This document shows positions 1 through 64,000 of a DNA stretch of 64,000 bases, one piece after another; within the stretch, counting starts at the first letter, position 1, and the number at the start of each line of letters is the position of its first letter. The DNA is from Squalus acanthias (Eukaryota), in NCBI GenBank assembly GCA_030390025.1, contig CM059429.1, positions 138,012,001-138,076,000 on the forward strand, in the 5' to 3' direction. A program made the position numbers and the translations under genes. The notes below the pieces were generated by a model that searched no databases, was not told the origin of the DNA, and saw nothing but the letters and a program-made list of their open reading frames with translations.

Positions 1-1761
1 GCTAGGTAGAGGTCGGTTCGCCAAACAACAACAGCACCACCCTTGTCAGCAGGTTTAATGACAATGTCGGGGTTGGATCGGAGAGAATGGAGTGCTGCAA
101 GTTCAGAGGGAGGTAGGTTGGAGTGAGTGAGGGGAGCAGAGAAATGGAGACGGCCAATGTCACGGCGGCAGTTAGCAATGAAAAGATCTAGAGAGGGTAA
201 GAGGCCAGAGGGAGGGGTCCAGGTGAACGAGAATTCTGAAAGCGGGAGAAAGGGTCAGCCGTGCAGGGGGAAGACTCCTGGCCAAAGAAGTGGGCACAGA
301 GACGAAGGCAGCGGAAAAAGAGCTCAGCATCGTGCCAAGCTCGAAATTCATTGAGGTGGGGGCGTAAGGGGATAAAGCTCAGGCCTTTGCTGAGGACTGA
401 TTGTTCGGGGTCAGAGAGGGGAAGGTCAGAGGGGATAGTGAAAATGCGGCAGGGGGTGAGATTGGGAGAAGGGGGGTCAGAGGAAAGTGAAGGGGAAGAA
501 GGTTCCGGAGGGGCGTTGGTGTTCAAGAGTTGATGAAGCTTGCGATCCTTGACATCGGAAAGGAAGAAGAAAAGGTTTTTGTTGAAGCGTCGGATGAGTC
601 TAAGGATGAAATGGAATTGTGGACCCGGACAGCTTTGAGATAGAGTGCGTCGGTGCTGCTGAAGAGAGAGGTCGAGAGTGTTCATGTGGCGCCGCATGGC
701 GTTGAGCGTGGATCTCAAGATGCGGCGAGAGCAGTAGTTCGAGGAACGATGAATATCTTGGAGATATTTGTAATCCTGGGTGGATCCGAAACACGAAGGG
801 TGGAAGTTTAGTTGGAATCCACGTGGGATAAGTCGGAACCGGAGACAGTTGCTGAGGAAAATTATGTGGCTGTGAAACCGAGTCTTGGCAGATACCTGAT
901 CAAACACGAGAAGGAAACTGAAAGCAATGAAGATGAACAAGGTTGAAGAGCCAAACGGAGATCCCGTCGAAGAGAAGAGCAGAACTTCTTCAAGGTGGGC
1001 ATTCCTAGAAGAGAGGTGGCAGTGAACCAAACACTAATACGATAGCAAAATACTGCGGATGCTGGAAAATTGAAACAACAACAGAAAACGCTGGAAAAAC
1101 TCAGCAGGCCAGGCAACATCCGTGGAGAGAGAAACAGAGTTAACGTTTCAGGTTGAAGACCCTTCGTCAGAACTGAGAAGAAAGCAGGAAATGAAACAGA
1201 TAAAAAAGCAAGGGGGAGGCTGGGGGGAGGAATAACTATGGTAAGTAGAGACATTAAGAGATGCTCAAGGCAAGACGAGATGGTAATGGGACAGGTTAAG
1301 AAACAAAAGGTGGTAGAAGTGTGAAGTGTGAAATGCTGGCAGAATGAGAGACAGCTGCCGTAGGGGGAGAGAGAGAAAAAACAGGGAAAAAGGCACGAAC
1401 CAAAAGGGTGGATAAAATGTGTGGTAGGGGCCGAGGTTATGATCTGAAATTGTTGAACTCGATATTGAGTCCGGAAGGCTGTAAAGTGCCTAATCGGAAG
1501 ATGAGGTGTTGTTCCTCGAGCTTACGCTGAGCTTCCGTGGAACAATGCACGAGGCCGAGGACGGTGAGGTCTGAGTGGGCGTGGAGAGGTGAATTAAAAT
1601 GACAAGCGACTGGAAGCTCAGGGTCACCCTTACGGACTGAATGGAGGTGTTCCGCAAAGCGGTCACCCAATCTGCGTTTGGTCTCCCCAATGTAGAGCGT
1701 TAAGCTCGAGGAACAGCACCTCATCTTCCGATTAGGCACTTTACAGCCTTCCGGACTCAAT
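1..1761 (-). mobile_element. Neptune-type Penelope-like element (family B), 5' portion with tandem and inverted pLTR
   Basis: Minus strand reads GIY-YIG C-terminus (YIGETKRRLGDRFAEH...FRLGTLQPSGLN), then pLTR with hammerhead, then ORF start 1030-188 continuing after a frameshift to [12 protein letters not shown] near base 30. 1697-1761 is an inverted copy of 1464-1527. Confidence 0.88.
1138..1174 (-). ncRNA. Minimal hammerhead ribozyme motif (family B)
   Basis: Minus strand AGUU-CUGACGA-A-GGGU-cuuca-ACCU-GAAA-CG-UU-AACU. Confidence 0.7.
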
Positions 1762-2572
1762 GGGGGGGAGAGAGAGAGAATATGGGGGGGGGGGATAGAG
1801 AGAGAATATGTGGGGAGAGAGAGAATATGGGGGGAGAGAGAGAATATGGGGGGGGGGAGAGAGAGAATATGGGGGGGAGAGAGAGAATATGGGGGGAGAG
1901 AGAGAGAATATGGGGGGGAGAGAGAGAGAATATGGGGGGAGAGAGAGAGAGAATATGGGGGGGAGAGAGAGAGAGAATATGGGGGGGAGAGAGAGAGAGA
2001 ATATGGGGGGGAGAGAGAGAGAGAATATGGGGGGGGAGAGAGAGAGAGAATATGGGGGGGGGGAGAGAGAGAGAGAATATGGGGGGGAGAGAGAGAGAGA
2101 ATATGGGGGGGGGGGAGAGACAGAGAGAATATGGGGGGGGTGAGACAGAGAGAATATGGGAGGGGGAGAGAGAATATGGGGGGGAGAGAGAGAGAGAGAG
2201 AGAATATGGGGGGGAGAGAGAGAGAGAGAATATGGGGGGGAGAGAGAGAGAGAATATGGGGGGGGAGAGAGAGAGAGAATATGGGGGGGGAGAGACAGAG
2301 AGAATATTGGGGGGGGCGAGACAGAGAGAATATGGGAGGGGGAGAGAGAATATGGGGGGGAGAGAGAGAGAGAGAGAGAATATGGGGGAGAGAGAGAATA
2401 TGTGAGAGAGAGAGAGAGAGAATATGGGGGAGAGAGAGAATATGGGGGAGAGAGAATATGGGGGGAGAGAGAGAGAGAGAGAATATGGGGGGAGAGAGAG
2501 AGAGACAGAATATGGGGAGAGAGAGAGAGAGAGAATATGGGGGGAGAGAGAATATGGGGGGGAGAGAGAGAA
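1762..2572. repeat. G/purine-rich minisatellite, unit ~(GA)nAATAT(G)5-10
   Basis: Tandem copies visible up to the gap. Confidence 0.95.
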
Positions 2573-3072
2573 NNNNNNNNNNNNNNNNNNNNNNNNNNNN
2601 NNNNNNNNNNNNNNNNNNNNNNNNNNNNNNNNNNNNNNNNNNNNNNNNNNNNNNNNNNNNNNNNNNNNNNNNNNNNNNNNNNNNNNNNNNNNNNNNNNNN
2701 NNNNNNNNNNNNNNNNNNNNNNNNNNNNNNNNNNNNNNNNNNNNNNNNNNNNNNNNNNNNNNNNNNNNNNNNNNNNNNNNNNNNNNNNNNNNNNNNNNNN
2801 NNNNNNNNNNNNNNNNNNNNNNNNNNNNNNNNNNNNNNNNNNNNNNNNNNNNNNNNNNNNNNNNNNNNNNNNNNNNNNNNNNNNNNNNNNNNNNNNNNNN
2901 NNNNNNNNNNNNNNNNNNNNNNNNNNNNNNNNNNNNNNNNNNNNNNNNNNNNNNNNNNNNNNNNNNNNNNNNNNNNNNNNNNNNNNNNNNNNNNNNNNNN
3001 NNNNNNNNNNNNNNNNNNNNNNNNNNNNNNNNNNNNNNNNNNNNNNNNNNNNNNNNNNNNNNNNNNNNNNNN
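2573..3072. other. Assembly gap (500 N)
   Basis: Run of N. Confidence 1.
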
Positions 3073-3470
3073 TCCCCCCCCCACACAGACTGTTCATTCC
3101 CCCCCCACACAGACTGTTCATTCCCCCCCCACACAGACTGTTCATTCCCCCCCCACACAGACTGTTCATTCCCCCCCCCACAGACTGTTCATTCCCCCCC
3201 CACACAGACTGTTCATTCCCCCCCCACACAGACTGTTCATTCCCCCCCCACACAGACTGTTCATTCCCCCCCCACACAGACTGTTCATTCCCCCCCCACA
3301 CAGACTGTTCATTCCCCCCCCACACAGACTGTTCATTCCCCCCCCACACAGACTGTTCATTCCCCCCCCCACACAGACTGTTCATTCCCCCCCCACACAG
3401 ACTGTTCATTCCCCCCCCACACAGACTGTTCATTCCCCCCCCCCCCACACACACACACAAACTGTTCACT
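3073..3470. repeat. ~23-bp minisatellite (CCCCCCCACACAGACTGTTCATT)n
   Basis: About 16 near-identical tandem units, decaying into (CA)n. Confidence 0.95.
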
Positions 3471-3599
3471 CTCTTCCGCCACTGACTGCTGACATTGTTT
3501 CTCACACACACTCCCTCCCTTTCTAGATAGCCACTCCCTGTATTAATAAACATCCAGCACTTAGATTCTTCATTGACACTGGTACAGGTTCGATTCATA

Positions 3600-3957
3600 G
3601 CTGCTGCAATATTGTGACCCATTTACGTAAGAGCTCAAAATATAACGAGGACAAGCGTGACAACACAATTCACACGCAAAGGTCTTTTGCATTCCGTCTG
3701 CTGCTTGCATTACAGTTTTTCTTTAAATGAATCAGTTCCTGAATTTACATGAACTATACCCAGCACATTGAAGAAAGTATCTGGTTGATTTCTCCGAATG
3801 TTGAACATTGAAAATGTAATACTGGACTTAAACCGCTGCTGCGGTAGTGGTTTTAGCCTTTTTACTAGTACTTCTCCTGAAAACTGCAGTTGCCTGAGTT
3901 GTTAAACTTCCTTTGCAGCTGAATTCTGGTCAGACTGCCACACGAGCTCAGAGTGAG
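3600..3957 (+). promoter_or_regulatory. Candidate promoter / 5' UTR region
   Basis: Unique sequence upstream of the ATG with TTACGTAA palindrome (3623-3630), TGCGGT (3840-3845, RUNX-like) and AACTTCCTT (ETS-like, ~3905-3913). TTTGCAG ending at 3918 could instead be an acceptor for an upstream non-coding exon. Confidence 0.3.
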
Positions 3958-4033
3958 ATGGCGCTGCCCTGTTTTAAAGAGACATCTTCGAAGATCAGAA
4001 CATTTCTTACATTTTCTTTGCTTCTCTCATTCG
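3958..4033 (+). CDS. CD101: Coding exon 1, signal peptide ([25 protein letters not shown])
   Basis: GAGATGG start context, hydrophobic stretch, phase-1 donor G|GTGAGT that joins exon 2 to give D-LCTA-QRQV. Confidence 0.8.
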
Positions 4034-7000
4034 GTGAGTAATCAGCTGATTTATTATTCTTTATTTGCTGTGTGGACTAGGTGCTGCTAGCTTCTCTGTT
4101 GCAAAGCGTCACACCTAGCTCTAGCTAAATCTATTCCAGAATTACTGGCTCTAAAAGCCGCACCTTATTCAGAATTGCTCAACCAGAACTGATTAACCTG
4201 CAGCAATTGTAAATCAGCAAGTAGTAGCAGCAGAAAAGTGAAAGCCTCCTGTCATAGTTATTGTTTTATGCTTCAGAAGGAAAGGCTTGCATTTATATTG
4301 CACTTTTCATGACCTCAGGACGTCCCAAAGCACTTTACATTGAATGAAGTACTTTTGAAGTGTAGTACCTGTTGTACTGTCGGAAATGCACATAGCAAGA
4401 TCCCATAAACAGCGATGTGATAATGACCAGGGAATCAGTTTCAGTGATGTTGATTGAGGCATAAATATGGGCCAGGACACCAGGGAGAACTCCCTTGCTC
4501 TGCTGCGAAATAGTGCCACGAGGTCCTTTACTTCCACCTGAGAGAGCGCAGACATCTCATCCACCTCCGACAGTGCAGCGCTCTCTCAGAGTGTCAAATC
4601 TCTGGAGAGGGTTTTGAACCCACAACCTTCTGACTCAGAGGGGAGAGTGCTACCAACTGAGCCATTGGGAGAGACTATTTGGACCATCTTGTTCCAGTCG
4701 AGGCACCTTTCACATTCCAGAGCAAGTTGTGTAATAGATAATAGTGACCGTGCGGCACAGTGGCTACACAATCAAACATGTGCAATTGTAAATAAAAACA
4801 GAAAATGCTGGAAAATACTCAGCAGGTCAGGCTGCATCTGTGGAGAGAGAAACAAAGTTAACATTTCAGGTCGATGACCTTTCATTAAAAGTAGGTCGAT
4901 GACCTTTTGTCAATAATGCAATTATAATCTTTGACCTGAGATTTACCTGAGTCTGTACCCTGGCACACTAGAAAATCAGGCAGGTTCCCTTATATTAAGT
5001 ACTCCAACCTGCCTATTTGTTCCCATATTCAAGATGCCCAGCTGATCCAGTGCACCTTGGTACCAGACCCAGGAAAACCTTCCCTGAAAACTGGAGCAAA
5101 ACCTTCTGAAGTAAAAGCACCTTTAGACACGCTTGTTGCTTACCGTCATGTCATACATATCCAGCATAGCTCTTACTTACTGATTACTTACGAATTCGGC
5201 CTCGTTGAACCGGCAGTGAACCTACCATTGCAATCATTAACTGTCTTGTTTGAATATTACAGCACATTGGGTCACAAAGTGGACAGCAGCTGTCTGTCTG
5301 AACCAAAACTGGAAAAAGTTCTTACATAACATGAATATAATGAATATATGGAGAGTGATTTCAAGGCTGTGATAAGATCTTGGGGGTACTAAAGTTTCCG
5401 GTTTGCAGTTTGAAATCATTTAAATCCATCGATGCTCTGCGCCAGGAGAGCGAAGTTATAAAATTTACCATGTTATTAGCAAAAATATGTTATTTATTGA
5501 AGTAAGTTACTGATTGATCAAAGCAATGGTTGAAAGTAATTTTAAGGTAGTTATCTACAGACACGTTCAAAGAACTGGATATATTGTAATCTGATCATAG
5601 GCAGAGACAGTATCCCCGTCTTTACGGTGAGGCGGGGAGGGAGCGGCAGAGGCCAAAGGTGGCTGAAGAACCCCGCAGAGGCCCAGCCAAATTTAACGGC
5701 AGGAACTTGTTTTTTTTTCTTCCATTTCCCGCCCGGCAGCCGGCCAAATTGACAGGCTGACCTGGGGGGTGTGGGGGTTGGCGTGATCACGGGAGGGGAG
5801 CAGGCTGCAGATTGGGGCTTGGGGGGTGGGGTGGGGTGGTGAGGACCACGATGGCAGCAGGCGTGTAAGCGTCGGGTTGGAGTCGTGTTTCATAAGAACA
5901 TAAGAAATAGGAGCAGGAGTTGGCCATTTGGCCCTTCAAGCCTGCTCCGCTATTCAGTTAGATCATGGCTGATCTTCTACCTCATCTCCACTTTCCTGCA
6001 CTATCCCCATATCCCTTGATTCCCTTAGTATCCAAAAATCTATCGATCTCTGTCTTGAATATAATCAAAGACTGAGCATCCACAGCCCTCTGAGGTAGAG
6101 AATTCCAAAGATTCACCACCCTCTGAGTGAAGAAATTTCTCCTCATCTCAGTCCTAAATGGCTGACCCCTTATTCTGAGACTGTGACCCCTGGTTCTAGA
6201 CTCCCCAGCCAGGGGAAACATCCTCCCTGCATCTACCCTGTCAAGCCCTGTAAGAATGTTGTATGTTTCAATGAGATCACCTCTCATTCTTCTAAACTCT
6301 AGAGAATATAGGCCTAATCTACTCAATCTCTCCTCATAGGACAATCCCCCCCATCCCAGGAACCAGTCTGGTGAACCTTCGTTGCACTCCCTCTGTGGCA
6401 AGCCCCAAACTGCCTCAATCTATCAGTCTCAGACACTGATAATCAGCAATTCAATTAATGCTGATTTACTGTGGCATCCCTGAACTGCCTTGATAACCTC
6501 TGTTATTCAAATTGCTAGGTACTTAATTGGCTGTGAAGCTCTTTGGGATGTCCTGAGGTTATGAAAGGTGCTATATAAATTCAAGTTCTTTATTTCTTCC
6601 TTTCTTTTACACATATGGATGCATTTCATTATAGCTCAGTTTGTAGCATTCTCTCCTCTGAATGATGGTTGTGGTTTCAAGCTCCAAATCTTCAACACGT
6701 AATCTAAACTGATACTTCAGTAAAGATGATGTGGAGATGCCGGTGTTGGACTGGGGTGGACAAATGTGAGAAGTCGCACAACACCAGGTTATAGTGCTGG
6801 TGTTGTGCAACTTCACCTGATGAAGGAGCAGCGCTCCGAAAGCTTGTGATTTCAAATAAAACTGTTGGACTATAACCTGGTGTTGTGCGACTTCTCACAT
6901 TCAGTAAAGAAAGAAGAGAGTGCTGCATTATTGGAGGTGCTGTCTATTGGCTGAGACATTAAACTGAGGATCTGTCTACCTGTTCTACTGGTTCAGATGG

Positions 7001-10000
7001 ACATCGAAGATCTCACGGCATTATTTAAAGAAAGTCAAGGGCTTGGGCTGGTTGTCCGTGTCCTCGTCAAGTCTTTGTGCCGTAAATGTCCTGATGGATA
7101 ATTTGTGACAGAAATGCAGCTAATGGAGGTTCCATTTTAAAAGTCTCCTCTTCTGTTCATAAAGTCAAATATTTTTCAGATTAATAGCCACAATGTAAGC
7201 TTTAGGGCAAAATTTTCCAAGGCCCTGTGCTACCAGTGGACCCTTGCATGCAGCAGCTTCCTTACTGGACAATTGCTGGTGCACTCCCCATGACTTTTTG
7301 TCCATAGAAAACAATGGATGGAAAATTGTAGGCAGTGCCCTTCTGATTTTTTGCCAAACCATTTACTGGGTGTGCAGCATCTTGGAGAACTTTCCCCTCA
7401 ATATCAACTTCTATTTGTACCTTTGTAACAAAATCTCCAGGTGTTCACAAGCAACAGGAGTGCAGCTACAACTGACACGACTTTGCCACTTTGTTTTAAC
7501 TTTAATTGTTAAATGTACTCGTCAAGCTAATGATTGACAGTATGAGGAGTAGAATCACTTTTAAATCAGATCAAATGCTGCGCCTCAGCTGTATTAAGAC
7601 TCTCATGATGATGATTTCACCCCTGCCTTGGATTAGCAGAACAATTGAGAGAAATGCTATTCTGTAAAATCAAGTCTGTGCGTGCCCGCCCAGGGAAGGC
7701 AATTTAGGTCTAATCAATTAAAAATTGAATTTAACTCCATAAAGTCTTTGCATTCAGTATTTATTGCCTCCATATATAGGATGCCTCTGTGTGTATAATA
7801 TTTATCTTGAAAGCTTGTTTCAAGTAGGGAAAGATAAGGTCTAAGTGTAACTATGAAGACATCTGGCACTACAGTACAATATCGCTTATGACTGTCTGAA
7901 TGGTGTTGTTAATGCCAGTTTTGTTTACAATCTACTCCTAAAGTAAGGATATACTTTTCCACCATTTTTCCCTTTGTATATTTCCATCTGTGCCTGGTCA
8001 CTATGAGCATTTCAAACTTTTCTGTGACTTCAACCAATAAGAGAGATAGTGACAAATGCTACTGCCACTTCCTTTCCTAACCTTAACTGTCAACTCGGCC
8101 AATCTGCGCTTTCAGTAAGCAATTCCTGTTTCAGCAGCCTCCTTCGTACATTGGGTAATGCGTTGTTTCGTTCTGATCTAGTCACAAACAGTCCCTTCAG
8201 GTTTTGTAAACTCTGCATCTACGAGCAGTGTTGTCTAGCCACAAATACATTAAGACTCTCGTATGATGATCTCACCCCCGCCTTGGATCAGCAGAACAAT
8301 TGAAAGAAATGCTATACTGTAAAATCAAGTGTAATTCGATTAAGTTCAAAATCGGGCGCGGGGATCGTGATGCGTGATCTGCCCGCGTCTGTTGAAAGGA
8401 GTTCATGCAGCACGTAAAATTCATGCTGTCTGCTACTTTACATGATCGCAGCTCACAGCTCAGCGCTGAACTCGTTGCTGACAGGCTGTGCACTCAGCAG
8501 GGGGCCGAAGTTCACGATGTTCGCACGAGCCTGCGCCTCTTAAAAACAGTCTGCACCTCTTAAAGGTGAGCTGCCTTCTGGTGATGAAATGTGTTAAAAG
8601 TGCTTCGGCACAAACAGAAATGGCTCAACAGGCCTGGGAAAGGGCACCCAGGTTCTTGGAGGCAGCACTCGAGCTTTGTGCATGGGGTGAACACTCGAAG
8701 AGAGGTCCTCTACCCATAGGTGACCAGGAGGCCCTCCAGAAAGAATAATGTGGGACCAGATCGCCAAGGCAGTCACTGCCAGCAGTGTCGCCCCCCAGGA
8801 CGTGGCTCCGGTGCCCAAAGAGGTTTCATGACCTCAAACGAGTGGTCAAGGTCAGTGAATGCATCTTCAAAAGCCATATCCCACCACCTGCACTATCCTC
8901 ACACACTGCACGACCCCGCCTCCCCCATCACTCACCTACCAACAATCTCTACCAAACACGAGCCACACCTCACATTCCTAGCTTCACCTCACCCCCTTGG
9001 AAGAGACGGTGCAGGCCATTCATGGCAGGGGCATGGCTGAGCCCGTGGCCAGCGGGAGGGGGGGCTGAAAAATACAAGATACCGGTATCCTCATATGTTA
9101 TCTTCCTTCTCACATCCCACTTCCCCCTCATCCCACAATCTCTTCTGATTTACAAGCTGCACATGGTGTAAGCATGCACCTCTTGCTCTCCTCTCTCCCC
9201 TCACCACAACCCTACCCTTATGCCTTCCTCATTTCAGACACCCAAGAAATCCAGATTGCCCAGCCAATGGTTGAACAAGAAGAGGGAGAGTGAAGAAGAA
9301 CAAACACTGTCACTTAATTTGACACTCCCAACCACCAGCTCCTCAAAGTCATCCTGTAAGGCCATCTGCAGTGTCCCCCACGGAAAGTCAGCAGCCTTCC
9401 ACCAGCCATTCTGCAGTCACTGGGGTAGCACTGGGCAGGAGCACGAGGACAGGCAAAGGCACACGCAAGACAGTCACTAAGGGAATGCACAAGGGTGACT
9501 AGTTGATTTTTTGATGTAATATTGGATGCATATATGGATAAAGTTGGATTGGAAAGTTTGCTTTGTGGTGGCTTTTATTTCAGCGTTGAAGCCAAGAGGA
9601 CGCTGTAATGGTCAGTAACAGAGGGAAGGTAAGGTGTGGGAGAAATGTTGAAAGGGGAATTGGGGTTGTGTTCACAAATATCCAGATGGATGGTTCAATC
9701 CCGGAAACCCCGGCCAGAAAGAGGCTGTCTGGGTTGCCTCCTTCCTTCTGCTTCCTCCTCCTCTTCTCCTCCCTCCTCTTCCTCCTGCTCCTCCCTCTGT
9801 GAGCAGCATGTCCCTTTTGCTGCCTCTGCTCAATTTCCATGTCATGTCATGTCATTCCAGGATTTTGACCCAGCGACGATGAAGGAACGGCGATATATTT
9901 CCAAGTCAGGATGGTGTGTAATTTGGAGGGGAATTTACAGGTGATGGTGTTCCCATGCACCTACTGCCCTTGTCCTTCTAGGTGGAAGAGGTCGTGGGTT

Positions 10001-13000
10001 TGGGAGGTGCTGCTGAAGAAGCCTTGGCGAGTTGCTGCAGTGCATCTTGTAGATGGTACACACTTCAGCCATGGTGTGCCAGTGGTGGAGGGAGGGAATG
10101 TTTAAGGTGGTGGATGGGGTGCCAATCAAGCAGGCTGCTTTGTCCTGGATGGTGTCGAGCTTCTTGAGTGTTGTTGGAGCTGCACTCATCCAGGCAAGTG
10201 GAGAGTATTCCATCACACTCCGGACTTGTGCCTTGTAGTTGGTGGAAAGGCTTTGGGGAGTCAGGAGGTGAGACACTTGCTGCAGAATACCCAGCCTCTG
10301 ACCTGCTCTTGTAGCCACAGCATTTATGTGGCTGGTCCAGTTAAGTTTCTGGTCAATGGTGACCCCCAAGATGTTGATGGTGGGGGATTTGGCGATGGTA
10401 ATGTTGTTGAATGTCAAGGGGCGGTGGTTAGACTCTCGCTTGTTGGAGATAGTCATTGCCTGGCACTTATGTGGCGTGAATGTTACTTGCCACTTATCAG
10501 CCCAAGCCTGAATGTCGTCCAAGTGTTGCTGCATGCAGGCATGGACCCCAATTTCCCTTTCATTATTTGAGGAGCTGCAAATGGAACTGAACACTGTGCA
10601 ATCATCAGCAAACATTCCCACGTCTGACCTTATGATGGAGGGAGGGCCATTGATGAAGCAGCTGAAGATGGTTAGGCCTAGGACACTGCCCTGAGGAAAC
10701 ATAGAAACATAGAAGATAGGAGCAGGAGTAGGCCATTCGGCCCCTTGAGCCTGCTCCGCCATTCGATGAGATCATGGCTGATCATCCAAACTCAGTACCC
10801 TGTACCTGCCTTCTCCCCATATCCCTTGATACCTTTAGCTTACACCATGTGCAGCTTGTAAATCAGAAGAGATTGTGGGATGAGGGGGAAGTGGGATGTG
10901 AGAAGGAAGATAACATATATGAGGATACCGGTATCTTGTATTCTTTCAGCCCCCCCCCCCCCCCCCCCCCCCACTGGCCACGGGCTCAGCCATGCCCCTG
11001 CCATGAATGGCCTGCACCGTCTCTTCCAAGGGGGTGAGGTGAAGCTAGGAATGTGAGGCGTGGCTCGTGTTTGGTAGAGATTGTTGGTAGGTGAGTGATG
11101 GGGGAGGCGGGGTCGTGCAGTGTGTGAGGATAGTGCAGATGGTGGGATATGGCTTTTGAAGATGCATTCACTGACCTTGACCACTCGTCTGAGGTCATGA
11201 AACCTCTTTGGGCACTGGAACCACGTCCTGGGGGCGACACTGCTAGCAGTGACTGCCTTGGCGATCTGGTCCCACATTATTCTTTCTGGAGGGCCTCCTG
11301 GTCACCTATGGGTAGAGGGCCTCTCTTCGAGTGTTCACCCCATGCACAAAGCTCGAGTGCTGCCTCCAAGAACCTGGGTGCCCTTTCCCAGGCCTATTGA
11401 GCCATTTCTGTTTGTGCCGAAGCACTTTTAACACATTTCATCACCAGAAGGCAGCTCACCTTTAAGAGGTGCAGACTGTTTTTAAGAGGCGCAGGCTCGT
11501 GCGAACATCATGAACTTCGGCCCCCTGCTGAGTGCACAGCCTGTCAGCAACGAGTTCAGCGATGAGCTGCAGCGATGTCCTGGGGCTGAGATGATTGACC
11601 TTCAATCACCACAACCATCTTCCTTTGTGCTAGGTATGACTCCAGCCAGTGGAGAGTTTTCCCCCTGATTCCTATTGACTTCAATTTTACTGGGGCTCCT
11701 TGGTGCCACACTCGGTCAAATGCTGCCTTGATGTCAAGGGCAGTCACTCTCACCTCACCTCTGGAATTCAGCTCTTATGTCCATGTTTGGACCAAAACTG
11801 TAATGAGGTCTGGCGCCGAGTGGTCCTGGCGGAACCCAAACTGAGCATCGGTAAGCAGGTTATTGGTAAGTGTCGCTTGATAGTACTGTCAACGACACCT
11901 TCCATCACTTTGCTGATGATTGAGAGTAGACTGCAACTAGAGCCCCCAGGACTGGGAGCAAGTGGCATTCTCAGAAGCCCTCCTTTAAGAGCTAAACCTT
12001 GCAAATGCCCAGCGGGAACTCCCTGCACACTTTAACAACTTTTGAAATGCCTAACACCAACCCACTACTCAAATAAACTGTACAGGAACCAGCACAAAAG
12101 CAAATATCAAAACTTGCCTGAAAGTTGCGTGTGTCCCTTTAAGTAGCGCTGGTGGGGTGTCCGTCATGCAGCTGAATGCACATTCAGCCGTGCGTGCTTT
12201 GGAGAGGGCATAAAGTCGAACGACGACATCCAAAATAGCTGGTTATGCATCAAATCAGCGTTGCACGCTGATTGATGTCACGATCTGCCTCATTACCATT
12301 TTTCTAGTGAGCGCAGGCAACAGCCACGCTGCCGACCTGCCCAAAATGGCGGGCGGCACTTGAAATGGATGGAAGCGAGGTGGCTGCCATTTTTTTTAAC
12401 GAAACTGGCCTTAACAGCCGGCACTAAGGTGCCGAATTTCATGGCCAAGGTGTCCTCCATGTCAGTCTGCAATTTCCACACCTGATGGTGGTTGAAATTC
12501 CTTTGTGCTATTTTTTGCACATCAGTTAATGCATTCACGTCAAATTTCTGTATACACTATTTTAACAGTCATCGGCATGTTTTCAAATAAGCAAACTAAA
12601 ACCTTGTTAACACAGTATATAAATATAATCATAGAATCTTACAGCACAGAAGGCGGCCATTCGGCCCATTGAGTCTGCGCCGGCTCTTTCGAAGAGCAAT
12701 CCAGTTCGTCCCACACTCTTTCTCACTGCAATTTTTTCTCCATCAAGTATTAATCCAATGCCCTTTTGAAGGCTACTATTGAATCTATATCCACCTCCCT
12801 GTCAGGCAGTGCATTCCAAATCCTAACCACTCGTTGCGTAAAAAAGTTTTTCCTTATGTCGCTTCTGGTTCTTTTGCCAATCACCTTAAACCTGTGTCCT
12901 CTGGTTACCGACCCTTCAGTCATTGGGTACAGTTTCTCTTTATTTACTTTATCTAAACCCTTCATGATTTTAAACCCTTCTATCAAATCTCTTAACCTTT

Positions 13001-16000
13001 TCTGCTCTAAAGAGAACAACCTCAGCTTCTCCAGTCTATCCAAATAGCAATAGAATTTGACGCATATGTGTTAATAAGTGTGCTAAACGTAGCGCAGAAG
13101 AACTTCGGCCCCCAGTTGTGAGAAACCATTATTTATTCACTCTAGTTTAACGTATTCTTTGTTGGATTTGTTCACCAACATCACTGCACACGAGGCAAAT
13201 GTTCAGTGACCAGCTGTCAAAATTTGCCTTATAGGTCATTCATCATTCTTTGTAACTGAGCTCCATTAGTGTTTATGTATTTCATCTCAAATTCAATACT
13301 AGATATTAAGTTTTCTTGCTCTTCAGAATAAAATTCAGATTAGTTCTTTCAAAATGTTTTGTCATCACTTGGAGAAAAAATTAACTGAAATACCTCATGT
13401 ATTTATACCTTGATACAGATCTGTGTACTGCTCAAAGACAAGTGAAATTACAAGAAGGGCCCCTAGTCCGGGCTGAGGGACGCCATATAACAATTCAATG
13501 TGATGTGAGTGGGTACCAGAGGTCTCCAATGCAGAACTTCGAGTGGTCCATTTCTCGTCCAGACAAGCCTACAATGAAAATCCAGATCAGCAGCACAGTT
13601 GATCCCAATTTCCATTATGCTCTCTATGGAAAAAGAGTGTTGAATAATGAGATCTACATAGAGAGAATTAAAGGAGACTCTGTACTGTTACACATTACAA
13701 ACCTGCAGAAACAAGATGAAGGAGAGTATGAGTGTTACACCCCCAACACAGACGGTGCATACTGGGGGTCTTACAATGCGCTGATGAACTTGACAGGTGG
13801 GTTATTCATCTTTTACATTTCACTTTTCAGGGCTGTACTATATGTAACCATTATCAACTTCACAATTCTTATTGAAAGTAAGCAAAAAGAACACTGCATC
13901 CAATTAAACATGAAGCCGTGTACTCTATGCCTCTATTGATAAAGCCAAAGATCCCGTATGACATTTTAATAGCCTTCTTAACTTGTCCTGTCAGCTTCAA
14001 AGATTTGTGTGCGTACACCCCCAGGTTCTTTGTTCCTGCACCCCCTTTAAAATTGTACCATTTAGTTTATATTGCCTCTCTTCATTCTTCCTACCAAAAT
14101 GAATCACTTCACACTTCTCTGAGTTAAATTTCATCTGCCATGTGTCTGCCTATTTCACCAGTCTGTCTATGTCCTCATGAAGTCTGTTACTATCCTCCTC
14201 ACTGTTTACTATATTTCTGAATTGCATGTCATCTACAAACTTTGAAATGATGCCCTGTATACCCAAGTTCTGGTCATTAATATATATCAAAAAGAGCAGT
14301 GATACCAGCACCAACCCCTGGGGGATACAACTGCACACTCTACTTCAGTCTGAAAAACAACCGTTCACCACTACTTTCTGCTTTCTGTCCCTTAGCCAAT
14401 TTTATATCCACACAGCCAATGCCCCTTTAATCCTATGGGCTTCAATTTTGCGAATAAGCCTAATATGTGGTTCTTTATCAAACACCTTTTGAAAGTCCAT
14501 ATACATAACATCAACCGCACTACCCTCATCCACCCTCTCCGTTACTCAATCAAGTTTATCAAACACGATTTGTCTTTAACAAATCAATACTGGCTTTCAT
14601 TTATTAACTCATATTTTTCCAAGTGCCAATTAATTTTGTCCCAGATTAATGTCTCTAAAAGTTTAGCCACCACTGACGTTAGGCTGACTGTCTTGTAATT
14701 GCCGGGTTTATCTCTCTCCCTTTTTTTGAACAGGGGTGTAACATTTGCAATCCACCAGTCCTCTGAAACCACTCCCATAGCTAAGGAGGATTGGAAGACT
14801 GTGGTCAAAGCCTCTGCAATTTCCATCTTTACTTCCCTCCCATCTCTTGTCTGGCAGGAGACTTTACAGAATCCCGCCCCCCCCCCCCCCCCCCCCCCCA
14901 CGGCAATGACGGAGACACTTGGTTTCCTTGATGCCTTATGAGGGGTGGAACTTCCATGAGATTGTCCAATCAATGCCAAATGACTTAGATAAGTTCCAGT
15001 TATATTCTGTGGGTTTGAATTTGCTGGAAACTGCACTGACATTCTTCAAAATGACTGCAGTTAGGACCTTTATCAAACCCCCAGTTGCCCTGAAAAGGTG
15101 GTAGTGGGTCTTCTTGAACCGCTGGTCAGCAGTTTTGAAACAACTGAGTGGCTTGCTAGGCTACTTTAGAGGGCAGTTAAAAGTCAACCACATTGGTGTG
15201 GGACTGGAGTCACATATAAGCAAGACTGGTTAAGAAAGGCAGGTTTCCTTCCCTAAAGGCCATTAGTGAGCCAGTTGTGTCGGCAATGTTGGCAGACTAT
15301 TCAAGCTTCAGATGCATTCAAGCACAATCTAATTCTTACCCAATGTCCATACACTTGCACTTTCCAGCAGGGATCACTAGATAGTTATCAGGAGCAGGAT
15401 CCCTGTCTGATTACTCCCATTCTAGCCAAAGGGTGCTGAGGACAAGAGTGGCCATGACCATCCTGGTGTGTACAGCACAGTACCATACAATACAGTACAC
15501 TTATCCATTGAGCTATCGGGATGCCCAGGAAGAAAGTATTTGAATATATTATGCTATGTACAACTGTACTTCTTGGAAATCTCTAATCACTTCTATCTGA
15601 GATGGATTTGAGCACAAGTCCAAATGATGAAAGGCTAGGGACCTGTAATTAACCATGGAGTATTAGATTTGTTTTTCCATGTTGTTATTCAAAATGCCAT
15701 ACTGTGGAAGAGCTGATTGTCTGATGGTATGTATTGAGTTAAGGTACCTATTAAGACAAATAAGATTGTGGAAGTATTGCATTCTTGTGTACAACCTATG
15801 ATTATCCAGTGGGGATTCTGCAAACCATGTTGAAAACATATATTCTTACAGTTATTCCAGACACGCTCAGTGCAACATCAGTACCCCAGACCCTGAATAA
15901 AGTCGAAGGTGACTCCCTGGAACTGGTCTGTGAAGTATCCAAACAAACCTCACAGCACACGCACGTGGCTGTCTCATGGTACCTCCAGAAGGGAGATCAG

Positions 16001-19000
16001 AATCTCAAGGTCATCTCGCTAACACGAGATTTCATCCTACGTCCTGGAGAGTCATATAAGCAGAGACAGGCATCAGGAGATGTGCGGCTGGACAAGATTG
16101 GAGCCACTTCATTCAAACTAACCATCTACAAACTGCAGGCGTTTGATCAGGGGGAGTTCTACTGCGAAAGCACAGAGTGGATCCAAGACCCAGACAAATC
16201 CTGGCATGAGCTGACTAATAAACGTACTGAAAATACCACAGTGAATGTTAAAAGCATAGGTAAGGCAGAGAAATGTTTCTCCATTGTACAGCTACAGTTT
16301 CATAATGTGATTGTAAATTTGCAGATGATACCAAGTTGGGGGAGATAGTCAATACTGAGGAGGACTGCAACAAATTACAGGAGGACAATAATAAACTTGC
16401 AATAAATGTGAGGTATTACATTTTGGTAGGAAGAATAGGGAGGTCACTTATCACTTGGAGGGTGCGAGTCTAGGTGGGGTAGAGGAACAAGGAGATCTCA
16501 GAGTACAAATACACAAATCACTAAAAGTTGTGCCACAGGTTAGCAAGGCCATTAAAAATGCATTCTAGAGGGATAGAATTGAAAAGTAGGGAAATTATGC
16601 TAAACGTGTATCGAACCTTGATTAGGTCCACACTTAGAGTACTGTGTACAGTTCTGGTCGCCATATTATAAAAAGGATATAGAGGCACTGGAGAGGGTGC
16701 AGAGAATATATACAAGGATGATACCAGAAATGCAAGGGTATACATATCAGGAAAGGATGAACAGGCTGGGTCTCTTTTCTCTTGAAAAAAGGCTGAGGAG
16801 TGAACTAATAGATGTCTATAAAATTATGAAAGGTTTTGATAGAGTGGATAGAGAGAGAATGTTTCCACTTGTGGGGAAGAGCATAACTAGAGGCCATCAA
16901 TATAGGATAGTCACCAAGAAATCCAATAGGGAATTCAGAAGAAACTTCTTTACCCAGAGAGTGGTGAGAATGTGGAACTCGCTACCACAGGGAGTGGCTG
17001 AAGCGAATAGTATCGATGCATTTAAGGGGAGGCTGGACAAACATATGAGGGAGAAGGGAATAGAGGGTTATGCTGATAGATTTAGATGAGGAAAGACGGG
17101 AGGAGACTCGAGTGGAACATAAACACTGGCATAGACTGGTTGGGCCGAGTGCCGTATATCCTATGTAATTCTATGTAATCCTATGTTACATCCATTGTGG
17201 TCAGAAAATCATGTGCAGCACATGCCTGAATTTCCAATATACACTCCGGCAGAGTGGGGTGATGTTGAGAAAGGCTATTTGATTGGCAAATTAATGTTCC
17301 CTATCTGTACTTGCTGCACATATACTAACGCAAGATTTAGCACTAAACAGGCAATGTAGACACAAGGGCAAAGATTCTGCGATCGGGTGTAAACTCAACC
17401 CATTGCAGGGCAAGAAATCAAGAGCTGCTGCAGGATTTAAGGCCTGCAGCAGCTTGCAGGAGCAGCCCTTGTAGGAACATAAGTAGGCCATTTAGCCCCT
17501 CAAGCCCGTTCCACTATTCAATGAGATCATGGCTGATCTGCAACCTAACTCCATATACCTGCCTTTGGCCCATATCCCTTAATACCTTTGGTTAACAAAA
17601 ATCCTATCAATCTCAGATTTAAAATTAACAATTGATCTAGCATCAATTGCCATTTGCGGAAGAGAATTCCAAACTTCTACCACCCTTTGTGAGTAGAAGT
17701 GTTTCTTAATTTCACTCCTGAAAGGTCTGGCTCTAATTTTTAGATTAGGCCCCCTAGTCCTAGACTCCCCAACCAGCGGAAATAGTTTCTCTCTATCTAC
17801 CCTATCTGTTCCTCTTAATATTTTGAAAACTTTGAACAAATCACCTCTTAACTTTCTAAATTCCAGGGAATATAACCTAGTTTGTGTAATCTCTCCTTGT
17901 AATTTATCCCCTGGAGTCCGGGTATCAATCTGGTAAACCTACGCTGCACTCCCTCGAAGGCCAATACATCCTTTAAAGGTGTGAAGGTGTGGTGCCCAGA
18001 ACTGCTCACTGTACTCCAGGTGTGATCTAACCAGGGTTTTGTACAGCTGCAGCATAACTTCTACCCCCTTGTATTCTAGTCCTCTAGATATAAAGGCCAG
18101 CATTCCATTAGCCTTTTTGATTATTTTCTGTACCTGTTCATGACATTTTAATGATCTATGTACCTGGACCCCCAAGTCTCTTCGGACCTCCACTGTTTTT
18201 TAGCTTTTCACCATTTAGAAAGTAAATGTGTTTGGTAGCTTTTCAAGATAGCAAGTTTCTTTGGAGGTTCCCAATGCCTGGAAGAAATTCAACAGCACAG
18301 AAGATGCCCACCATTTTAGATGGGGCTATATGAAGCTGCTGGCTCTGTCTGGGAGGGAATGACACAGCACCCCAGGTGAGCAGCACGATACGAATCGCAT
18401 GAGATGGGTATGACAAAAATGGAGCATTTTTGTTACCGATGTATCATATAAATGTCCCAGCTTGTTTGATACCCACAATCTAGACAGATATTCAGAATAT
18501 AAGCTGATCTTTCAATTCCTGTACCTGCTGATTTTGGATGGATCTGGGGTGGGCAGGGGGTAAATTCTGGTGGTGAACTGTTCTACCAGTTCCCGGTGAT
18601 CTGCTGCTATTTCCAGTATTATCCATTGGCAGATGTTGAATATGTCCATCCAAATATGGGCATACATATTCAAATGGCATCTTAATGATGGGAAAACATC
18701 TTGGCCCTGAATTTGCGGTTGGTGGCTTCCCACGGGGAAATGCCTCCAATCCGCAAATAAAATGCCCGCTTACCCTGGTGGTCCGGGAGGTACGGAGACT
18801 CACGGTCCTGGGCCTCTCCGGGTACCCGCGGGTAGAGGCCCACGTATCCCAGGGGCGCAGGTGGTTCGCAAGCGCCCCTGGGATCACGTGGGCCGGCCCA
18901 ACCAATAAAAGAAGGGGATCCTCATTCATGCTTTTGGGGATTCCGTATGTACGGAAACCCCACAAGCATGCATGGGAATACCCCAAAAAATACAGCTACA

Positions 19001-22000
19001 CATCAAATACATTTTTTTTAAATTACATATTTAAAATGAATTAAAATGCCATTTAATTAAATATTTAAAACAAAAGTTTTATTTTTTGAAAAATAAATTT
19101 ACATGTTTTAAAGGGGCTAAAAATAAACTTACCTTATTGCACAGGTTTTTTAATGTATAAATGATTGAAAAAAATGTATTTTTATGTTTTTTTAAACTCT
19201 TACGCTGGTAAAAGCAGGCGTAAGAATTTCACGGGCATTCGCTGGGCAGAAGTTGGGCAAATAGCCCAACTCTCTGCCCGCGGAGGCCCTTTTCCCGGGG
19301 ATGTGTTGGATTTGTCAAGAAGATTCTTGACAGATCGCAAGTTCTGGGTTTTCGCGCATGCGCTTCACATGCGAAAACCCGGAACTTGCACGGCCCTTAC
19401 GGGCGCATACGCACCTCATACCGTAGGGGCCGCAAATTATGGGCCCATATGGCCTATTTCTTGTCATTAACACCATAATTAAGGTGAGACAGTAGGGTGT
19501 ATAGTATTGCTATGGAAAAGGGAGGCAGACTCAAAATGTAAATTCTCCCAAGAGAGCAGGGGCCATTAATTATATTCTCTGCCCAGCAAATTTAAAAATG
19601 AAAAAATATATATTTTGTGTTCAGCCACCCCAGAGGAAGCTGGCCTCAATTCACTGTTTTCCACCATCCCTCAGAGGCTGGATCCCTGATGCAGATGGAA
19701 ATGCACTGGGAATTTGCCCAAATTATTTAAATAAGGCTGACCCCAGAAAATCAGGGCTATGCATGGTCTAAGGGGACTGGTGGTAATCACTCCCCAGTGA
19801 CATTGTGGTGGGATGCCACCCAGCCAGAAAATTCTGCCTATTAGGTGTCCAAGAGAGGGAAAAAGATATTCAATTCAAATACAAGCATCTTCTGGGTATT
19901 GTTGGTAGATATTTTGTTTGAATAGCAGCCTTTTTGAGTTTAAGAGATACATATTTAAATTTACAAAAGCAAAATACTGTGGATGCTAGAAATCTGAAAT
20001 AAAAACAGGAAAATGCTGAAAATACTCAGCAGGTCAGGCAAATTTTGAAAAGTATTTCTCAGCCGGTTTTGTTCAAATTGGGTAATATGTCTGAAGGCAT
20101 CAGAAAGTGGTTGATTGGTCAGAGAGGCTCCATGGACAGTTTTAAGCAACCACATTGTAAAGATTAATAGTCGAGAACCTCAGTTAACATTGCACTTTAG
20201 AGCGGCAGATTTAAGTGTTTGTTATTTAATGTCTTCCAATTGATGGAATCCATGGTTCAATTGAACCAAGTCAAATTTTAGCTTTTGATTATTCAAATAC
20301 AAACAAAAAATGGCCATAAATAAGGATTTACATGTGTGCAGTTATATTGTGTGATCTTGTGGGGACCAATTACAGCCACCATAAACAGTTATTTTGAAGA
20401 CCCCCTCATTGGTGCGTTGACTTATATATTTGTATTATTTATATATGTTTAAATGTATTCTAAACTTTCCTATTCTTCCCTGCTCTCAGCTGAACTGCTC
20501 CTTTGGATGACAAGTATTGAATGGTTTGCTGTGACTCTGACTAATAGTGGTACTGACAGGAGATCATAAGAAACAATCATGTACTAGACAGGTTAATTAC
20601 AGTGAAAACGGTCTCAGATGTATAAACTGCAGCTCTTTTGTTGAAGTTTGAAACACTGACCTTTGACGAACGTCAGTATTATGTTAATGCACCGAGTGAA
20701 TCACTGCTATTAACCTTCAGCAGACTTCCACTGCTGATGTGATCAGTTTCATCCTCAGTGGTACTCTCTGGTTTACACTAAAGTGAGTGTATTAAAATTT
20801 AAAAGTAGCATTTATGCTCCAGGCTACACCATTTAAAGGCAAGTGTAATAAGTACACTTGTTGACTCGCTTTGGATAACTGCCAATACTGAGCTGGTGAC
20901 AGTCTCTGAATTTTGATAAGGAGAGATTACAGAAATTCACAATGCTTTAATTTTACATCCATTTGCTTCCATCCCTTTTTGATCCCTTAATCTGCCTCCA
21001 AGTTCCTTTCCCCCTCCCTAATCATAAGGGCATGCTGCTCTGTGCCCTCGGTATCTCTAGTCAAATAGGGATGAGCATTTGGATTCATTTAAATTTCGTA
21101 GTAGACTGGAACTATCTGAAATTTAACTGAGATTTTAAAAAGAAGGCAAGCAAGTATGTTGGGAGCACCTCTCTGGACCAGCAGGTAACTTGCACATACC
21201 AGGAACTGTCTCCAGCATTCCCTCCACTAAAGTAGATTCAGTATGGTGTGTTGCCGTTTATTAACAGAGGGTTGAGTTTAAGAACCGTGAGGTTATGCTG
21301 CAACTGTACAGGACCTTGGTGAGACCACATTTGGAATATTGTGTGCAGTTCTGGTCACCTCACTATAGGAAGGACGTGGAAGCATTGGAAAGAGTGCAAA
21401 GGAGATTTACCAGGATGCTGCCTGGTTTGGGGGGGAGGTCTTATGAGGAAAGATTGAGGGAGTTGGGGCTTTTCTCTTTAGAGCGGAGGAGGATGAGAGG
21501 CGACTTAGTAGAGGTTTATAAGATGATGAGGGGGATAGATAGAGTGGATGTTCAGAGACTATTTCCTCGGGTAGAGGCAGCTGTTACAAGGGGGCATAAC
21601 TAGAAGGTGCATGGGGGGAGATATAGAAGGGATGTCCGAGGTAGATTCTTTACTCAGAGAGTGGTTGGGGTGTGGAATGGACTGCCTGCTGTGATAGTGG
21701 AGTCGGACACTTTAGGAACTTTCAAGCGGTTATTGGATAAGCACATGGAGCACACCAGAGTGATAGGGAGTGGGATAGCTTGATCTTGGTCTCGGACAAT
21801 GCTCGGCACAACATCGAGGGCCGAAGGGCCTGTACTGTGCTGTACTGTTCTATGTTCTATGTATGCTGTAAGCCATATTTACATATAGTTTGCACTTGAC
21901 CCTGTTTTCTCCACACATCAAAGTTGGCATCAAAATGGTGGTCTACCACCAGACTAAAATTATGCCAAATTTGCTCACTTTGTTTTTGGCTAAACGCAAT

Positions 22001-25000
22001 ACACTGACTGGCACAGTAATGATACTCATTTTATTTCACTGCAGGTAATGAGTTTCTTGCTCTGATTGAAGCTACTGCAGTCGATATTACTGTAGGAGGC
22101 TCACTGGAGATAATCTGCACGGTTGAAGCTCAGAATTTCCCAGAACGTTTCTTCGCTGTTGCCTGGCTCTTAAACAATAATGAGATAATCCGTATTGGAC
22201 CAAACGCAGTACCATTCTTTCATGGTGAATATAAAATGAGAGAGGCCCTGGGAAAGGTGACGGTCGGTAAGAAAAATGACAGGGACTACGCTATGAAAAT
22301 TAATCAGATTCAAGTGGAGGATGGTGGTACATATCATTGTCAGGTGGAGGAGAGTGTGAAAATTTCATCTGGAGCATTCTCTACCAAAAAATCCAAGGAG
22401 GTTGCAATCACTGTTCAACAGCCACGTAAGAAAAATTCAAATTAACTGTATTCTTATTTTTTTTGTAATGATTGATATTAGGAGCAGTATTATATTTTGA
22501 CCATGACAAAATATCTGGTCACCTCCCGGATGAATTGCAGAAATCTCAGACACAGTGGGGTAGACATTCATCTTGGGCAATAGAGCAAAATGGGTGATAG
22601 CGAATTGGCAAGCAGTTTTACAATCTGCACGATTTTCTTATCCATTGAAATCAATAGAAAAGAATAGCAGGCCGAACATAAAACAGACTGCTGCTTCGCT
22701 ATCGCCCAAGACAAATTTCTACCCCAATGTACCATCTATATAGAGGCAATGTATCTCATCTCAGTTCTCAAGAAAGAAGCCCTTACTAGAACGAAAATCC
22801 AAATTTATATCCAATGTATTTTTCTCATCCACATTGCCAGTAATGTCTTCTAAAAACTCCAACTAAGAAGATCTCTGCTATGCTCAATGTGTAGTGAAAT
22901 CGAAGGCATGTTTTTGATAAATGGTTCATGTTTTAGCTACACGGTATACAGCGGAAAGCCTTCCTTACCTGAATCCATGCTGACAGTCTTTTTGCAAGTT
23001 GTGCTTTTCCAGGTTTACTAGATCTTTCAATATTGTTATGAAGACTTCCTAACAATAAATGTTAACTACAGTCCTTCTTCTTCCTGAGTAAAGACATATC
23101 TGAAGTAACTATTTAATAACTCTATTTCATTGCTACCATATTCTGGTTTCTGGCTATCAGTTTTAAGTGAACCAATACTTTCTTCACTATGTGCATACTG
23201 CTTAATCTGTATAATAACATACTTGTGTCTGTAGACTCATGTCTGAGCTTTCTGATTGGTTTGATGTAGGCTCCTGCTTCAGCCTGCTCATCGATTCAGT
23301 ATTTCTACAGTTTCTGACTAGTTAGGACAAAGTTTTCTGCAAGATGAAGTCAATGTGATAGTTTTCTACGTCAACCTCCGCCACCATCTCAGCAGAAATA
23401 CAAAACCAATGCTAATTTGTTTCGATAATGCCTGCCGGCAGATCCCTTACCACTCACTCCCTTGGCCTTCCACTGCAAGCCACCGTCTTCTGAACTGCTT
23501 GCTCCATGAACCTTCCATTCTCTGACAAGCCTCAGCCATTGCTTGCTACTTGCTCCCAACCCTGCCTTGGCCCTGTTGTCCCAGTCACTCCTGGGCCTCT
23601 GCATCTACCACAATCTGCCTGACCTCATGCAATAAGTGCTAGAAATATGCAAAATAAGCTTGCAAAATATGAAACATATCTGTATTGTTCTCAGCCATCT
23701 AAAATTCAGTGTTTCTGTTGGCTTCTTGTATTAGTTTTCCAACTTGCTTTTCCTTGTCTTTATAATTTTACAATTTTCTCAATCCTCCTGCCTAGTGGTT
23801 TACTTGTATATTTTGAAAGCCTTCTGCCTATCCCCATGACTACCCTTTAATCACATTGGCCTCTGTTGCCTTTTAATCTGTTTAGATTTGATTTAATGGT
23901 AATGTCTTTCGATTGTAGCTTTTGCTTAACATTTGCTTAACAAATACTTCCCATTTTTCTACTGTAGATCTTTAACTATTATTGTGTTCCAGTAGTAACC
24001 TTTGTTTAACCCATTTAGCAAATCTGTTTTTTTAAAGTGCAATATTTTTGTGGTGTTGTCCTTTTTGCATTGCCTGTGAGTATTTTAGTTCATATGATTA
24101 TTAGATCGAAGATATTCCCCCACTTCTTCCTTATGTACAATTTATGGTTAATTACTAAAGATTAGGGCCAGAGTAACAGCTAACTATGTCGCTGTTCAGC
24201 AAATTGAGTAAAGGAAGCAATGCTACACCACTTTGGGAAACATCCACTCCTCTTTTGTTTTTTCTCTGCTATTTTACCCAGTCAATATGTGCGTAATTGA
24301 AATCTCCCATTATTAAAATGCTGTCCTTTTTACACATCTCCTTGTTTGCAAAGCATCTCCTTGTCTACCCTCTGCTCCTATCCATCAGGTCGATAACAAC
24401 AATTAACTTTCTTCCTTTCTTATCTGTGATCTCAATTCACAGTGTCTCAGCTGCGCATCATTTCTTTCTATTCACGCAGAGTCTTACCTATATTTTCAAT
24501 TTTCACCCTGTTTTGTGGTGCCTATCCATTCTATAGACTCCATACCTTTTTTTAATTTCCCAGTTAATGTCCTAGTTTAACTCGATATCTATTATTCTTA
24601 TCACATTGCACGTTGCCAATAATAATTCTGTTTCATATTTTGCAAACTTGTTTTGCATATTTCTAGTAATACTATGCATTAGGTCTCTATTTCGTCCTTT
24701 ACTTGCATACATAAAGCTAGGCTGACACTCCAGTGCAGTGCCGAGGGAGAGCTGCACTGTCGGAGGTGCCGTCTTTCGGATGAGATGTTAAACCGAGGCC
24801 CTGTCTGCTCTCTCAGGTAGATGTAAAAGATCCCATGGCCCTATTTCGAAGAAGAGTAAGGGAGTTATCCCCGATGTCCTGGCCAATATTTCTCCCTCAA
24901 CCAACATCACAAAAACAGATTATCTGGTCATTTTCACATTGCTGTTTGTGGGAGCTTGCTGTGCGCAAATTGGCTGCCGCATTTCCCACATTACAACAGT

Positions 25001-28000
25001 GACTCCACTTCAAAAGTACTTCATTGGCTGTAAAGCGCTTGGAGACGTCCGGTGGTCGTGAAAGGCGCTATATAAATGCAAGTCTTTCTTTTTTTTAAAT
25101 TCCATTTCTTGTAAGCATTTCCCCTTGTGGTCTATGCATTCCACCTCCTTAGTATTACTGTTCACCCCCACCCCCACCCCCACCCCCCGCCCCATGCAAT
25201 GAATGTGTGTGTAATACTGGTGGTGCTCTGTGATTCAAAGGGAGATATTGCAGGGACAACCTGCAATAAAGTTATGTTAGCACCAACCAGATTACTTGGG
25301 ACAGAAAGAAAGTGCAATGTTGGTTTATATGGGAAATGGGTTTTAGCATTCTGAATCCATTTCCTAACGGAAATGCTTCTGCAGCACCAAACTCCTTTGA
25401 ATTCAGGCTGACCTACTGAAGGAGTCAATGAGAATGACAATTGCTGAACATGGAAATATCATAGTGGTATAGTAATTGGTGCCCTTTTGAGGTTAGAGTT
25501 GGGACAGTACAGAAAGAGCTTTAACCATCTATCTAATTCATATTATTGCTGAGTTGGGAGCCCTTGATGCTGACACTTGGTGGAAAAATGTAAAGCAATT
25601 TTTAGCTTCTCTCACCTTAAATAGCACAAAGTTCACTAAGAACAAATTGCCGATACTTCCCTTTAACAAACCACGAACACGTGGATGCTAGGAATTGCAA
25701 CATCTGTCAGTGATATGTAAATACACTGGGATCATCCACCAGAGAGAAGAGACCTTCATCCTCTCCCTGTTGGCTGGCTATAAATCCAGGCTGCAGAGAT
25801 AAAAATGCCACATAGGTAATTTTAGAATTGTACATGGTGCTACAATATATAACAAATACTTAATTTTCTGGTAATCAGGGGAAAATGCTTTTCATTCCAT
25901 ATTGCAAAATACGAGCTGAGGTTATATATGATATACCAGGCACCTTCTCTGCAGTCTTTCTCATTACCCTTCTACCTATGTTATGCAATCTCTACCATAC
26001 ACCAATGATAACTAAGAGTCAAAAACAAGCTACTTTTCAGAAATATATTTTTTGAAAAAAGTTGGACCGATGTTTGATAGTGTATCAATTCTGAGGTTCT
26101 GCTGATGTTCACAAACCTCTTGATCTTTATTATGTTAACTAACATGTTTGATTAAACCCAGAGTTTATATCTCTCTGCCAAACATTCATGGCCTCCATGT
26201 ATTTCTCACCTTAACACTAGCTTTTGTCGTTTCACAGAAGCCAACCTCAATGTGGTAATCAGCAGTAATACTACTGAGGTTTTGGAAGGCGATTTTCTTC
26301 AGTTTGTCTGTGATGTTCATTCAGTAACTGCAGGCTATGGTCAGCTCTCTATTACCTGGCAGTTCATAAACAAACAGTCCCAAAACAGTGATATCATTGG
26401 AATGAACAAGGATGGGATTCAGGCTACTTATCAGCCCTACCATGAGCGTGTCATTAACAGCACTATCAGAATGACAAGAGTGAGATCAGATTCCTTCACA
26501 TTGGGTATTTATAATGCGCTGATGACAGATGAAGGACAGTATGCTTGCACAGTGAGGGAATGGGCAGCAGAGTCTAACGGAAACCGGCAGCTAATCGGAG
26601 AGTACGTCAGCAACAATAAGGCAGTGACTATCAAATCCCTTGGTAAGCAATTCCATATTGAATATCTATGGTACTTTACTTCAATGTAAACAATTGCAGG
26701 GCTCTCAGTTGGATCGTGTTTTTAATAGGGTGGTCCTTATTCTATTGTAGATAGCCAAGGCATAGCATACTGCATTGAAAAATGGGACTTCATTACTTTC
26801 ACTTATTTTACTGCAGGCTTAATTAATGAAGTGGATTGTGGGCAGAAAATTACCAAGTTTTTTCTTCGCTTTTTTATTTAGTTTAAAAAAACCCTCTCTG
26901 CATCTCTTTGTTCCATATACCATTCCCAACTGAGTAATTGGGCAGGTGACTCGTGGCCAACTGCTAAGGGAGTGTGTGAGAGTTTGTGGGGGGGTCAATG
27001 CCCCTCTGACTTTCCCACATGTCATTGAAAAAAATGCCGAGCATCCAGCTGTGGTCTCTTCAGCTCTGTATGGCTAAGATGGGAAATCTATCATGTGGGG
27101 AATCGTGGTGTATCTTACCATCCTGTGACTCAGAGTGCTGGAGCCCCAAATTATTGAGCCGCCATGTCGCTCTGTATAGAAAATATATTCAAATTGAACA
27201 AATTAAAAGAAGAAAAAACCTCAAATGCAGAAAATCGGAAATAAAAATAGAAAATGATAGAAATACACAACAGGCCAATTACAGCATCTGTAAAGAGAAA
27301 ATGTTTGGGGATAAAATCCCAAAATATTAATCTGTCTTTTCTCTTTACAGATGCTAGGTATTGCGTGCATCTCCCGTTTTATATTTGAATTGAATAGATT
27401 ATGGGCTAAATTTTCCGGAACCCTGTGCCACTGATGGAGCCTCACACACAGTGAGAGCTTTAATTGAAGATCACGGACAATGCACCCACAGTTTTCCAAG
27501 ACCCAACTCGTGGCAAGCAATGCTCCTTCTAATTTTTTCGTGCGATGTCCCTTTAACTGGCTGCGTGGCCCATTCAAATTTTCGTGCACGCGCGGTTTCT
27601 TCCATGTAAAAGCTGGTGAGCGGCCTGCGCGGGACCTCCAGACCGCTGCGCAGCCGCGCAGTTTAACGGGAACATTGGTGGCAAACTTGGGACGGATTTG
27701 AACTTGGAGTGGGTTTCTGGTGGAAACCGCTCCACTGGATTGATTTCCCAACTGATTTTAACCAGCATGTCTCATTTAAATACCGCCTGTCCACTTTTGA
27801 CATGTAATGGGCATGAAGAGGGTGCAGAACGAATACTGGCATGTGAAGAGTCACCCGCCGACTTCCAGGTAACTGGCGGGGAGGGGGTTTCGGGATGGTC
27901 TCGTGAGAGGGAAGGGGTGTGGGAGCCTGGGGTAGTGGAGGCCGCAACTTTCCTTGTGGAACCCGGAGAAGCACTCCTGCTTTTCTTGGCCCATCAAAGG

Positions 28001-31000
28001 AAAGTTTTAGAATTATCTAAACAGCCTCTTCTGTCTTCAGACCAGCTGCATATCTGCTTCTGCCTAGAGGGGAAACCATGGTGGCGGTGTTCAAATGGCC
28101 TTTGAATTGGTCAAAAGGGCACTGTTCTGGTCCAGTGAACCCAGACCATACGGTTTCTAGAATATGTGCTAAGGGAACTGACATCACAATACCTTGAACA
28201 ATTTTTGTCCCCTGTGGGAACACCTGTACTATGTCTTACACTGATCTGTATTGAATAGTCTCAGTGGAGTTGGCGATATCCATTAATTTCTCTTTTTAAT
28301 GCTTACAGAAAGCAGCTTTGAAGTTACCGCAATAACCCGGACACCAACCGTGAGATACTATGGTACATTTGAACTCCAGTGTTTCATTAAACCTTTATCC
28401 CTTACCCATGTGCCGGCATCTGTATCCTGGAAATTCCAACCAGCCCATTCTAATGACAGCTACCACCTTGTTACTTTCACCCATGACACTGCGATTGAGT
28501 GGGGGGACAAGGTGGAGAACTTCAAAGGAAAAATGATAGTAGTGAAAACGGCGTCCAATACTGTCCGGTTGAGTGTCTCCAGAGCCAGCAAACTGGAAGC
28601 TGGGAAATTTCTATGTACCGCAGAATTATGGAGAAGACATCATCCAAACCAATGGGTCATGAAAGCCAGAGCAACATCAAACATCCTGGAAGTGAAGGTT
28701 AGACCCCCAGGTAAGTTAACGGAAGGGGTGCTTTTAGAATTTACAGGATCAAAGGTGCATTAAAGTGGCACCCAGGCCATCGTGTGCAGTATATGAGATA
28801 TTAACCTGCCTTCTAAAAAAAAAAGATAGAAATTGAAAATGAAATAATGGCCCCAGTTGGTAAGTGCACTGTGCAGTATGGAAGCAAGCTATGCAGACCA
28901 TAAGGTCCCAATTCCAATTCCGAGTCTGTGCAGTAGGGGAGAAGGGTCTCAGTGGCCCTGGGATAGGGAGGGGGAAAAATCTGCCAGGGTATCTGCTTGT
29001 GATTGTTATCCAGTGAATCTACTGGAAACGTGTATGGACATCAGATGAAGATAGGATCAAGCTCAGCTGTGGTGTCCTCAACTGAAAAATAGCCTGCTAC
29101 CACTCATTGTCTAGGCTCACACATGAAGAGTGGTGCCTTCGGCATGGTACTGGAAAGCCACAGACATCTGTTGAGCCATATCCCACCAGGAGTCCGCACC
29201 TTTGTGAGAGAAGGGGAGAAAATTGAAGCAGAAGAAAGCAAAATATGAATCTGTGAAAAACAAAATAAATTAACTAACTATAAGTAATTACAATGAAATA
29301 GGAAGGTGAGCTATAAATAGATAACAAAACAAACAAGAGGCAATAAAAAGACTATTCCATCATTAGGACGAATCAATCTGTTGCAGTAAGTTGTGGTTGT
29401 TCACATGTAACTAACTATGAATAGGTGCTTGTGAAAATTAGGTTATTTGTATCTGTCGGAGATACTTTAATCCAAAATGTTATTTAAGGGGCTGTATTAT
29501 GTCATTAAGTCCACACTGTTCAGAGCTGCACAAATAGTATTTTTTACCTCTCACCACAATGTCAACATATTGCTAAAAATGCAGTTTTGATGCTTTTGGG
29601 GTGAAATTGAGTATTTTAAAATGTATTGGTGCTCTGTACATGTTCTGCCACTTTACACAGCCCTGATCCTGACATTACAACAAAATGTAGTTAAAGTTGG
29701 CCAGGTCATATTAATGTTGAAATATCTGCAATTTGTGTTTTGGAGCTGCTCTACCTTCATCCGTACCTTCAGAAAATAAAATTGTCATCAATAGAGTAAT
29801 GGGAGAATTAATCAAGAGTAAGGTAACCTGTTTTCTCAACTGATGGATGTATAGAAGTAAGACAGATATAGGGAAGAATTGGATAAAAATTAAGGCGTAA
29901 ATTTACAATAAAAACATCACGCTTGCAAAGGAGGTGAAAGTATGCTGCAAGATCACTAGTGTCATGGGCTCAACTGTGTAACACACTCATCAGTTCTGGT
30001 AGGTCACTCTCCTAAATCATAGATGAGCATATACAACTAAATAGTTAGATATTGACTGATCTGTGTGATGCTTCACCTTGAACCTAAATACTGTAGTACA
30101 AAGAAATACAATGAAATTATTCTGATATACTGTCTTTTCTACTTATGTAGCAAGTCTCTTGAAGCTCACGAAGCAAGTTAAAACCGTACAGAAAAGGATC
30201 AATGACATCACTGAACTTGAATGTAGAATTTCAGCTCAAACTCAAAATGATTCTCAATTCGCAGTCACGTGGCTCTTTACTAAGACACAGGGACCAAATG
30301 TGAAAGGGGAAAATCTTCTGAGCACTGATCGCAATAATATTGTCCAGTACTATGGAGAATTGCTTACCGATACGAAGAAGAAGATGAAATTCCAGGATGA
30401 AAAGACCTCTAATGATATGTACAAGCTGATTATACAGAAAACTGATGTGAGTGACAGCGGAAGTTACTATTGTCATGTAATGGAGTGGCTTTTGGATCCC
30501 AACAACATCTGGTATAAAGTGGGGGAGAATACGTCGGCAATAACAACTGTTCAAGTGCATACGGCAGGTAAACAAGTTTCCTAAATATCTCTCAAAAATT
30601 GCAGGACTGGAACAAATGACAATTTGTTTATTTATTACTATGAGCGGTTTCTTTTCCTGCAACTAAGAGTGATTTGCACTGGAGTGCAAATAATGTGTGG
30701 AACTAGCAGTAGCACAGGCACAATGACCTCTGTGGAGAAAGAGATTGTGATGTGGAGATGCCGGCGTTGGACTGGGGTGGACAAAAATGAGAAGTCGCAC
30801 AACACCAGGTTATAGTCCAACAGATTTATTTAAAATTACAAGCTTTCGGAGCTGTCGCCCCTTCCTCAGGTAGAGTAGCTGTGAGAGAATCTCCCAGAAT
30901 TCACAATATAAACACAGAAAAAATGTATTCAAATCTTTCCCTACATCAAAGACACACTAAGAGCACAGCCAAGACAATGAGATGTGTCCCAGGGGGTCCA

Positions 31001-34000
31001 ACGTGTCAAAACACCTGCTGGCTGCATATCCTCTGCAGTTGAGTTTGGTTCTTGTGTTAGTTTTTTTTTAAAAGGAAAAGCTGGAAAGACCGGCCATGAT
31101 GTCAAGTCATGTTCTGTATCGTGACATGAACCCGATATCGCGATTGAGGCCATCCTCATGAGTGCGGAACTTGGCTATCAGTTTCTGCTCTATGATTTTG
31201 CGCTGTCGTGTATCCCGAAGGCCGCCTTGGAGAACGCTTACCCGCAGATCCGAGGCTGAATGCCCCTGACTGCTGAAGTGTTCCCCGACTGGGAGGCAAC
31301 CCTCCTGCCTGGCGATTGTTGCGCGGTGTCCGTTCATACGTTGTCTCAGTGTCTGCATGGTCTCGCCGATGTACCATGCTCTGGGGCATCCTTTACTGCA
31401 ACGTATCAGGTAGCCAACGTTGGCCGAGTCACATGACTATGTACCATGTACCTGGTGGGTAGTGTCCTCACGTGTGATGATGGTATCTGTGTCCATGATC
31501 TGGCATGTCTTGCAGAGGTTGCCGTGGCAGGGTTGTGTGGTGTCGTGGTTGCTGTTCTCCTGAAAGATGGGTAATCTGCTGCGAACGATGGTACTTTTGA
31601 GGTTAGGCGGCTGCTTGAAGGCGAGTAGTGGAGGCGTGGGGATGGCCTTAGCAAGGTGTTCGTCGTCATCGATGACATGTTGAAGGCTGCGAAGAACATG
31701 GCGTAGTTTTTCCGCTCCGGGGAAGTACTGGACGACGTAGGGTACTCTGTTGGTTGTGTCCCGTGTTCGTCTTCTGAGGAGGTCTATGCGGTTTTTCGCT
31801 GTGGCCCGTCGGAACTGTCGATCGACGAGTCGAGCGTCATATCCCGTTCTTACGAGGGCGTCTTTCAGTGTCCGTAGGTGTCCATCGCGTTCCTCCTCGT
31901 CTGAGCAGATCCTGTGTATTCGCAGGGCTTGTCCTTAGGGGATGGCTTCTTTAACGTGGTTAGGGTGGAAGCTGGAGAAGTGGAGCATCGTGAGGTTGTC
32001 TGTGGGCTTGCAGTAGAGTGAAGTGCTGAGGCGTCCGTCTTTGATGGAGATTCGTGTGTCCAAGAATGAAACCGATTCTGAGGAGTAGTCCATGGTGAGT
32101 TTGATGGTGGGATGGAACCTGTTGATGCTATCGTGTAGTCCTTTCAGTGATCCTTCGCCGTGGGTCCAAAGGAAGAAGATGTCGTCGATGTATCTGGTGT
32201 ACAGCGTTGGTTGGAGGTCCTGTGCAGCGAAGAAGTCTTGCTCGAACTTGTGCATGAAGATGTTGGCGTATTGGGTGCGAATTTGGTCCCCATGGCTGTT
32301 CCGTGTGTTTGGGTAAAAAAGTGGTTGTCGAAGGTGAAGACATTGTGGTCAAGGATGAAGCGGATGAGTTGTAGGATGGCGTCCGGAGATTGGCTGTTGT
32401 TGGTGTTGAGTACTGAGGCTGTCGCAGCGATGCCGTCATTGTGGGGGATATTGGTGTAGAGTGCCGATACGTCCATCGTGACGAGGAGTGTTCCTGGTTC
32501 AACTGGTCCATGGGTGCTGAGTTTCTGCAAGAAGTCTGTAGTGTCACGACAGAAGCTGGGGGTTCCCTGTACGATGGGTTTCAGGATGCCCTCGACGTAC
32601 CCAGAGAGGTTCTCACACAGGGTTCCGTTGCCTGATACGATAGGACGTCCGGGTGTGTTGGCTTTGTGTATCTTTGGGAGGCAGTAAAAGTCTCCTACGC
32701 GGGGAGTACGTGGGATGAGAGCACGTAGGATGTTTTGAAGGTCTGGATCGAAGGTCTTGATCAGTCTATTGAGTTGGCGGGTGTGTTCTTTGGTCGGATC
32801 TGCGGGTAGCTGTCTGTAGTGTTCCTGGTTGTCCAGTTGTCGGTATGCTTCTTTGCAATAGTCCATTCTGTTCTGTATGACGATGGCTCCTCCTTTGTCC
32901 GCTGGTTTGATGACGATGTTGCGGTTGGTCTTGAGAGCGTGGATGGCGTTGCGTTGTGCTCGGGTGACATTCTGGACTGTCTTGTGAGTACGGCTGATGA
33001 ATCTGGCGTTGATGCATTTCCTGACAGCTTGAGCATACATGTCAAGCTTAGGGCAGCGACCCTCCGGAGGGGTCAATTTGACTCTTTCTTCCTCGGTTGT
33101 AGCACTGCGGTTCCCTCTGTCTGCTGTTCCGGATCATTGATTGTCTCATTAGGAATGTTGCTGACATCTTGGGATTTGTGGTAGTATTCCCAGATCCTCA
33201 TTCTCCTGATGAATTCCTCTGTGTCCGCCGCGAGACCGATGGGGTCCATTTTGGTGGTGGGGCAGAACTTGAGCCCTAGGGCGAGAACTTCGATTTCGTC
33301 TGGTTGAAGGGTGTGGTCCGACAGGTTGACGATGGACTTCCCTGTGGTTGCAACCGTGGTACCGGGGGAGGCTTGGTTGCAGCTGGTGGTTACGCCGAGT
33401 TTCTCAAGCTTCCTGTTCTTGATGCGCATGTAGGCAGCGTAGTTCCGTTGCCTCGTCTGTTTGGCGGTGTCTCGTAGCTGGTCTGCTGTGTCCTGAGCAC
33501 AGGCTGAGAGCATGGACTCTATCTTGGTTTCGAGGTTGCGACGTCTGCTGTAGAGCTGGTGTACGAGATGGTTGAGGAGTGTGCGAGAGGTACGACGGCA
33601 AAGTCTCTCAGCGTAGTCTGTGTTGTATGTCGACTTGAGTGGGTTCGTGATCTGTAGTCCTTTCGGAATCTTGTCTGCTTTCTTGCATCTCTGCAGGTAC
33701 TTGATGTCTGTGTCAATATGCGCGATCTTCTTGGCGATTCTCTCCACTTTGAGCCGGCAGTTTGCGGTGTCAAGAGAGGTCATGATGTGGAGATGCCGGC
33801 GTTGGACTGGGGTGGACAAAAATGAGAAGTCGCACAGCACCAGGTTATAGTCCAACAGATTTATTTAAAATTACAAGGTTTCGGAGCTGTCGCCCCTTCC
33901 TCAGGTAGAGTAGCATAGCTTCTAAAGGAGCCATTTTTTGACTTTGCGCTCCTGACTGGAGCTGCTTGGCAGTGGCCTATGCAGTGCATGATTTTTAGGC

Positions 34001-37000
34001 CATTAATTTAAATGGCTGTAAGATCATAAGCATTGCCCATTGGAATTTCCAATATGGGCTCCCAGTGGTCAGAAAATTACCCCGTACGTCTCCAAAATGA
34101 TGAGCCAAGAAATTTAAATGGAGATAAGAAAAATGATATGAAAACAATGGGGGAAAGGGAGGGAAGAACATTAGAAAGAATATAAGAAAATGCCAAAAAT
34201 GAGTTATAAATGGTTTTATGAGTTCGAAAAGGGCATTAGAGCAGAATGTAACAAAGGAGGCTAAGCACAATAATAAAAGTTTTTCATCATCATAGTAGGA
34301 AAAGAATGGTTAAGAAGGAAGTGATGGGCTGGATTTTCCTTTGCTGTACTGTCCAAAATCAGGCTGTATAGCAATGGAAAATAAAGAAAAATCAAGTGAG
34401 GTCGCCTACTGCCACATCCTTGACTCTCACAGCGCCATCCTCGGTTTCCCCAGCTGCAAGGAAGTATGCTGCCTGATCCCAGATTGCCTCACCACACATA
34501 AATGATGGTGGGGAAGCAGGGCCTGGGAACTCACCTGATTTCACTCCCTTTCAGCGCTGCTACGGCTGACCTTGGACCTCCAGATGTGGGATGGTGGTAT
34601 ACTCTGGATCGTAGTGAAGAGCCTGCTGAGGCCCCTCTGGAATGAAAGGGCCCCATAATGGCCACCTCTCCTCTCTCAGGCTCCCACTCAGCCCAGTGTG
34701 AGGCTTAAATGAAAACTTGTAAGCTTATCTTCGGGACTGTTCTGTCTCCTTAAATTCAGGCTTCAGTATTGCTGTATCTTCCACCCTGGCAGTGCCGGGC
34801 TCCCTTTTGCTGGCATGGCTCTTGTGAATCTGCCCTGTATAAATAATGACCTCTGACTCAAGAAAATGGGTCAGGGTAATTGTGACGTTGGGGTGGCAGG
34901 CAGCAGTCTCACCCTGATCATCCCGTGGTCCCTTGCGGAAAATCCCAGCCTAGATCTTTAAAAGATGAAAGCGGTGGAATAATTGAAGGTGAAGGGAAAA
35001 TAGATTAATTACTTAATGGTTACTTCTAAAAGTGTTCACCAGAAAGAAAATACTGTTTGCTATTCAATAACTGTGGTACAACGAATATTACAGAATATTT
35101 TGAAATGAGTGAAGAGAAGGTATTTGATAAGTTAAAAGGAACGAAGACTAACGAAACCCGTCAGTAATATGGTAAATAATTTAGATTGAGAAGGAGACTA
35201 GGGAGGAAACTTGCAGATTACAGTGTTTAAAGGTTTACTGGGTACTAGAGAAGTTCCACAGGATTAGAAGTAAGCAGATGTAGCGCCTATATTTTAAAAA
35301 GGGAGACAAATCTGACCCAGGTAACTAAGGGCCCATTAGACTTACGTTTATACTGGGTAAATTAATGAAAACGATACCAAAGAGTAGATAGGCGGATATA
35401 TACTGTACAGTTTTGTCCCATGAAATGGCAAATCTGCATGTATTGTCCATCCCTGGTTACCTTGAGAAGGTGGTAGTGGGTCTTCTTGAACCACTACAGT
35501 CCGTGCGATGATGGTGCTTCTACGATGGTGTTATTTAGGGAATTTTAGGATTTTGACACAGCAACAATGAAGGGATGGTGACATGTATCCAAGTCCGGAT
35601 ATGTGTGACTTGGAGGGAAACTTGCAGGTGATGGTGCTCCCATGACGTTGCTGCTCTTGTTTTTCTTGGAGGTACTGGTTGCAGGGCTGTCGAACTGATA
35701 GCAAAAAATTTCTTTCTCATTTGCAGCCAGGTATGAGGGACCTCCTTCAATGCAGCCAGCACCTGTGCTTGTACAGGAAGGTAGCTTTCAGCCCCAAATA
35801 GGTCTACCATCCTTTGAAGCACCTCTTGCAGCAGGTCATTCAACACTTCAGTAGCAATTCATGCCCAGTTCGTGTTGGTGTTTATCCTTCACATACGCAG
35901 CAGTGCTAACTCCCATATGCCCATATTGACAGAAAAAATAACTAGCTGCTTGAGTAAGATTAAACTCCAGAGTTCCAGAAGTCAACATTGTGTCTGTTAT
36001 CTCTAAATGTTAGTGAGCTGGTTAGTCTAGTGGGGGGGAATCTGTCCCTAGTTACTTGTTTACTATAGATGAGAAAATATCCATTTTCCTGGAATTTTGG
36101 ATAAATCATTGGTCTGGTGGAGGGAGATCTACTCTCCACTGGCTGTAGTCTACAAATGAGTCTCTTTTCTTAGGAGGCAATGGTAAAGTGCACTGATCAT
36201 TGGATCAACAGATCTTCAAAGCAGAATTTATAGTTAAAACCTGAAGAAAATTATGTTCTAACTTCTTGTACTGTACACATTCTCTCTAAGCTCAACCCCA
36301 ACATGCACTGTAATTTCTATCACTTCAAAGCAGGCCTCACTATATTTCTTTTGTCTTGTGTTGCTTCTGCAGATGCAAACCTACAGCTCAGTAACAATAA
36401 CATAACTCTACCAAGCAGTGACGATGCTGTTGTTGAAATTGAATGCAGTATTATCAACCAGACACAGATGCAATCGCAATTTTCAGTTACATGGTACTTC
36501 CAAGGGGATCCAAAGGCCAAGGAGACAACGCTTCTCAAAACCGATCGCAATAATATCCTACAGTATGATGGAGACTTGCATACAGATCCTCAGAAGAAGA
36601 TGAAATTCCAAAGTGTGAAGGCCTCTAGCAAAACCTACAAGTTGATCATACAGAAGGCAGCACTCAGTGACAGTGGTGTTTACTTTTGCAAAGTGGATGA
36701 ATGGGTCTTGAGCCCCCAAAATGAATGGGTTAGTCAAGGAAGTGCTCGGTCTGGATCAACAACCCTTCGAGTCCAAGCACCAGGTAACATCACCAGAATC
36801 CAACATGTTTTATTAACACATTATTCTCTCTCTTCTGGGACATGATTCCGAACCAGTCTGTATAGAAGTGATGAAGGTCATGTTGGTGTTCAGAGAGATT
36901 TGGGTGTCCTCGTGCAAGAAACACAGAAAGCTAGCATGCAGGTACAGCAAGCAATAAAGAAGGCAAATGGCATGTTAGCCTTTATTGCAAGGGGGTTGGA

Positions 37001-40000
37001 GTATAAGATGAAGGAAGTCTTGCTACAATTGTACAGGGCCCTAATGAGACCACACCTGGAGTACTGTGCACAGTTTTGGTCTCCTTATCTAAGGAAGGAT
37101 ATACTTGCCTTGGAGGCGGTGCAACAAAGGTTCACTAGATTGATTGCTGGGATGAGAGGGCTGTCCTATGATGAGAGATTGTGTAGAATGGGCCTATACT
37201 CTCTGGAGTTTAGAAGAATGAGAGGAGATCTAATTTAAACATACACGATTCTGATGGGGATTGACAGAGTAGATGCTGAGAGGTTGTTTCCCCTGGCTGG
37301 AGTGTCTAGAACTAGGGGGCATAGTCTCAGGATAAGGGGTAGGCCATTTAAGACCGAGCTGAGGAGGAATTTCTTCACTCAGAGGGCTGTGAATCTTTGG
37401 AATTCTCTGCCCCAGAGGGTTGTGGATGCTGAGTCTTTGAGTATATTCAAGGCTGAGATAGATAGATTTTTGGACTCTAGGGGAATCAAGGGATATGGAG
37501 ATTGGGCAGGAAAATGGAGTTGAGGTGGATGATCAGCCACGATCTTATTGAATGGCGGAGCAGGCTCGAGGGGCCGTATGGCCTACTCCTGCTCTTATTT
37601 CTTATATTCTTAAGTCAGCGTCCAGAATAGGATTCTTCGTTATGTGTAGATTAGAATGTTGACCTTTTCTTTCTCTTCATGGACACTAAGCTCAAACTCA
37701 ACCTACACAAAGATGAGTTGATTATGGAACAAATGTGTTAGAACATTACATTTTCATCTCTTTGATCTAAGTTCAAATCTAGTATCTAGAAAGGAAGTTA
37801 AAGTTTCCGCTCTGATACTTGACAAGAACACTGCAGTAAATGCCAATATGATTCAGAGAGAATGTAAATTGGTGGTAGAAACTTCATAGAATCATAGAAA
37901 TTTACAGCACAGAAGGAGGCCATTCGGCCCATCTTGTCCATGCCGGCCGATAAAGAGCTATTCACCCTAATCCCACTTTCCAGCACTTGGTCCGTAACCT
38001 TGTAGGTTACGGCACTTCAAGTGCATATCCAAGTGTTTTTTAAATGTGATGAGGGTCTCTGCCTCTACCACCCTTTCAGGCAGTGAGTTCCAGATCCCCA
38101 CCACCCTCTGCGTGAAAAAGTTTCTCCTCAAATCCCCTCTAAACCTCCTACCAATTACTTTAAATCTATGCCCCCTGGTTATTGACCCCTCTGCTAAGGG
38201 AAATAAGTCCTTCCTATCCACTCTATCTAGGCCCTCATAATTTTATACACCTCAATTGGGTCTCCCCTCAGCTTCCTCTGTTCCAAAGAAAACAACCCCA
38301 GCCTATCCAATCTTTCCTCATAGCTATAATTTCCCAGCCCAGGCAACATCCTCGTAAATCTCCTCTGCACCCTCTCCAGTGCAATCACACCCTTCCTGTA
38401 ATGTGGTGACCAGAACTGCACGCAGTACTCCAGCTGTGGCCTAACTAGTGTTTTATACAATTCAAGCATAACCTCCCTGCTCTTATATTCTATGCCTCGG
38501 CTAATAAAGGCAAGTATCCCTTATGCCTTCTTAACCATCTTATCCACTTGTCCTGCTACCTTCAGGGATCTGTGGACATGCACTCCAAGGTCCCTCTGAT
38601 TCTCTGCACTTCTCAGTGTCCTACCATTTATTGTGTATTCCCATGCCTTGTTAGCCCTCCCCAAATGCATTACCTCATTCTTCTCTGGATTGAATTCCAT
38701 TTGCCACTGTTCTGCCCACCTGACCAGTCCATTGATATCACAGAATCCCCACAGTGCAGATAGAGGCCATTTCGGCCCATCGAGCCTGCACCGACACATA
38801 TCCCACCCTATCCCCGTAACCCCACGTATTTAATCCTAACACTAAGGGTCAATTTATCATAGCCAAATCAACCTAACCCGCACATCTTTGGACTGTGGGA
38901 GGAAACCGGAGCACCCGGAGGAAACCCATGCAGACACGGGGAGAATGTGCAAACTCCACACAGACAGTCACCCGAGGCCGGATTTGAACCCGGGTCCCTG
39001 GCGCTGTGAGGTAACAGTGCTAACCACTATGCCACCGTGCTGCCCATATCTTCCTGCAGTCTACAGCTTTCTTCTTCATTATCAACCACACGGCCAATTT
39101 TTGTATCATCTGCAAACTTCTTAATCATACTTCCGACATTCAAGTCCAAATCATTGATATATACCACAAAAAGCAAAGAACCCAGTACTGAGCCCTGCGA
39201 AACCCCACTGGAAACAGCCTTACTAATTTTCTGCCTTCCATTTCCAGCTTTGCTTCTCTCCCTTCTGTATCTATGCTCAGGTTCCCATCCCCCTGTCAAG
39301 TTAGTTTAAACCCTCCCCAACAACACTAGCAACCCCCCTGTGAGGATATTGGTCCCGGTCAACCCATCAAGCTTGTACAGGTTCCACCTGCCCCAGAAGC
39401 AATCCCAATGCCTCAGGAATCTAAAGCCTTCCCTCCTGCACCATCTCTCCAGCCATGCATTCATCTGCTCCATCCTCCTATTTCTGTACTCACTAGCATG
39501 TGGCACCGGGAGTAATTCGGAGATTACTACCTTTGAGGTCCTGCTTTATAACCTCTTTCCTAGCTCCCTAAAATCTGCCTGCAGGACCTCGTCCCTCTTT
39601 CTACTTATGTCGTTGGTACCAATATGGACCACGACCTCTGGCTGTTCACCCTCCCCCCTCAGAATGTCCTGCAGACGCTCAGTGACATCCCTGACCCTGG
39701 CACCAGGGAGGCAACATACCATCCTGGAGTCACATCTGCGGCTGCAGAAACGTCGGTCTGCTCCCCTAACTATCGAATCCCCTGTGACTATTGCTCTTCC
39801 ACTCTTCTTCCTCACCCCCTGTGCAGCTGAGCTACCCATGGTGCTGTGGACTTGGCTCTGGCTGCACTCCCCAGAGGAACCATCACCCTCCACCAGTATT
39901 CAGAGCTGAAAACCATTTAGCGAGCGAGATGCACTCAGGGGATTTCTGCCCTACCTGCCTGGTGCTCCTCTTCTGTCTGGCGGTCACCCATTCCCTCTCT

Positions 40001-43000
40001 GCCTGCACACTCTTAAGCTGCGGGGTGACCACCTCCTGAAACGTGCTATCCACGAAGTTCTCAGCCTCGTGGATGCACTGCAGTGACTCCAGCCGCCGCT
40101 CATGCTCCGAAACCCAGAGCTCGAGCTGCTGTAGCTGGCAACACTTCCCACACATGTGGTCGTCCAGGCCACGAGAAGCGTCCAGGACTTCCCACATGGC
40201 ACAAGATGTGCATTCCACGGGATTGAGCTGCCCTGCCATGCCCTTACTTTATAGACTAGAAACATTTACCTGCTACTCACCAATCAGCTCCTTCCCTTGT
40301 GCCGACGTCACTTTTTAATTCTGACATCACTCTTTCAAAATTCTGCCTCCGCTTTCGCTCCCAGCTCAGGTCCTGCTCAGGTCCGCTGCCCTAATAATTA
40401 TCAGGAATATATTATTAAATATTAAGGGGCTGAGTGGAGCACTGAGTTAGCATACTGTCCTTTCACCTCAGGGATTTGGGTTTGAAGTTAGCACAAATTA
40501 GTGGGAATAAAGGCTCCTCTGTCTGGCTGCAAGGGCCCGACATGAAATCCGTTCAGGCAGCCTCAATTCAGTTCCTAGTGCTTGTGGGCTCAAAGCGCAA
40601 CAATTCCCATAATTTGTCACTAATTGGCTTTAAGTCAGTAATCTCGTTGTGACAATATGGAAGTATCACACTAATGTAGTAGGAGGTACTTTTCTGAGGT
40701 CACACTAAAGTCACTTTGTTGGTCAGAATAGAGTGAGCTTTACTCTGCACCTGACTTGATGGTGAAACTGGGGCCCCGATTTTAAATCTGGGTGGGTTTT
40801 GGCCGGGTGGGTAGGAACATGATTTGGAAACTCACCTGCTGCTCCAGAAATGAGACTGTTTTAACTCTCGAGCCTCATTTAAATCTCGCTGGCCAACCTC
40901 CCGCCTATAATTGGGAAGCAGCAGAGGCCTCAGACTCAGAGGCCTCCCGCTGACACCAGGTAGCTGCCCCGTTCGGCTTCAGGGACTGTGTAGCGGGGAT
41001 CTCACATTCCGGAAGGGGGGAGGAGTCCGCAGCAGGTGAGGCCTAAGCTTTCCCTGTGGGCTTCGGAGGAGCACTGCTGCTGCTCCTGGCCACACGAGGA
41101 AAGTAAAAAACCTTACTTGTTTGGGACTTTTCTGGCCCCTCTTCCCACTGTCTTCACCTGGCGGGAAAGCTACAGCAGCTACCTCCCTCAGTACACCAGT
41201 TAAAATTGCAACACATTCCCTATGCCTTCATCAGTCACACACACATGAGCGCACATGCCACACTAATCAATGAAGACATGCAATAGGAAAGTCCATCAGG
41301 AATATGATTCCTAAAACGGGTATGAATCCTGGAAAATCCCATAAAATAGAAATGGAATTTGATTTTTCAGTCACTATAAGCCATCGATCCCAAAGATGAA
41401 TAGCTGAAATCAATGGCAAGCCAACTTCAAAGCACAACTTAAGATCCCAGAATCCCATGTAATAAAGGAGCAATTTGACTTATTGGGGCCAATAATGCGA
41501 TGCTTGGTGCCTGTAGTGCTAACATGTATTGGGCAGAGGTGATCCAAATGAATGTAATCTACCGCTCCTGCAATGGGCCATGGCGATGAATCATGGAGAA
41601 GAGGAGAACCAGCCTCACCCAGTGACAGAAGAGGATGCTGATCAGGAGCCAGAAGAGATGTCTGCAGAAGTGAATATTCAATTAGAAGCATCTTAAAAAG
41701 GTTGCTATGATGTGCTTGCACCATCCAGTGCACACATAGGGCTGGATTTTCATTGACCCGTGGAGGCGGGTTTGGAGGCGTGCGGGGGGTTAAAATTGCG
41801 AAAACTGGCGGGCGGGCACAAGTCCGCCTCCATCCCGCCTCCACGCAATTTTCATTAAATCGTGTCTGCTGGTCCCGACTCCGTCCCACCTTTAAGAGGC
41901 GGGATAGGCTGTTAAGGCCCTTAACAAGCACTGAATTGGCTCTATAATGCCATTTTGAAAGGCCTTTGTGATTTTAACCCTTGTTCTACATGAAGCACGC
42001 CTGTTCTGAACCACGATTGTGAAACCTGGCGGGAGCACATTTGGATATGGATAGTTCTGTCTGGCTGTCTGTGGGGATGCATATATGAATGGCTATGTGT
42101 ATGGATGGATAGAGAGGGGACATGAGTGGTGGTGTAAAAATATCTGGGAGCAGACTTAGGGCTGCTGCTTATTTTGCAGGTCCTCTCACAGCAAAGGCCA
42201 GGCAGTCTTTGAAGACCTTCACTGCAGCAGCAATGATGACATCATCAGAGGCGACTTTCAGACTAAAAACACTAATTGGTTGATGGGTTCCCACATGCTG
42301 GAACTCAATTGCCCAATTAGGTGAAAATTGCATCAATCTCCCACATCCAATTGCAGTCGGGTGGATAACACGACCCCAACCCGCCCCAGTATCAAAATCC
42401 AGCCCATAATCTTCACATGTGCCCAACATCCTTGTGAAAAAAAAAGTCCTTTCCCTAATTCACAACAATGTCTACACTTCAAAAGTATTTCATTGGTTCT
42501 GAAGCACTTTGGGCGTTCTGAAATAATGCAAAGTGCTATATAAATGCAAGTTCTTTCTTTCTTGTCATTGCCCTCAGCTTTACTTCAAGATCCCTGAATA
42601 CCGTGGCATTTCTCTACAGCTGTCTTATTCTGCCCCATCTTTAATGAGCTTTAACGATACATTAGGTGCACCCTGAATGAACAAAAGCCTTCTTAAAATA
42701 ATTTATTTTTCCAAATTCAGAAACTTTTAAAATGCATAAAAAATAATGAAGTGAATTTCTACTTCATTTACATCAAGTGCTGGTTTTGATTCTATTAGTG
42801 GCATAGCCATAGTAGTGACATATAATTCATTATGCATTAATATTGAAATATATACAGTCAACATTGAGATCGCCTCAAGGCTACAAAAACATGTCTGTTG
42901 TTCTAATTGGTTATTTCCTCATGATTTAAACAGTGTTGTCATAATGTCAGTCTGGGGTGCACATGATTATTTGGAGAGCTGTTTATTACATGCTATGTAT

Positions 43001-46000
43001 CATTACTCAGCAGTTACAATCTGCTTTAATCATCTCTCTGACCCTATTCCAGTAGAAACTCTATTCAAGAAGACACAATAGGGATCATTGAAATTATTTA
43101 AAAAAAGATTTTTTGATTTTTTCTTTTGTGCAGCAGTATTTGAAGAGTACTTCTGTTGTGCATTTCCAGCTAAAATGAATGGATGTGGGGCTTTGCTGAT
43201 TGTCTTTAGATTAGCTCATGACGCCAGAACTTTATCATTTCATGCATTGTGGTTAGAAATTCCCCTCCTGGTGCAGTTGAGGTTTTAGTGGTGCTTTGCC
43301 ACGTCAACTCATTTAATTAATTATACGCAGCTGGCTCTGCAACTTTGTCCCGGTGCAAAGAGCAAGCCCAATGGGGCAAGGGCAAATTCTGGCAACAGTT
43401 CCAAATTAAAGGAACATGCACACTTAAGGGTAATGGCATATGCAACTGCAGATGCGACGTGCTGCTGTGGTAGCTGCCTGGGATTATTTGCAATATGACT
43501 GGAGTGAAGCAGCTGAGTGACACAGATAATGAGTCATCCTGAAAGACACTTCTTTCCTCTCTGCTTCCTCCTGCCATGGCCCTGCTGCCGGGCACTTTCT
43601 CAGCAAAAGTTGGGCCATTTACTTGGGCGCAGACCACACGGCTGCTGTGAGGTTGTGATCCTGAAAGACACTTCTTTCTTCTCTGCTTCCTCCTGCCATG
43701 GCCCTGCTGCCGGGCACTTTCTCAGCAAAAGTTGGGCCATTTACTTGGGCGCAGACCACACGGCTGCTGTGAGGTTGTGCCAACTCTGCATCAAAGTTTT
43801 GCTTAGATGATCCGCTAGCAAGGAGAATCCCTTAAGAACATACTTATAGAGCTCTGAGCCATACTTATGGCACTCCTGAAGGAGCCCACAGCAACGCTTA
43901 GGGGAGCTCTGCTACAGAGGCCCCTGGAGGTAGCATATACTCCAGAGTGCACTGCGGTCAAAAGTTACTGCATAGATGCAAACCAACAATCCCAAATCTC
44001 AAAGGACACTGGCCCCGATATTCACGGGGGGGAGCGCAGTAGCGTGGGTAAACCCGGCAAGGCCGGGGACGTGGAGGCTCTGCCGATCATAATGGCGGGG
44101 CCTCATTTAAATAGTCTTCTGCAGACTCCCGCCCGACAGCCAGCCAAATTAATAGCCTAACCAGTGGGCAGGGGCACAGACAAGCGGCAGGAGGCCGTAG
44201 CCGGGGGAGCCGACCGTCAGTAGAGGCTGAAGGCTCTGAGCTGCGATCAGGGCTGGGGGTGGAGGAGAGAGGACATCGGGGCAGCGATCAGGGCTGGGGG
44301 GAGGCCGAAGGCTTCTTTGTGAGGCCTAGGTGGAACACTCCGGCTCCTCCTGGGCCACAAGGAATGCTAGAAGCAGCCGACCTGCAGCACTTACCTTGGC
44401 CAGTCGGGATCTGCTGCCGGGAATCTCACAGTACAGGCCGCGGCTTTTGAATGTTAATTAGGCCCCACCTGCCTTTTGCGGGAGCCTCGTCGATCACCTG
44501 ATTTGTGTTTGTAAGATTTGGGTAGGGTTGGGGCCGGGTTTCTCATTCCCAATATTTTAACCCACCCCCCACCACCCTCTCCTGCCCATTGTGGGGGTTA
44601 AAATCAAGGCCAATGGTGGTCACAAAGAAACATTTTATGTTCAGGTGTTAGATGGCACGAATCCCAGAACTCATCATCTGAGGGCTGGCCCACGGGATCC
44701 TCCCTTGCTGCTTCCTGTACTTGCTCCTCTTCACTTGTGCTTTATCTGGTGCTCCCGGATCTAACTCTAACTCTGCATCATCCCTCAGAATGGATATTCC
44801 TGGGTTGATGCTTTGCACAGGTGTAATGAGTGATGCAAAGTGTATGGTCCCTTGACCCAGTGAGCTGCTGCTCCTCCTCCTCACAGAAACACAATGGGAA
44901 AAACATATATTGGAATCTGCACATTTTAGGCAGTCCCTGACTTGAAGTAGTGGTGCAAGGCAAGTTGCCTATTAGCAGAATATGTAAATAAAATAACATT
45001 CCTTGAGGGCATAATAGGTACTAGTTTGCATATTCAAGTTGACCATCTTCATGCCTCACTCCAGTAGGTATCATGGAGTGGTTGCCCATTATGTACAGGG
45101 TGAATTCTTTGAGGTGTGTCAATGTATGGAGATTAGAGGGGGGGGGGGAGATTCTCCAGTTTTCAGCCTCTCCCTTCTATTAATAACTTCCTATATCTAC
45201 AATTATAAGACACTAATGCAATGTCAGCTGAGCCTGCCAGAGCTAGGCAATTGGCCACTAAACAAAAGTACAAGGACATGCAGCATGTAAGTGGGTATTG
45301 GGGAATTTTTAATGGCCCCATCTGCCATTAGAAATTTCCTGGGAAGGTGCAAGATGTGCCTTGTGCAAAATGCTCAGTAAAAGATAAGAAGGCATCCCAT
45401 GTGAGTATGCAGCTGTTTGAGGGGAAAGTCTGTGTGTGTGTTGTTGGCATCTTATTGGCGTGCAGGACTCATTTAACTTGGCATACTTTACCCCAATTTC
45501 TTCCCCATCACAAGATAATTATGGATGAGGAAGACCATTCAGCCCAGCTTGGTCCTTTATCCAGAATTATCCTAAAGTGCATCCATTGCAGCATCCAACT
45601 AGTTCTTAAATGATTCCAGGGTTTTTGCCTCCACTACTCTATTCAGGAGTCCATTCCATGTGTTGATCACTTTCTGTGTGAAGTAGAAACGTAGTAAAAT
45701 AGGAGCAGGAGTAGGCCATTCGGCCCTTCGAGCCTGCTCCGCCATTCAATATGATCATGACTGATCCTCTATCTCAATACCATATTCCCGCTCTCTCCCC
45801 ATACCCCTTGATGCCTTTTGTGTCTAGAAATCTATCTATCTCCTTCTTAAATATATTCAGTGACTTGGCCTCCACAACCTTCTGTGGTAGAGAATTCCAC
45901 AGGTTCACCACCCTCTAAGTGAAGAAATTTCTCCTCATCTCAGTCCTAAAAGTCCTACCCCGTATCCTGAGACTGTGACCCCTCGTTCTAAACCCTCCAG

Positions 46001-49000
46001 CCAGGGGAAACATCTTCCCTGCATCTGGTCTGTCTAGCCCTGTCAGAATTTTATACGTTTCAATGAGATCCCCTCTCATTCTTCTAAACTTTAGTGAATA
46101 CAGGCCTAGTCGACCCAATCTCTCCTCATCCCAGGAATCAGTCTTGTGAACCTTCGCTGCACTCCCTCTATGGCAAGTATGTCCTTTCTTAGGTAAGGAG
46201 ACCAAAACTGCACACAGTACTCCAGGTGTGGTCTCACCAAGGCCCTGTATAACTGTAGTAAGACATCCTTGCTCCTGTAGTAAGAACTTCCTCATATCAG
46301 TCCTAAATTCAACTTTAACTAGTTCCTGTGGTCCTTGTCTTATTTACGCAATTTAATTTAATGTAATTTTCCAGATTGACTTTTTCTACACCATTTCTAA
46401 TCTTATACGATTTGTAGTGTTATGTACATGGGTAGGGCCAACGCCAAACATGTATACATCAGGCAGGGTTTAAGGCTGTTGAGCAGGAGGAAGATCTAGG
46501 TGTTATTGTACATAAATCTCTGAAGGGCAGTAGATGGAGGTCATGGCTACCATGACAGTAAGGGACAGGCTTGATGGGCCAGCTGGTCTTTTCCTGCCCT
46601 TTGATTTTGTATGTCTCTACCTCTCAGGCTGGCTTCCATGGAGACAGAAAAGCCCATGTTTCTCCAGTCTTTCTCATAATCAGACCTCCAAGAACAGGGA
46701 TCAGCCTTGTGGCAGTTTGAACTACCTCCATTGTCTCCCTTATTCCTCAGTCATTAAAATTGGATGTACTACTGAAAGAGCATTGTACAGTTTGATCATG
46801 ACTTCCTCTTTCTTGTATTCTACTGTGTTTGTGATTATAGTCCTGTTGACTTATTGATTGCTGCTCTGCATTGGTTGGAACTGTTAAGTGTTGAGCCTAT
46901 TAAGACTCCTTGGTCTTTTTCAACTTCATCTGTTTATTGCAGAAACTGCATTGAGCTGCTCAGCAACTTCTTACTGGAGCTTGCTGAGGAGAGTGCCCCT
47001 CAAATCCAGAAATGGGACACCTCCCTCCACATCACCTTCAGGGTTCTCTAAGAAAAAGGAACTGTTTTCCCTTTCCCCTTGCTGATTCTTGACTCATTTT
47101 ACCACAACTGTCAGCAAGACCACATGAAATTGGAAAACGGGAAGTGCAGGAACAGCTTTAAGTAGCTGCCCCAGCACTTTTCCTCCTCTGTGCAGGAAGT
47201 TAACCTCTCCGTTCCCAGCGTGCAACTTGAACAAAATCATGATTTGGATGTGAAAAAGTATTATATAAACGGAACACATACTGTGGATGCTGGAAATCTG
47301 AAATAACAACAGAATATGCTGGAAACACTCAGCAGGTCAGGCAGCATCGAGGAGAGAGAAACAGAGTCAACGATTCGGGTCGAGGACGTTCTGACGAAGG
47401 GTCCTCGACCCAAAACGTAACTCTGTTTCTCTCTCCTCGATGCTGCCTGACCTCCTATATAAATGGAAGTTCTTTCATCCTCACAGTATGAAGGACTGCA
47501 ATATGGAATATGTGAGCAACCTTAATATTTAACGATAGATTAAAGTGCAGAGCATGTTGCCTAACATGAATGTTTAATAGTGAACTAGAATATAGAATGT
47601 ATTATATAACTTGAATACTGAACCAAAGTACAGAACTTTTTGTATAAATTGAATGTTTAATGGTGAACTAGAATACAAAATGTGCTGTATAATCAAAATA
47701 CTTATTTGGGAATTGGAAACCGAATGTTTCCCATTTAGGACGAGGAAGATCTTGATGTGTGTCTTGTAACTTCAACATTTAAAAATTGGCAAGTCTCCTT
47801 CACTTTTATAATAAATTCTGTATTCTACACTTTCCCATTGAGTAGCCTGTAGTCTTGATATAACTCAAGTTATATTCTGATTGGTTTTGCTGTACAATCG
47901 AAAATCTTGGAATTGCACCTCAAAGTTAACCAGTTAGAAAAAGTTGCTTGAAGGTCCAACGTCTACTCCAGATTGTATGGTGCAGCAAGTGATTAAGAAG
48001 GCCAATGGAATGTTGGCTTTCATTGCTAGGGGGATAGAATATAAAAATAGGGAGGTATTGCTTCAGTTGTACAAGGTATTGATGAGACCGCACCTGGAAT
48101 ACTGCATACAGTTTTGGTGTCCATACTTAAGAAAAGACATACTTGCTCTCGAGTCAGTACAAAGAAGGTTCACTCGGTTAATCCCGGCGATGAGGGGATG
48201 GACATATGAGGAGAGGTTGGGTAGATTGGGACTCTACTCATTGGAGTTCAGAAGAATGAGAGGCGATCTTATTGAAACATATAAGATTGTGAAGGGGTTG
48301 GATCGGGTGGATGCGGGGAGGATATTCCCGATAATGGGTGAAACTAGAACTAGGGGGCATAGTCTTAGAATAAGGGGCTGCTCTTTCAAAACTGAGATGA
48401 GGAGGAACTATTTCACTCAGAGGATGGTAGGTCCATGGAATATGCTGCCCCAAAAAGCTGTAGAAGCTACATCATTACATAAATTTAAAACAGAAATAGA
48501 CAGTTTCCTAGAAGTAAAGGGAATTAAGGGTTACGGGGAGCGGGCAGGAATTTGGACACGAGTCTAGGTTCGGATCGGTCATGGCCCTGTGGGTAGCGTA
48601 GCGGGCCCAGGGGCCGTGTAGCCTGATCCTGCTCCTATTTCGTGTGTCCAATTCTGTTAGATTCAGGAGATGGTTCTGTGATAGTAGATTGGCGGTTAGG
48701 ATCAGATCAGCCATGATCTTATTGAATGGCGGAGCAGGCTCGAGGGGCCAATTGGCCTACTCCTGCTCCAATTTCTTATGTTCTTATGTGATTACGTTTA
48801 CATTGTTTCAAAGAACTTTTATCATTTCTAACTTTTTTTGTCTTTTTTTCCTAGTTGCTACCCTACACTCGAAGGCCTGTGCATCACCGTCTCTCTTCTA
48901 CTTCATATTTATCTACCCGTTTATAATCTTCCTAGCTCTTGTCATTGTTGCACTGTATTTTCACAAGAGGCCAAAAAAACCACAGAAATCTGCTAATGAA

Positions 49001-49054
49001 AAGAGTCTTTGGACACCAATAGAAACAATCATTGGTGATCCTAAGGATGAATAA
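3958..49054 (+). CDS. CD101: EWI-family Ig superfamily gene, CD101 (IGSF2)/IGSF3-like; join(3958..4033,13419..13796,15852..16259,22045..22425,26238..26642,28309..28710,30151..30567,36373..36783,48855..49054), 1025 aa
   Basis: Nine exons with canonical AG/GT boundaries, all phase 1, splice into one open frame: signal peptide, 7 V-set Ig domains, TM, tail. EWI motif (TEWIQDPD) in domain 2. Seven domains and a cytoplasmic EKSLW motif favour CD101. Domains 3-6 recall IGSF3 closely, so the symbol is tentative; the family call is much firmer. Confidence 0.75.
4277..4664 (-). mobile_element. tRNA-derived Deu-domain SINE (SacSINE1-like)
   Basis: Homologous to 51192-51650; tRNA-like head at 4610-4664. 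Confidence 0.75.
4790..4912 (-). mobile_element. Family B PLE pLTR fragment with decayed hammerhead
   Basis: acagaaaatgctggaaaatactcagcagg...gagagagaaac; helix-II palindrome aggtcgatgacct occurs twice. Confidence 0.7.
5891..6402 (-). mobile_element. CR1 LINE 3' fragment
   Basis: [26 protein letters not shown]...[16 protein letters not shown]; (TTCTTATG)n-type tail. Confidence 0.9.
6727..6901. mobile_element. Fold-back mini-element derived from the family A PLE pLTR
   Basis: 33-bp perfect inverted arms 6763-6795 / 6869-6901; TSD CAGTAAAGA at 6718-6726 and 6902-6910. Confidence 0.85.
6813..6849 (+). ncRNA. Minimal hammerhead ribozyme motif (family A)
   Basis: UCAC-CUGAUGA-A-GGAGC-agc-GCUCC-GAAA-GC-UU-GUGA. 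Confidence 0.78.
10699..10837 (-). mobile_element. CR1 3' tail fragment
   Basis: (AACATAGA)n tail, gataggagcaggagtaggccattcggcccc. Confidence 0.85.
10838..11569 (-). repeat. Inverted duplicate of 8456-9173
   Basis: Near-identical reverse complement; mirrored ORFs 8785-9171(+) and 10840-11277(-). Confidence 0.95.
12628..13042 (-). mobile_element. CR1 LINE 3' fragment
   Basis: [16 protein letters not shown]...TRGHRFK...[14 protein letters not shown]. Confidence 0.88.
13419..13796 (+). CDS. CD101: Exon 2, Ig domain 1
   Basis: tacag|AT acceptor, G|GTGGGT donor; [16 protein letters not shown]...C...FEWS...[13 protein letters not shown]; 378 nt. Confidence 0.95.
13920..14840 (-). mobile_element. 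CR1 LINE RT fragment
   Basis: [12 protein letters not shown]...[13 protein letters not shown]; PQGLVL...KFVDD. Confidence 0.85.
15852..16259 (+). CDS. CD101: Exon 3, Ig domain 2 with EWI motif
   Basis: ttacag|TT acceptor, G|GTAAG donor; VIPDTLSA...[17 protein letters not shown]; 408 nt. Confidence 0.95.
16316..17186 (+). mobile_element. CR1 LINE 3' fragment
   Basis: [15 protein letters not shown]...[16 protein letters not shown]; (CCTATGTAA)n-like tail. Confidence 0.88.
17475..18223 (-). mobile_element. CR1 LINE 3' fragment
   Basis: [11 protein letters not shown]...[12 protein letters not shown]; [11 protein letters not shown]. Confidence 0.88.
18703..19445. mobile_element. Non-autonomous DNA transposon (Harbinger-like MITE)
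   Basis: TIRs GGCCCTGAATTTGCGG / CCGCAAATTATGGGCC; GC-rich arms around an AT-rich centre. Confidence 0.7.
21242..21862 (+). mobile_element. CR1 LINE 3' fragment
   Basis: [19 protein letters not shown]; (TTCTATG)n tail. Confidence 0.9.
22045..22425 (+). CDS. CD101: Exon 4, Ig domain 3
   Basis: ctgcag|GT acceptor, C|GTAAG donor; [18 protein letters not shown]...GPNAVP...[12 protein letters not shown]; 381 nt; only its 3' half appears in the ORF track. Confidence 0.92.
22556..22726. mobile_element. Short palindromic MITE
   Basis: TGGGGTAGACATTCATCTTGGGC ... GCCCAAGACAAATTTCTACCCCA inverted ends. Confidence 0.65.
24716..25090 (+). mobile_element. 5'-truncated Deu-domain SINE (SacSINE1-like)
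   Basis: Reverse complement of 51192-51570; gggagttatcccc..tgtcctggccaatatt core. Confidence 0.8.
26238..26642 (+). CDS. CD101: Exon 5, Ig domain 4
   Basis: ttcacag|AA acceptor, G|GTAAG donor; [11 protein letters not shown]...[12 protein letters not shown]; 405 nt. Confidence 0.93.
28309..28710 (+). CDS. CD101: Exon 6, Ig domain 5
   Basis: ttacag|AA acceptor, G|GTAAG donor; VTAITRTP...LQCFIKP...[12 protein letters not shown]; 402 nt. Confidence 0.94.
28848..29200 (+). mobile_element. Old unclassified SINE-like repeat (related minus copy ~15330-15520)
   Basis: tggccccagttggtaag head; ccagtga..ctgctggaaa core shared with the inverted copy. Confidence 0.4.
30151..30567 (+). CDS. CD101: Exon 7, Ig domain 6
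   Basis: atgtag|CA acceptor, G|GTAAA donor; LEC...SQFAVTW...[15 protein letters not shown]; 417 nt. Confidence 0.93.
30837..30872 (-). ncRNA. Minimal hammerhead ribozyme motif (family A, 3' pLTR)
   Basis: UAC-CUGAGGA-A-GGGGC-gaca-GCUCC-GAAA-GC-UU-GUA. Confidence 0.75.
33872..33907 (-). ncRNA. Minimal hammerhead ribozyme motif (family A, 5' pLTR), palindrome mutated
   Basis: As 30837-30872 but GAAA-CC-UU instead of GAAA-GC-UU. Confidence 0.6.
34326..34951. mobile_element. Harbinger-like MITE inside an old CR1 fragment
   Basis: GGGCTGGATTTTCC ... GGAAAATCCCAGCCT ends; flanks look like decayed CR1 ORF2. Confidence 0.55.
36373..36783 (+). CDS. CD101: Exon 8, Ig domain 7
   Basis: ctgcag|AT acceptor, G|GTAAC donor; IEC...SQFSVTW...[15 protein letters not shown]; 411 nt. 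Confidence 0.93.
36883..37612 (+). mobile_element. CR1 LINE 3' fragment
   Basis: [13 protein letters not shown]...RPHLEYC...[16 protein letters not shown]. Confidence 0.9.
37884..40390 (-). mobile_element. Internally deleted CR1 LINE: ORF1 (Cys-rich + SGNH esterase-like) joined to the RT 3' half
   Basis: [15 protein letters not shown]; [22 protein letters not shown]; then [21 protein letters not shown] and (TTCTATGA)n tail. Confidence 0.85.
38740..39045 (-). mobile_element. HE1 / V-SINE
   Basis: gggcagcacggtggcatagtggttagcac head; tgtgtggagtttgcacattctcccc...ggtttcctccgggtgctccggtttcctcccaca V-domain; TSD ATATC at 38735-38739 and 39046-39050. Confidence 0.88.
41739..42405. mobile_element. 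PIF/Harbinger-type MITE
   Basis: Perfect 12-bp TIR GGGCTGGATTTT / AAAATCCAGCCC with 3-bp TSD ATA. Confidence 0.8.
43536..43779 (+). repeat. 122-bp tandem duplication
   Basis: 43536-43657 and 43658-43779 differ at one base by eye. Confidence 0.92.
44011..44611. mobile_element. Harbinger-like MITE (related pieces at ~5610-5890, 27400-28140, 40770-41210)
   Basis: GGCCCCGATATTCAC ... GTTAAAATCAAGGCC ends; shared internal ggagcactcctgctcctcctggccca-like motif. Confidence 0.55.
45685..46279 (-). mobile_element. CR1 LINE 3' fragment nested in an older CR1
   Basis: [28 protein letters not shown]; the older copy continues on both sides. Confidence 0.85.
47275..47455. mobile_element. Fold-back mini-element derived from the family B PLE pLTR
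   Basis: Inverted arms 47334-47387 / 47401-47453; TSD TATATAAA(C/T)GGAA at 47262-47274 and 47456-47468; core-mutated hammerhead at 47388-47421. Confidence 0.82.
47975..48790 (+). mobile_element. CR1 LINE 3' fragment with two successive 3' UTR tails
   Basis: ORF 47944-48567 is CR1 ORF2 C-terminus; tails at ~48568-48645 and ~48695-48790. Confidence 0.88.
48855..49054 (+). CDS. CD101: Exon 9, transmembrane helix and cytoplasmic tail, stop TAA
   Basis: Long polypyrimidine tract, cctag|TT acceptor; [30 protein letters not shown] then basic HKRPKKPQK and EKSLW. Confidence 0.92.
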
Positions 49055-49302
49055 GAAGCAAATGTAATATAACATTTTGTATTTCATTATTTTTGCAACT
49101 CTCTATTGTTACTATAGGAACTGTGTCATAAATAGCAGGAAAATAGCACCTGTGGTTAAGGGAAAGTTCACACAGGTGCCTAACCAAAAGAGATATTGAA
49201 GCAAAAAATGCAATCTGAGATCCTTCAATCATCATGCACATTGGTTATCTTTTTTTTGGAAAATTAGAAATGGAAACCCTGGCCTAACAAGACATTTGTA
49301 AA

Positions 49303-49376
49303 ATAACAACAGAAAACGCTGGAAAAACTCAACAGGCCAGGCAGCATCCGTGGAGAGAGAAACAGAGTTAACGTTT
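49303..49376 (-). mobile_element. Family B pLTR micro-insertion in the presumed 3' UTR
   Basis: 15-bp direct repeat CAAGACATTTGTAAA at 49288-49302 and 49377-49391. Confidence 0.85.
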
Positions 49377-51191
49377 CAAGACATTTGTAAATATGTCTTC
49401 ACTGGTTACACAGCTTCTCTCCCAGTTCAAACAACTCAATTGTTTTTTTTAGCTTCCTTCATTGCCAACATTTAATATTTGTGAACCTTCTTCCTCTTGT
49501 ACCTTTCAGTTCCTAAATTCAAACCTAATATATACAACGAACTTTTCACAAATTATTTCACTTTTCAATCCTTCAATCCTTTCTGTGTATTGAAATCGTG
49601 CAGCCATTGCCCCAAATCCAGAGCACAAGGGAGCCAAAAATAACAAAATAATCTAAGAGTATTGGGTTGTAAAACTCTAATGGGCTGAGCATTTGGATAG
49701 CAATATAGTGTTATAATAAAATTTGTGCTCAGAGTTAGACTTGTCAAAAAAGCTGAACTAAGTTGCTAACTCAGTAGAGAACAAGCTGGTGGATGTTATT
49801 CTGTATCTACACAGTGCATGGTCAGACCACACCATGTGTACTGTGGCCAGTTTTGTTACCGGGATACAAGGCAATCATTCAAACCCTGGAGGTGGTGCAG
49901 AGAAGAACCACAAAGCTGATCCCTAGTGTCAGACTATATTAACATTATTGTTCAGCCTTGAAAGGAGATGGCTGAAAGGGGACCTCACTGAAGCATGTAA
50001 GACAGTAAAAAGTATGGAAAAGGTACAATCAAAGCACCTTATCAAGCCCAGGCACTGGGGAGAAGAAAAATAAATTCAAACTGGTGAATGACAAATTTAG
50101 GACTGAACACAGGAAGTTCATCATGCAAAGAGTGGTCAGCATTTGGAATGAAATCTTGCATAGAGTGATGTTAGTTAAATGCTGGGGCAGGGAGGTCTAG
50201 GTGGATGATTGGAGATGGGAAAAATAGCCTTCACCATTTGTATTTATCTTGTGACTTAGACAGATAGATGATTATGTTGGCAGATAAAAGAGAGGCAATT
50301 TTTAAAATTTGTTTCTGAAAGATCACATCAGGACATGACAGCAGAGACAGGATTTTTTTCAGTGTGCATTGCGCTGAAGGCCTTTACATGTGTTGTGGTG
50401 AAGGGCGGGCTGCTCAGTGACTCCTGGGAATCGTAGTCCAGTTGTGTGGCAAAATTTCTGATACCTGAGATAAGCTTTGTTAAGACATTATTACGTGTGA
50501 CATTCAGGGAGTATCTGTGTGCAGCTGGGGTCAGGATGGTTATGCGCTCTGATGGATTTTATCTAGCCATGCATGAGGAAGCAGGTATTTTTAAAATAAA
50601 TTTCATTTTAGGCGTATATAGTGGAGTGAAACCAGCAGGGCCATTCAAAGGACTTTGACTTTTTTTTCAAGGTTTTGATTGGTTATATATTTGGTTATAT
50701 TGATTCATTGCTTTTTAATGGATGGATTTTTTTTTCTAAAGAGATAGTAACTTTTATTTTAGAGATATATAAGGCTGATTTTCCAGCCCACTCCTTTTCA
50801 ACATGCAAAGAGCGAGAAATAGGGAAGGGAGGTATTTTGCCAGATTTTAATGAAAGCAAATGATATCTTGTGTAATTTCCATCCATTCCATGGGCATAAA
50901 GGGAAGCTGCATGTGCAGGGAAATTCTCGGAGGTTTTTTTTTGAAGAAGTTTTTTATTTTCATTGTTTTGGTAGCTTTTTAGTGTTTTTACCTGCTTTTT
51001 TGGCATTAGAACACATAGGGAATATTCATGTAGATACACAAACAGTCAAATATTGTGTGCAGACTCACCAGACACTTGTCTATAGTTGAACCACTTTGAA
51101 GAGTTCAGTGGAACAAGAAGATTGAAAAAGAAGGGAGATAGGAAAAGTGCTCTTAGAAACAAACTTACGCTGCAGCTCAGGAAAAGAAAGT

Positions 51192-51650
51192 AAAAAGAAA
51201 GACTTGCATTTCTATAGCGCCTTTCACGACTACCAGACGTCCCAAAGTGCTTTACAGCCAATTAAATACTTTTGAAGTGTAGTCACTGTTGTAATGTAGG
51301 AAATCCAGCAGCCAATTTGCGCACAGCAAGCTCCCACAAACAGCAATGTGATAATGACCAGATAATCTGTTTTTGTTATGTTGATTGAGGGATAAACAGT
51401 GGCCAGGACACCGGGGATAACTCCCCTGCTCTTCTTCGAAATAGCGCCATGGGATCTTTTACGTCCACCTGAGCGAGCAGACGGGGCCTCGGTTTAACGT
51501 CTCATCCGAAAGACGGCACCTTCGACAATGCAGCACTCCCTCAGTACTGCACTGGAGTGTCAGCCTAGGTTTTTGTGCTCAAGTCTCTGAAGTGGGACTT
51601 TGAACCCACAGCCTTCTGACTCACAGGCGAGAGTGCTACCAACTGAGCCA
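51192..51650 (-). mobile_element. Full-length Deu-domain SINE (SacSINE1-like)
   Basis: A box TGGCTCAGTTGG, B box GGTTCAAAGTCC, central Deu-like core, tail gaaaggcgctatagaaatgcaagtctttc. Confidence 0.82.
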
Positions 51651-52081
51651 GGAGCAGCAAGGGTACAGAATCCCCTGCCAGTTACCATATCAATGTAAAA
51701 TTAATGATGGGGAATTGCTTTTAAAGCACTCCAAATGCAGTATTTTGTGGCTAAGGTAATACAAGATGAAAGAAGGCATGCCAAGGAGATCAGCTGGCAT
51801 CGGAGCTCAACTGTCTAAACCCACTATCGTGTCACCGACCGTATGTGTACATGGCAATGACCGAGGACCACTGCCTGTACAGGCTCCAGGTCGGCCTCTC
51901 AATGGCTCAGGCCGCTTGTCAATAGTTAAAATCGGCCCTCATATGTCAGCAAAAGTCAGTGCCTTCAGAAGAGATAGGGAGAAAAAATAATTACTGCCTC
52001 AGGGAAAACTATGTTCTGTTAAATGATCTCCAGATATTGCTATTTTTTCTGGTTTTATATGACTGTAAAATTTGATTGATC

Positions 52082-52106
52082 TATATATATATATATATAT
52101 ATATAT
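52082..52106. repeat. (TA)n microsatellite
   Basis: Seen directly. Confidence 0.95.
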
Positions 52107-52235
52107 TGAAACTGCCTTACTCTAGCAAGTTGAATTTTAATGGAAAGCATTCCATTTTGTATAGCTTCTAATTTAAAATTTACAAACATGCTTTGCGTTT
52201 TCTAAGAAAAAATGCTGAAAATTGTATCTTACAAA

Positions 52236-52241
52236 AATAAA
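52236..52241 (+). terminator. Candidate polyadenylation signal
   Basis: AATAAA followed by ATTAAA and a GT-rich stretch at the end of an AT-rich unique region ~3.2 kb after the stop; no transcript evidence. Confidence 0.3.
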
Positions 52242-53949
52242 TTAAAAATGAAAGTGTGTTTGATTGCTGTCAGTGATTTTAGAGAGGATGGCATTACATA
52301 AATTGAAGGAAGGCAAGTGAGAGAGGAGGCATTGAGACATATGGGAAGACAACATTCGCAATGGAACATCATACCACTTTAGACTCTCAGATCAGGTACT
52401 GGGCATAGCTACTCTTACATGAAATGTGTCTAATTATATTATGGTAGAATGCACTGGGCTAAGGGAATGACTATGACTGAGTACCTGAGCTCTACATCCA
52501 ATCTGCATTGCTGCAATGCCAGCACTTGTTGGCGAATCTCGTAAACACAACATGTTTAAATAAGCAACGGGAACACATTTAAAAAATACTTCATGATGCT
52601 CCCTTCATGCTCTGTAAAGTAAGCAATGTAAAAACCAGGGCAGGTCTCCAGCCATATATTCAAAGAGCAGGGTTTATTTTGGGAGAGGGGCTACAATAGA
52701 TATTTCATCTGATAAAGCCCAGCTCCCAATTCCAGCTCAGATGGACTTTTGATTCTTGGTTATTCAGTAGTGATCTAAACAGCACCCGCACATAATAGAT
52801 GGACATTTCTATATTCTAACCTGCTAATTACCAGAAGATTTAAGATAACCAACGCGTGAACAAGACACATTTGTCAGCAGCAACCTCGTTCCACGCACCG
52901 AGAGACAAATATAGACCATTATGTCCTTTGTACATTTTTATTGTGGGTATTTTAACTGATGCTGAAAATTCCTTCCTTGTAGTATTCAGGTTCTGACTGA
53001 AACTGCAGTTGCCTATTGCGGTGAAGTTAATAAACATAACCTATGTCTGCAGTTTTGAATACTTCAGCTTTACAGGAATGAGGTCACACAATTTCTTAGC
53101 CAGGCAGCAGTGGAAATTGAGTTGTGGGATTGCACAGAAGTGTTTTGTGGTTCTTCGTCATGACCATAGTACTGATCGCTGAGATAGGACTTCAGGCAAC
53201 ACGCACCATATAGCGTGATTAGCAATATATTTGTCATCTGTGCAAAATGAACTGTTGACCTGAGCAAGATATAAAATGAGAAAGGAAAAGCATAACTTAA
53301 ACGTAAAGTGACAAATCAAACACAGATTAATTTCAAAAGCAAAGATTGCAGTTCAACAGATAAATGTGCTCGTACCTGACTGGCCTAGAAATCCAGTACC
53401 TTTGCTATTTAAAAGGACTATGCAGTACTTATACGTTAGTTTGTTAGTGCCACACAGCTAGCTAAGGCAGACTGCCCCGGCCCACGCTGAGATGCTGCAG
53501 TCTGCAGTCTGCAGCCAGGCCCTGAAGGCCCAGAGCTGCTCGAGTTTGCCCACCATGGTCATCTGAAATGTCCGCAATGGAAGCTCAGCAGCCTTCCACC
53601 TCCCACACTGTACCCACTGGGGAAATACTTCATAGGAGCACTGGATAGGTAAACGAGTGCACAAAACAGGTACTAAGGACTTGCACAAGGGTAATACATA
53701 ATTATTTCTGTTCACTGTTAGATACAGATGGAATTGAATTGTTTGATAAATTTGTTCTTGATTTGGTGTTGGTGTTTATATTTGGAGTGAAGTGAGAAGA
53801 CCCAAAAGTTTGGACTGAAGGAAGGCAATCGGATGGTGGAAGTAAGGATGGTGGTAAGGATTGTGGGACTGTTATTGTATTGGAGATGGGAAGGATAGTT
53901 TAGGTGAGGCACACTTCAATGAGCTGTTCTCTGAGAGTTCTGGCAGCTA

Positions 53950-54980
53950 AGGGCACTGATGGTCGATGCTTCTCCTGCTCTTCCTCCGCTTCACGCTCTT
54001 CCTCCTCCTCCTGCTCCACTTCCTGTTGCCCAGGTGATGATAAGGGTTAGTTCCTCATTATCGCAAAGTTTGTAGCATATAGCAGACAGCCACAAATCTG
54101 CATACCTGCTCAGGCGTGTACTGCAAAGCTCCTCCAGAACGGTCAAGGCAGTGGAAGCATTGCTTGTGCACGCCGATTGTTCATTAACAATTCTAGTGAC
54201 AGCATGGTTCTCATTGTAGACCAGCTCTGCAACTGTGCCTGGGTTCCTGACAGGAGTCATGAGCCATGTTCACAGGGTATATCTCTCATCCCCCAATAGC
54301 CAGCTTGTAGCTTGACGTCCTGATTGGAATAAAGGCGGCACAGAGGACTGGTGCAGGATGAAAGAGTCATGACTACTGCCAGGATACCAGGCAAGGCCTG
54401 CATGATGCGCTGCCCGATGTCGCAAGCCAGCTGTGTGTTGAGGAAGTGAAATTACTTTTGATTGATAAAGATGCCAGACTGGTGATGGGGATCACGCAAG
54501 GCAATATGGGTGCAGTCTATGTCACCTTGCACCCTGGGGAAGCCTCCCATGCAGCCAAAGCCTAGTGCGCTCCCGTCCTGCTTTTCTCTATGGGGAACAA
54601 GATGTAGGTGTTCCTGCTGGCATTGAGAGCCTCGGTGACCTCCCTGATACAACGGTGGACTGCGAACTGCTGATGTTACCTGCTGCAGCCTGAAAGGAGC
54701 CCATGGCATAAAAGTTACGGGCCACGGTAACTTTGACAACTGCAGGCAGTGCTGTCCATGCCCTGGTGTGAGGCTCAAGTTGTGGTTGCAGCAGGTGACA
54801 TCGCTCGATGACAGCTTCCTTTGTGAAGCGAAGGCACCTCAGACGTTGCTTAGCAGTGAAGTTCATGTCGAAGTGCTCCCTGAATACCAGCTGTCGATAT
54901 GGCCTTCTGTGCAGTGCCCCCTCCTCCTCCAGCCCCGAAGGCTTCCCTACTAGACCACCTATGGCTGCAGACAAACCGTA
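53950..54980 (-). pseudogene. Harbinger (HARBI1-like) DDE transposase remnant
   Basis: LRFTKEAV..LQPQLEP..TALPAVVKVTVARNFYAMGSFQ; GFPRVQGDIDCTHIAL; MTPVRNP..YNENHAVTR; several frameshifts. Confidence 0.85.
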
Positions 54981-55784
54981 TCTAAGGCAGCCAAAAACAG
55001 TGTAACACCAGCATAATCTTCTTCTCAGCAGTCAAACTTAACTTTCCTGTGTCAGAAAACAGGGCAAAAACACCCAGAAGTTAACCAGCAGCTTGAAATG
55101 ACAAACCAGCAACTAACATATAAGTTTCTTCATAACTATAACCTTTCATTCCTAGTATCATTCCAGTGGATCTTCATTATACCCATCACATGACTATAAT
55201 ATCCTTTCTATAATGGGGTGCCCAGGACTGCATAAAATTTTCCAATTGTGACCAAAACCAATGTCTTGTACAAATTCAACATCATTTCCTTGCTTCTAGG
55301 TTAAATGCCCTATTTATAATACCTAGAATCCATTTGACTTTTCATGACCTTTCTTACCTGCACTTTTATAGTTCTGCCCCAAAACCCTATGTTCCTCCAT
55401 TATGTTATTTAGGGTATACTTCCTTTCATTGTTTGCCCCCCAAAATGTATTATTACGCATTTCACTGGATTGAACTACACGTCACCTATCTCCCACTCCT
55501 CTAACCTGTCTATGTCTTCCTGGAATCTCCAACATTCTTCCTCACAGTTTGTCTCACTCTCTAATTTGGTATCATCAGGAAAGTAGAAGGTTCCCTAAGG
55601 CCAAGTCATTTATATAAATGTAAAACAGAAGATGGCCCAAAACAGATCTCTGGGACACACCACTAACCACATCCTGGCAATCCAAAAAACATTAATTTAC
55701 CCCTACTAATTGGTTTATGTCCCCTAACCATCACTCTATCCATGTGGTTACATTCCCATTCATACCACATGCCTTCATTACACA

Positions 55785-56680
55785 GGATTACATAGGATAT
55801 ACGGCGCAGAAACAAGCCATTCGGCCCAACCCGTCCAAGCCGGCGTTTATGCTCCACTCGCGCCTCCTCCCGTCTTTCCTCATCTAACTCTATCAGCATA
55901 ACCCGCTATTCCCTTCTCCCTCATATGCTTATCCAGCCTCCCCTTAAACACATCTACACTATTCACTTCAACTACTCCCTGTGGTAGCGAGTTTCGCATT
56001 CTCACCACACTCTGGGTAAAGAAGTTCCTTCTGAATTCCCTATTTGATTTTTTGGTGACTATATTGATGGCCTCCAGTTTTGCTCTTCCTCAAAAGTGGA
56101 CAAAAGTGAGAAGTCGCACAACACCAGGTTATAGTCCAACAGTTTTATTTGAAATCACAAGCTTTCGGAGCTACTGCTCCTTCGTCAGGTGAAGTGGAAA
56201 CATTCTCTCTGTATCTACTCTATCAAAACCTTTCATTATCTTAAAGACCCCTATTGGGTCACCCCTCAGCCTTTTCTTTTCAAGAGAAAAGAGATCCAGC
56301 CTATTCATCCTTTCCTGATAGGTATACCCTCGCATTTCTGGTATCATCCTTGTAAATCTTTTTTGCATCCTTGCAAACCTTTTTTGCACCCTCTCTAGTG
56401 CCTCTATATCCTTTATATAATATGGAGACCAGAATTGTACACCAATTATGGTCTAACCAAGGTTCGATACAAGTTCAGCATAACTTGTCTACTTTTCAAT
56501 TCAATCCCTCTAGAAATAAACCCTGGTTTGCTTTTTTTATGACCTTGTTAACCTGTGTCGCTACTTTCAGTGATTTGTGTATTTGTACTCTGAGATCCCT
56601 TTGCTCTTCTACCCAACTTAGAATCGTATTTTCCAAGTAATATGTGACCTCCCCACTTTTCTTACCAAAATGTAATACGA
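55785..56680 (-). mobile_element. CR1 LINE 3' fragment (same subfamily as 16316-17186) within older CR1 debris 55130-57360
   Basis: [24 protein letters not shown]. Confidence 0.82.
56101..56191 (-). mobile_element. Family A pLTR micro-insertion with intact hammerhead motif (56155-56192)
   Basis: UCAC-CUGACGA-A-GGAGC-agua-GCUCC-GAAA-GC-UU-GUGA; TSD AAGTGGA at 56094-56100 and 56192-56198. Confidence 0.82.
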
Positions 56681-57419
56681 ATCATCTCTAATGAATCTCT
56701 TATGTGGTCCGTATTAAATGTCATCTGAAAATCCATATATATAAAACATCCATTGCAATCCCTATCTGTAATTTCCTCAAAGAAAATCAATTAAACTAGT
56801 CACAATTGAAGATAACCTTTCATTCCTAATAGCATTCTAGTGGATATTCGCCGTACCCTTTCTGTGGCTCTAATATCCTTCCTATAGCTTGGTGCCAAAA
56901 ACTGCATGCAATATTCCAAATGTCTTGTACAAATTCAACATCACATTTTCCTTTTATATGCAATGCTTCTATGCTCTTCACAAATCCATGCTGACTGTCC
57001 CTGGTTAACCCCTGCCTTCCTAAGTGTTGACTAATTTCATGCCATATTATGGGCTCTAAACAAGTAATTTTCTGACTTTAAGTTCCCAGCCGGGGGGAGG
57101 GTCCACCACCAAAAGCACACATCAGAAATTCAGGTGCGTGCTGCGTATGATTTTCTCACGATTAATGGTTGGAAAATTATGCACAGTATGTGACTGAATT
57201 TCAGATATGCATGGCCAGTGTATGAGGTTCCCTGCCAGGAGCATGAAGTCACAAAATCACACCTTTGAAGTTTAGTCACAACTGAGGTAAGACTTATTAG
57301 CCTATAATTTCCTAGGTGATACTTTACTCCCTTTTTTCAACGCAATTTCATTTTACAGTACTTTCAATACTCAGCACCCATTCAAAGGGATTTACTTCAG
57401 ATTTCCCGAATTCACTTTA

Positions 57420-57629
57420 AGAACATAAGAAATAGGAGCAAGGGTAGGCCATTTGGCCCTTTGAGCCTGTTCCGCCATTCAATAAGATCATGGCTGATCT
57501 TCTACCTCATCTCCACTTTCCTGCACTATCCCCATATCCCTCGATTCCCTTAATATCCAAAAATCTATCGATCTCTGTCTTGAATATACTCAATGACTGA
57601 GCCTCCACAGCCCTCTGGGGTAGAGAATT
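57420..57629 (-). mobile_element. CR1 3' tail
   Basis: Near-identical to 5893-6103. Confidence 0.85.
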
Positions 57630-58248
57630 GTAACTTGACATTGCTTTTTATTTATTCTCGCAAAGTAGGCGTCACTGGCAAGGCCGGCATTTATTGTCCA
57701 TCCCGTTCCACAATCCCAAACCAAGGATAGCAGGTGAGGGATAAACCGAATAGAACATAGAAAATAACTGCTGGCATGATGAAAATGTTAATAGTCTTTG
57801 GGGGTGATTCTAACCCTACCTGTCCGATGGAAACCTTCAAACAGTTGGGCAGTTAAAATCGCCCAGGTTCACTTAACCATCCTGGAGATGCTGGGAGTTG
57901 ACCGCTTGGAATTTTAACCTGCTCTCTTGAGCAGGCGGCAAGGACACCGGACTGCAATTTTAACTCAGCGGCCTTAGGAAAGCCACAGAGTTTTAGACAT
58001 TCCTTTCTCATCTGTCTTTCTCAGCTGCTAATAAAACGGGTCAGTAATTAGCAAACATTTAGTGCTAGACTTCATTTCAGTTTGTCTCACACATTTCTAT
58101 TTTCATATTCTGATATTCACACTGCTCAACTTTACTTAAACCACAGTTGCACTTTGCACTACCTTGTGGCCACTTGTATGAAAGTCTGGCCATTATGGGA
58201 GAAAGACATTTGTGGTTTCTCCTAACCACCTCTCTCCTCCTTCTTTAA

Positions 58249-58441
58249 AAATGAGAAGTCGCACAACACCAGGTTATAGTCCAACAGTTTTATTTAAAAT
58301 TACGAGCTTTCGGAGCTCTGCTCCTTCTTCAGGTACAGGTACTAAGTGAGGGAATACAAATCGATTACACAGTATATATATACAGAGAGCAATGTGTCTG
58401 CAGAGATACAATCTGTTAGGGAGGCATTACATCAAAGACTT
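58249..58441 (-). mobile_element. Family A PLE 3'-end insertion with intact hammerhead motif (58301-58335)
   Basis: UAC-CUGAAGA-A-GGAGC-aga-GCUCC-GAAA-GC-UC-GUA; TSD CTTCTTTAA at 58240-58248 and 58442-58450; host is an L2-like tail. Confidence 0.82.
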
Positions 58442-58534
58442 CTTCTTTAAGACACAGCTTAAATCCTACCTCTTTGACCAAGCACTTAGTCACTGCTTCT
58501 AATATCTCCTTCATTGGCTCAGCATCCGGTTTTT

Positions 58535-60796
58535 TTTATTTGTTAATGGGATGTGGGCATCGCTGGCAATGCCAGCATTTATTGCCCATCCCTAGTTGCC
58601 CTTGAGAGGGTGGAGGTGAGCCGCCTTCTTGAACCTCTGCCATCCGTGTGGTGAAGGTACTCCCACAGTGCTGTTAGGGAGGGAGTTCCAGGATTTTAAC
58701 CCAGCGACAATGAAGGATCGGCGATATACTTCCAAGTCAGGATGGTGTGTGACTTGGAGGGGAACTTGGAGGTGACGGTGTTCCCATGCGTCTGCTGCCC
58801 TTGTCCTTCTAGGTGGTAGAGATCACGGGTTTGGGAGGTGCTGCCAAAGAAGCCTTGGCGAGTTGCTGCAGTGCATCTTGTAGATGGTACACACTGCAGC
58901 CACGGTACGCCGGTGGTGGAGGGAATGAATGTTTAAGGTGGTGAATGGGGTGCCAATCAAGTGGGCTGCTTTGTCCTGGATGGTGTCAAGCTTCTTGAAT
59001 GTTGTTGGAGCTGCACTCATCCAGGCAAGTGAAGAGTATTCCATCACACTCCTTACTTGTGCCTTGTAGATGGTGGAAAGGCTTTGGGGAGTCAGGAGGT
59101 GAGATACTCGCCACAGAATACCCAGCCTCTGACCCGCTGTTGTTGCCACAGTATTTATGTGGCTGGTCCAGTTAAGTTTCTGGTCAATGGTGACTCCCCC
59201 AGGATATTGATGGTGGGGGATTTGGCGATGTAAATGCCATTGAAAGTCAAGGAGCAGTGGTTAGACTCTCACTTATTGGAGATATTCATTGCCTGGCACT
59301 TGTGTAGCGTGAATGTTACCTGCCACTTATCAGCCCAAGCCTGAATGTCGTCCAGGTCTTGCTCCATGCGGGCATGGACTGCTTCATTATCTGAGGAGGT
59401 GCGAATGGCACTGAACACTGTGCAGTCATCAGCGGACATCCCCACTTCTGACCTTATGATGGAGGGAAGGTCATTGATGAAGCAGCTGAAGATGGTTGGG
59501 CCTAGGACACTGCCCTGAGGAACTCCTGCAGCGATGTCCTGACGCTGTGATGATTGACCTCCAATCACCACAACCATCTTCCTTTGTGCTAGGTATGACT
59601 CCAGCCAGTGAAGAGTTTCCCCCCCGATTCCCATTGACTTCAGTTTTACTAGGACTCTTTGATGCCACACTCGGTCAAATGTTACCTGGATGTCACGGGC
59701 AGTCACTCTCACCTCACCTCTGGAATTCAGCTCTTTTGTCCATGTTTTAACCAAGGCTGTAACGAGGTCTGGAGCCGAGTGGTCCTGGCAGAACCCAAAC
59801 TGGGCATCAGTGAGCAGGTTATTGGTGAGTAAGTGCCACTTGATAGCACTGTCGACGACACCTTCCATCACTTTGCTGATGATTGAGAGTAGACTGATGG
59901 GGCGGTAATTGGTCGGATTGAATTTGTCCTGCTTTTTGTGGACAGGACATACCTGGGCAGTTTTCCACATTGTCGGATAGATGCCAGTGTTGTAGCTGTG
60001 CTGGAAAAGCTTGGCTAGAGGTGTGGCTAGTTCTGGAGCACAAGTCTTCAGCACGACACCCGGGATATGTTGTCGGGGGCCACAGCCTTTGCTGTATCCA
60101 GTGCGCTCAGCCGTTTCTTGATATCACGTGGAGTGAATCAAATTGGCTGAAGACTGGCTTCTGTGGTGGTGGGGACCTGAAGAGTAGGCCGATATGGATC
60201 ATCCACTTGGCACTTCTGGCTGAAGATAGTTGCAAATGCTTCAGCCTTGTCTTTTGCACTCATGTGCTGGGCTCCACCATCATTGAGGATGGGGATATTC
60301 ATGGAGCTTCCTCCTCCCGTTAGTTGTTTAATGGTCCACCACCATTCACGACTGGATGTGGCAGGACTGCAGAGCTTTGATCTGATCCATTAATTGTGGG
60401 ATCGTTTAGCTCTGTGTATTGCATGCTGTTTCTGCTTTTTAGCATGCATGTAGTCCTGTGTTACAGCTTCCCCAGGTTGGCACCGCATTTTTAGGTATGC
60501 CTGCTGCTGCTCCTGGCATGCTCTTCTACACTCCTTATTGAACAGGGTTGGTCCCCTGGCTTGATGGTAATGGTAAAGTGAGGGATATGCCAGGCCATGA
60601 GGTTACAGATTGTGGTGGAATACAATTCTGCTGCTGCTGATGACCCACAGCGCCTCATGGATGCCCAGCTTTGAGCTGCTACATCTGTTCTGAATCTATC
60701 CCATTTAGCACGGTGGTCATGCCACACAACACGGTGGAGGGTGTCCTCAGTGTGAAGATGGGACTTCGTCTCCACAATAAATGTGCGGTGGTCACT
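58535..60796 (-). mobile_element. Non-LTR retrotransposon (CR1/L2 group), RT-containing 3' 2.3 kb, broken at 60796 by an LTR
   Basis: WKTAQVCPVHKK..NYRPISLLS..QFGF..FDRVWH..GVPQGSVLGP..SADD. Confidence 0.92.
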
Positions 60797-60797
60797 G

Positions 60798-61453
60798 TGT
60801 AAGATTTAGATCACAGGCCACACACAGATTACCCAAAGGGTCTTAGGAATTGTAAAGCATTTTATTAAAGAGCTACAGTTTAAAGCATAATCAGATATTA
60901 CTACATGCGATTGAAATAGATACAGTAGACATACAACCCATGACAGATGAGGGTGATCTACGGCCCTGGAATTGAATGAAACAACTGGATGGACGGTTGT
61001 TGGAGGTGTTGGGCCGTAGCAACCTCGGGGAAGCCTTCGCCCCTAACTGCCTGATTTCCTCTCTCGGTCGTCTATATTTATATTTCTTTTGGTGAGCTGG
61101 TGATTACCTGGTGTCAATCATTTGTTCCCCATCCTATTGTCCAATTATGAAGCGGGAAGGCATCCCTCACCGTCCCTTTCTGCATGGCTGGCGAGACCTC
61201 CCTCTTATCTTTCTGAGGAATGTTTTGTTATGTTTCTTTAAGGAAATTTATGACTTTTCGGCTCCATTCTGTCTATTATCCCACCACCCTGTGTTGTTTT
61301 GCATTTTACAATTCCCTTATCACTTCTATTTGTCTTTTGGTGCTTGTTATTCGACCTTGCTGGCATTTCTGTCATCTGTTCCTGGCTGCATGTTGTCAGT
61401 CTCTGTTCTAAGAATTAAAACCCCATCTTTGAATCTAACAGCTATTTCTTACA
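60798..61453 (-). mobile_element. 3' LTR of an ERV-like element, with adjacent internal sequence to ~62540
   Basis: Inverted ends TGTAAGA/TCTTACA. On the minus strand: polypurine tract AAAGAAGGGAAT (61454-61465) directly before TG, TATA-like at ~61071-61085, AATAAA at ~60861-60866. Confidence 0.72.
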
Positions 61454-62540
61454 ATTCCCTTCTTTGAGAAGGAAATATCCTTATTGACTTCTCACAATCG
61501 GCTCTTGACTAATCTAGTTAGTTCTTATTGCTCTCTCAACTTGGGCGTTAGTTAGGAGGGAGTCTCAGAAATGAAGGTTTCCCCCTTCCTTACAGTCCAT
61601 TCCTGTGAGGGGAAGGAGCAACCTCTGACCCCTTACTCAAATTCAATTCACTGTTCCGGTGTTCCAATTCTGCCCCGCCTGGGGTATCCTCTGTTTCTTC
61701 TATCTTTCCTGATCTTACCCCACCTGGGGTCTCCTCTACGATGCTTCGGATCTTCTCTTTCGGTGTGCTCAATTAATTTGTTGGTGCTGGTTAGTTGTAG
61801 GCATGAGTACCCAATTGGCTTGTGCATCAAAGTCTTACTACATAGGGTATACATATATCAAATACACTATCATTACAAGTTGGAGAACTACCAGAGCATG
61901 TGAAATAATACGAATCTAAGAGTGTGCTGATGTATTAAGCCCAATTTCCCACCAGTGTGAGTTGTCCTCTATGCTGTCAATTTCAATATCTATTCTCGGG
62001 TTGTCTTGCTCCAAAACATAAGCATGCTTTAGGGAGGAGTTCAGTCACATCACAAGCTCACTGAAACCCTCAGACAACAGGGGAATGTCATATCCAAATT
62101 GTGCCACATAATTGTGCAGCTCATACTTAAGTATCTCATTTACTGTCAGTTTCACTTGAGCATAGGTTTTGATATTGAGTAAAATGTGTTGGTTGATGGG
62201 ACAGGTCCTGCTAGACCCGTAAAGCGGTAGTAGTGACACAGGAGGCACCACCAAAACCACCTCATTACTGGATTTGTATTGGTTTTTCCCACGCTCTGTT
62301 ACCTACAAACACAATTATTACAGTTACAAGTTATAATTCAGTCTTACAATCATTTCAAGCGACACTACAGTTTAACATCTAATCAACAAATCATGGACTT
62401 AAAAGATTCTCCAATTTTCTTTTACTCGTATCCATCTTGTGGATAATTCTTGCTAAACATGATTTCTCCTTAGCCCTCAATCGTCCCAATCCAAATTCTT
62501 CAACTTAAATTTCAATCCCTCCAACAGGTACCAATGTGTT

Positions 62541-64000
62541 TAAAATAACAGAAAATGCTGGAAATACTCAGCAGGCCAGGCAGCATCCGTGGAGAGAGAA
62601 ACAGAGTTAACGTTTCAGGTCTGGGACCCTTCATCAGAACCGGAAAAAGCTGGAGATGTAACAGATATTAAGCAGGTGCAGAGACGGGGTGGGGGTTAGG
62701 AGGGGAGGAAGGAATTGAAAGAACATACTGTGCTTATGTAAGAGGCAGGAAAGATAAAATATTGCAAATGGGAATGGCAAAATCATACAGCATGAAAAAT
62801 GGGGGATGGGATTATTGTCTGAAATTGTTGAACTCGATGTTGAGTCCGGAAGGCTGTAAAGTGCCTAATCGAAAGATGAGGTGCTGTTCCTCTAGCTTAC
62901 GTTGAGCTTCATTGGAACAATGTAATAGGCCGAGGACAGAGAGATCAGAGTGGGAGTGAAGCGGAGAATTAAAGTGACAGGCGACCGGAAGCTCAGGGTC
63001 ACCCTTACGGACTGAACGGAGGTATTCCGCAAAGCAGTCACCCAATCTGCGTTTGGTCTCCCCAATGTAGAAGAGACCGCATCGTGAGCAGCGAATACAG
63101 TATATTAAATTGCAAGAAGTACAAGTAAATCGCTGTTTCACCTGGAAGGGGTGTTTGGGGCCCTGGACAGTGGGAAGGGAGGAGGTAAAAGGGCATGTGT
63201 TGCATCTCCTGCGCTTGCACGGGAAGGTGCCAGGCGAAGGAGAAGGGCTGTTAGGGGTGATTGAGGAGTGGACCAGGGTGTCGCGGAGGGAGCGGTCCCT
63301 TCGGAATGCTGAAAGGGGAGGTGAGGGGAAGATGTGTTTGGTGGTGGGATCACGTTGGAGGTGGCGGAAATGGCGGAGGATTATCCGTTGAATGTGGAGG
63401 CTGGTGGGGTGAAAGGTGAGGACAAGGGGAACCCTATCGTGGTTCTGGGAGGGAGGGAAGGGGTGAGAGCAGAAGTGCGGGAAATGGAACGGACACGGTC
63501 AAGGGCCGTGTCAACCACAGTAGAGGGGAATCCTCGGTTGAGGAAAAAGGAAGACATGTCGGAAGCACTGGTATGGAAGGTGGCATCGTCAGAACAGACG
63601 CGGCGGAGACGGAGAAACTGGGAGAATGGAATAGAGTCCTTACAGGAAGCGGGGTGGGAGGAAGTGTAGTCCAGGTAGCTGTGGGAGTCAGTGGGCTTGT
63701 AGTGGATGTTTGTCGAAAGCCGATCACCAGAAATGGAGACGGAGAAGTCAAGGAAGGGAAGGGAAGAGTCGGAGATAGACCATGTGAAGGTGAGGGAAGG
63801 GTGGAAATTGGAAGTAAAGTGAATGAACTTATCTAGTTCAGGTCGAGAGCAGGAAACGGCACCGATACAGTCATCGATGTACCGGAAAAAGAGGTGAGGG
63901 AGGGGACCTGAGTAGGACTGGAACAAAGAATGTTCCACATATCCCATGAACAGGCAGGCATAGCTAGGGCCCATGCGGGTTCCCATAGCAACACCTTTAA
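62541..64000 (-). mobile_element. Neptune-type Penelope-like element (family B), 3' portion, runs off the window
   Basis: AMGTRMGPSYA..RYIDDC..LPFLD..KPTD; FPCKRRRCNTC linker; NLIYCIRCSRCGLFYIGETKRRL GIY-YIG; pLTR 62541-62645. Confidence 0.93.
62606..62640 (-). ncRNA. Minimal hammerhead ribozyme motif (family B)
   Basis: GUU-CUGAUGA-A-GGGUC-cca-GACCU-GAAA-CG-UU-AAC. Confidence 0.75.

Follow-up and report, generated by a model that had tools for sequence, protein, structure and literature searches.

Two families of hammerhead ribozyme motif, A and B, are found together in the 64-kb stretch of Squalus acanthias DNA analyzed here (the window), and an earlier note on this DNA proposed that their palindromes, AGCU in A and ACGU in B, serve as a self-recognition code between co-resident Penelope-like elements (PLEs). 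This raises the question of what family B is, and whether its predicted failure to pair with A is a code at all. The answer that we favor with good confidence is that B is the minimal hammerhead of an abundant Neptune-type PLE, likely cutting only as a strand-swapped pair with its own second copy, and that its predicted inability to pair with A probably arose as a side effect of divergence and does not represent a selected code.

Both intact B motifs lie on the minus strand, at 1138..1174 and 62605..62641, and contain the full core CUGANGA...GAAA with an extra A after A9, U17, and the palindrome ACGU at positions 15.1-16.1 in place of helix III, much as the earlier note had described them (at 1138-1174 and 62606-62640). 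It was also right that N7 is C or U, with C in the first copy (core 1146-1170, predicted cut 1142/1141) and U in the second (core 62613-62637, predicted cut 62609/62608). Helix I, previously given as the 3-bp GUU/AAC, is short but has 4 bp, AGUU/AACU in the 1138 copy and GGUU/AACU in the other. Helix II, of 4-5 bp in B, follows one unpaired base; it has 5 bp and the loop CCA in the second copy, and in the 1138 copy a single G>A change at a CpG leaves 4 bp instead of 5, so that the loop first read as 'cuuca' is most likely a decayed UUC. The other two reported loops, CCA and CUC, were found.

The same features characterize the minimal hammerheads (min-HHRs) that Cervera and De la Pena (2014) described in the pLTRs of metazoan PLEs. 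As set out in that paper (PMC4209133), B resembles them in its type I core (CUGANGA...GAAA, U16.1 and H17), the extra base after A9, the short helix I, the palindromic 15.2-16.2 without helix III, the presence of the motif in both pLTRs, the predominance of dispersed single copies, and the occurrence of several families per genome. Family B is thus confirmed as a second PLE hammerhead family, of minimal type I and dimer-type design, and it is of a kind already published there. One difference concerns the helix II pair closest to the core, which is canonical G10.1-C11.1 in the min-HHR consensus and is kept in B mostly as G-U (81 of 92 copies, with 6 A-U, 2 G-C and 3 other); G-U also occurs in rows of Fig. 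S3 of PMC4209133, for example Xenopus 1.

The two decayed copies reported earlier, at 4857-4890 and 47388-47421, were both borne out. The first belongs to a pLTR end at 4784..4890 (minus strand, loop AUC), whose hammerhead has two core changes and CG>TG in the palindrome. The second belongs to a head-to-head pair of pLTR ends at 47278..47456 (loop CUC; plus strand 47388-47456, partial minus-strand copy 47387-47278), and its plus copy has GAAA>AAAA and has lost one U. An Rfam search of the window gave no hammerhead family and eight weak matches; a mir-14 match among the candidates proved to be this head-to-head pair. Some B sequences had been overlooked in the earlier note, namely a 5'-truncated end at 49301..49378 (minus strand), which begins at GAAA without CUGANGA and is flanked by short direct repeats, tails alone at 19962..20041 (minus strand, without hammerhead) and 27230-27301, and a partner copy beyond the window start.

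At the head of a full-length element stands the 1138 copy; that partner, a second B copy on the same strand, is found 3,164 nt further downstream, past the edge of the window. The upstream pLTR (1075..1697, minus strand, 623 bp) consists of the endonuclease 3' end, 3' UTR, hammerhead and tail. Next to it is a small piece of the endonuclease region in inverted orientation (1696..1761, plus strand), the typical PLE 5' inversion, beyond which simple repeats are followed by an assembly gap (2573-3072). The 5' part of the ORF, in a frameshifted copy with a likely ATG at 1002-1000, occupies 1..1002 on the minus strand and continues outside the window to the downstream pLTR (locus L077, 1413-2021, with its hammerhead at 1478-1505). 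The two pLTRs are 95.3% identical and surround one RT-EN ORF, in which the order toward the downstream pLTR is RT, Cys linker and GIY-YIG, followed by the second hammerhead. A second element (62544..64000, minus strand, continuing past the window end) likewise shows the RT end, a CX4CX2C linker, GIY-YIG (ORF 62812-63498), 3' UTR, hammerhead, and a tail that ends about 65 nt beyond the predicted cut site. In 29 of the 33 endonuclease ends inspected the hammerhead stands immediately 3' of the GIY-YIG end, the remainder being three at locus edges and one interrupted.

Pfam analysis of longer B copies gave RT (E 8e-6) and GIY-YIG (E 5e-4), both below the curated cut-offs, and no family in six short or broken ORF pieces. 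A CX2-5CxxC linker is visible, as are CCHH-type residues, with a Cys pair and His around GIY-YIG. The single ORF with RT and then a C-terminal GIY-YIG, as in EN+ PLEs, together with this linker, the CCHH-type residues, the pLTRs, the inverted 5' copy, and a tail of 30-40 bp that is present at some ends, matches the Neptune clade of Craig et al. 2021 (PMC8557442). The B hammerhead therefore resides in the pLTR of a Neptune-type PLE (RT plus GIY-YIG), where Neptune, suggested by these features, is preferred to Nematis, which has the linker too, only because vertebrates reportedly hold Neptune and Poseidon.

Family A is carried by a similar element at 30750..33915 (minus strand), a broken ORF with RT, a CX4CX2C linker and GIY-YIG. 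Its hammerheads lie at 30844-30869 (AGCU) and 33879-33904 (decayed, ACCU); further AGCU copies are at 56163-56188 and 58308-58332 (minus strand), and the copy used for our dimer comparison is at 6811..6851 (plus strand). The assignment of AGCU to family A thus holds at 6817, 30844, 56163 and 58308, but not at 33879. The description of B as sequence-independent of A is correct for the RNA motif only, since both carriers are related Neptune-type PLEs, whose RTs show 38% identity; blastn with A and B probes gave no cross-match at E<0.01. A relative of the B protein (42% identity) on a metagenome contig, L093, also has ACGU, in a single case. Of the 11 metagenome loci with relatives, two have a complete minimal hammerhead following the ORF, one with ACGU and the other with AGCU, which is too small a number for inheritance to be traced.

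We also searched the whole genome. Strict B matches numbered 18,264, against none for a reversed control pattern, so that the motif is not a product of chance; strict A matches numbered 65,952 (control 0). These numbers exceed the roughly 4,000-9,000 copies given for coelacanth and Xenopus in PMC4209133. ACGU was found in 14,802 of the 18,264 B matches (81%), and among 92 fetched copies the palindrome center was CG in 83 and CA or TG in the other nine; most genomic B copies are dead and are losing the CpG of ACGU through deamination. Across the B subfamilies the palindrome, helix I and all catalytic core positions including H17 are constant, N7 and loop II vary, and subfamilies whose 3' UTRs form separate clusters all retain ACGU. 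Five descriptors, which required the exact core, excluded some helix II sequences and missed longer palindromes, revealed no third abundant hammerhead family among the matches listed, and all 16 descriptor matches in 600 kb were A or B. B sequence is also present in four presumed-RNA contig sets, though such contigs carry no information on ends, strand or level; no RNA data set was listed among the sequencing runs that contain B.

We then considered whether A and B can form mixed dimers. ACGU and AGCU form two of four pairs, in agreement with the claim that they are unable to cross-pair, and because of this A/B dimers are predicted to fail. By folding energies they are about 10-13 kcal/mol worse than homodimers, and the heterodimer is predicted to lie 13-16.5 kcal/mol above the open monomers, compared with 0.3-5.7 for within-family pairs. 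However, the palindrome does not discriminate alone. Helix I, which is exchanged too in the strand-swapped dimer, forms 0-1 of four pairs across families; its predicted share of the incompatibility is as large as that of the palindrome, and it separates even A subfamilies with a common AGCU by about 5 kcal/mol.

If a code had been selected, co-resident PLE lineages would have been driven to different palindromes and helices I because cross-dimers would mis-cut or jam each other's RNA. The high predicted energy of the heterodimer agrees with this, as do the difference between the two dominant lineages of a genome in which no third was seen among the matches listed, and the lack of any A-B palindrome swap among the matches listed (0/100 B rows with GC, 0/100 A rows with CG). 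Nevertheless, only four palindromes are possible, and ACGU is the default state among animals, being the commonest one (29 of the 41 motifs published). Two families taken at random differ 48% of the time. In a small hand-tallied set, within-species family pairs had a common palindrome in 8 of 15 cases against a permutation mean of 7.8, and a common palindrome was present in seven of eight species with at least two minimal families; co-resident families in this set do not avoid sharing, and the B subfamilies have the entire key in common. Moreover, a code is unnecessary because the natural partner of B is the other pLTR of the same element. We therefore consider a selected code unlikely, and the palindrome-based form proposed earlier is not supported. 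Differing palindromes within one genome are also recorded in PMC4209133 for S. mansoni (AGCU/ACGU) and Nematostella (AUAU/ACGU).

As we picture the process, a read-through transcript would join both pLTR hammerheads, and each core would borrow two parts from its partner, U16.1-H17 and the 3' strand of helix I, to give a dimer fold of a 4-bp helix III and two 4-bp helices I. Cutting after GUU would then yield unit-length RNA, though probably with low efficiency. Such self-pairing would work with any palindrome, so that each lineage may simply inherit one of the four, ACGU being the commonest. Since B would self-pair in cis with its own second copy, the predicted non-pairing with A probably arose incidentally as the families diverged.

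How often B cuts is a separate matter. Small PLE hammerheads are reported to cleave as dimers (Lunse, Weinberg and Breaker, RNA Biol, cited in the review PMC6765202), but published PLE dimers cut poorly in vitro, and only one of nine Xenopus retrozyme dimers cut. In our data, 28 of 29 insertions extend 37-242 nt beyond the 3' cut site, with ends in two classes at about +70 and +105, which indicates that the RNA template had either escaped cutting at this site or been re-ligated. It might be argued that the motif is retained mainly for a non-cleavage role, such as RNA end pairing, template recognition or an RT pause, and rarely or never cuts. These uncut 3' hammerheads fit that idea, as does the lack of a clear cut-site footprint, 5' ends at the B cut site numbering about 8 of 100 against 3-4 per neighboring position, by eye among the matches listed. 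The active B/B fold is also predicted, in a model without tertiary energy, to lie 11-15 kcal/mol above the minimum-energy dimer, the conserved G10.1-C11.1 is replaced by G-U in most copies, and Naiad PLEs spread without hammerheads (PMC8557442). On the other hand, the catalytic core and H17 remain constant while N7 and loop II vary across subfamilies, as expected for catalysis, and related motifs do cleave as dimers in vitro, if weakly. A mainly non-cleavage role thus seems improbable to us, and we retain the reading of B as a ribozyme that likely cuts only with its own second copy.

Other transposons are also found at the predicted cut site. In 1,407 B copies of the genome, a PIF/Harbinger-type transposon interrupts the motif precisely there, at the GUU triplet. 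All eight split loci with both transposon ends show a 3-bp TSD and TIRs, and two of three ORFs tested encode a DDE_Tnp_4 transposase (E 1e-34 and 3e-34). The 3-bp duplication, the short TIRs beginning with GG and the transposase are as in PIF/Harbinger (PHIS, PMC4482050); unlike the usual pattern, the duplication is GTT instead of TWA, and several families recur at one ribozyme triplet. Harbinger target preference explains the hotspot in part; the enrichment at GUU is roughly 600-fold compared with about 45-fold predicted by a crude target profile, and a self-pairing RNA motif giving a near-symmetric DNA target is possibly involved. A second good target site lies 8 nt downstream in the B tail. 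In 600 kb of unselected DNA none of the 15 B tails, and none of the 11 A tails, belonged to a split copy, so the split share of B is a few percent at most. That A and B form a natural orthogonal ribozyme pair keyed by helix I and palindrome, with keys sorted by costly cross-dimers and with B active enough for hosts to retain Harbinger insertions at the scissile triplet beyond target preference, is an idea that we consider improbable. No account of the B-triplet hotspot was found among the matches listed in the Harbinger target literature.

We found no literature combining hammerhead, heterodimer, Penelope and ribozyme, and no discussion of cross-family specificity in the available part of PMC4209133, where the Fig. 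S3 list includes no cartilaginous fish. The known class now includes a shark-type genome in which two min-HHR lineages have grown very large, and A and B provide a clean natural pair for the study of dimer specificity. The split copies present a case in which one transposon class repeatedly disables the ribozyme of another at a single triplet. Finally, what PLE hammerheads do is still described as unclear (PMC8557442), and their possible role is constrained by the uncut 3' ends reported here.

Both intact motifs of hammerhead family B reported in the earlier note were recovered on the minus strand, at 1138-1174 (core 1146-1170) and 62605-62641 (core 62613-62637), each with the palindrome ACGU in place of helix III and with U17; hammerhead position numbering is used throughout. 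The helix I described for B is present, at a length of 4 bp rather than 3. Helix II of the copy at 1138 is short by one pair, most likely lost through CpG decay. Decayed B copies were likewise present as described at 4857-4890 (minus) and 47388-47421 (plus), the latter lying head-to-head with a partial minus copy. AGCU, the palindrome attributed to family A, occurs in four of its five window copies; the one at 33879 has ACCU. Probes for A and B gave no cross-match, and the Rfam search returned no family matching the B motif at the threshold used. We also observed an inverted partner copy of its own tail immediately upstream of the family A end at 6756-6901.

A GIY-YIG ORF ends upstream of each intact B motif. 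The copy at 1138 sits in the upstream pseudo-LTR (pLTR) of a full-length Penelope-like element (PLE) that extends past the window start; the pLTR repeats are 623 bp long with 95.3% identity, the second B motif of the element, in the same orientation, follows 3,164 nt further downstream, and the element also has an inverted 5' fragment and a broken RT-EN ORF. Beside the B element's 5' end, long purine/pyrimidine simple repeats at 1761-3500 flank a 500-base assembly gap. Longer B copies gave weak Pfam matches to RT and GIY-YIG, and the best-matching named relatives are from sharks and rays (65-72% identity). Both A and B have a CX4CX2C linker, a type that marks Neptune/Nematis PLEs according to the available text of PMC8557442, and the accessible part of a preprint (10.64898/2026.07.22.740005) gives Neptune and Poseidon as the PLEs reported from vertebrates. 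A and B are distinct yet related lineages: the identity between their RTs is 38% across 273 aa. Minimal hammerheads also follow PLE ORFs in two metagenome contigs, L093 (2724-2749; ACGU, A17) and L097 (2097-2127; AGCU, C17).

Strict patterns gave 18,264 genome-wide matches for B, 14,802 of them with ACGU, and 65,952 for A, with AGCU in 99 of 100 among the matches listed (controls 0). Five descriptors for other hammerhead families returned decayed A/B copies or near-background counts, and 600 kb of unselected DNA yielded 16 descriptor matches, eight to A and eight to B. The 15 B tails in this 600 kb suggest, roughly, that B has ~90,000 copies in all, the decayed ones counted too. In a selected set of 92 B cores, the core, helix I and palindrome are shared, and N7 and loop II vary; nine palindromes have middle letters other than CG, all CA or TG. 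By 3' UTR, 73 of these cores fall into four clusters and 19 are singletons. Several Ig V-set-like domains, one of them confirmed (E 2e-9), are encoded by plus-strand exons of a gene in the window (13385-49054) that may be EWI/IGSF3-like. The A element at 30.7-33.9 kb runs antisense to this gene, as do the B tails at 20.0 and 27.3 kb.

A genome search found 2,551 B tails without a core, and a transposon end was seen by eye in ~57 of 100 among the matches listed. Several PIF/Harbinger-type families interrupt at least 1,407 B copies, precisely at the GUU cleavage triplet; the matching left junction occurs 1,407 times genome-wide (control 0). At all eight loci picked for showing both junctions, the insert measures 1.8-7.1 kb and has short TIRs, and the GTT triplet is duplicated (seven GTT/GTT, one GTT/ATT); a ninth locus, with a doubled triplet and no insert, resembles an excision footprint. 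Smaller inserts (0.75-0.85 kb) are also present, and two inserts carry a DDE_Tnp_4 transposase. Harbinger-type termini occur within the window as well, at 7205, 14438, 27403, 34326-34950, 40772 and 41739-42405. The 3-bp duplication is consistent with PIF/Harbinger-group elements as covered in the available text of PMC4482050. In ~8 of ~57 transposon-split rows among the matches listed, the right-hand duplication ends in G, not T. Harbinger elements habitually target TA-rich sites. A target profile built from 48 other ends placed the B triplet among the best 0.29% of sites (5.5 bits) and the A triplet among the best 11%; a B site 8 nt downstream of the triplet scored as well as the triplet. Enrichment at the B triplet was ~600-fold by rough extrapolation from 32 ends in 600 kb, versus ~45-fold from the profile, a gap that may reflect the crudeness of the profile. 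None of the 15 unselected B tails in 600 kb was Harbinger-split. Split copies seem older than whole ones, because they show more CpG decay. In other listed matches, including G000:C1:67221814 and 67221865, the core is cleanly absent between 5' flank and tail, and some of these copies adjoin short repeats.

In the double-hammerhead model, as given in the available text of PMC4209133, two palindromes pair into one helix III. Because of this geometry, each core would take its partner's H17 and the 3' strand of its partner's helix I. A within-family dimer would form 4 + 4 + 4 pairs, and an A/B dimer two helix III pairs and 0-1 helix I pairs. By nearest-neighbour energies, relative to two open monomers, the active fold lies at +0.3 to +0.9 kcal/mol for A/A with matching helix I, +3.3 for B/B, +5.4 to +5.7 for A subfamilies with different helix I, and +13.2 to +16.5 for A/B. 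The earlier proposal that the two palindromes cannot cross-pair thus holds in prediction, and A/B orthogonality is predicted because these pair counts and energies are worse than those within families. The palindrome is not the sole source of this predicted orthogonality; helix I would contribute too.

Several results argue against efficient B cleavage. The active B/B fold is predicted to lie 11-15 kcal/mol above the minimum-energy dimer; 28 of 29 endonuclease-anchored B copies extend 37-242 nt beyond the predicted cut site, the remaining one ending at -4; and 5' ends showed no clear enrichment at that site. The 3' ends form two groups, at ~+70 and ~+105 nt from the predicted cut site (L034-L052, L079-L086), both stopping before a likely start codon at ~+140. 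Several short B copies (L022, L029, L030, L075, L076) have their first base no more than a few positions ahead of the core, a hint that RNA synthesis may begin, or the RT stop, at this point.

It had also been proposed that the palindromes form a self-recognition code between co-resident families. In its favour, the only two abundant lineages found in this genome do have different palindromes, and no swaps occur among the 200 A and B matches listed; however, a difference between just two lineages amounts to a coin toss. In the available text of Cervera and De la Pena (PMC4209133), which offers a precedent for differing palindromes in one genome, 41 minimal motifs comprise 29 CG, 5 GC, 5 UA, 1 AU and 1 CA (Fig. 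S3, tallied by hand from PDF text, with 15 of 56 rows excluded for a longer helix III). Two random families from this set differ 48% of the time, and 8 of 15 within-species pairs share a palindrome against a permutation mean of 7.8, in a small set uncorrected for descent. Moreover, the partner copy lies in cis, so a code is unnecessary. The idea was not found in literature searches, whose coverage lacked the text of the key dimer paper. The self-recognition code is therefore without support; A/B orthogonality is a prediction, and the B motif itself is genuine and of an already known kind.

Follow-up and report, generated by a model that had tools for sequence, protein, structure and literature searches.

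A young Penelope-like element (PLE) family, present in about 100,000 copies in the Squalus acanthias genome, carries minimal type I hammerhead motifs in its pLTRs, and its source elements have probably been selected to keep a ribozyme predicted from sequence to cut only as an AGCU-paired dimer, probably aided by the element's own protein. The original prediction rightly took the class as established: minimal hammerheads (min-HHR) carried by the pLTRs of PLEs in metazoans are described in the accessible text of Cervera and De la Pena (2014; PMC4209133). What is newer is the frequent presence of two ribozyme versions within single insertions.

In the window, the whole 64,000-nucleotide stretch of contig CM059429.1 analyzed here, all five motifs lie where they had been placed (Table 1), with C3 at 6817 on the forward strand and at 30869, 33904, 56188 and 58332 on the reverse strand. 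Each of the five has the CUGANGA, GAAA and UH core in type I order, and their assignment as minimal type I hammerheads in the pLTRs of a Penelope-like element is supported. The motifs are genuine, but they are not five separate copies: a single element has the 30837 motif in its 3' pLTR and the 33872 motif in its 5' pLTR (identity 96.4% over 140 bp), so the window holds four insertions with four haplotypes. All five copies are themselves likely inert passengers.

Several structural claims carried over to the family at large. N7 takes all four bases in column counts of 267 parsed copies, H17 is U or C among their shared variants, and helix II remains paired despite sequence change in all 42 haplotypes (100%, against 24-47% in slid controls). 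Helices I and II, the G10.1-C11.1 pair and an extra base after A9 are present across the 267 copies and 42 haplotypes. The proposed helix I covariation (CAC/GUG vs UAC/GUA) stood in part: pairing is kept genome-wide, but the fourth pair is not universal, helix I measuring 4 bp in CAC/GUG copies and 3 bp where the window's copies have UAC/GUA, with the fourth pair broken in 11 of 42 haplotypes. Likewise, the helix III palindrome AGCU, claimed for every motif, is found in four of five; the 33872 copy reads ACCU, altering a base that 266 of 267 parsed copies have as G, and the palindromic remnant is intact in 266 of the 267.

Table 1. Features of the Penelope-like insertions in the window
Feature	Position	Strand	Remarks
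Head-to-head (inverted) insertion	6716..6910	.	Two arms and 11-bp target duplication
11-bp target duplication of this insertion	6716-6726 and 6900-6910		
Truncated arm with tail	6726-6795	-	
Untailed arm	about 6810-6899	+	
Minimal type I hammerhead	6813..6849	+	4-bp helix I, U7, loop AGC, U17; cleavage predicted between 6845 and 6846
Decayed full-length Penelope-like element	30745..33914	-	3.2 kb, direct pLTRs
3' pLTR and tail	30745..30879	-	
Hammerhead of 3' pLTR	30837..30872	-	Helix I 3 bp, G7, G-U pair in helix II, loop GACA, U17
Broken single ORF	31107..33783	-	RT, CX4CX2C linker, C-terminal GIY-YIG-like region
5' pLTR	33781..33914	-	Starts 10 nt before C3, ends at ORF start codon (33783-33781)
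Hammerhead of 5' pLTR	33872..33907	-	G7, loop GACA; helix III palindrome broken (ACCU)
Solo 5'-truncated copy	56096..56195	-	Within older repeat
Hammerhead of solo copy	56155-56192	-	C7, loop AGUA, U17
3'-end fragment	58247..58422	-	Without tail
Hammerhead of 3'-end fragment	58301-58335	-	A7, loop AGA, C17

A loose core pattern barely exceeds chance in the window (13 matches vs a shuffle mean of 5.8, with 13 reached in one of 100 shuffles). The full structural descriptor gives 83 distinct matches in 646 kb of window and additional loci, many of them picked for carrying the motif, and none in any of three controls (reversed, shuffled and complemented). Rfam covariance models returned no hammerhead among eight window matches up to E 5.

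Hammerheads in both pLTRs flank an RT ORF in the full-length window element and in a relative at locus L099. The window ORF is broken by frameshifts near 33075 and 32272 and stops near 31936 and 31438; the L099 element has an unbroken single ORF of 892 aa with an RVT_1 match (E 2.3e-8). The C-terminal region has residues that, by eye, resemble the GIY-YIG motif, and a Pfam search of the element ORF found no GIY-YIG match. The CX4CX2C linker is present in both ORFs. A CX2-5CxxC linker between RT and EN is given as a Neptune clade trait, common to Nematis, in the available part of Craig et al. (2021; PMC8557442); the parent family likely belongs to the Neptune clade, as judged by sequence features.

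The resemblance to the min-HHR described by Cervera and De la Pena extends to the core, a short helix I, the additional base that follows A9, G10.1-C11.1 and palindromic 15.2-16.2. That text likewise describes a single motif in each pLTR, numerous solo copies, pairs on opposite strands and families whose consensus is "full of covariations." By contrast, helix II is 5 bp here vs 7-8 in Schistosoma, and strict matches exceed 60,000 vs about 4,000 in coelacanth and 9,000 in Xenopus, counts obtained by differing search methods; cartilaginous fish were not found in the accessible text and two supplement files of that study (PMC4209133). Non-LTR retrozymes, in the available descriptions (PMC7229834; bioRxiv 10.64898/2026.07.22.740005, which includes one chondrichthyan genome), also have type I hammerheads related to pLTRs but form non-coding tandem arrays, whereas the copies here are dispersed ends of a coding element. 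Since the window holds no such array of hammerhead units and the parent element has an ORF, the family is not of the non-LTR retrozyme type.

Genome-wide, the helix I pair 2.3:1.3 (n=61,692) is C-G in 38,183 copies, U-A in 21,098, U-G in 2,013 and C-A in only 398 (0.65%), where about 13,400 C-A would be expected under independence; in 217 copies whose loci had not been picked for C-A, the respective counts are 118, 83, 16 and 0. The helix II paired fraction and covariation score were each reached in 0 of 500 shuffles. Two-sided change occurs at only two base pairs, each via a U-G step, and the two-sided pair count is not beyond shuffles (76/500). Kinship among copies inflates the other covariation measures; the unpaired column 1.8 tracks 2.3 nearly as well as 1.3 does (MI 0.54 vs 0.67). 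The paucity of independent changes, the linkage with unpaired columns and the unexceptional two-sided count would all suit a history of descent only, in which chance amplified a few master elements and left the motif as a relic. We consider this very improbable: all seven shared changes in helix II and helix I pairs 1-3 keep pairing (about 0.008 if these were coin tosses, by estimate), U-G forms a subfamily while C-A remains rare, several loop types are each combined with either form of helix I, and a second family of 33,570 copies keeps the same core amid other helices and another palindrome.

Among conserved positions (the core plus G10.1 and C11.1), 12 of 13 lack a shared variant in the 267 copies. 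A point against selection on the ribozyme is that the next 30 nt downstream vary as little as the core does. Because U7 falls within a CpG (C7pG8), some of it reflects decay; in one subfamily context, U7 is found 1,573 times, G8A 409 and G12A 523, individual copies thus decaying at catalytic positions too. The U7/G8A excess (3.8-fold, vs a neutral ACG:TCG ratio of about 1.5 in the element's ORF) speaks for selection but could come from one amplified source. The core variant U4C, reported to lower hammerhead activity in vitro in the available part of PMC3088659, marks one amplified lineage of 3,817 copies. Selection likely acted on source elements, not individual copies. The proposal that several subfamilies were selected for self-cleavage is upheld insofar as source lineages kept pairing and core, but the five window copies could not have shown it because two are one element. 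Pairing is kept across subfamilies in the way expected of motifs that likely cut RNA.

Insertions themselves carry little trace of such cutting. Of 105 copies, just 2 have their start at the predicted cut site or beyond it, and, to judge from these starts, insertions are copied almost wholly from uncleaved RNA. Apparent 5' starts genome-wide number 128 at the cut site, 36 one base later and 47 one base earlier, positions that differ in detection odds. By eye, 100 listed cut-site starts comprise 31 helix I microhomology joins, 15 with a GT overlap, 13 with one base, 4 insertions and 37 unexplained cases; scaling gives about 47 vs about 29 (p 0.025). A genomic footprint of cleavage was accordingly rejected as too weak, the excess being mostly microhomology. 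The predicted active dimer is no stabler than two monomer folds and lies 5-9 kcal/mol above the best dimer fold; pLTR folding z-scores near 0 were uninformative. A splice acceptor before helix I, also considered, is present in one subfamily only and was set aside.

The near absence of copies starting at the cut site and the success of the U4C lineage would be explained if the fold were kept as a structural signal, for RNA pairing or protein binding, with cleavage weak or incidental. The available text of Frangieh et al. (2024; PMC11167929) on PAc, a Poseidon element of Anolis, agrees in that ribozyme mutants insert unimpaired in vitro and no RNA reads end at the site, and mixed arms (see below) show two ribozyme copies meeting during insertion. 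This reading nevertheless appears unlikely: G8, G12 and H17 (at which no shared variant is G) obey catalytic rules beyond those of the fold, and the same text reports that the Anolis ribozyme cleaves when protein is present.

The inverted insertions record how the elements integrate. One tail is present in 122 of 128 inverted pairs and a 12-16 nt target duplication in 101 of 128, with duplications of at least 11 nt in 1 of 300 mismatched controls. Head-to-head arms, a tail at one end and target duplication match the inverted pLTR and tail insertions described in the available parts of Arkhipova et al. (2013; PMC3846280) and Craig et al. (2021; PMC8557442), the duplication typically being 12-13 bp here vs 8-10 bp in rotifers. 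As in PAc (PMC11167929, available text), where two adjacent RT start sites give the tail, 3' ends fall into two groups, 41-48 and 81-86 nt beyond the sequence anchor; the likeness probably extends to cutting and extension of both strands with uncleaved RNA as the template. The ORF begins inside the ribozyme in PAc vs about 90 nt after the cut site here, the CX4CX2C linker also sets the window element apart, and that text reports no mixed arms.

Such mixed arms are abundant: single insertions with a 12-13 bp duplication and one tail include 529 AGC/AGCA pairs vs 598 AGCA/AGCA. Among inverted insertions, the short ones are enriched for chimeric arms (21/30 vs 5/30). One duplication and one tail flanking two versions, together with this enrichment, favour two RNA templates per insertion, as far as sequence can tell. 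Self-priming, proposed by Arkhipova (PMC3846280, available part), fits poorly because an arm copied from its partner would hardly differ from it in version. One-base slippage was dismissed as the principal origin of AGC/AGCA pairs: among 100 such pairs listed, inspected by eye, 30 of 33 AGCA arms with G10.3 face an A10.3 partner, i.e., two linked differences per case. Cutting and religation by the ribozyme was also rejected as the chimera source; the partner's 3' type accompanies C17 in 25 copies (several of them plain point variants) vs U17 in 87, so the template switch falls mostly 5' of the cut site.

Two RNAs may not be needed if one transcript of a tandem source locus held two different pLTRs, or if gene conversion, favoured by palindrome breakage, followed insertion. 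Partial tandems are the usual active form in the available parts of PMC8557442 and PMC3846280, mixing is rarer than random pairing would give (38% and 3.6%) and more frequent in palindromic insertions that are short, all 12 independent AGC/GACA events have one 3' sequence type on both arms, and some foreign patches span little beyond helix II. Against this, mixed arms occur in many different haplotype combinations, long pairs at L092, L124 and L254 differ in UTR, ribozyme and 3' side, and the foreign helix lies on the tailed arm in 18 vs 4 cases (p 0.004), a bias that later conversion should not see, although it is weaker in the AGC/AGCA set (17 vs 12). An origin without two RNAs is a serious possibility, if short of an even chance.

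Under the two-template reading, the endonuclease would cut both target strands about 12 bp apart, and each cut end would prime reverse transcription close to where the pLTR ends, with a tail in one case and none in the other. The two cDNAs would derive from a pair of pLTR copies, usually alike yet often contributed by distinct source elements, would halt mostly inside or just 5' of the ribozyme and would then join head to head. Since the template would be mostly uncleaved RNA, cleavage would act at another step, e.g., trimming or clearing transcripts. More tentatively, and with some doubt, hammerhead palindromes may pair two transcripts in a two-RNA particle, like retroviral dimer signals, with a protein dimer priming one RNA per end of the 12-bp staggered cut and RT switching template inside the ribozyme. 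If true, this would explain head-to-head insertions, mosaic subfamilies and retention of a poorly cleaving ribozyme.

The family's young insertions, tens of thousands in number and marked by their sequence, provide a readout of the Penelope cycle; they indicate mostly uncleaved templates and hundreds of single insertions with two versions, and the two-RNA model can now be put to a direct test by using marked RNAs in the in vitro system already published.

All five minimal type I hammerheads that the original prediction had reported in the window are present and amount to four insertions of a Penelope-like element family. Helix III had been described as reduced to the palindrome AGCU, which holds apart from the 33872 copy, where AGCU is lost. 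An Rfam search of the window returned no hammerhead match. The full-length element lies antisense within an intron of the V-set host gene, which may be EWI/IGSF3-like. A putative endonuclease region of the element was recognised by eye, with no Pfam match there. In a relative at L099, a locus outside the window, an ORF of 892 aa runs without breaks, matches RVT_1 and contains a CX4CX2C linker, a type that characterises the Neptune and Nematis clades according to the available part of one source (PMC8557442). Two near-identical elements stand in tandem at L099:3320-8295, one of them with this ORF.

Features of the window (positions in window coordinates)
Feature	Position	Strand	Remarks
Hammerhead in one arm of a head-to-head insertion	6813	+	11-bp target duplication
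Hammerheads in the 3' and 5' pLTRs (pseudo-LTRs) of one element	30837 and 33872	-	element 30745-33914; pLTRs 96.4% identical over 140 bp
Broken ORF of the full-length element	33783 to 31107	-	
Other hammerheads of the family	56155, 58301	-	
Second hammerhead-bearing family	1038-1202, 4784-4885, 19962-20041, 47278-47456, 49301-49378, 62544-62667		
Hairpin	47331-47456		inverted pair of the second family
Immunoglobulin V-set exons of the host gene	13385-36845	+	at least five exons
Two tandem arrays	1762-3442		period 24, flanking a 500-N gap

The strict ribozyme pattern has 50,781 matches in the 3.71-Gb genome and an anchor of 23 nt lying 3' of it has 99,768, with 0 matches for the reversed controls of both. 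Predicted folds of 30745-30830 (-) allow pairing between the tail and the 9 nt that follow the start of the anchor, with z-scores near 0. The copies are young, since only 26 private differences separate the arms of 39 arm pairs over about 70 columns each. The second family, with other helices and the palindrome ACGU, accounts for 33,570 strict matches genome-wide; its helix I is GUU/AAC, and A-U or G-U replaces G-C at 10.1-11.1. Its inverted pair explains a weak mir-14 match in the window, and an inverted fragment of its ORF end adjoins the period-24 arrays. A further subfamily (L310 and other sampled loci) has G instead of A at 2.2 and thereby a G-U pair within helix I.

The claim that the motifs covary as a functional ribozyme should stands as far as pairing is concerned, which is kept genome-wide, and falls short in that the covariation rests on few independent events. 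At helix I pair 2.3:1.3 the counts are C-G 38,183, U-A 21,098, U-G 2,013 (largely one subfamily) and C-A 398, the last against about 13,400 expected under independence. Of 372 arms, 267 could be parsed, the others being too altered or truncated; in these 267 copies polymorphism affects 17 columns, and N7 takes all four bases and H17 either U or C, as the original prediction had reported for the window. A shared variant occurs at one of the 13 conserved positions (core, G10.1 and C11.1), namely U4, and pairing survives in 7/7 shared changes in helix II and helix I pairs 1-3. Helix II, likewise reported to stay paired, does so fully across 42 haplotypes, each seen at least twice and with loci chosen for C-A left out. 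Two base pairs in this set show change on both sides, a count equalled by 76 of 500 shuffles; an unpaired column follows 2.3 nearly as well as its partner does, and 11 of the 42 haplotypes have lost the fourth base pair of helix I. The 30 nt that follow the ribozyme vary as little as the core does, even in copies chosen by ribozyme, so invariance by itself proves little. Within a single fixed context, the counts at the C7pG8 CpG are 1,573 for U7 and 409 for G8A, and G12A has 523, with a neutral ACG:TCG ratio of 1.5 (59 ORF fragments); thus the harmless substitution became widespread, unlike those that hit catalytic positions.

The U4C lineage (3,817 copies), in which helix II passes from C-G through U-G to U-A and the loops are TTTA, TGTA, AGTA, AGTAA and AACA (sampled loci L061:2687-2737 and L213-L234), offers a natural experiment in which the core is weakened: U4C is described as lowering activity in vitro yet supporting viroid infectivity (available text of PMC3088659). 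The active dimer as predicted shows no gain over two monomer folds, in agreement with the low activity reported for this motif class (PMC4209133, in part) and the protein-dependent cleavage of the Anolis element ribozyme (PMC11167929, in part).

Where copies start bears on the state of the template. Among 105 arms, picked at random or through the downstream anchor, 2 begin at the cut site or beyond it, 18 within the ribozyme, 27 no more than 15 nt before C3 (7 at exactly -7) and 25 further upstream, and another 33 extend at least 200 nt. Anchors with neither G12 nor A15.1 number only 2,054 genome-wide, and microhomology between the two strands of helix I accounts for most of the surplus starts at the cut site. 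Insertion templates were mostly uncleaved RNA, as the accessible part of PMC11167929 describes for the Anolis element in vitro. At the head-to-head junctions L040:1380-1495 and L081:3969-4073, the helix I 5' strand is briefly reiterated, as if the reverse transcriptase had realigned at the template end.

Each head-to-head pair counts as one event: 122 of 128 carry exactly one tail and 101 of 128 a duplication of 12-16 nt (mode 12-13). Loop II types nevertheless differ between the arms in 6/42 typed pairs not picked for mixing, one of the six having come from the U4C search; 54 more pairs have a truncated arm and are untypable. Short pairs genome-wide comprise AGC/AGC (3,356), AGCA/AGCA (598), AGC/AGCA (529), GACA/GACA (326) and AGC/GACA (22, or about 13 events on our own reading of the loci), so that mixing reaches 38% of random pairing for AGC/AGCA and 3.6% for AGC/GACA. 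The first 30 AGC/AGCA loci show a duplication of at least 10 nt in 22 and one tail in 29. An AGC loop on a GACA-type 3' side occurs in 87 copies, vs 4,565 of the native form. The first 30 such chimeras lie in short inverted insertions in 21 cases, vs 5/30 native copies (p 6e-5); all 21 typed partners have a native non-AGC loop, 7 of them also differ at N7, and it is the tailed arm that bears the foreign helix in 18 vs 4 cases. This enrichment, the native partners and the tailed-arm bias indicate that most of these chimeras were made at or near insertion time from a second template, by a template switch inside the ribozyme, mostly 5' of H17. L358 and L359, two of the 30, are the arms of a single longer pair in which each arm has AGC, and a small chimeric source therefore also exists.

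In the proposed mechanism, the target would be cut on both strands with a stagger and primed twice, once with and once without a tail; two pLTR templates would be copied, and cDNAs ending near the ribozyme would then be joined head to head. The ribozyme, predicted to be cleavage-competent only as a dimer, would act outside the insertion step. The second template was probably a second RNA molecule; alternatively, a single tandem transcript may have supplied both pLTRs, and later conversion may contribute to the mixed arms. Pairing of the two templates through the ribozyme is possible, though less likely than not.

The motif class, with covarying families, is described in fish, coelacanth, frog and reptiles in the available part of PMC4209133, and a 2026 preprint, as far as its available text goes, includes one chondrichthyan genome. 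A literature search by title and abstract start, with most subscription journals outside its coverage, found no shark report of these hammerheads and, for Penelope insertions, no paper on mixed arms or on the use of two templates. The window hammerheads are real and of an already known kind; the main interest of the family lies in the evidence for mixed arms, two ribozyme versions within one insertion.
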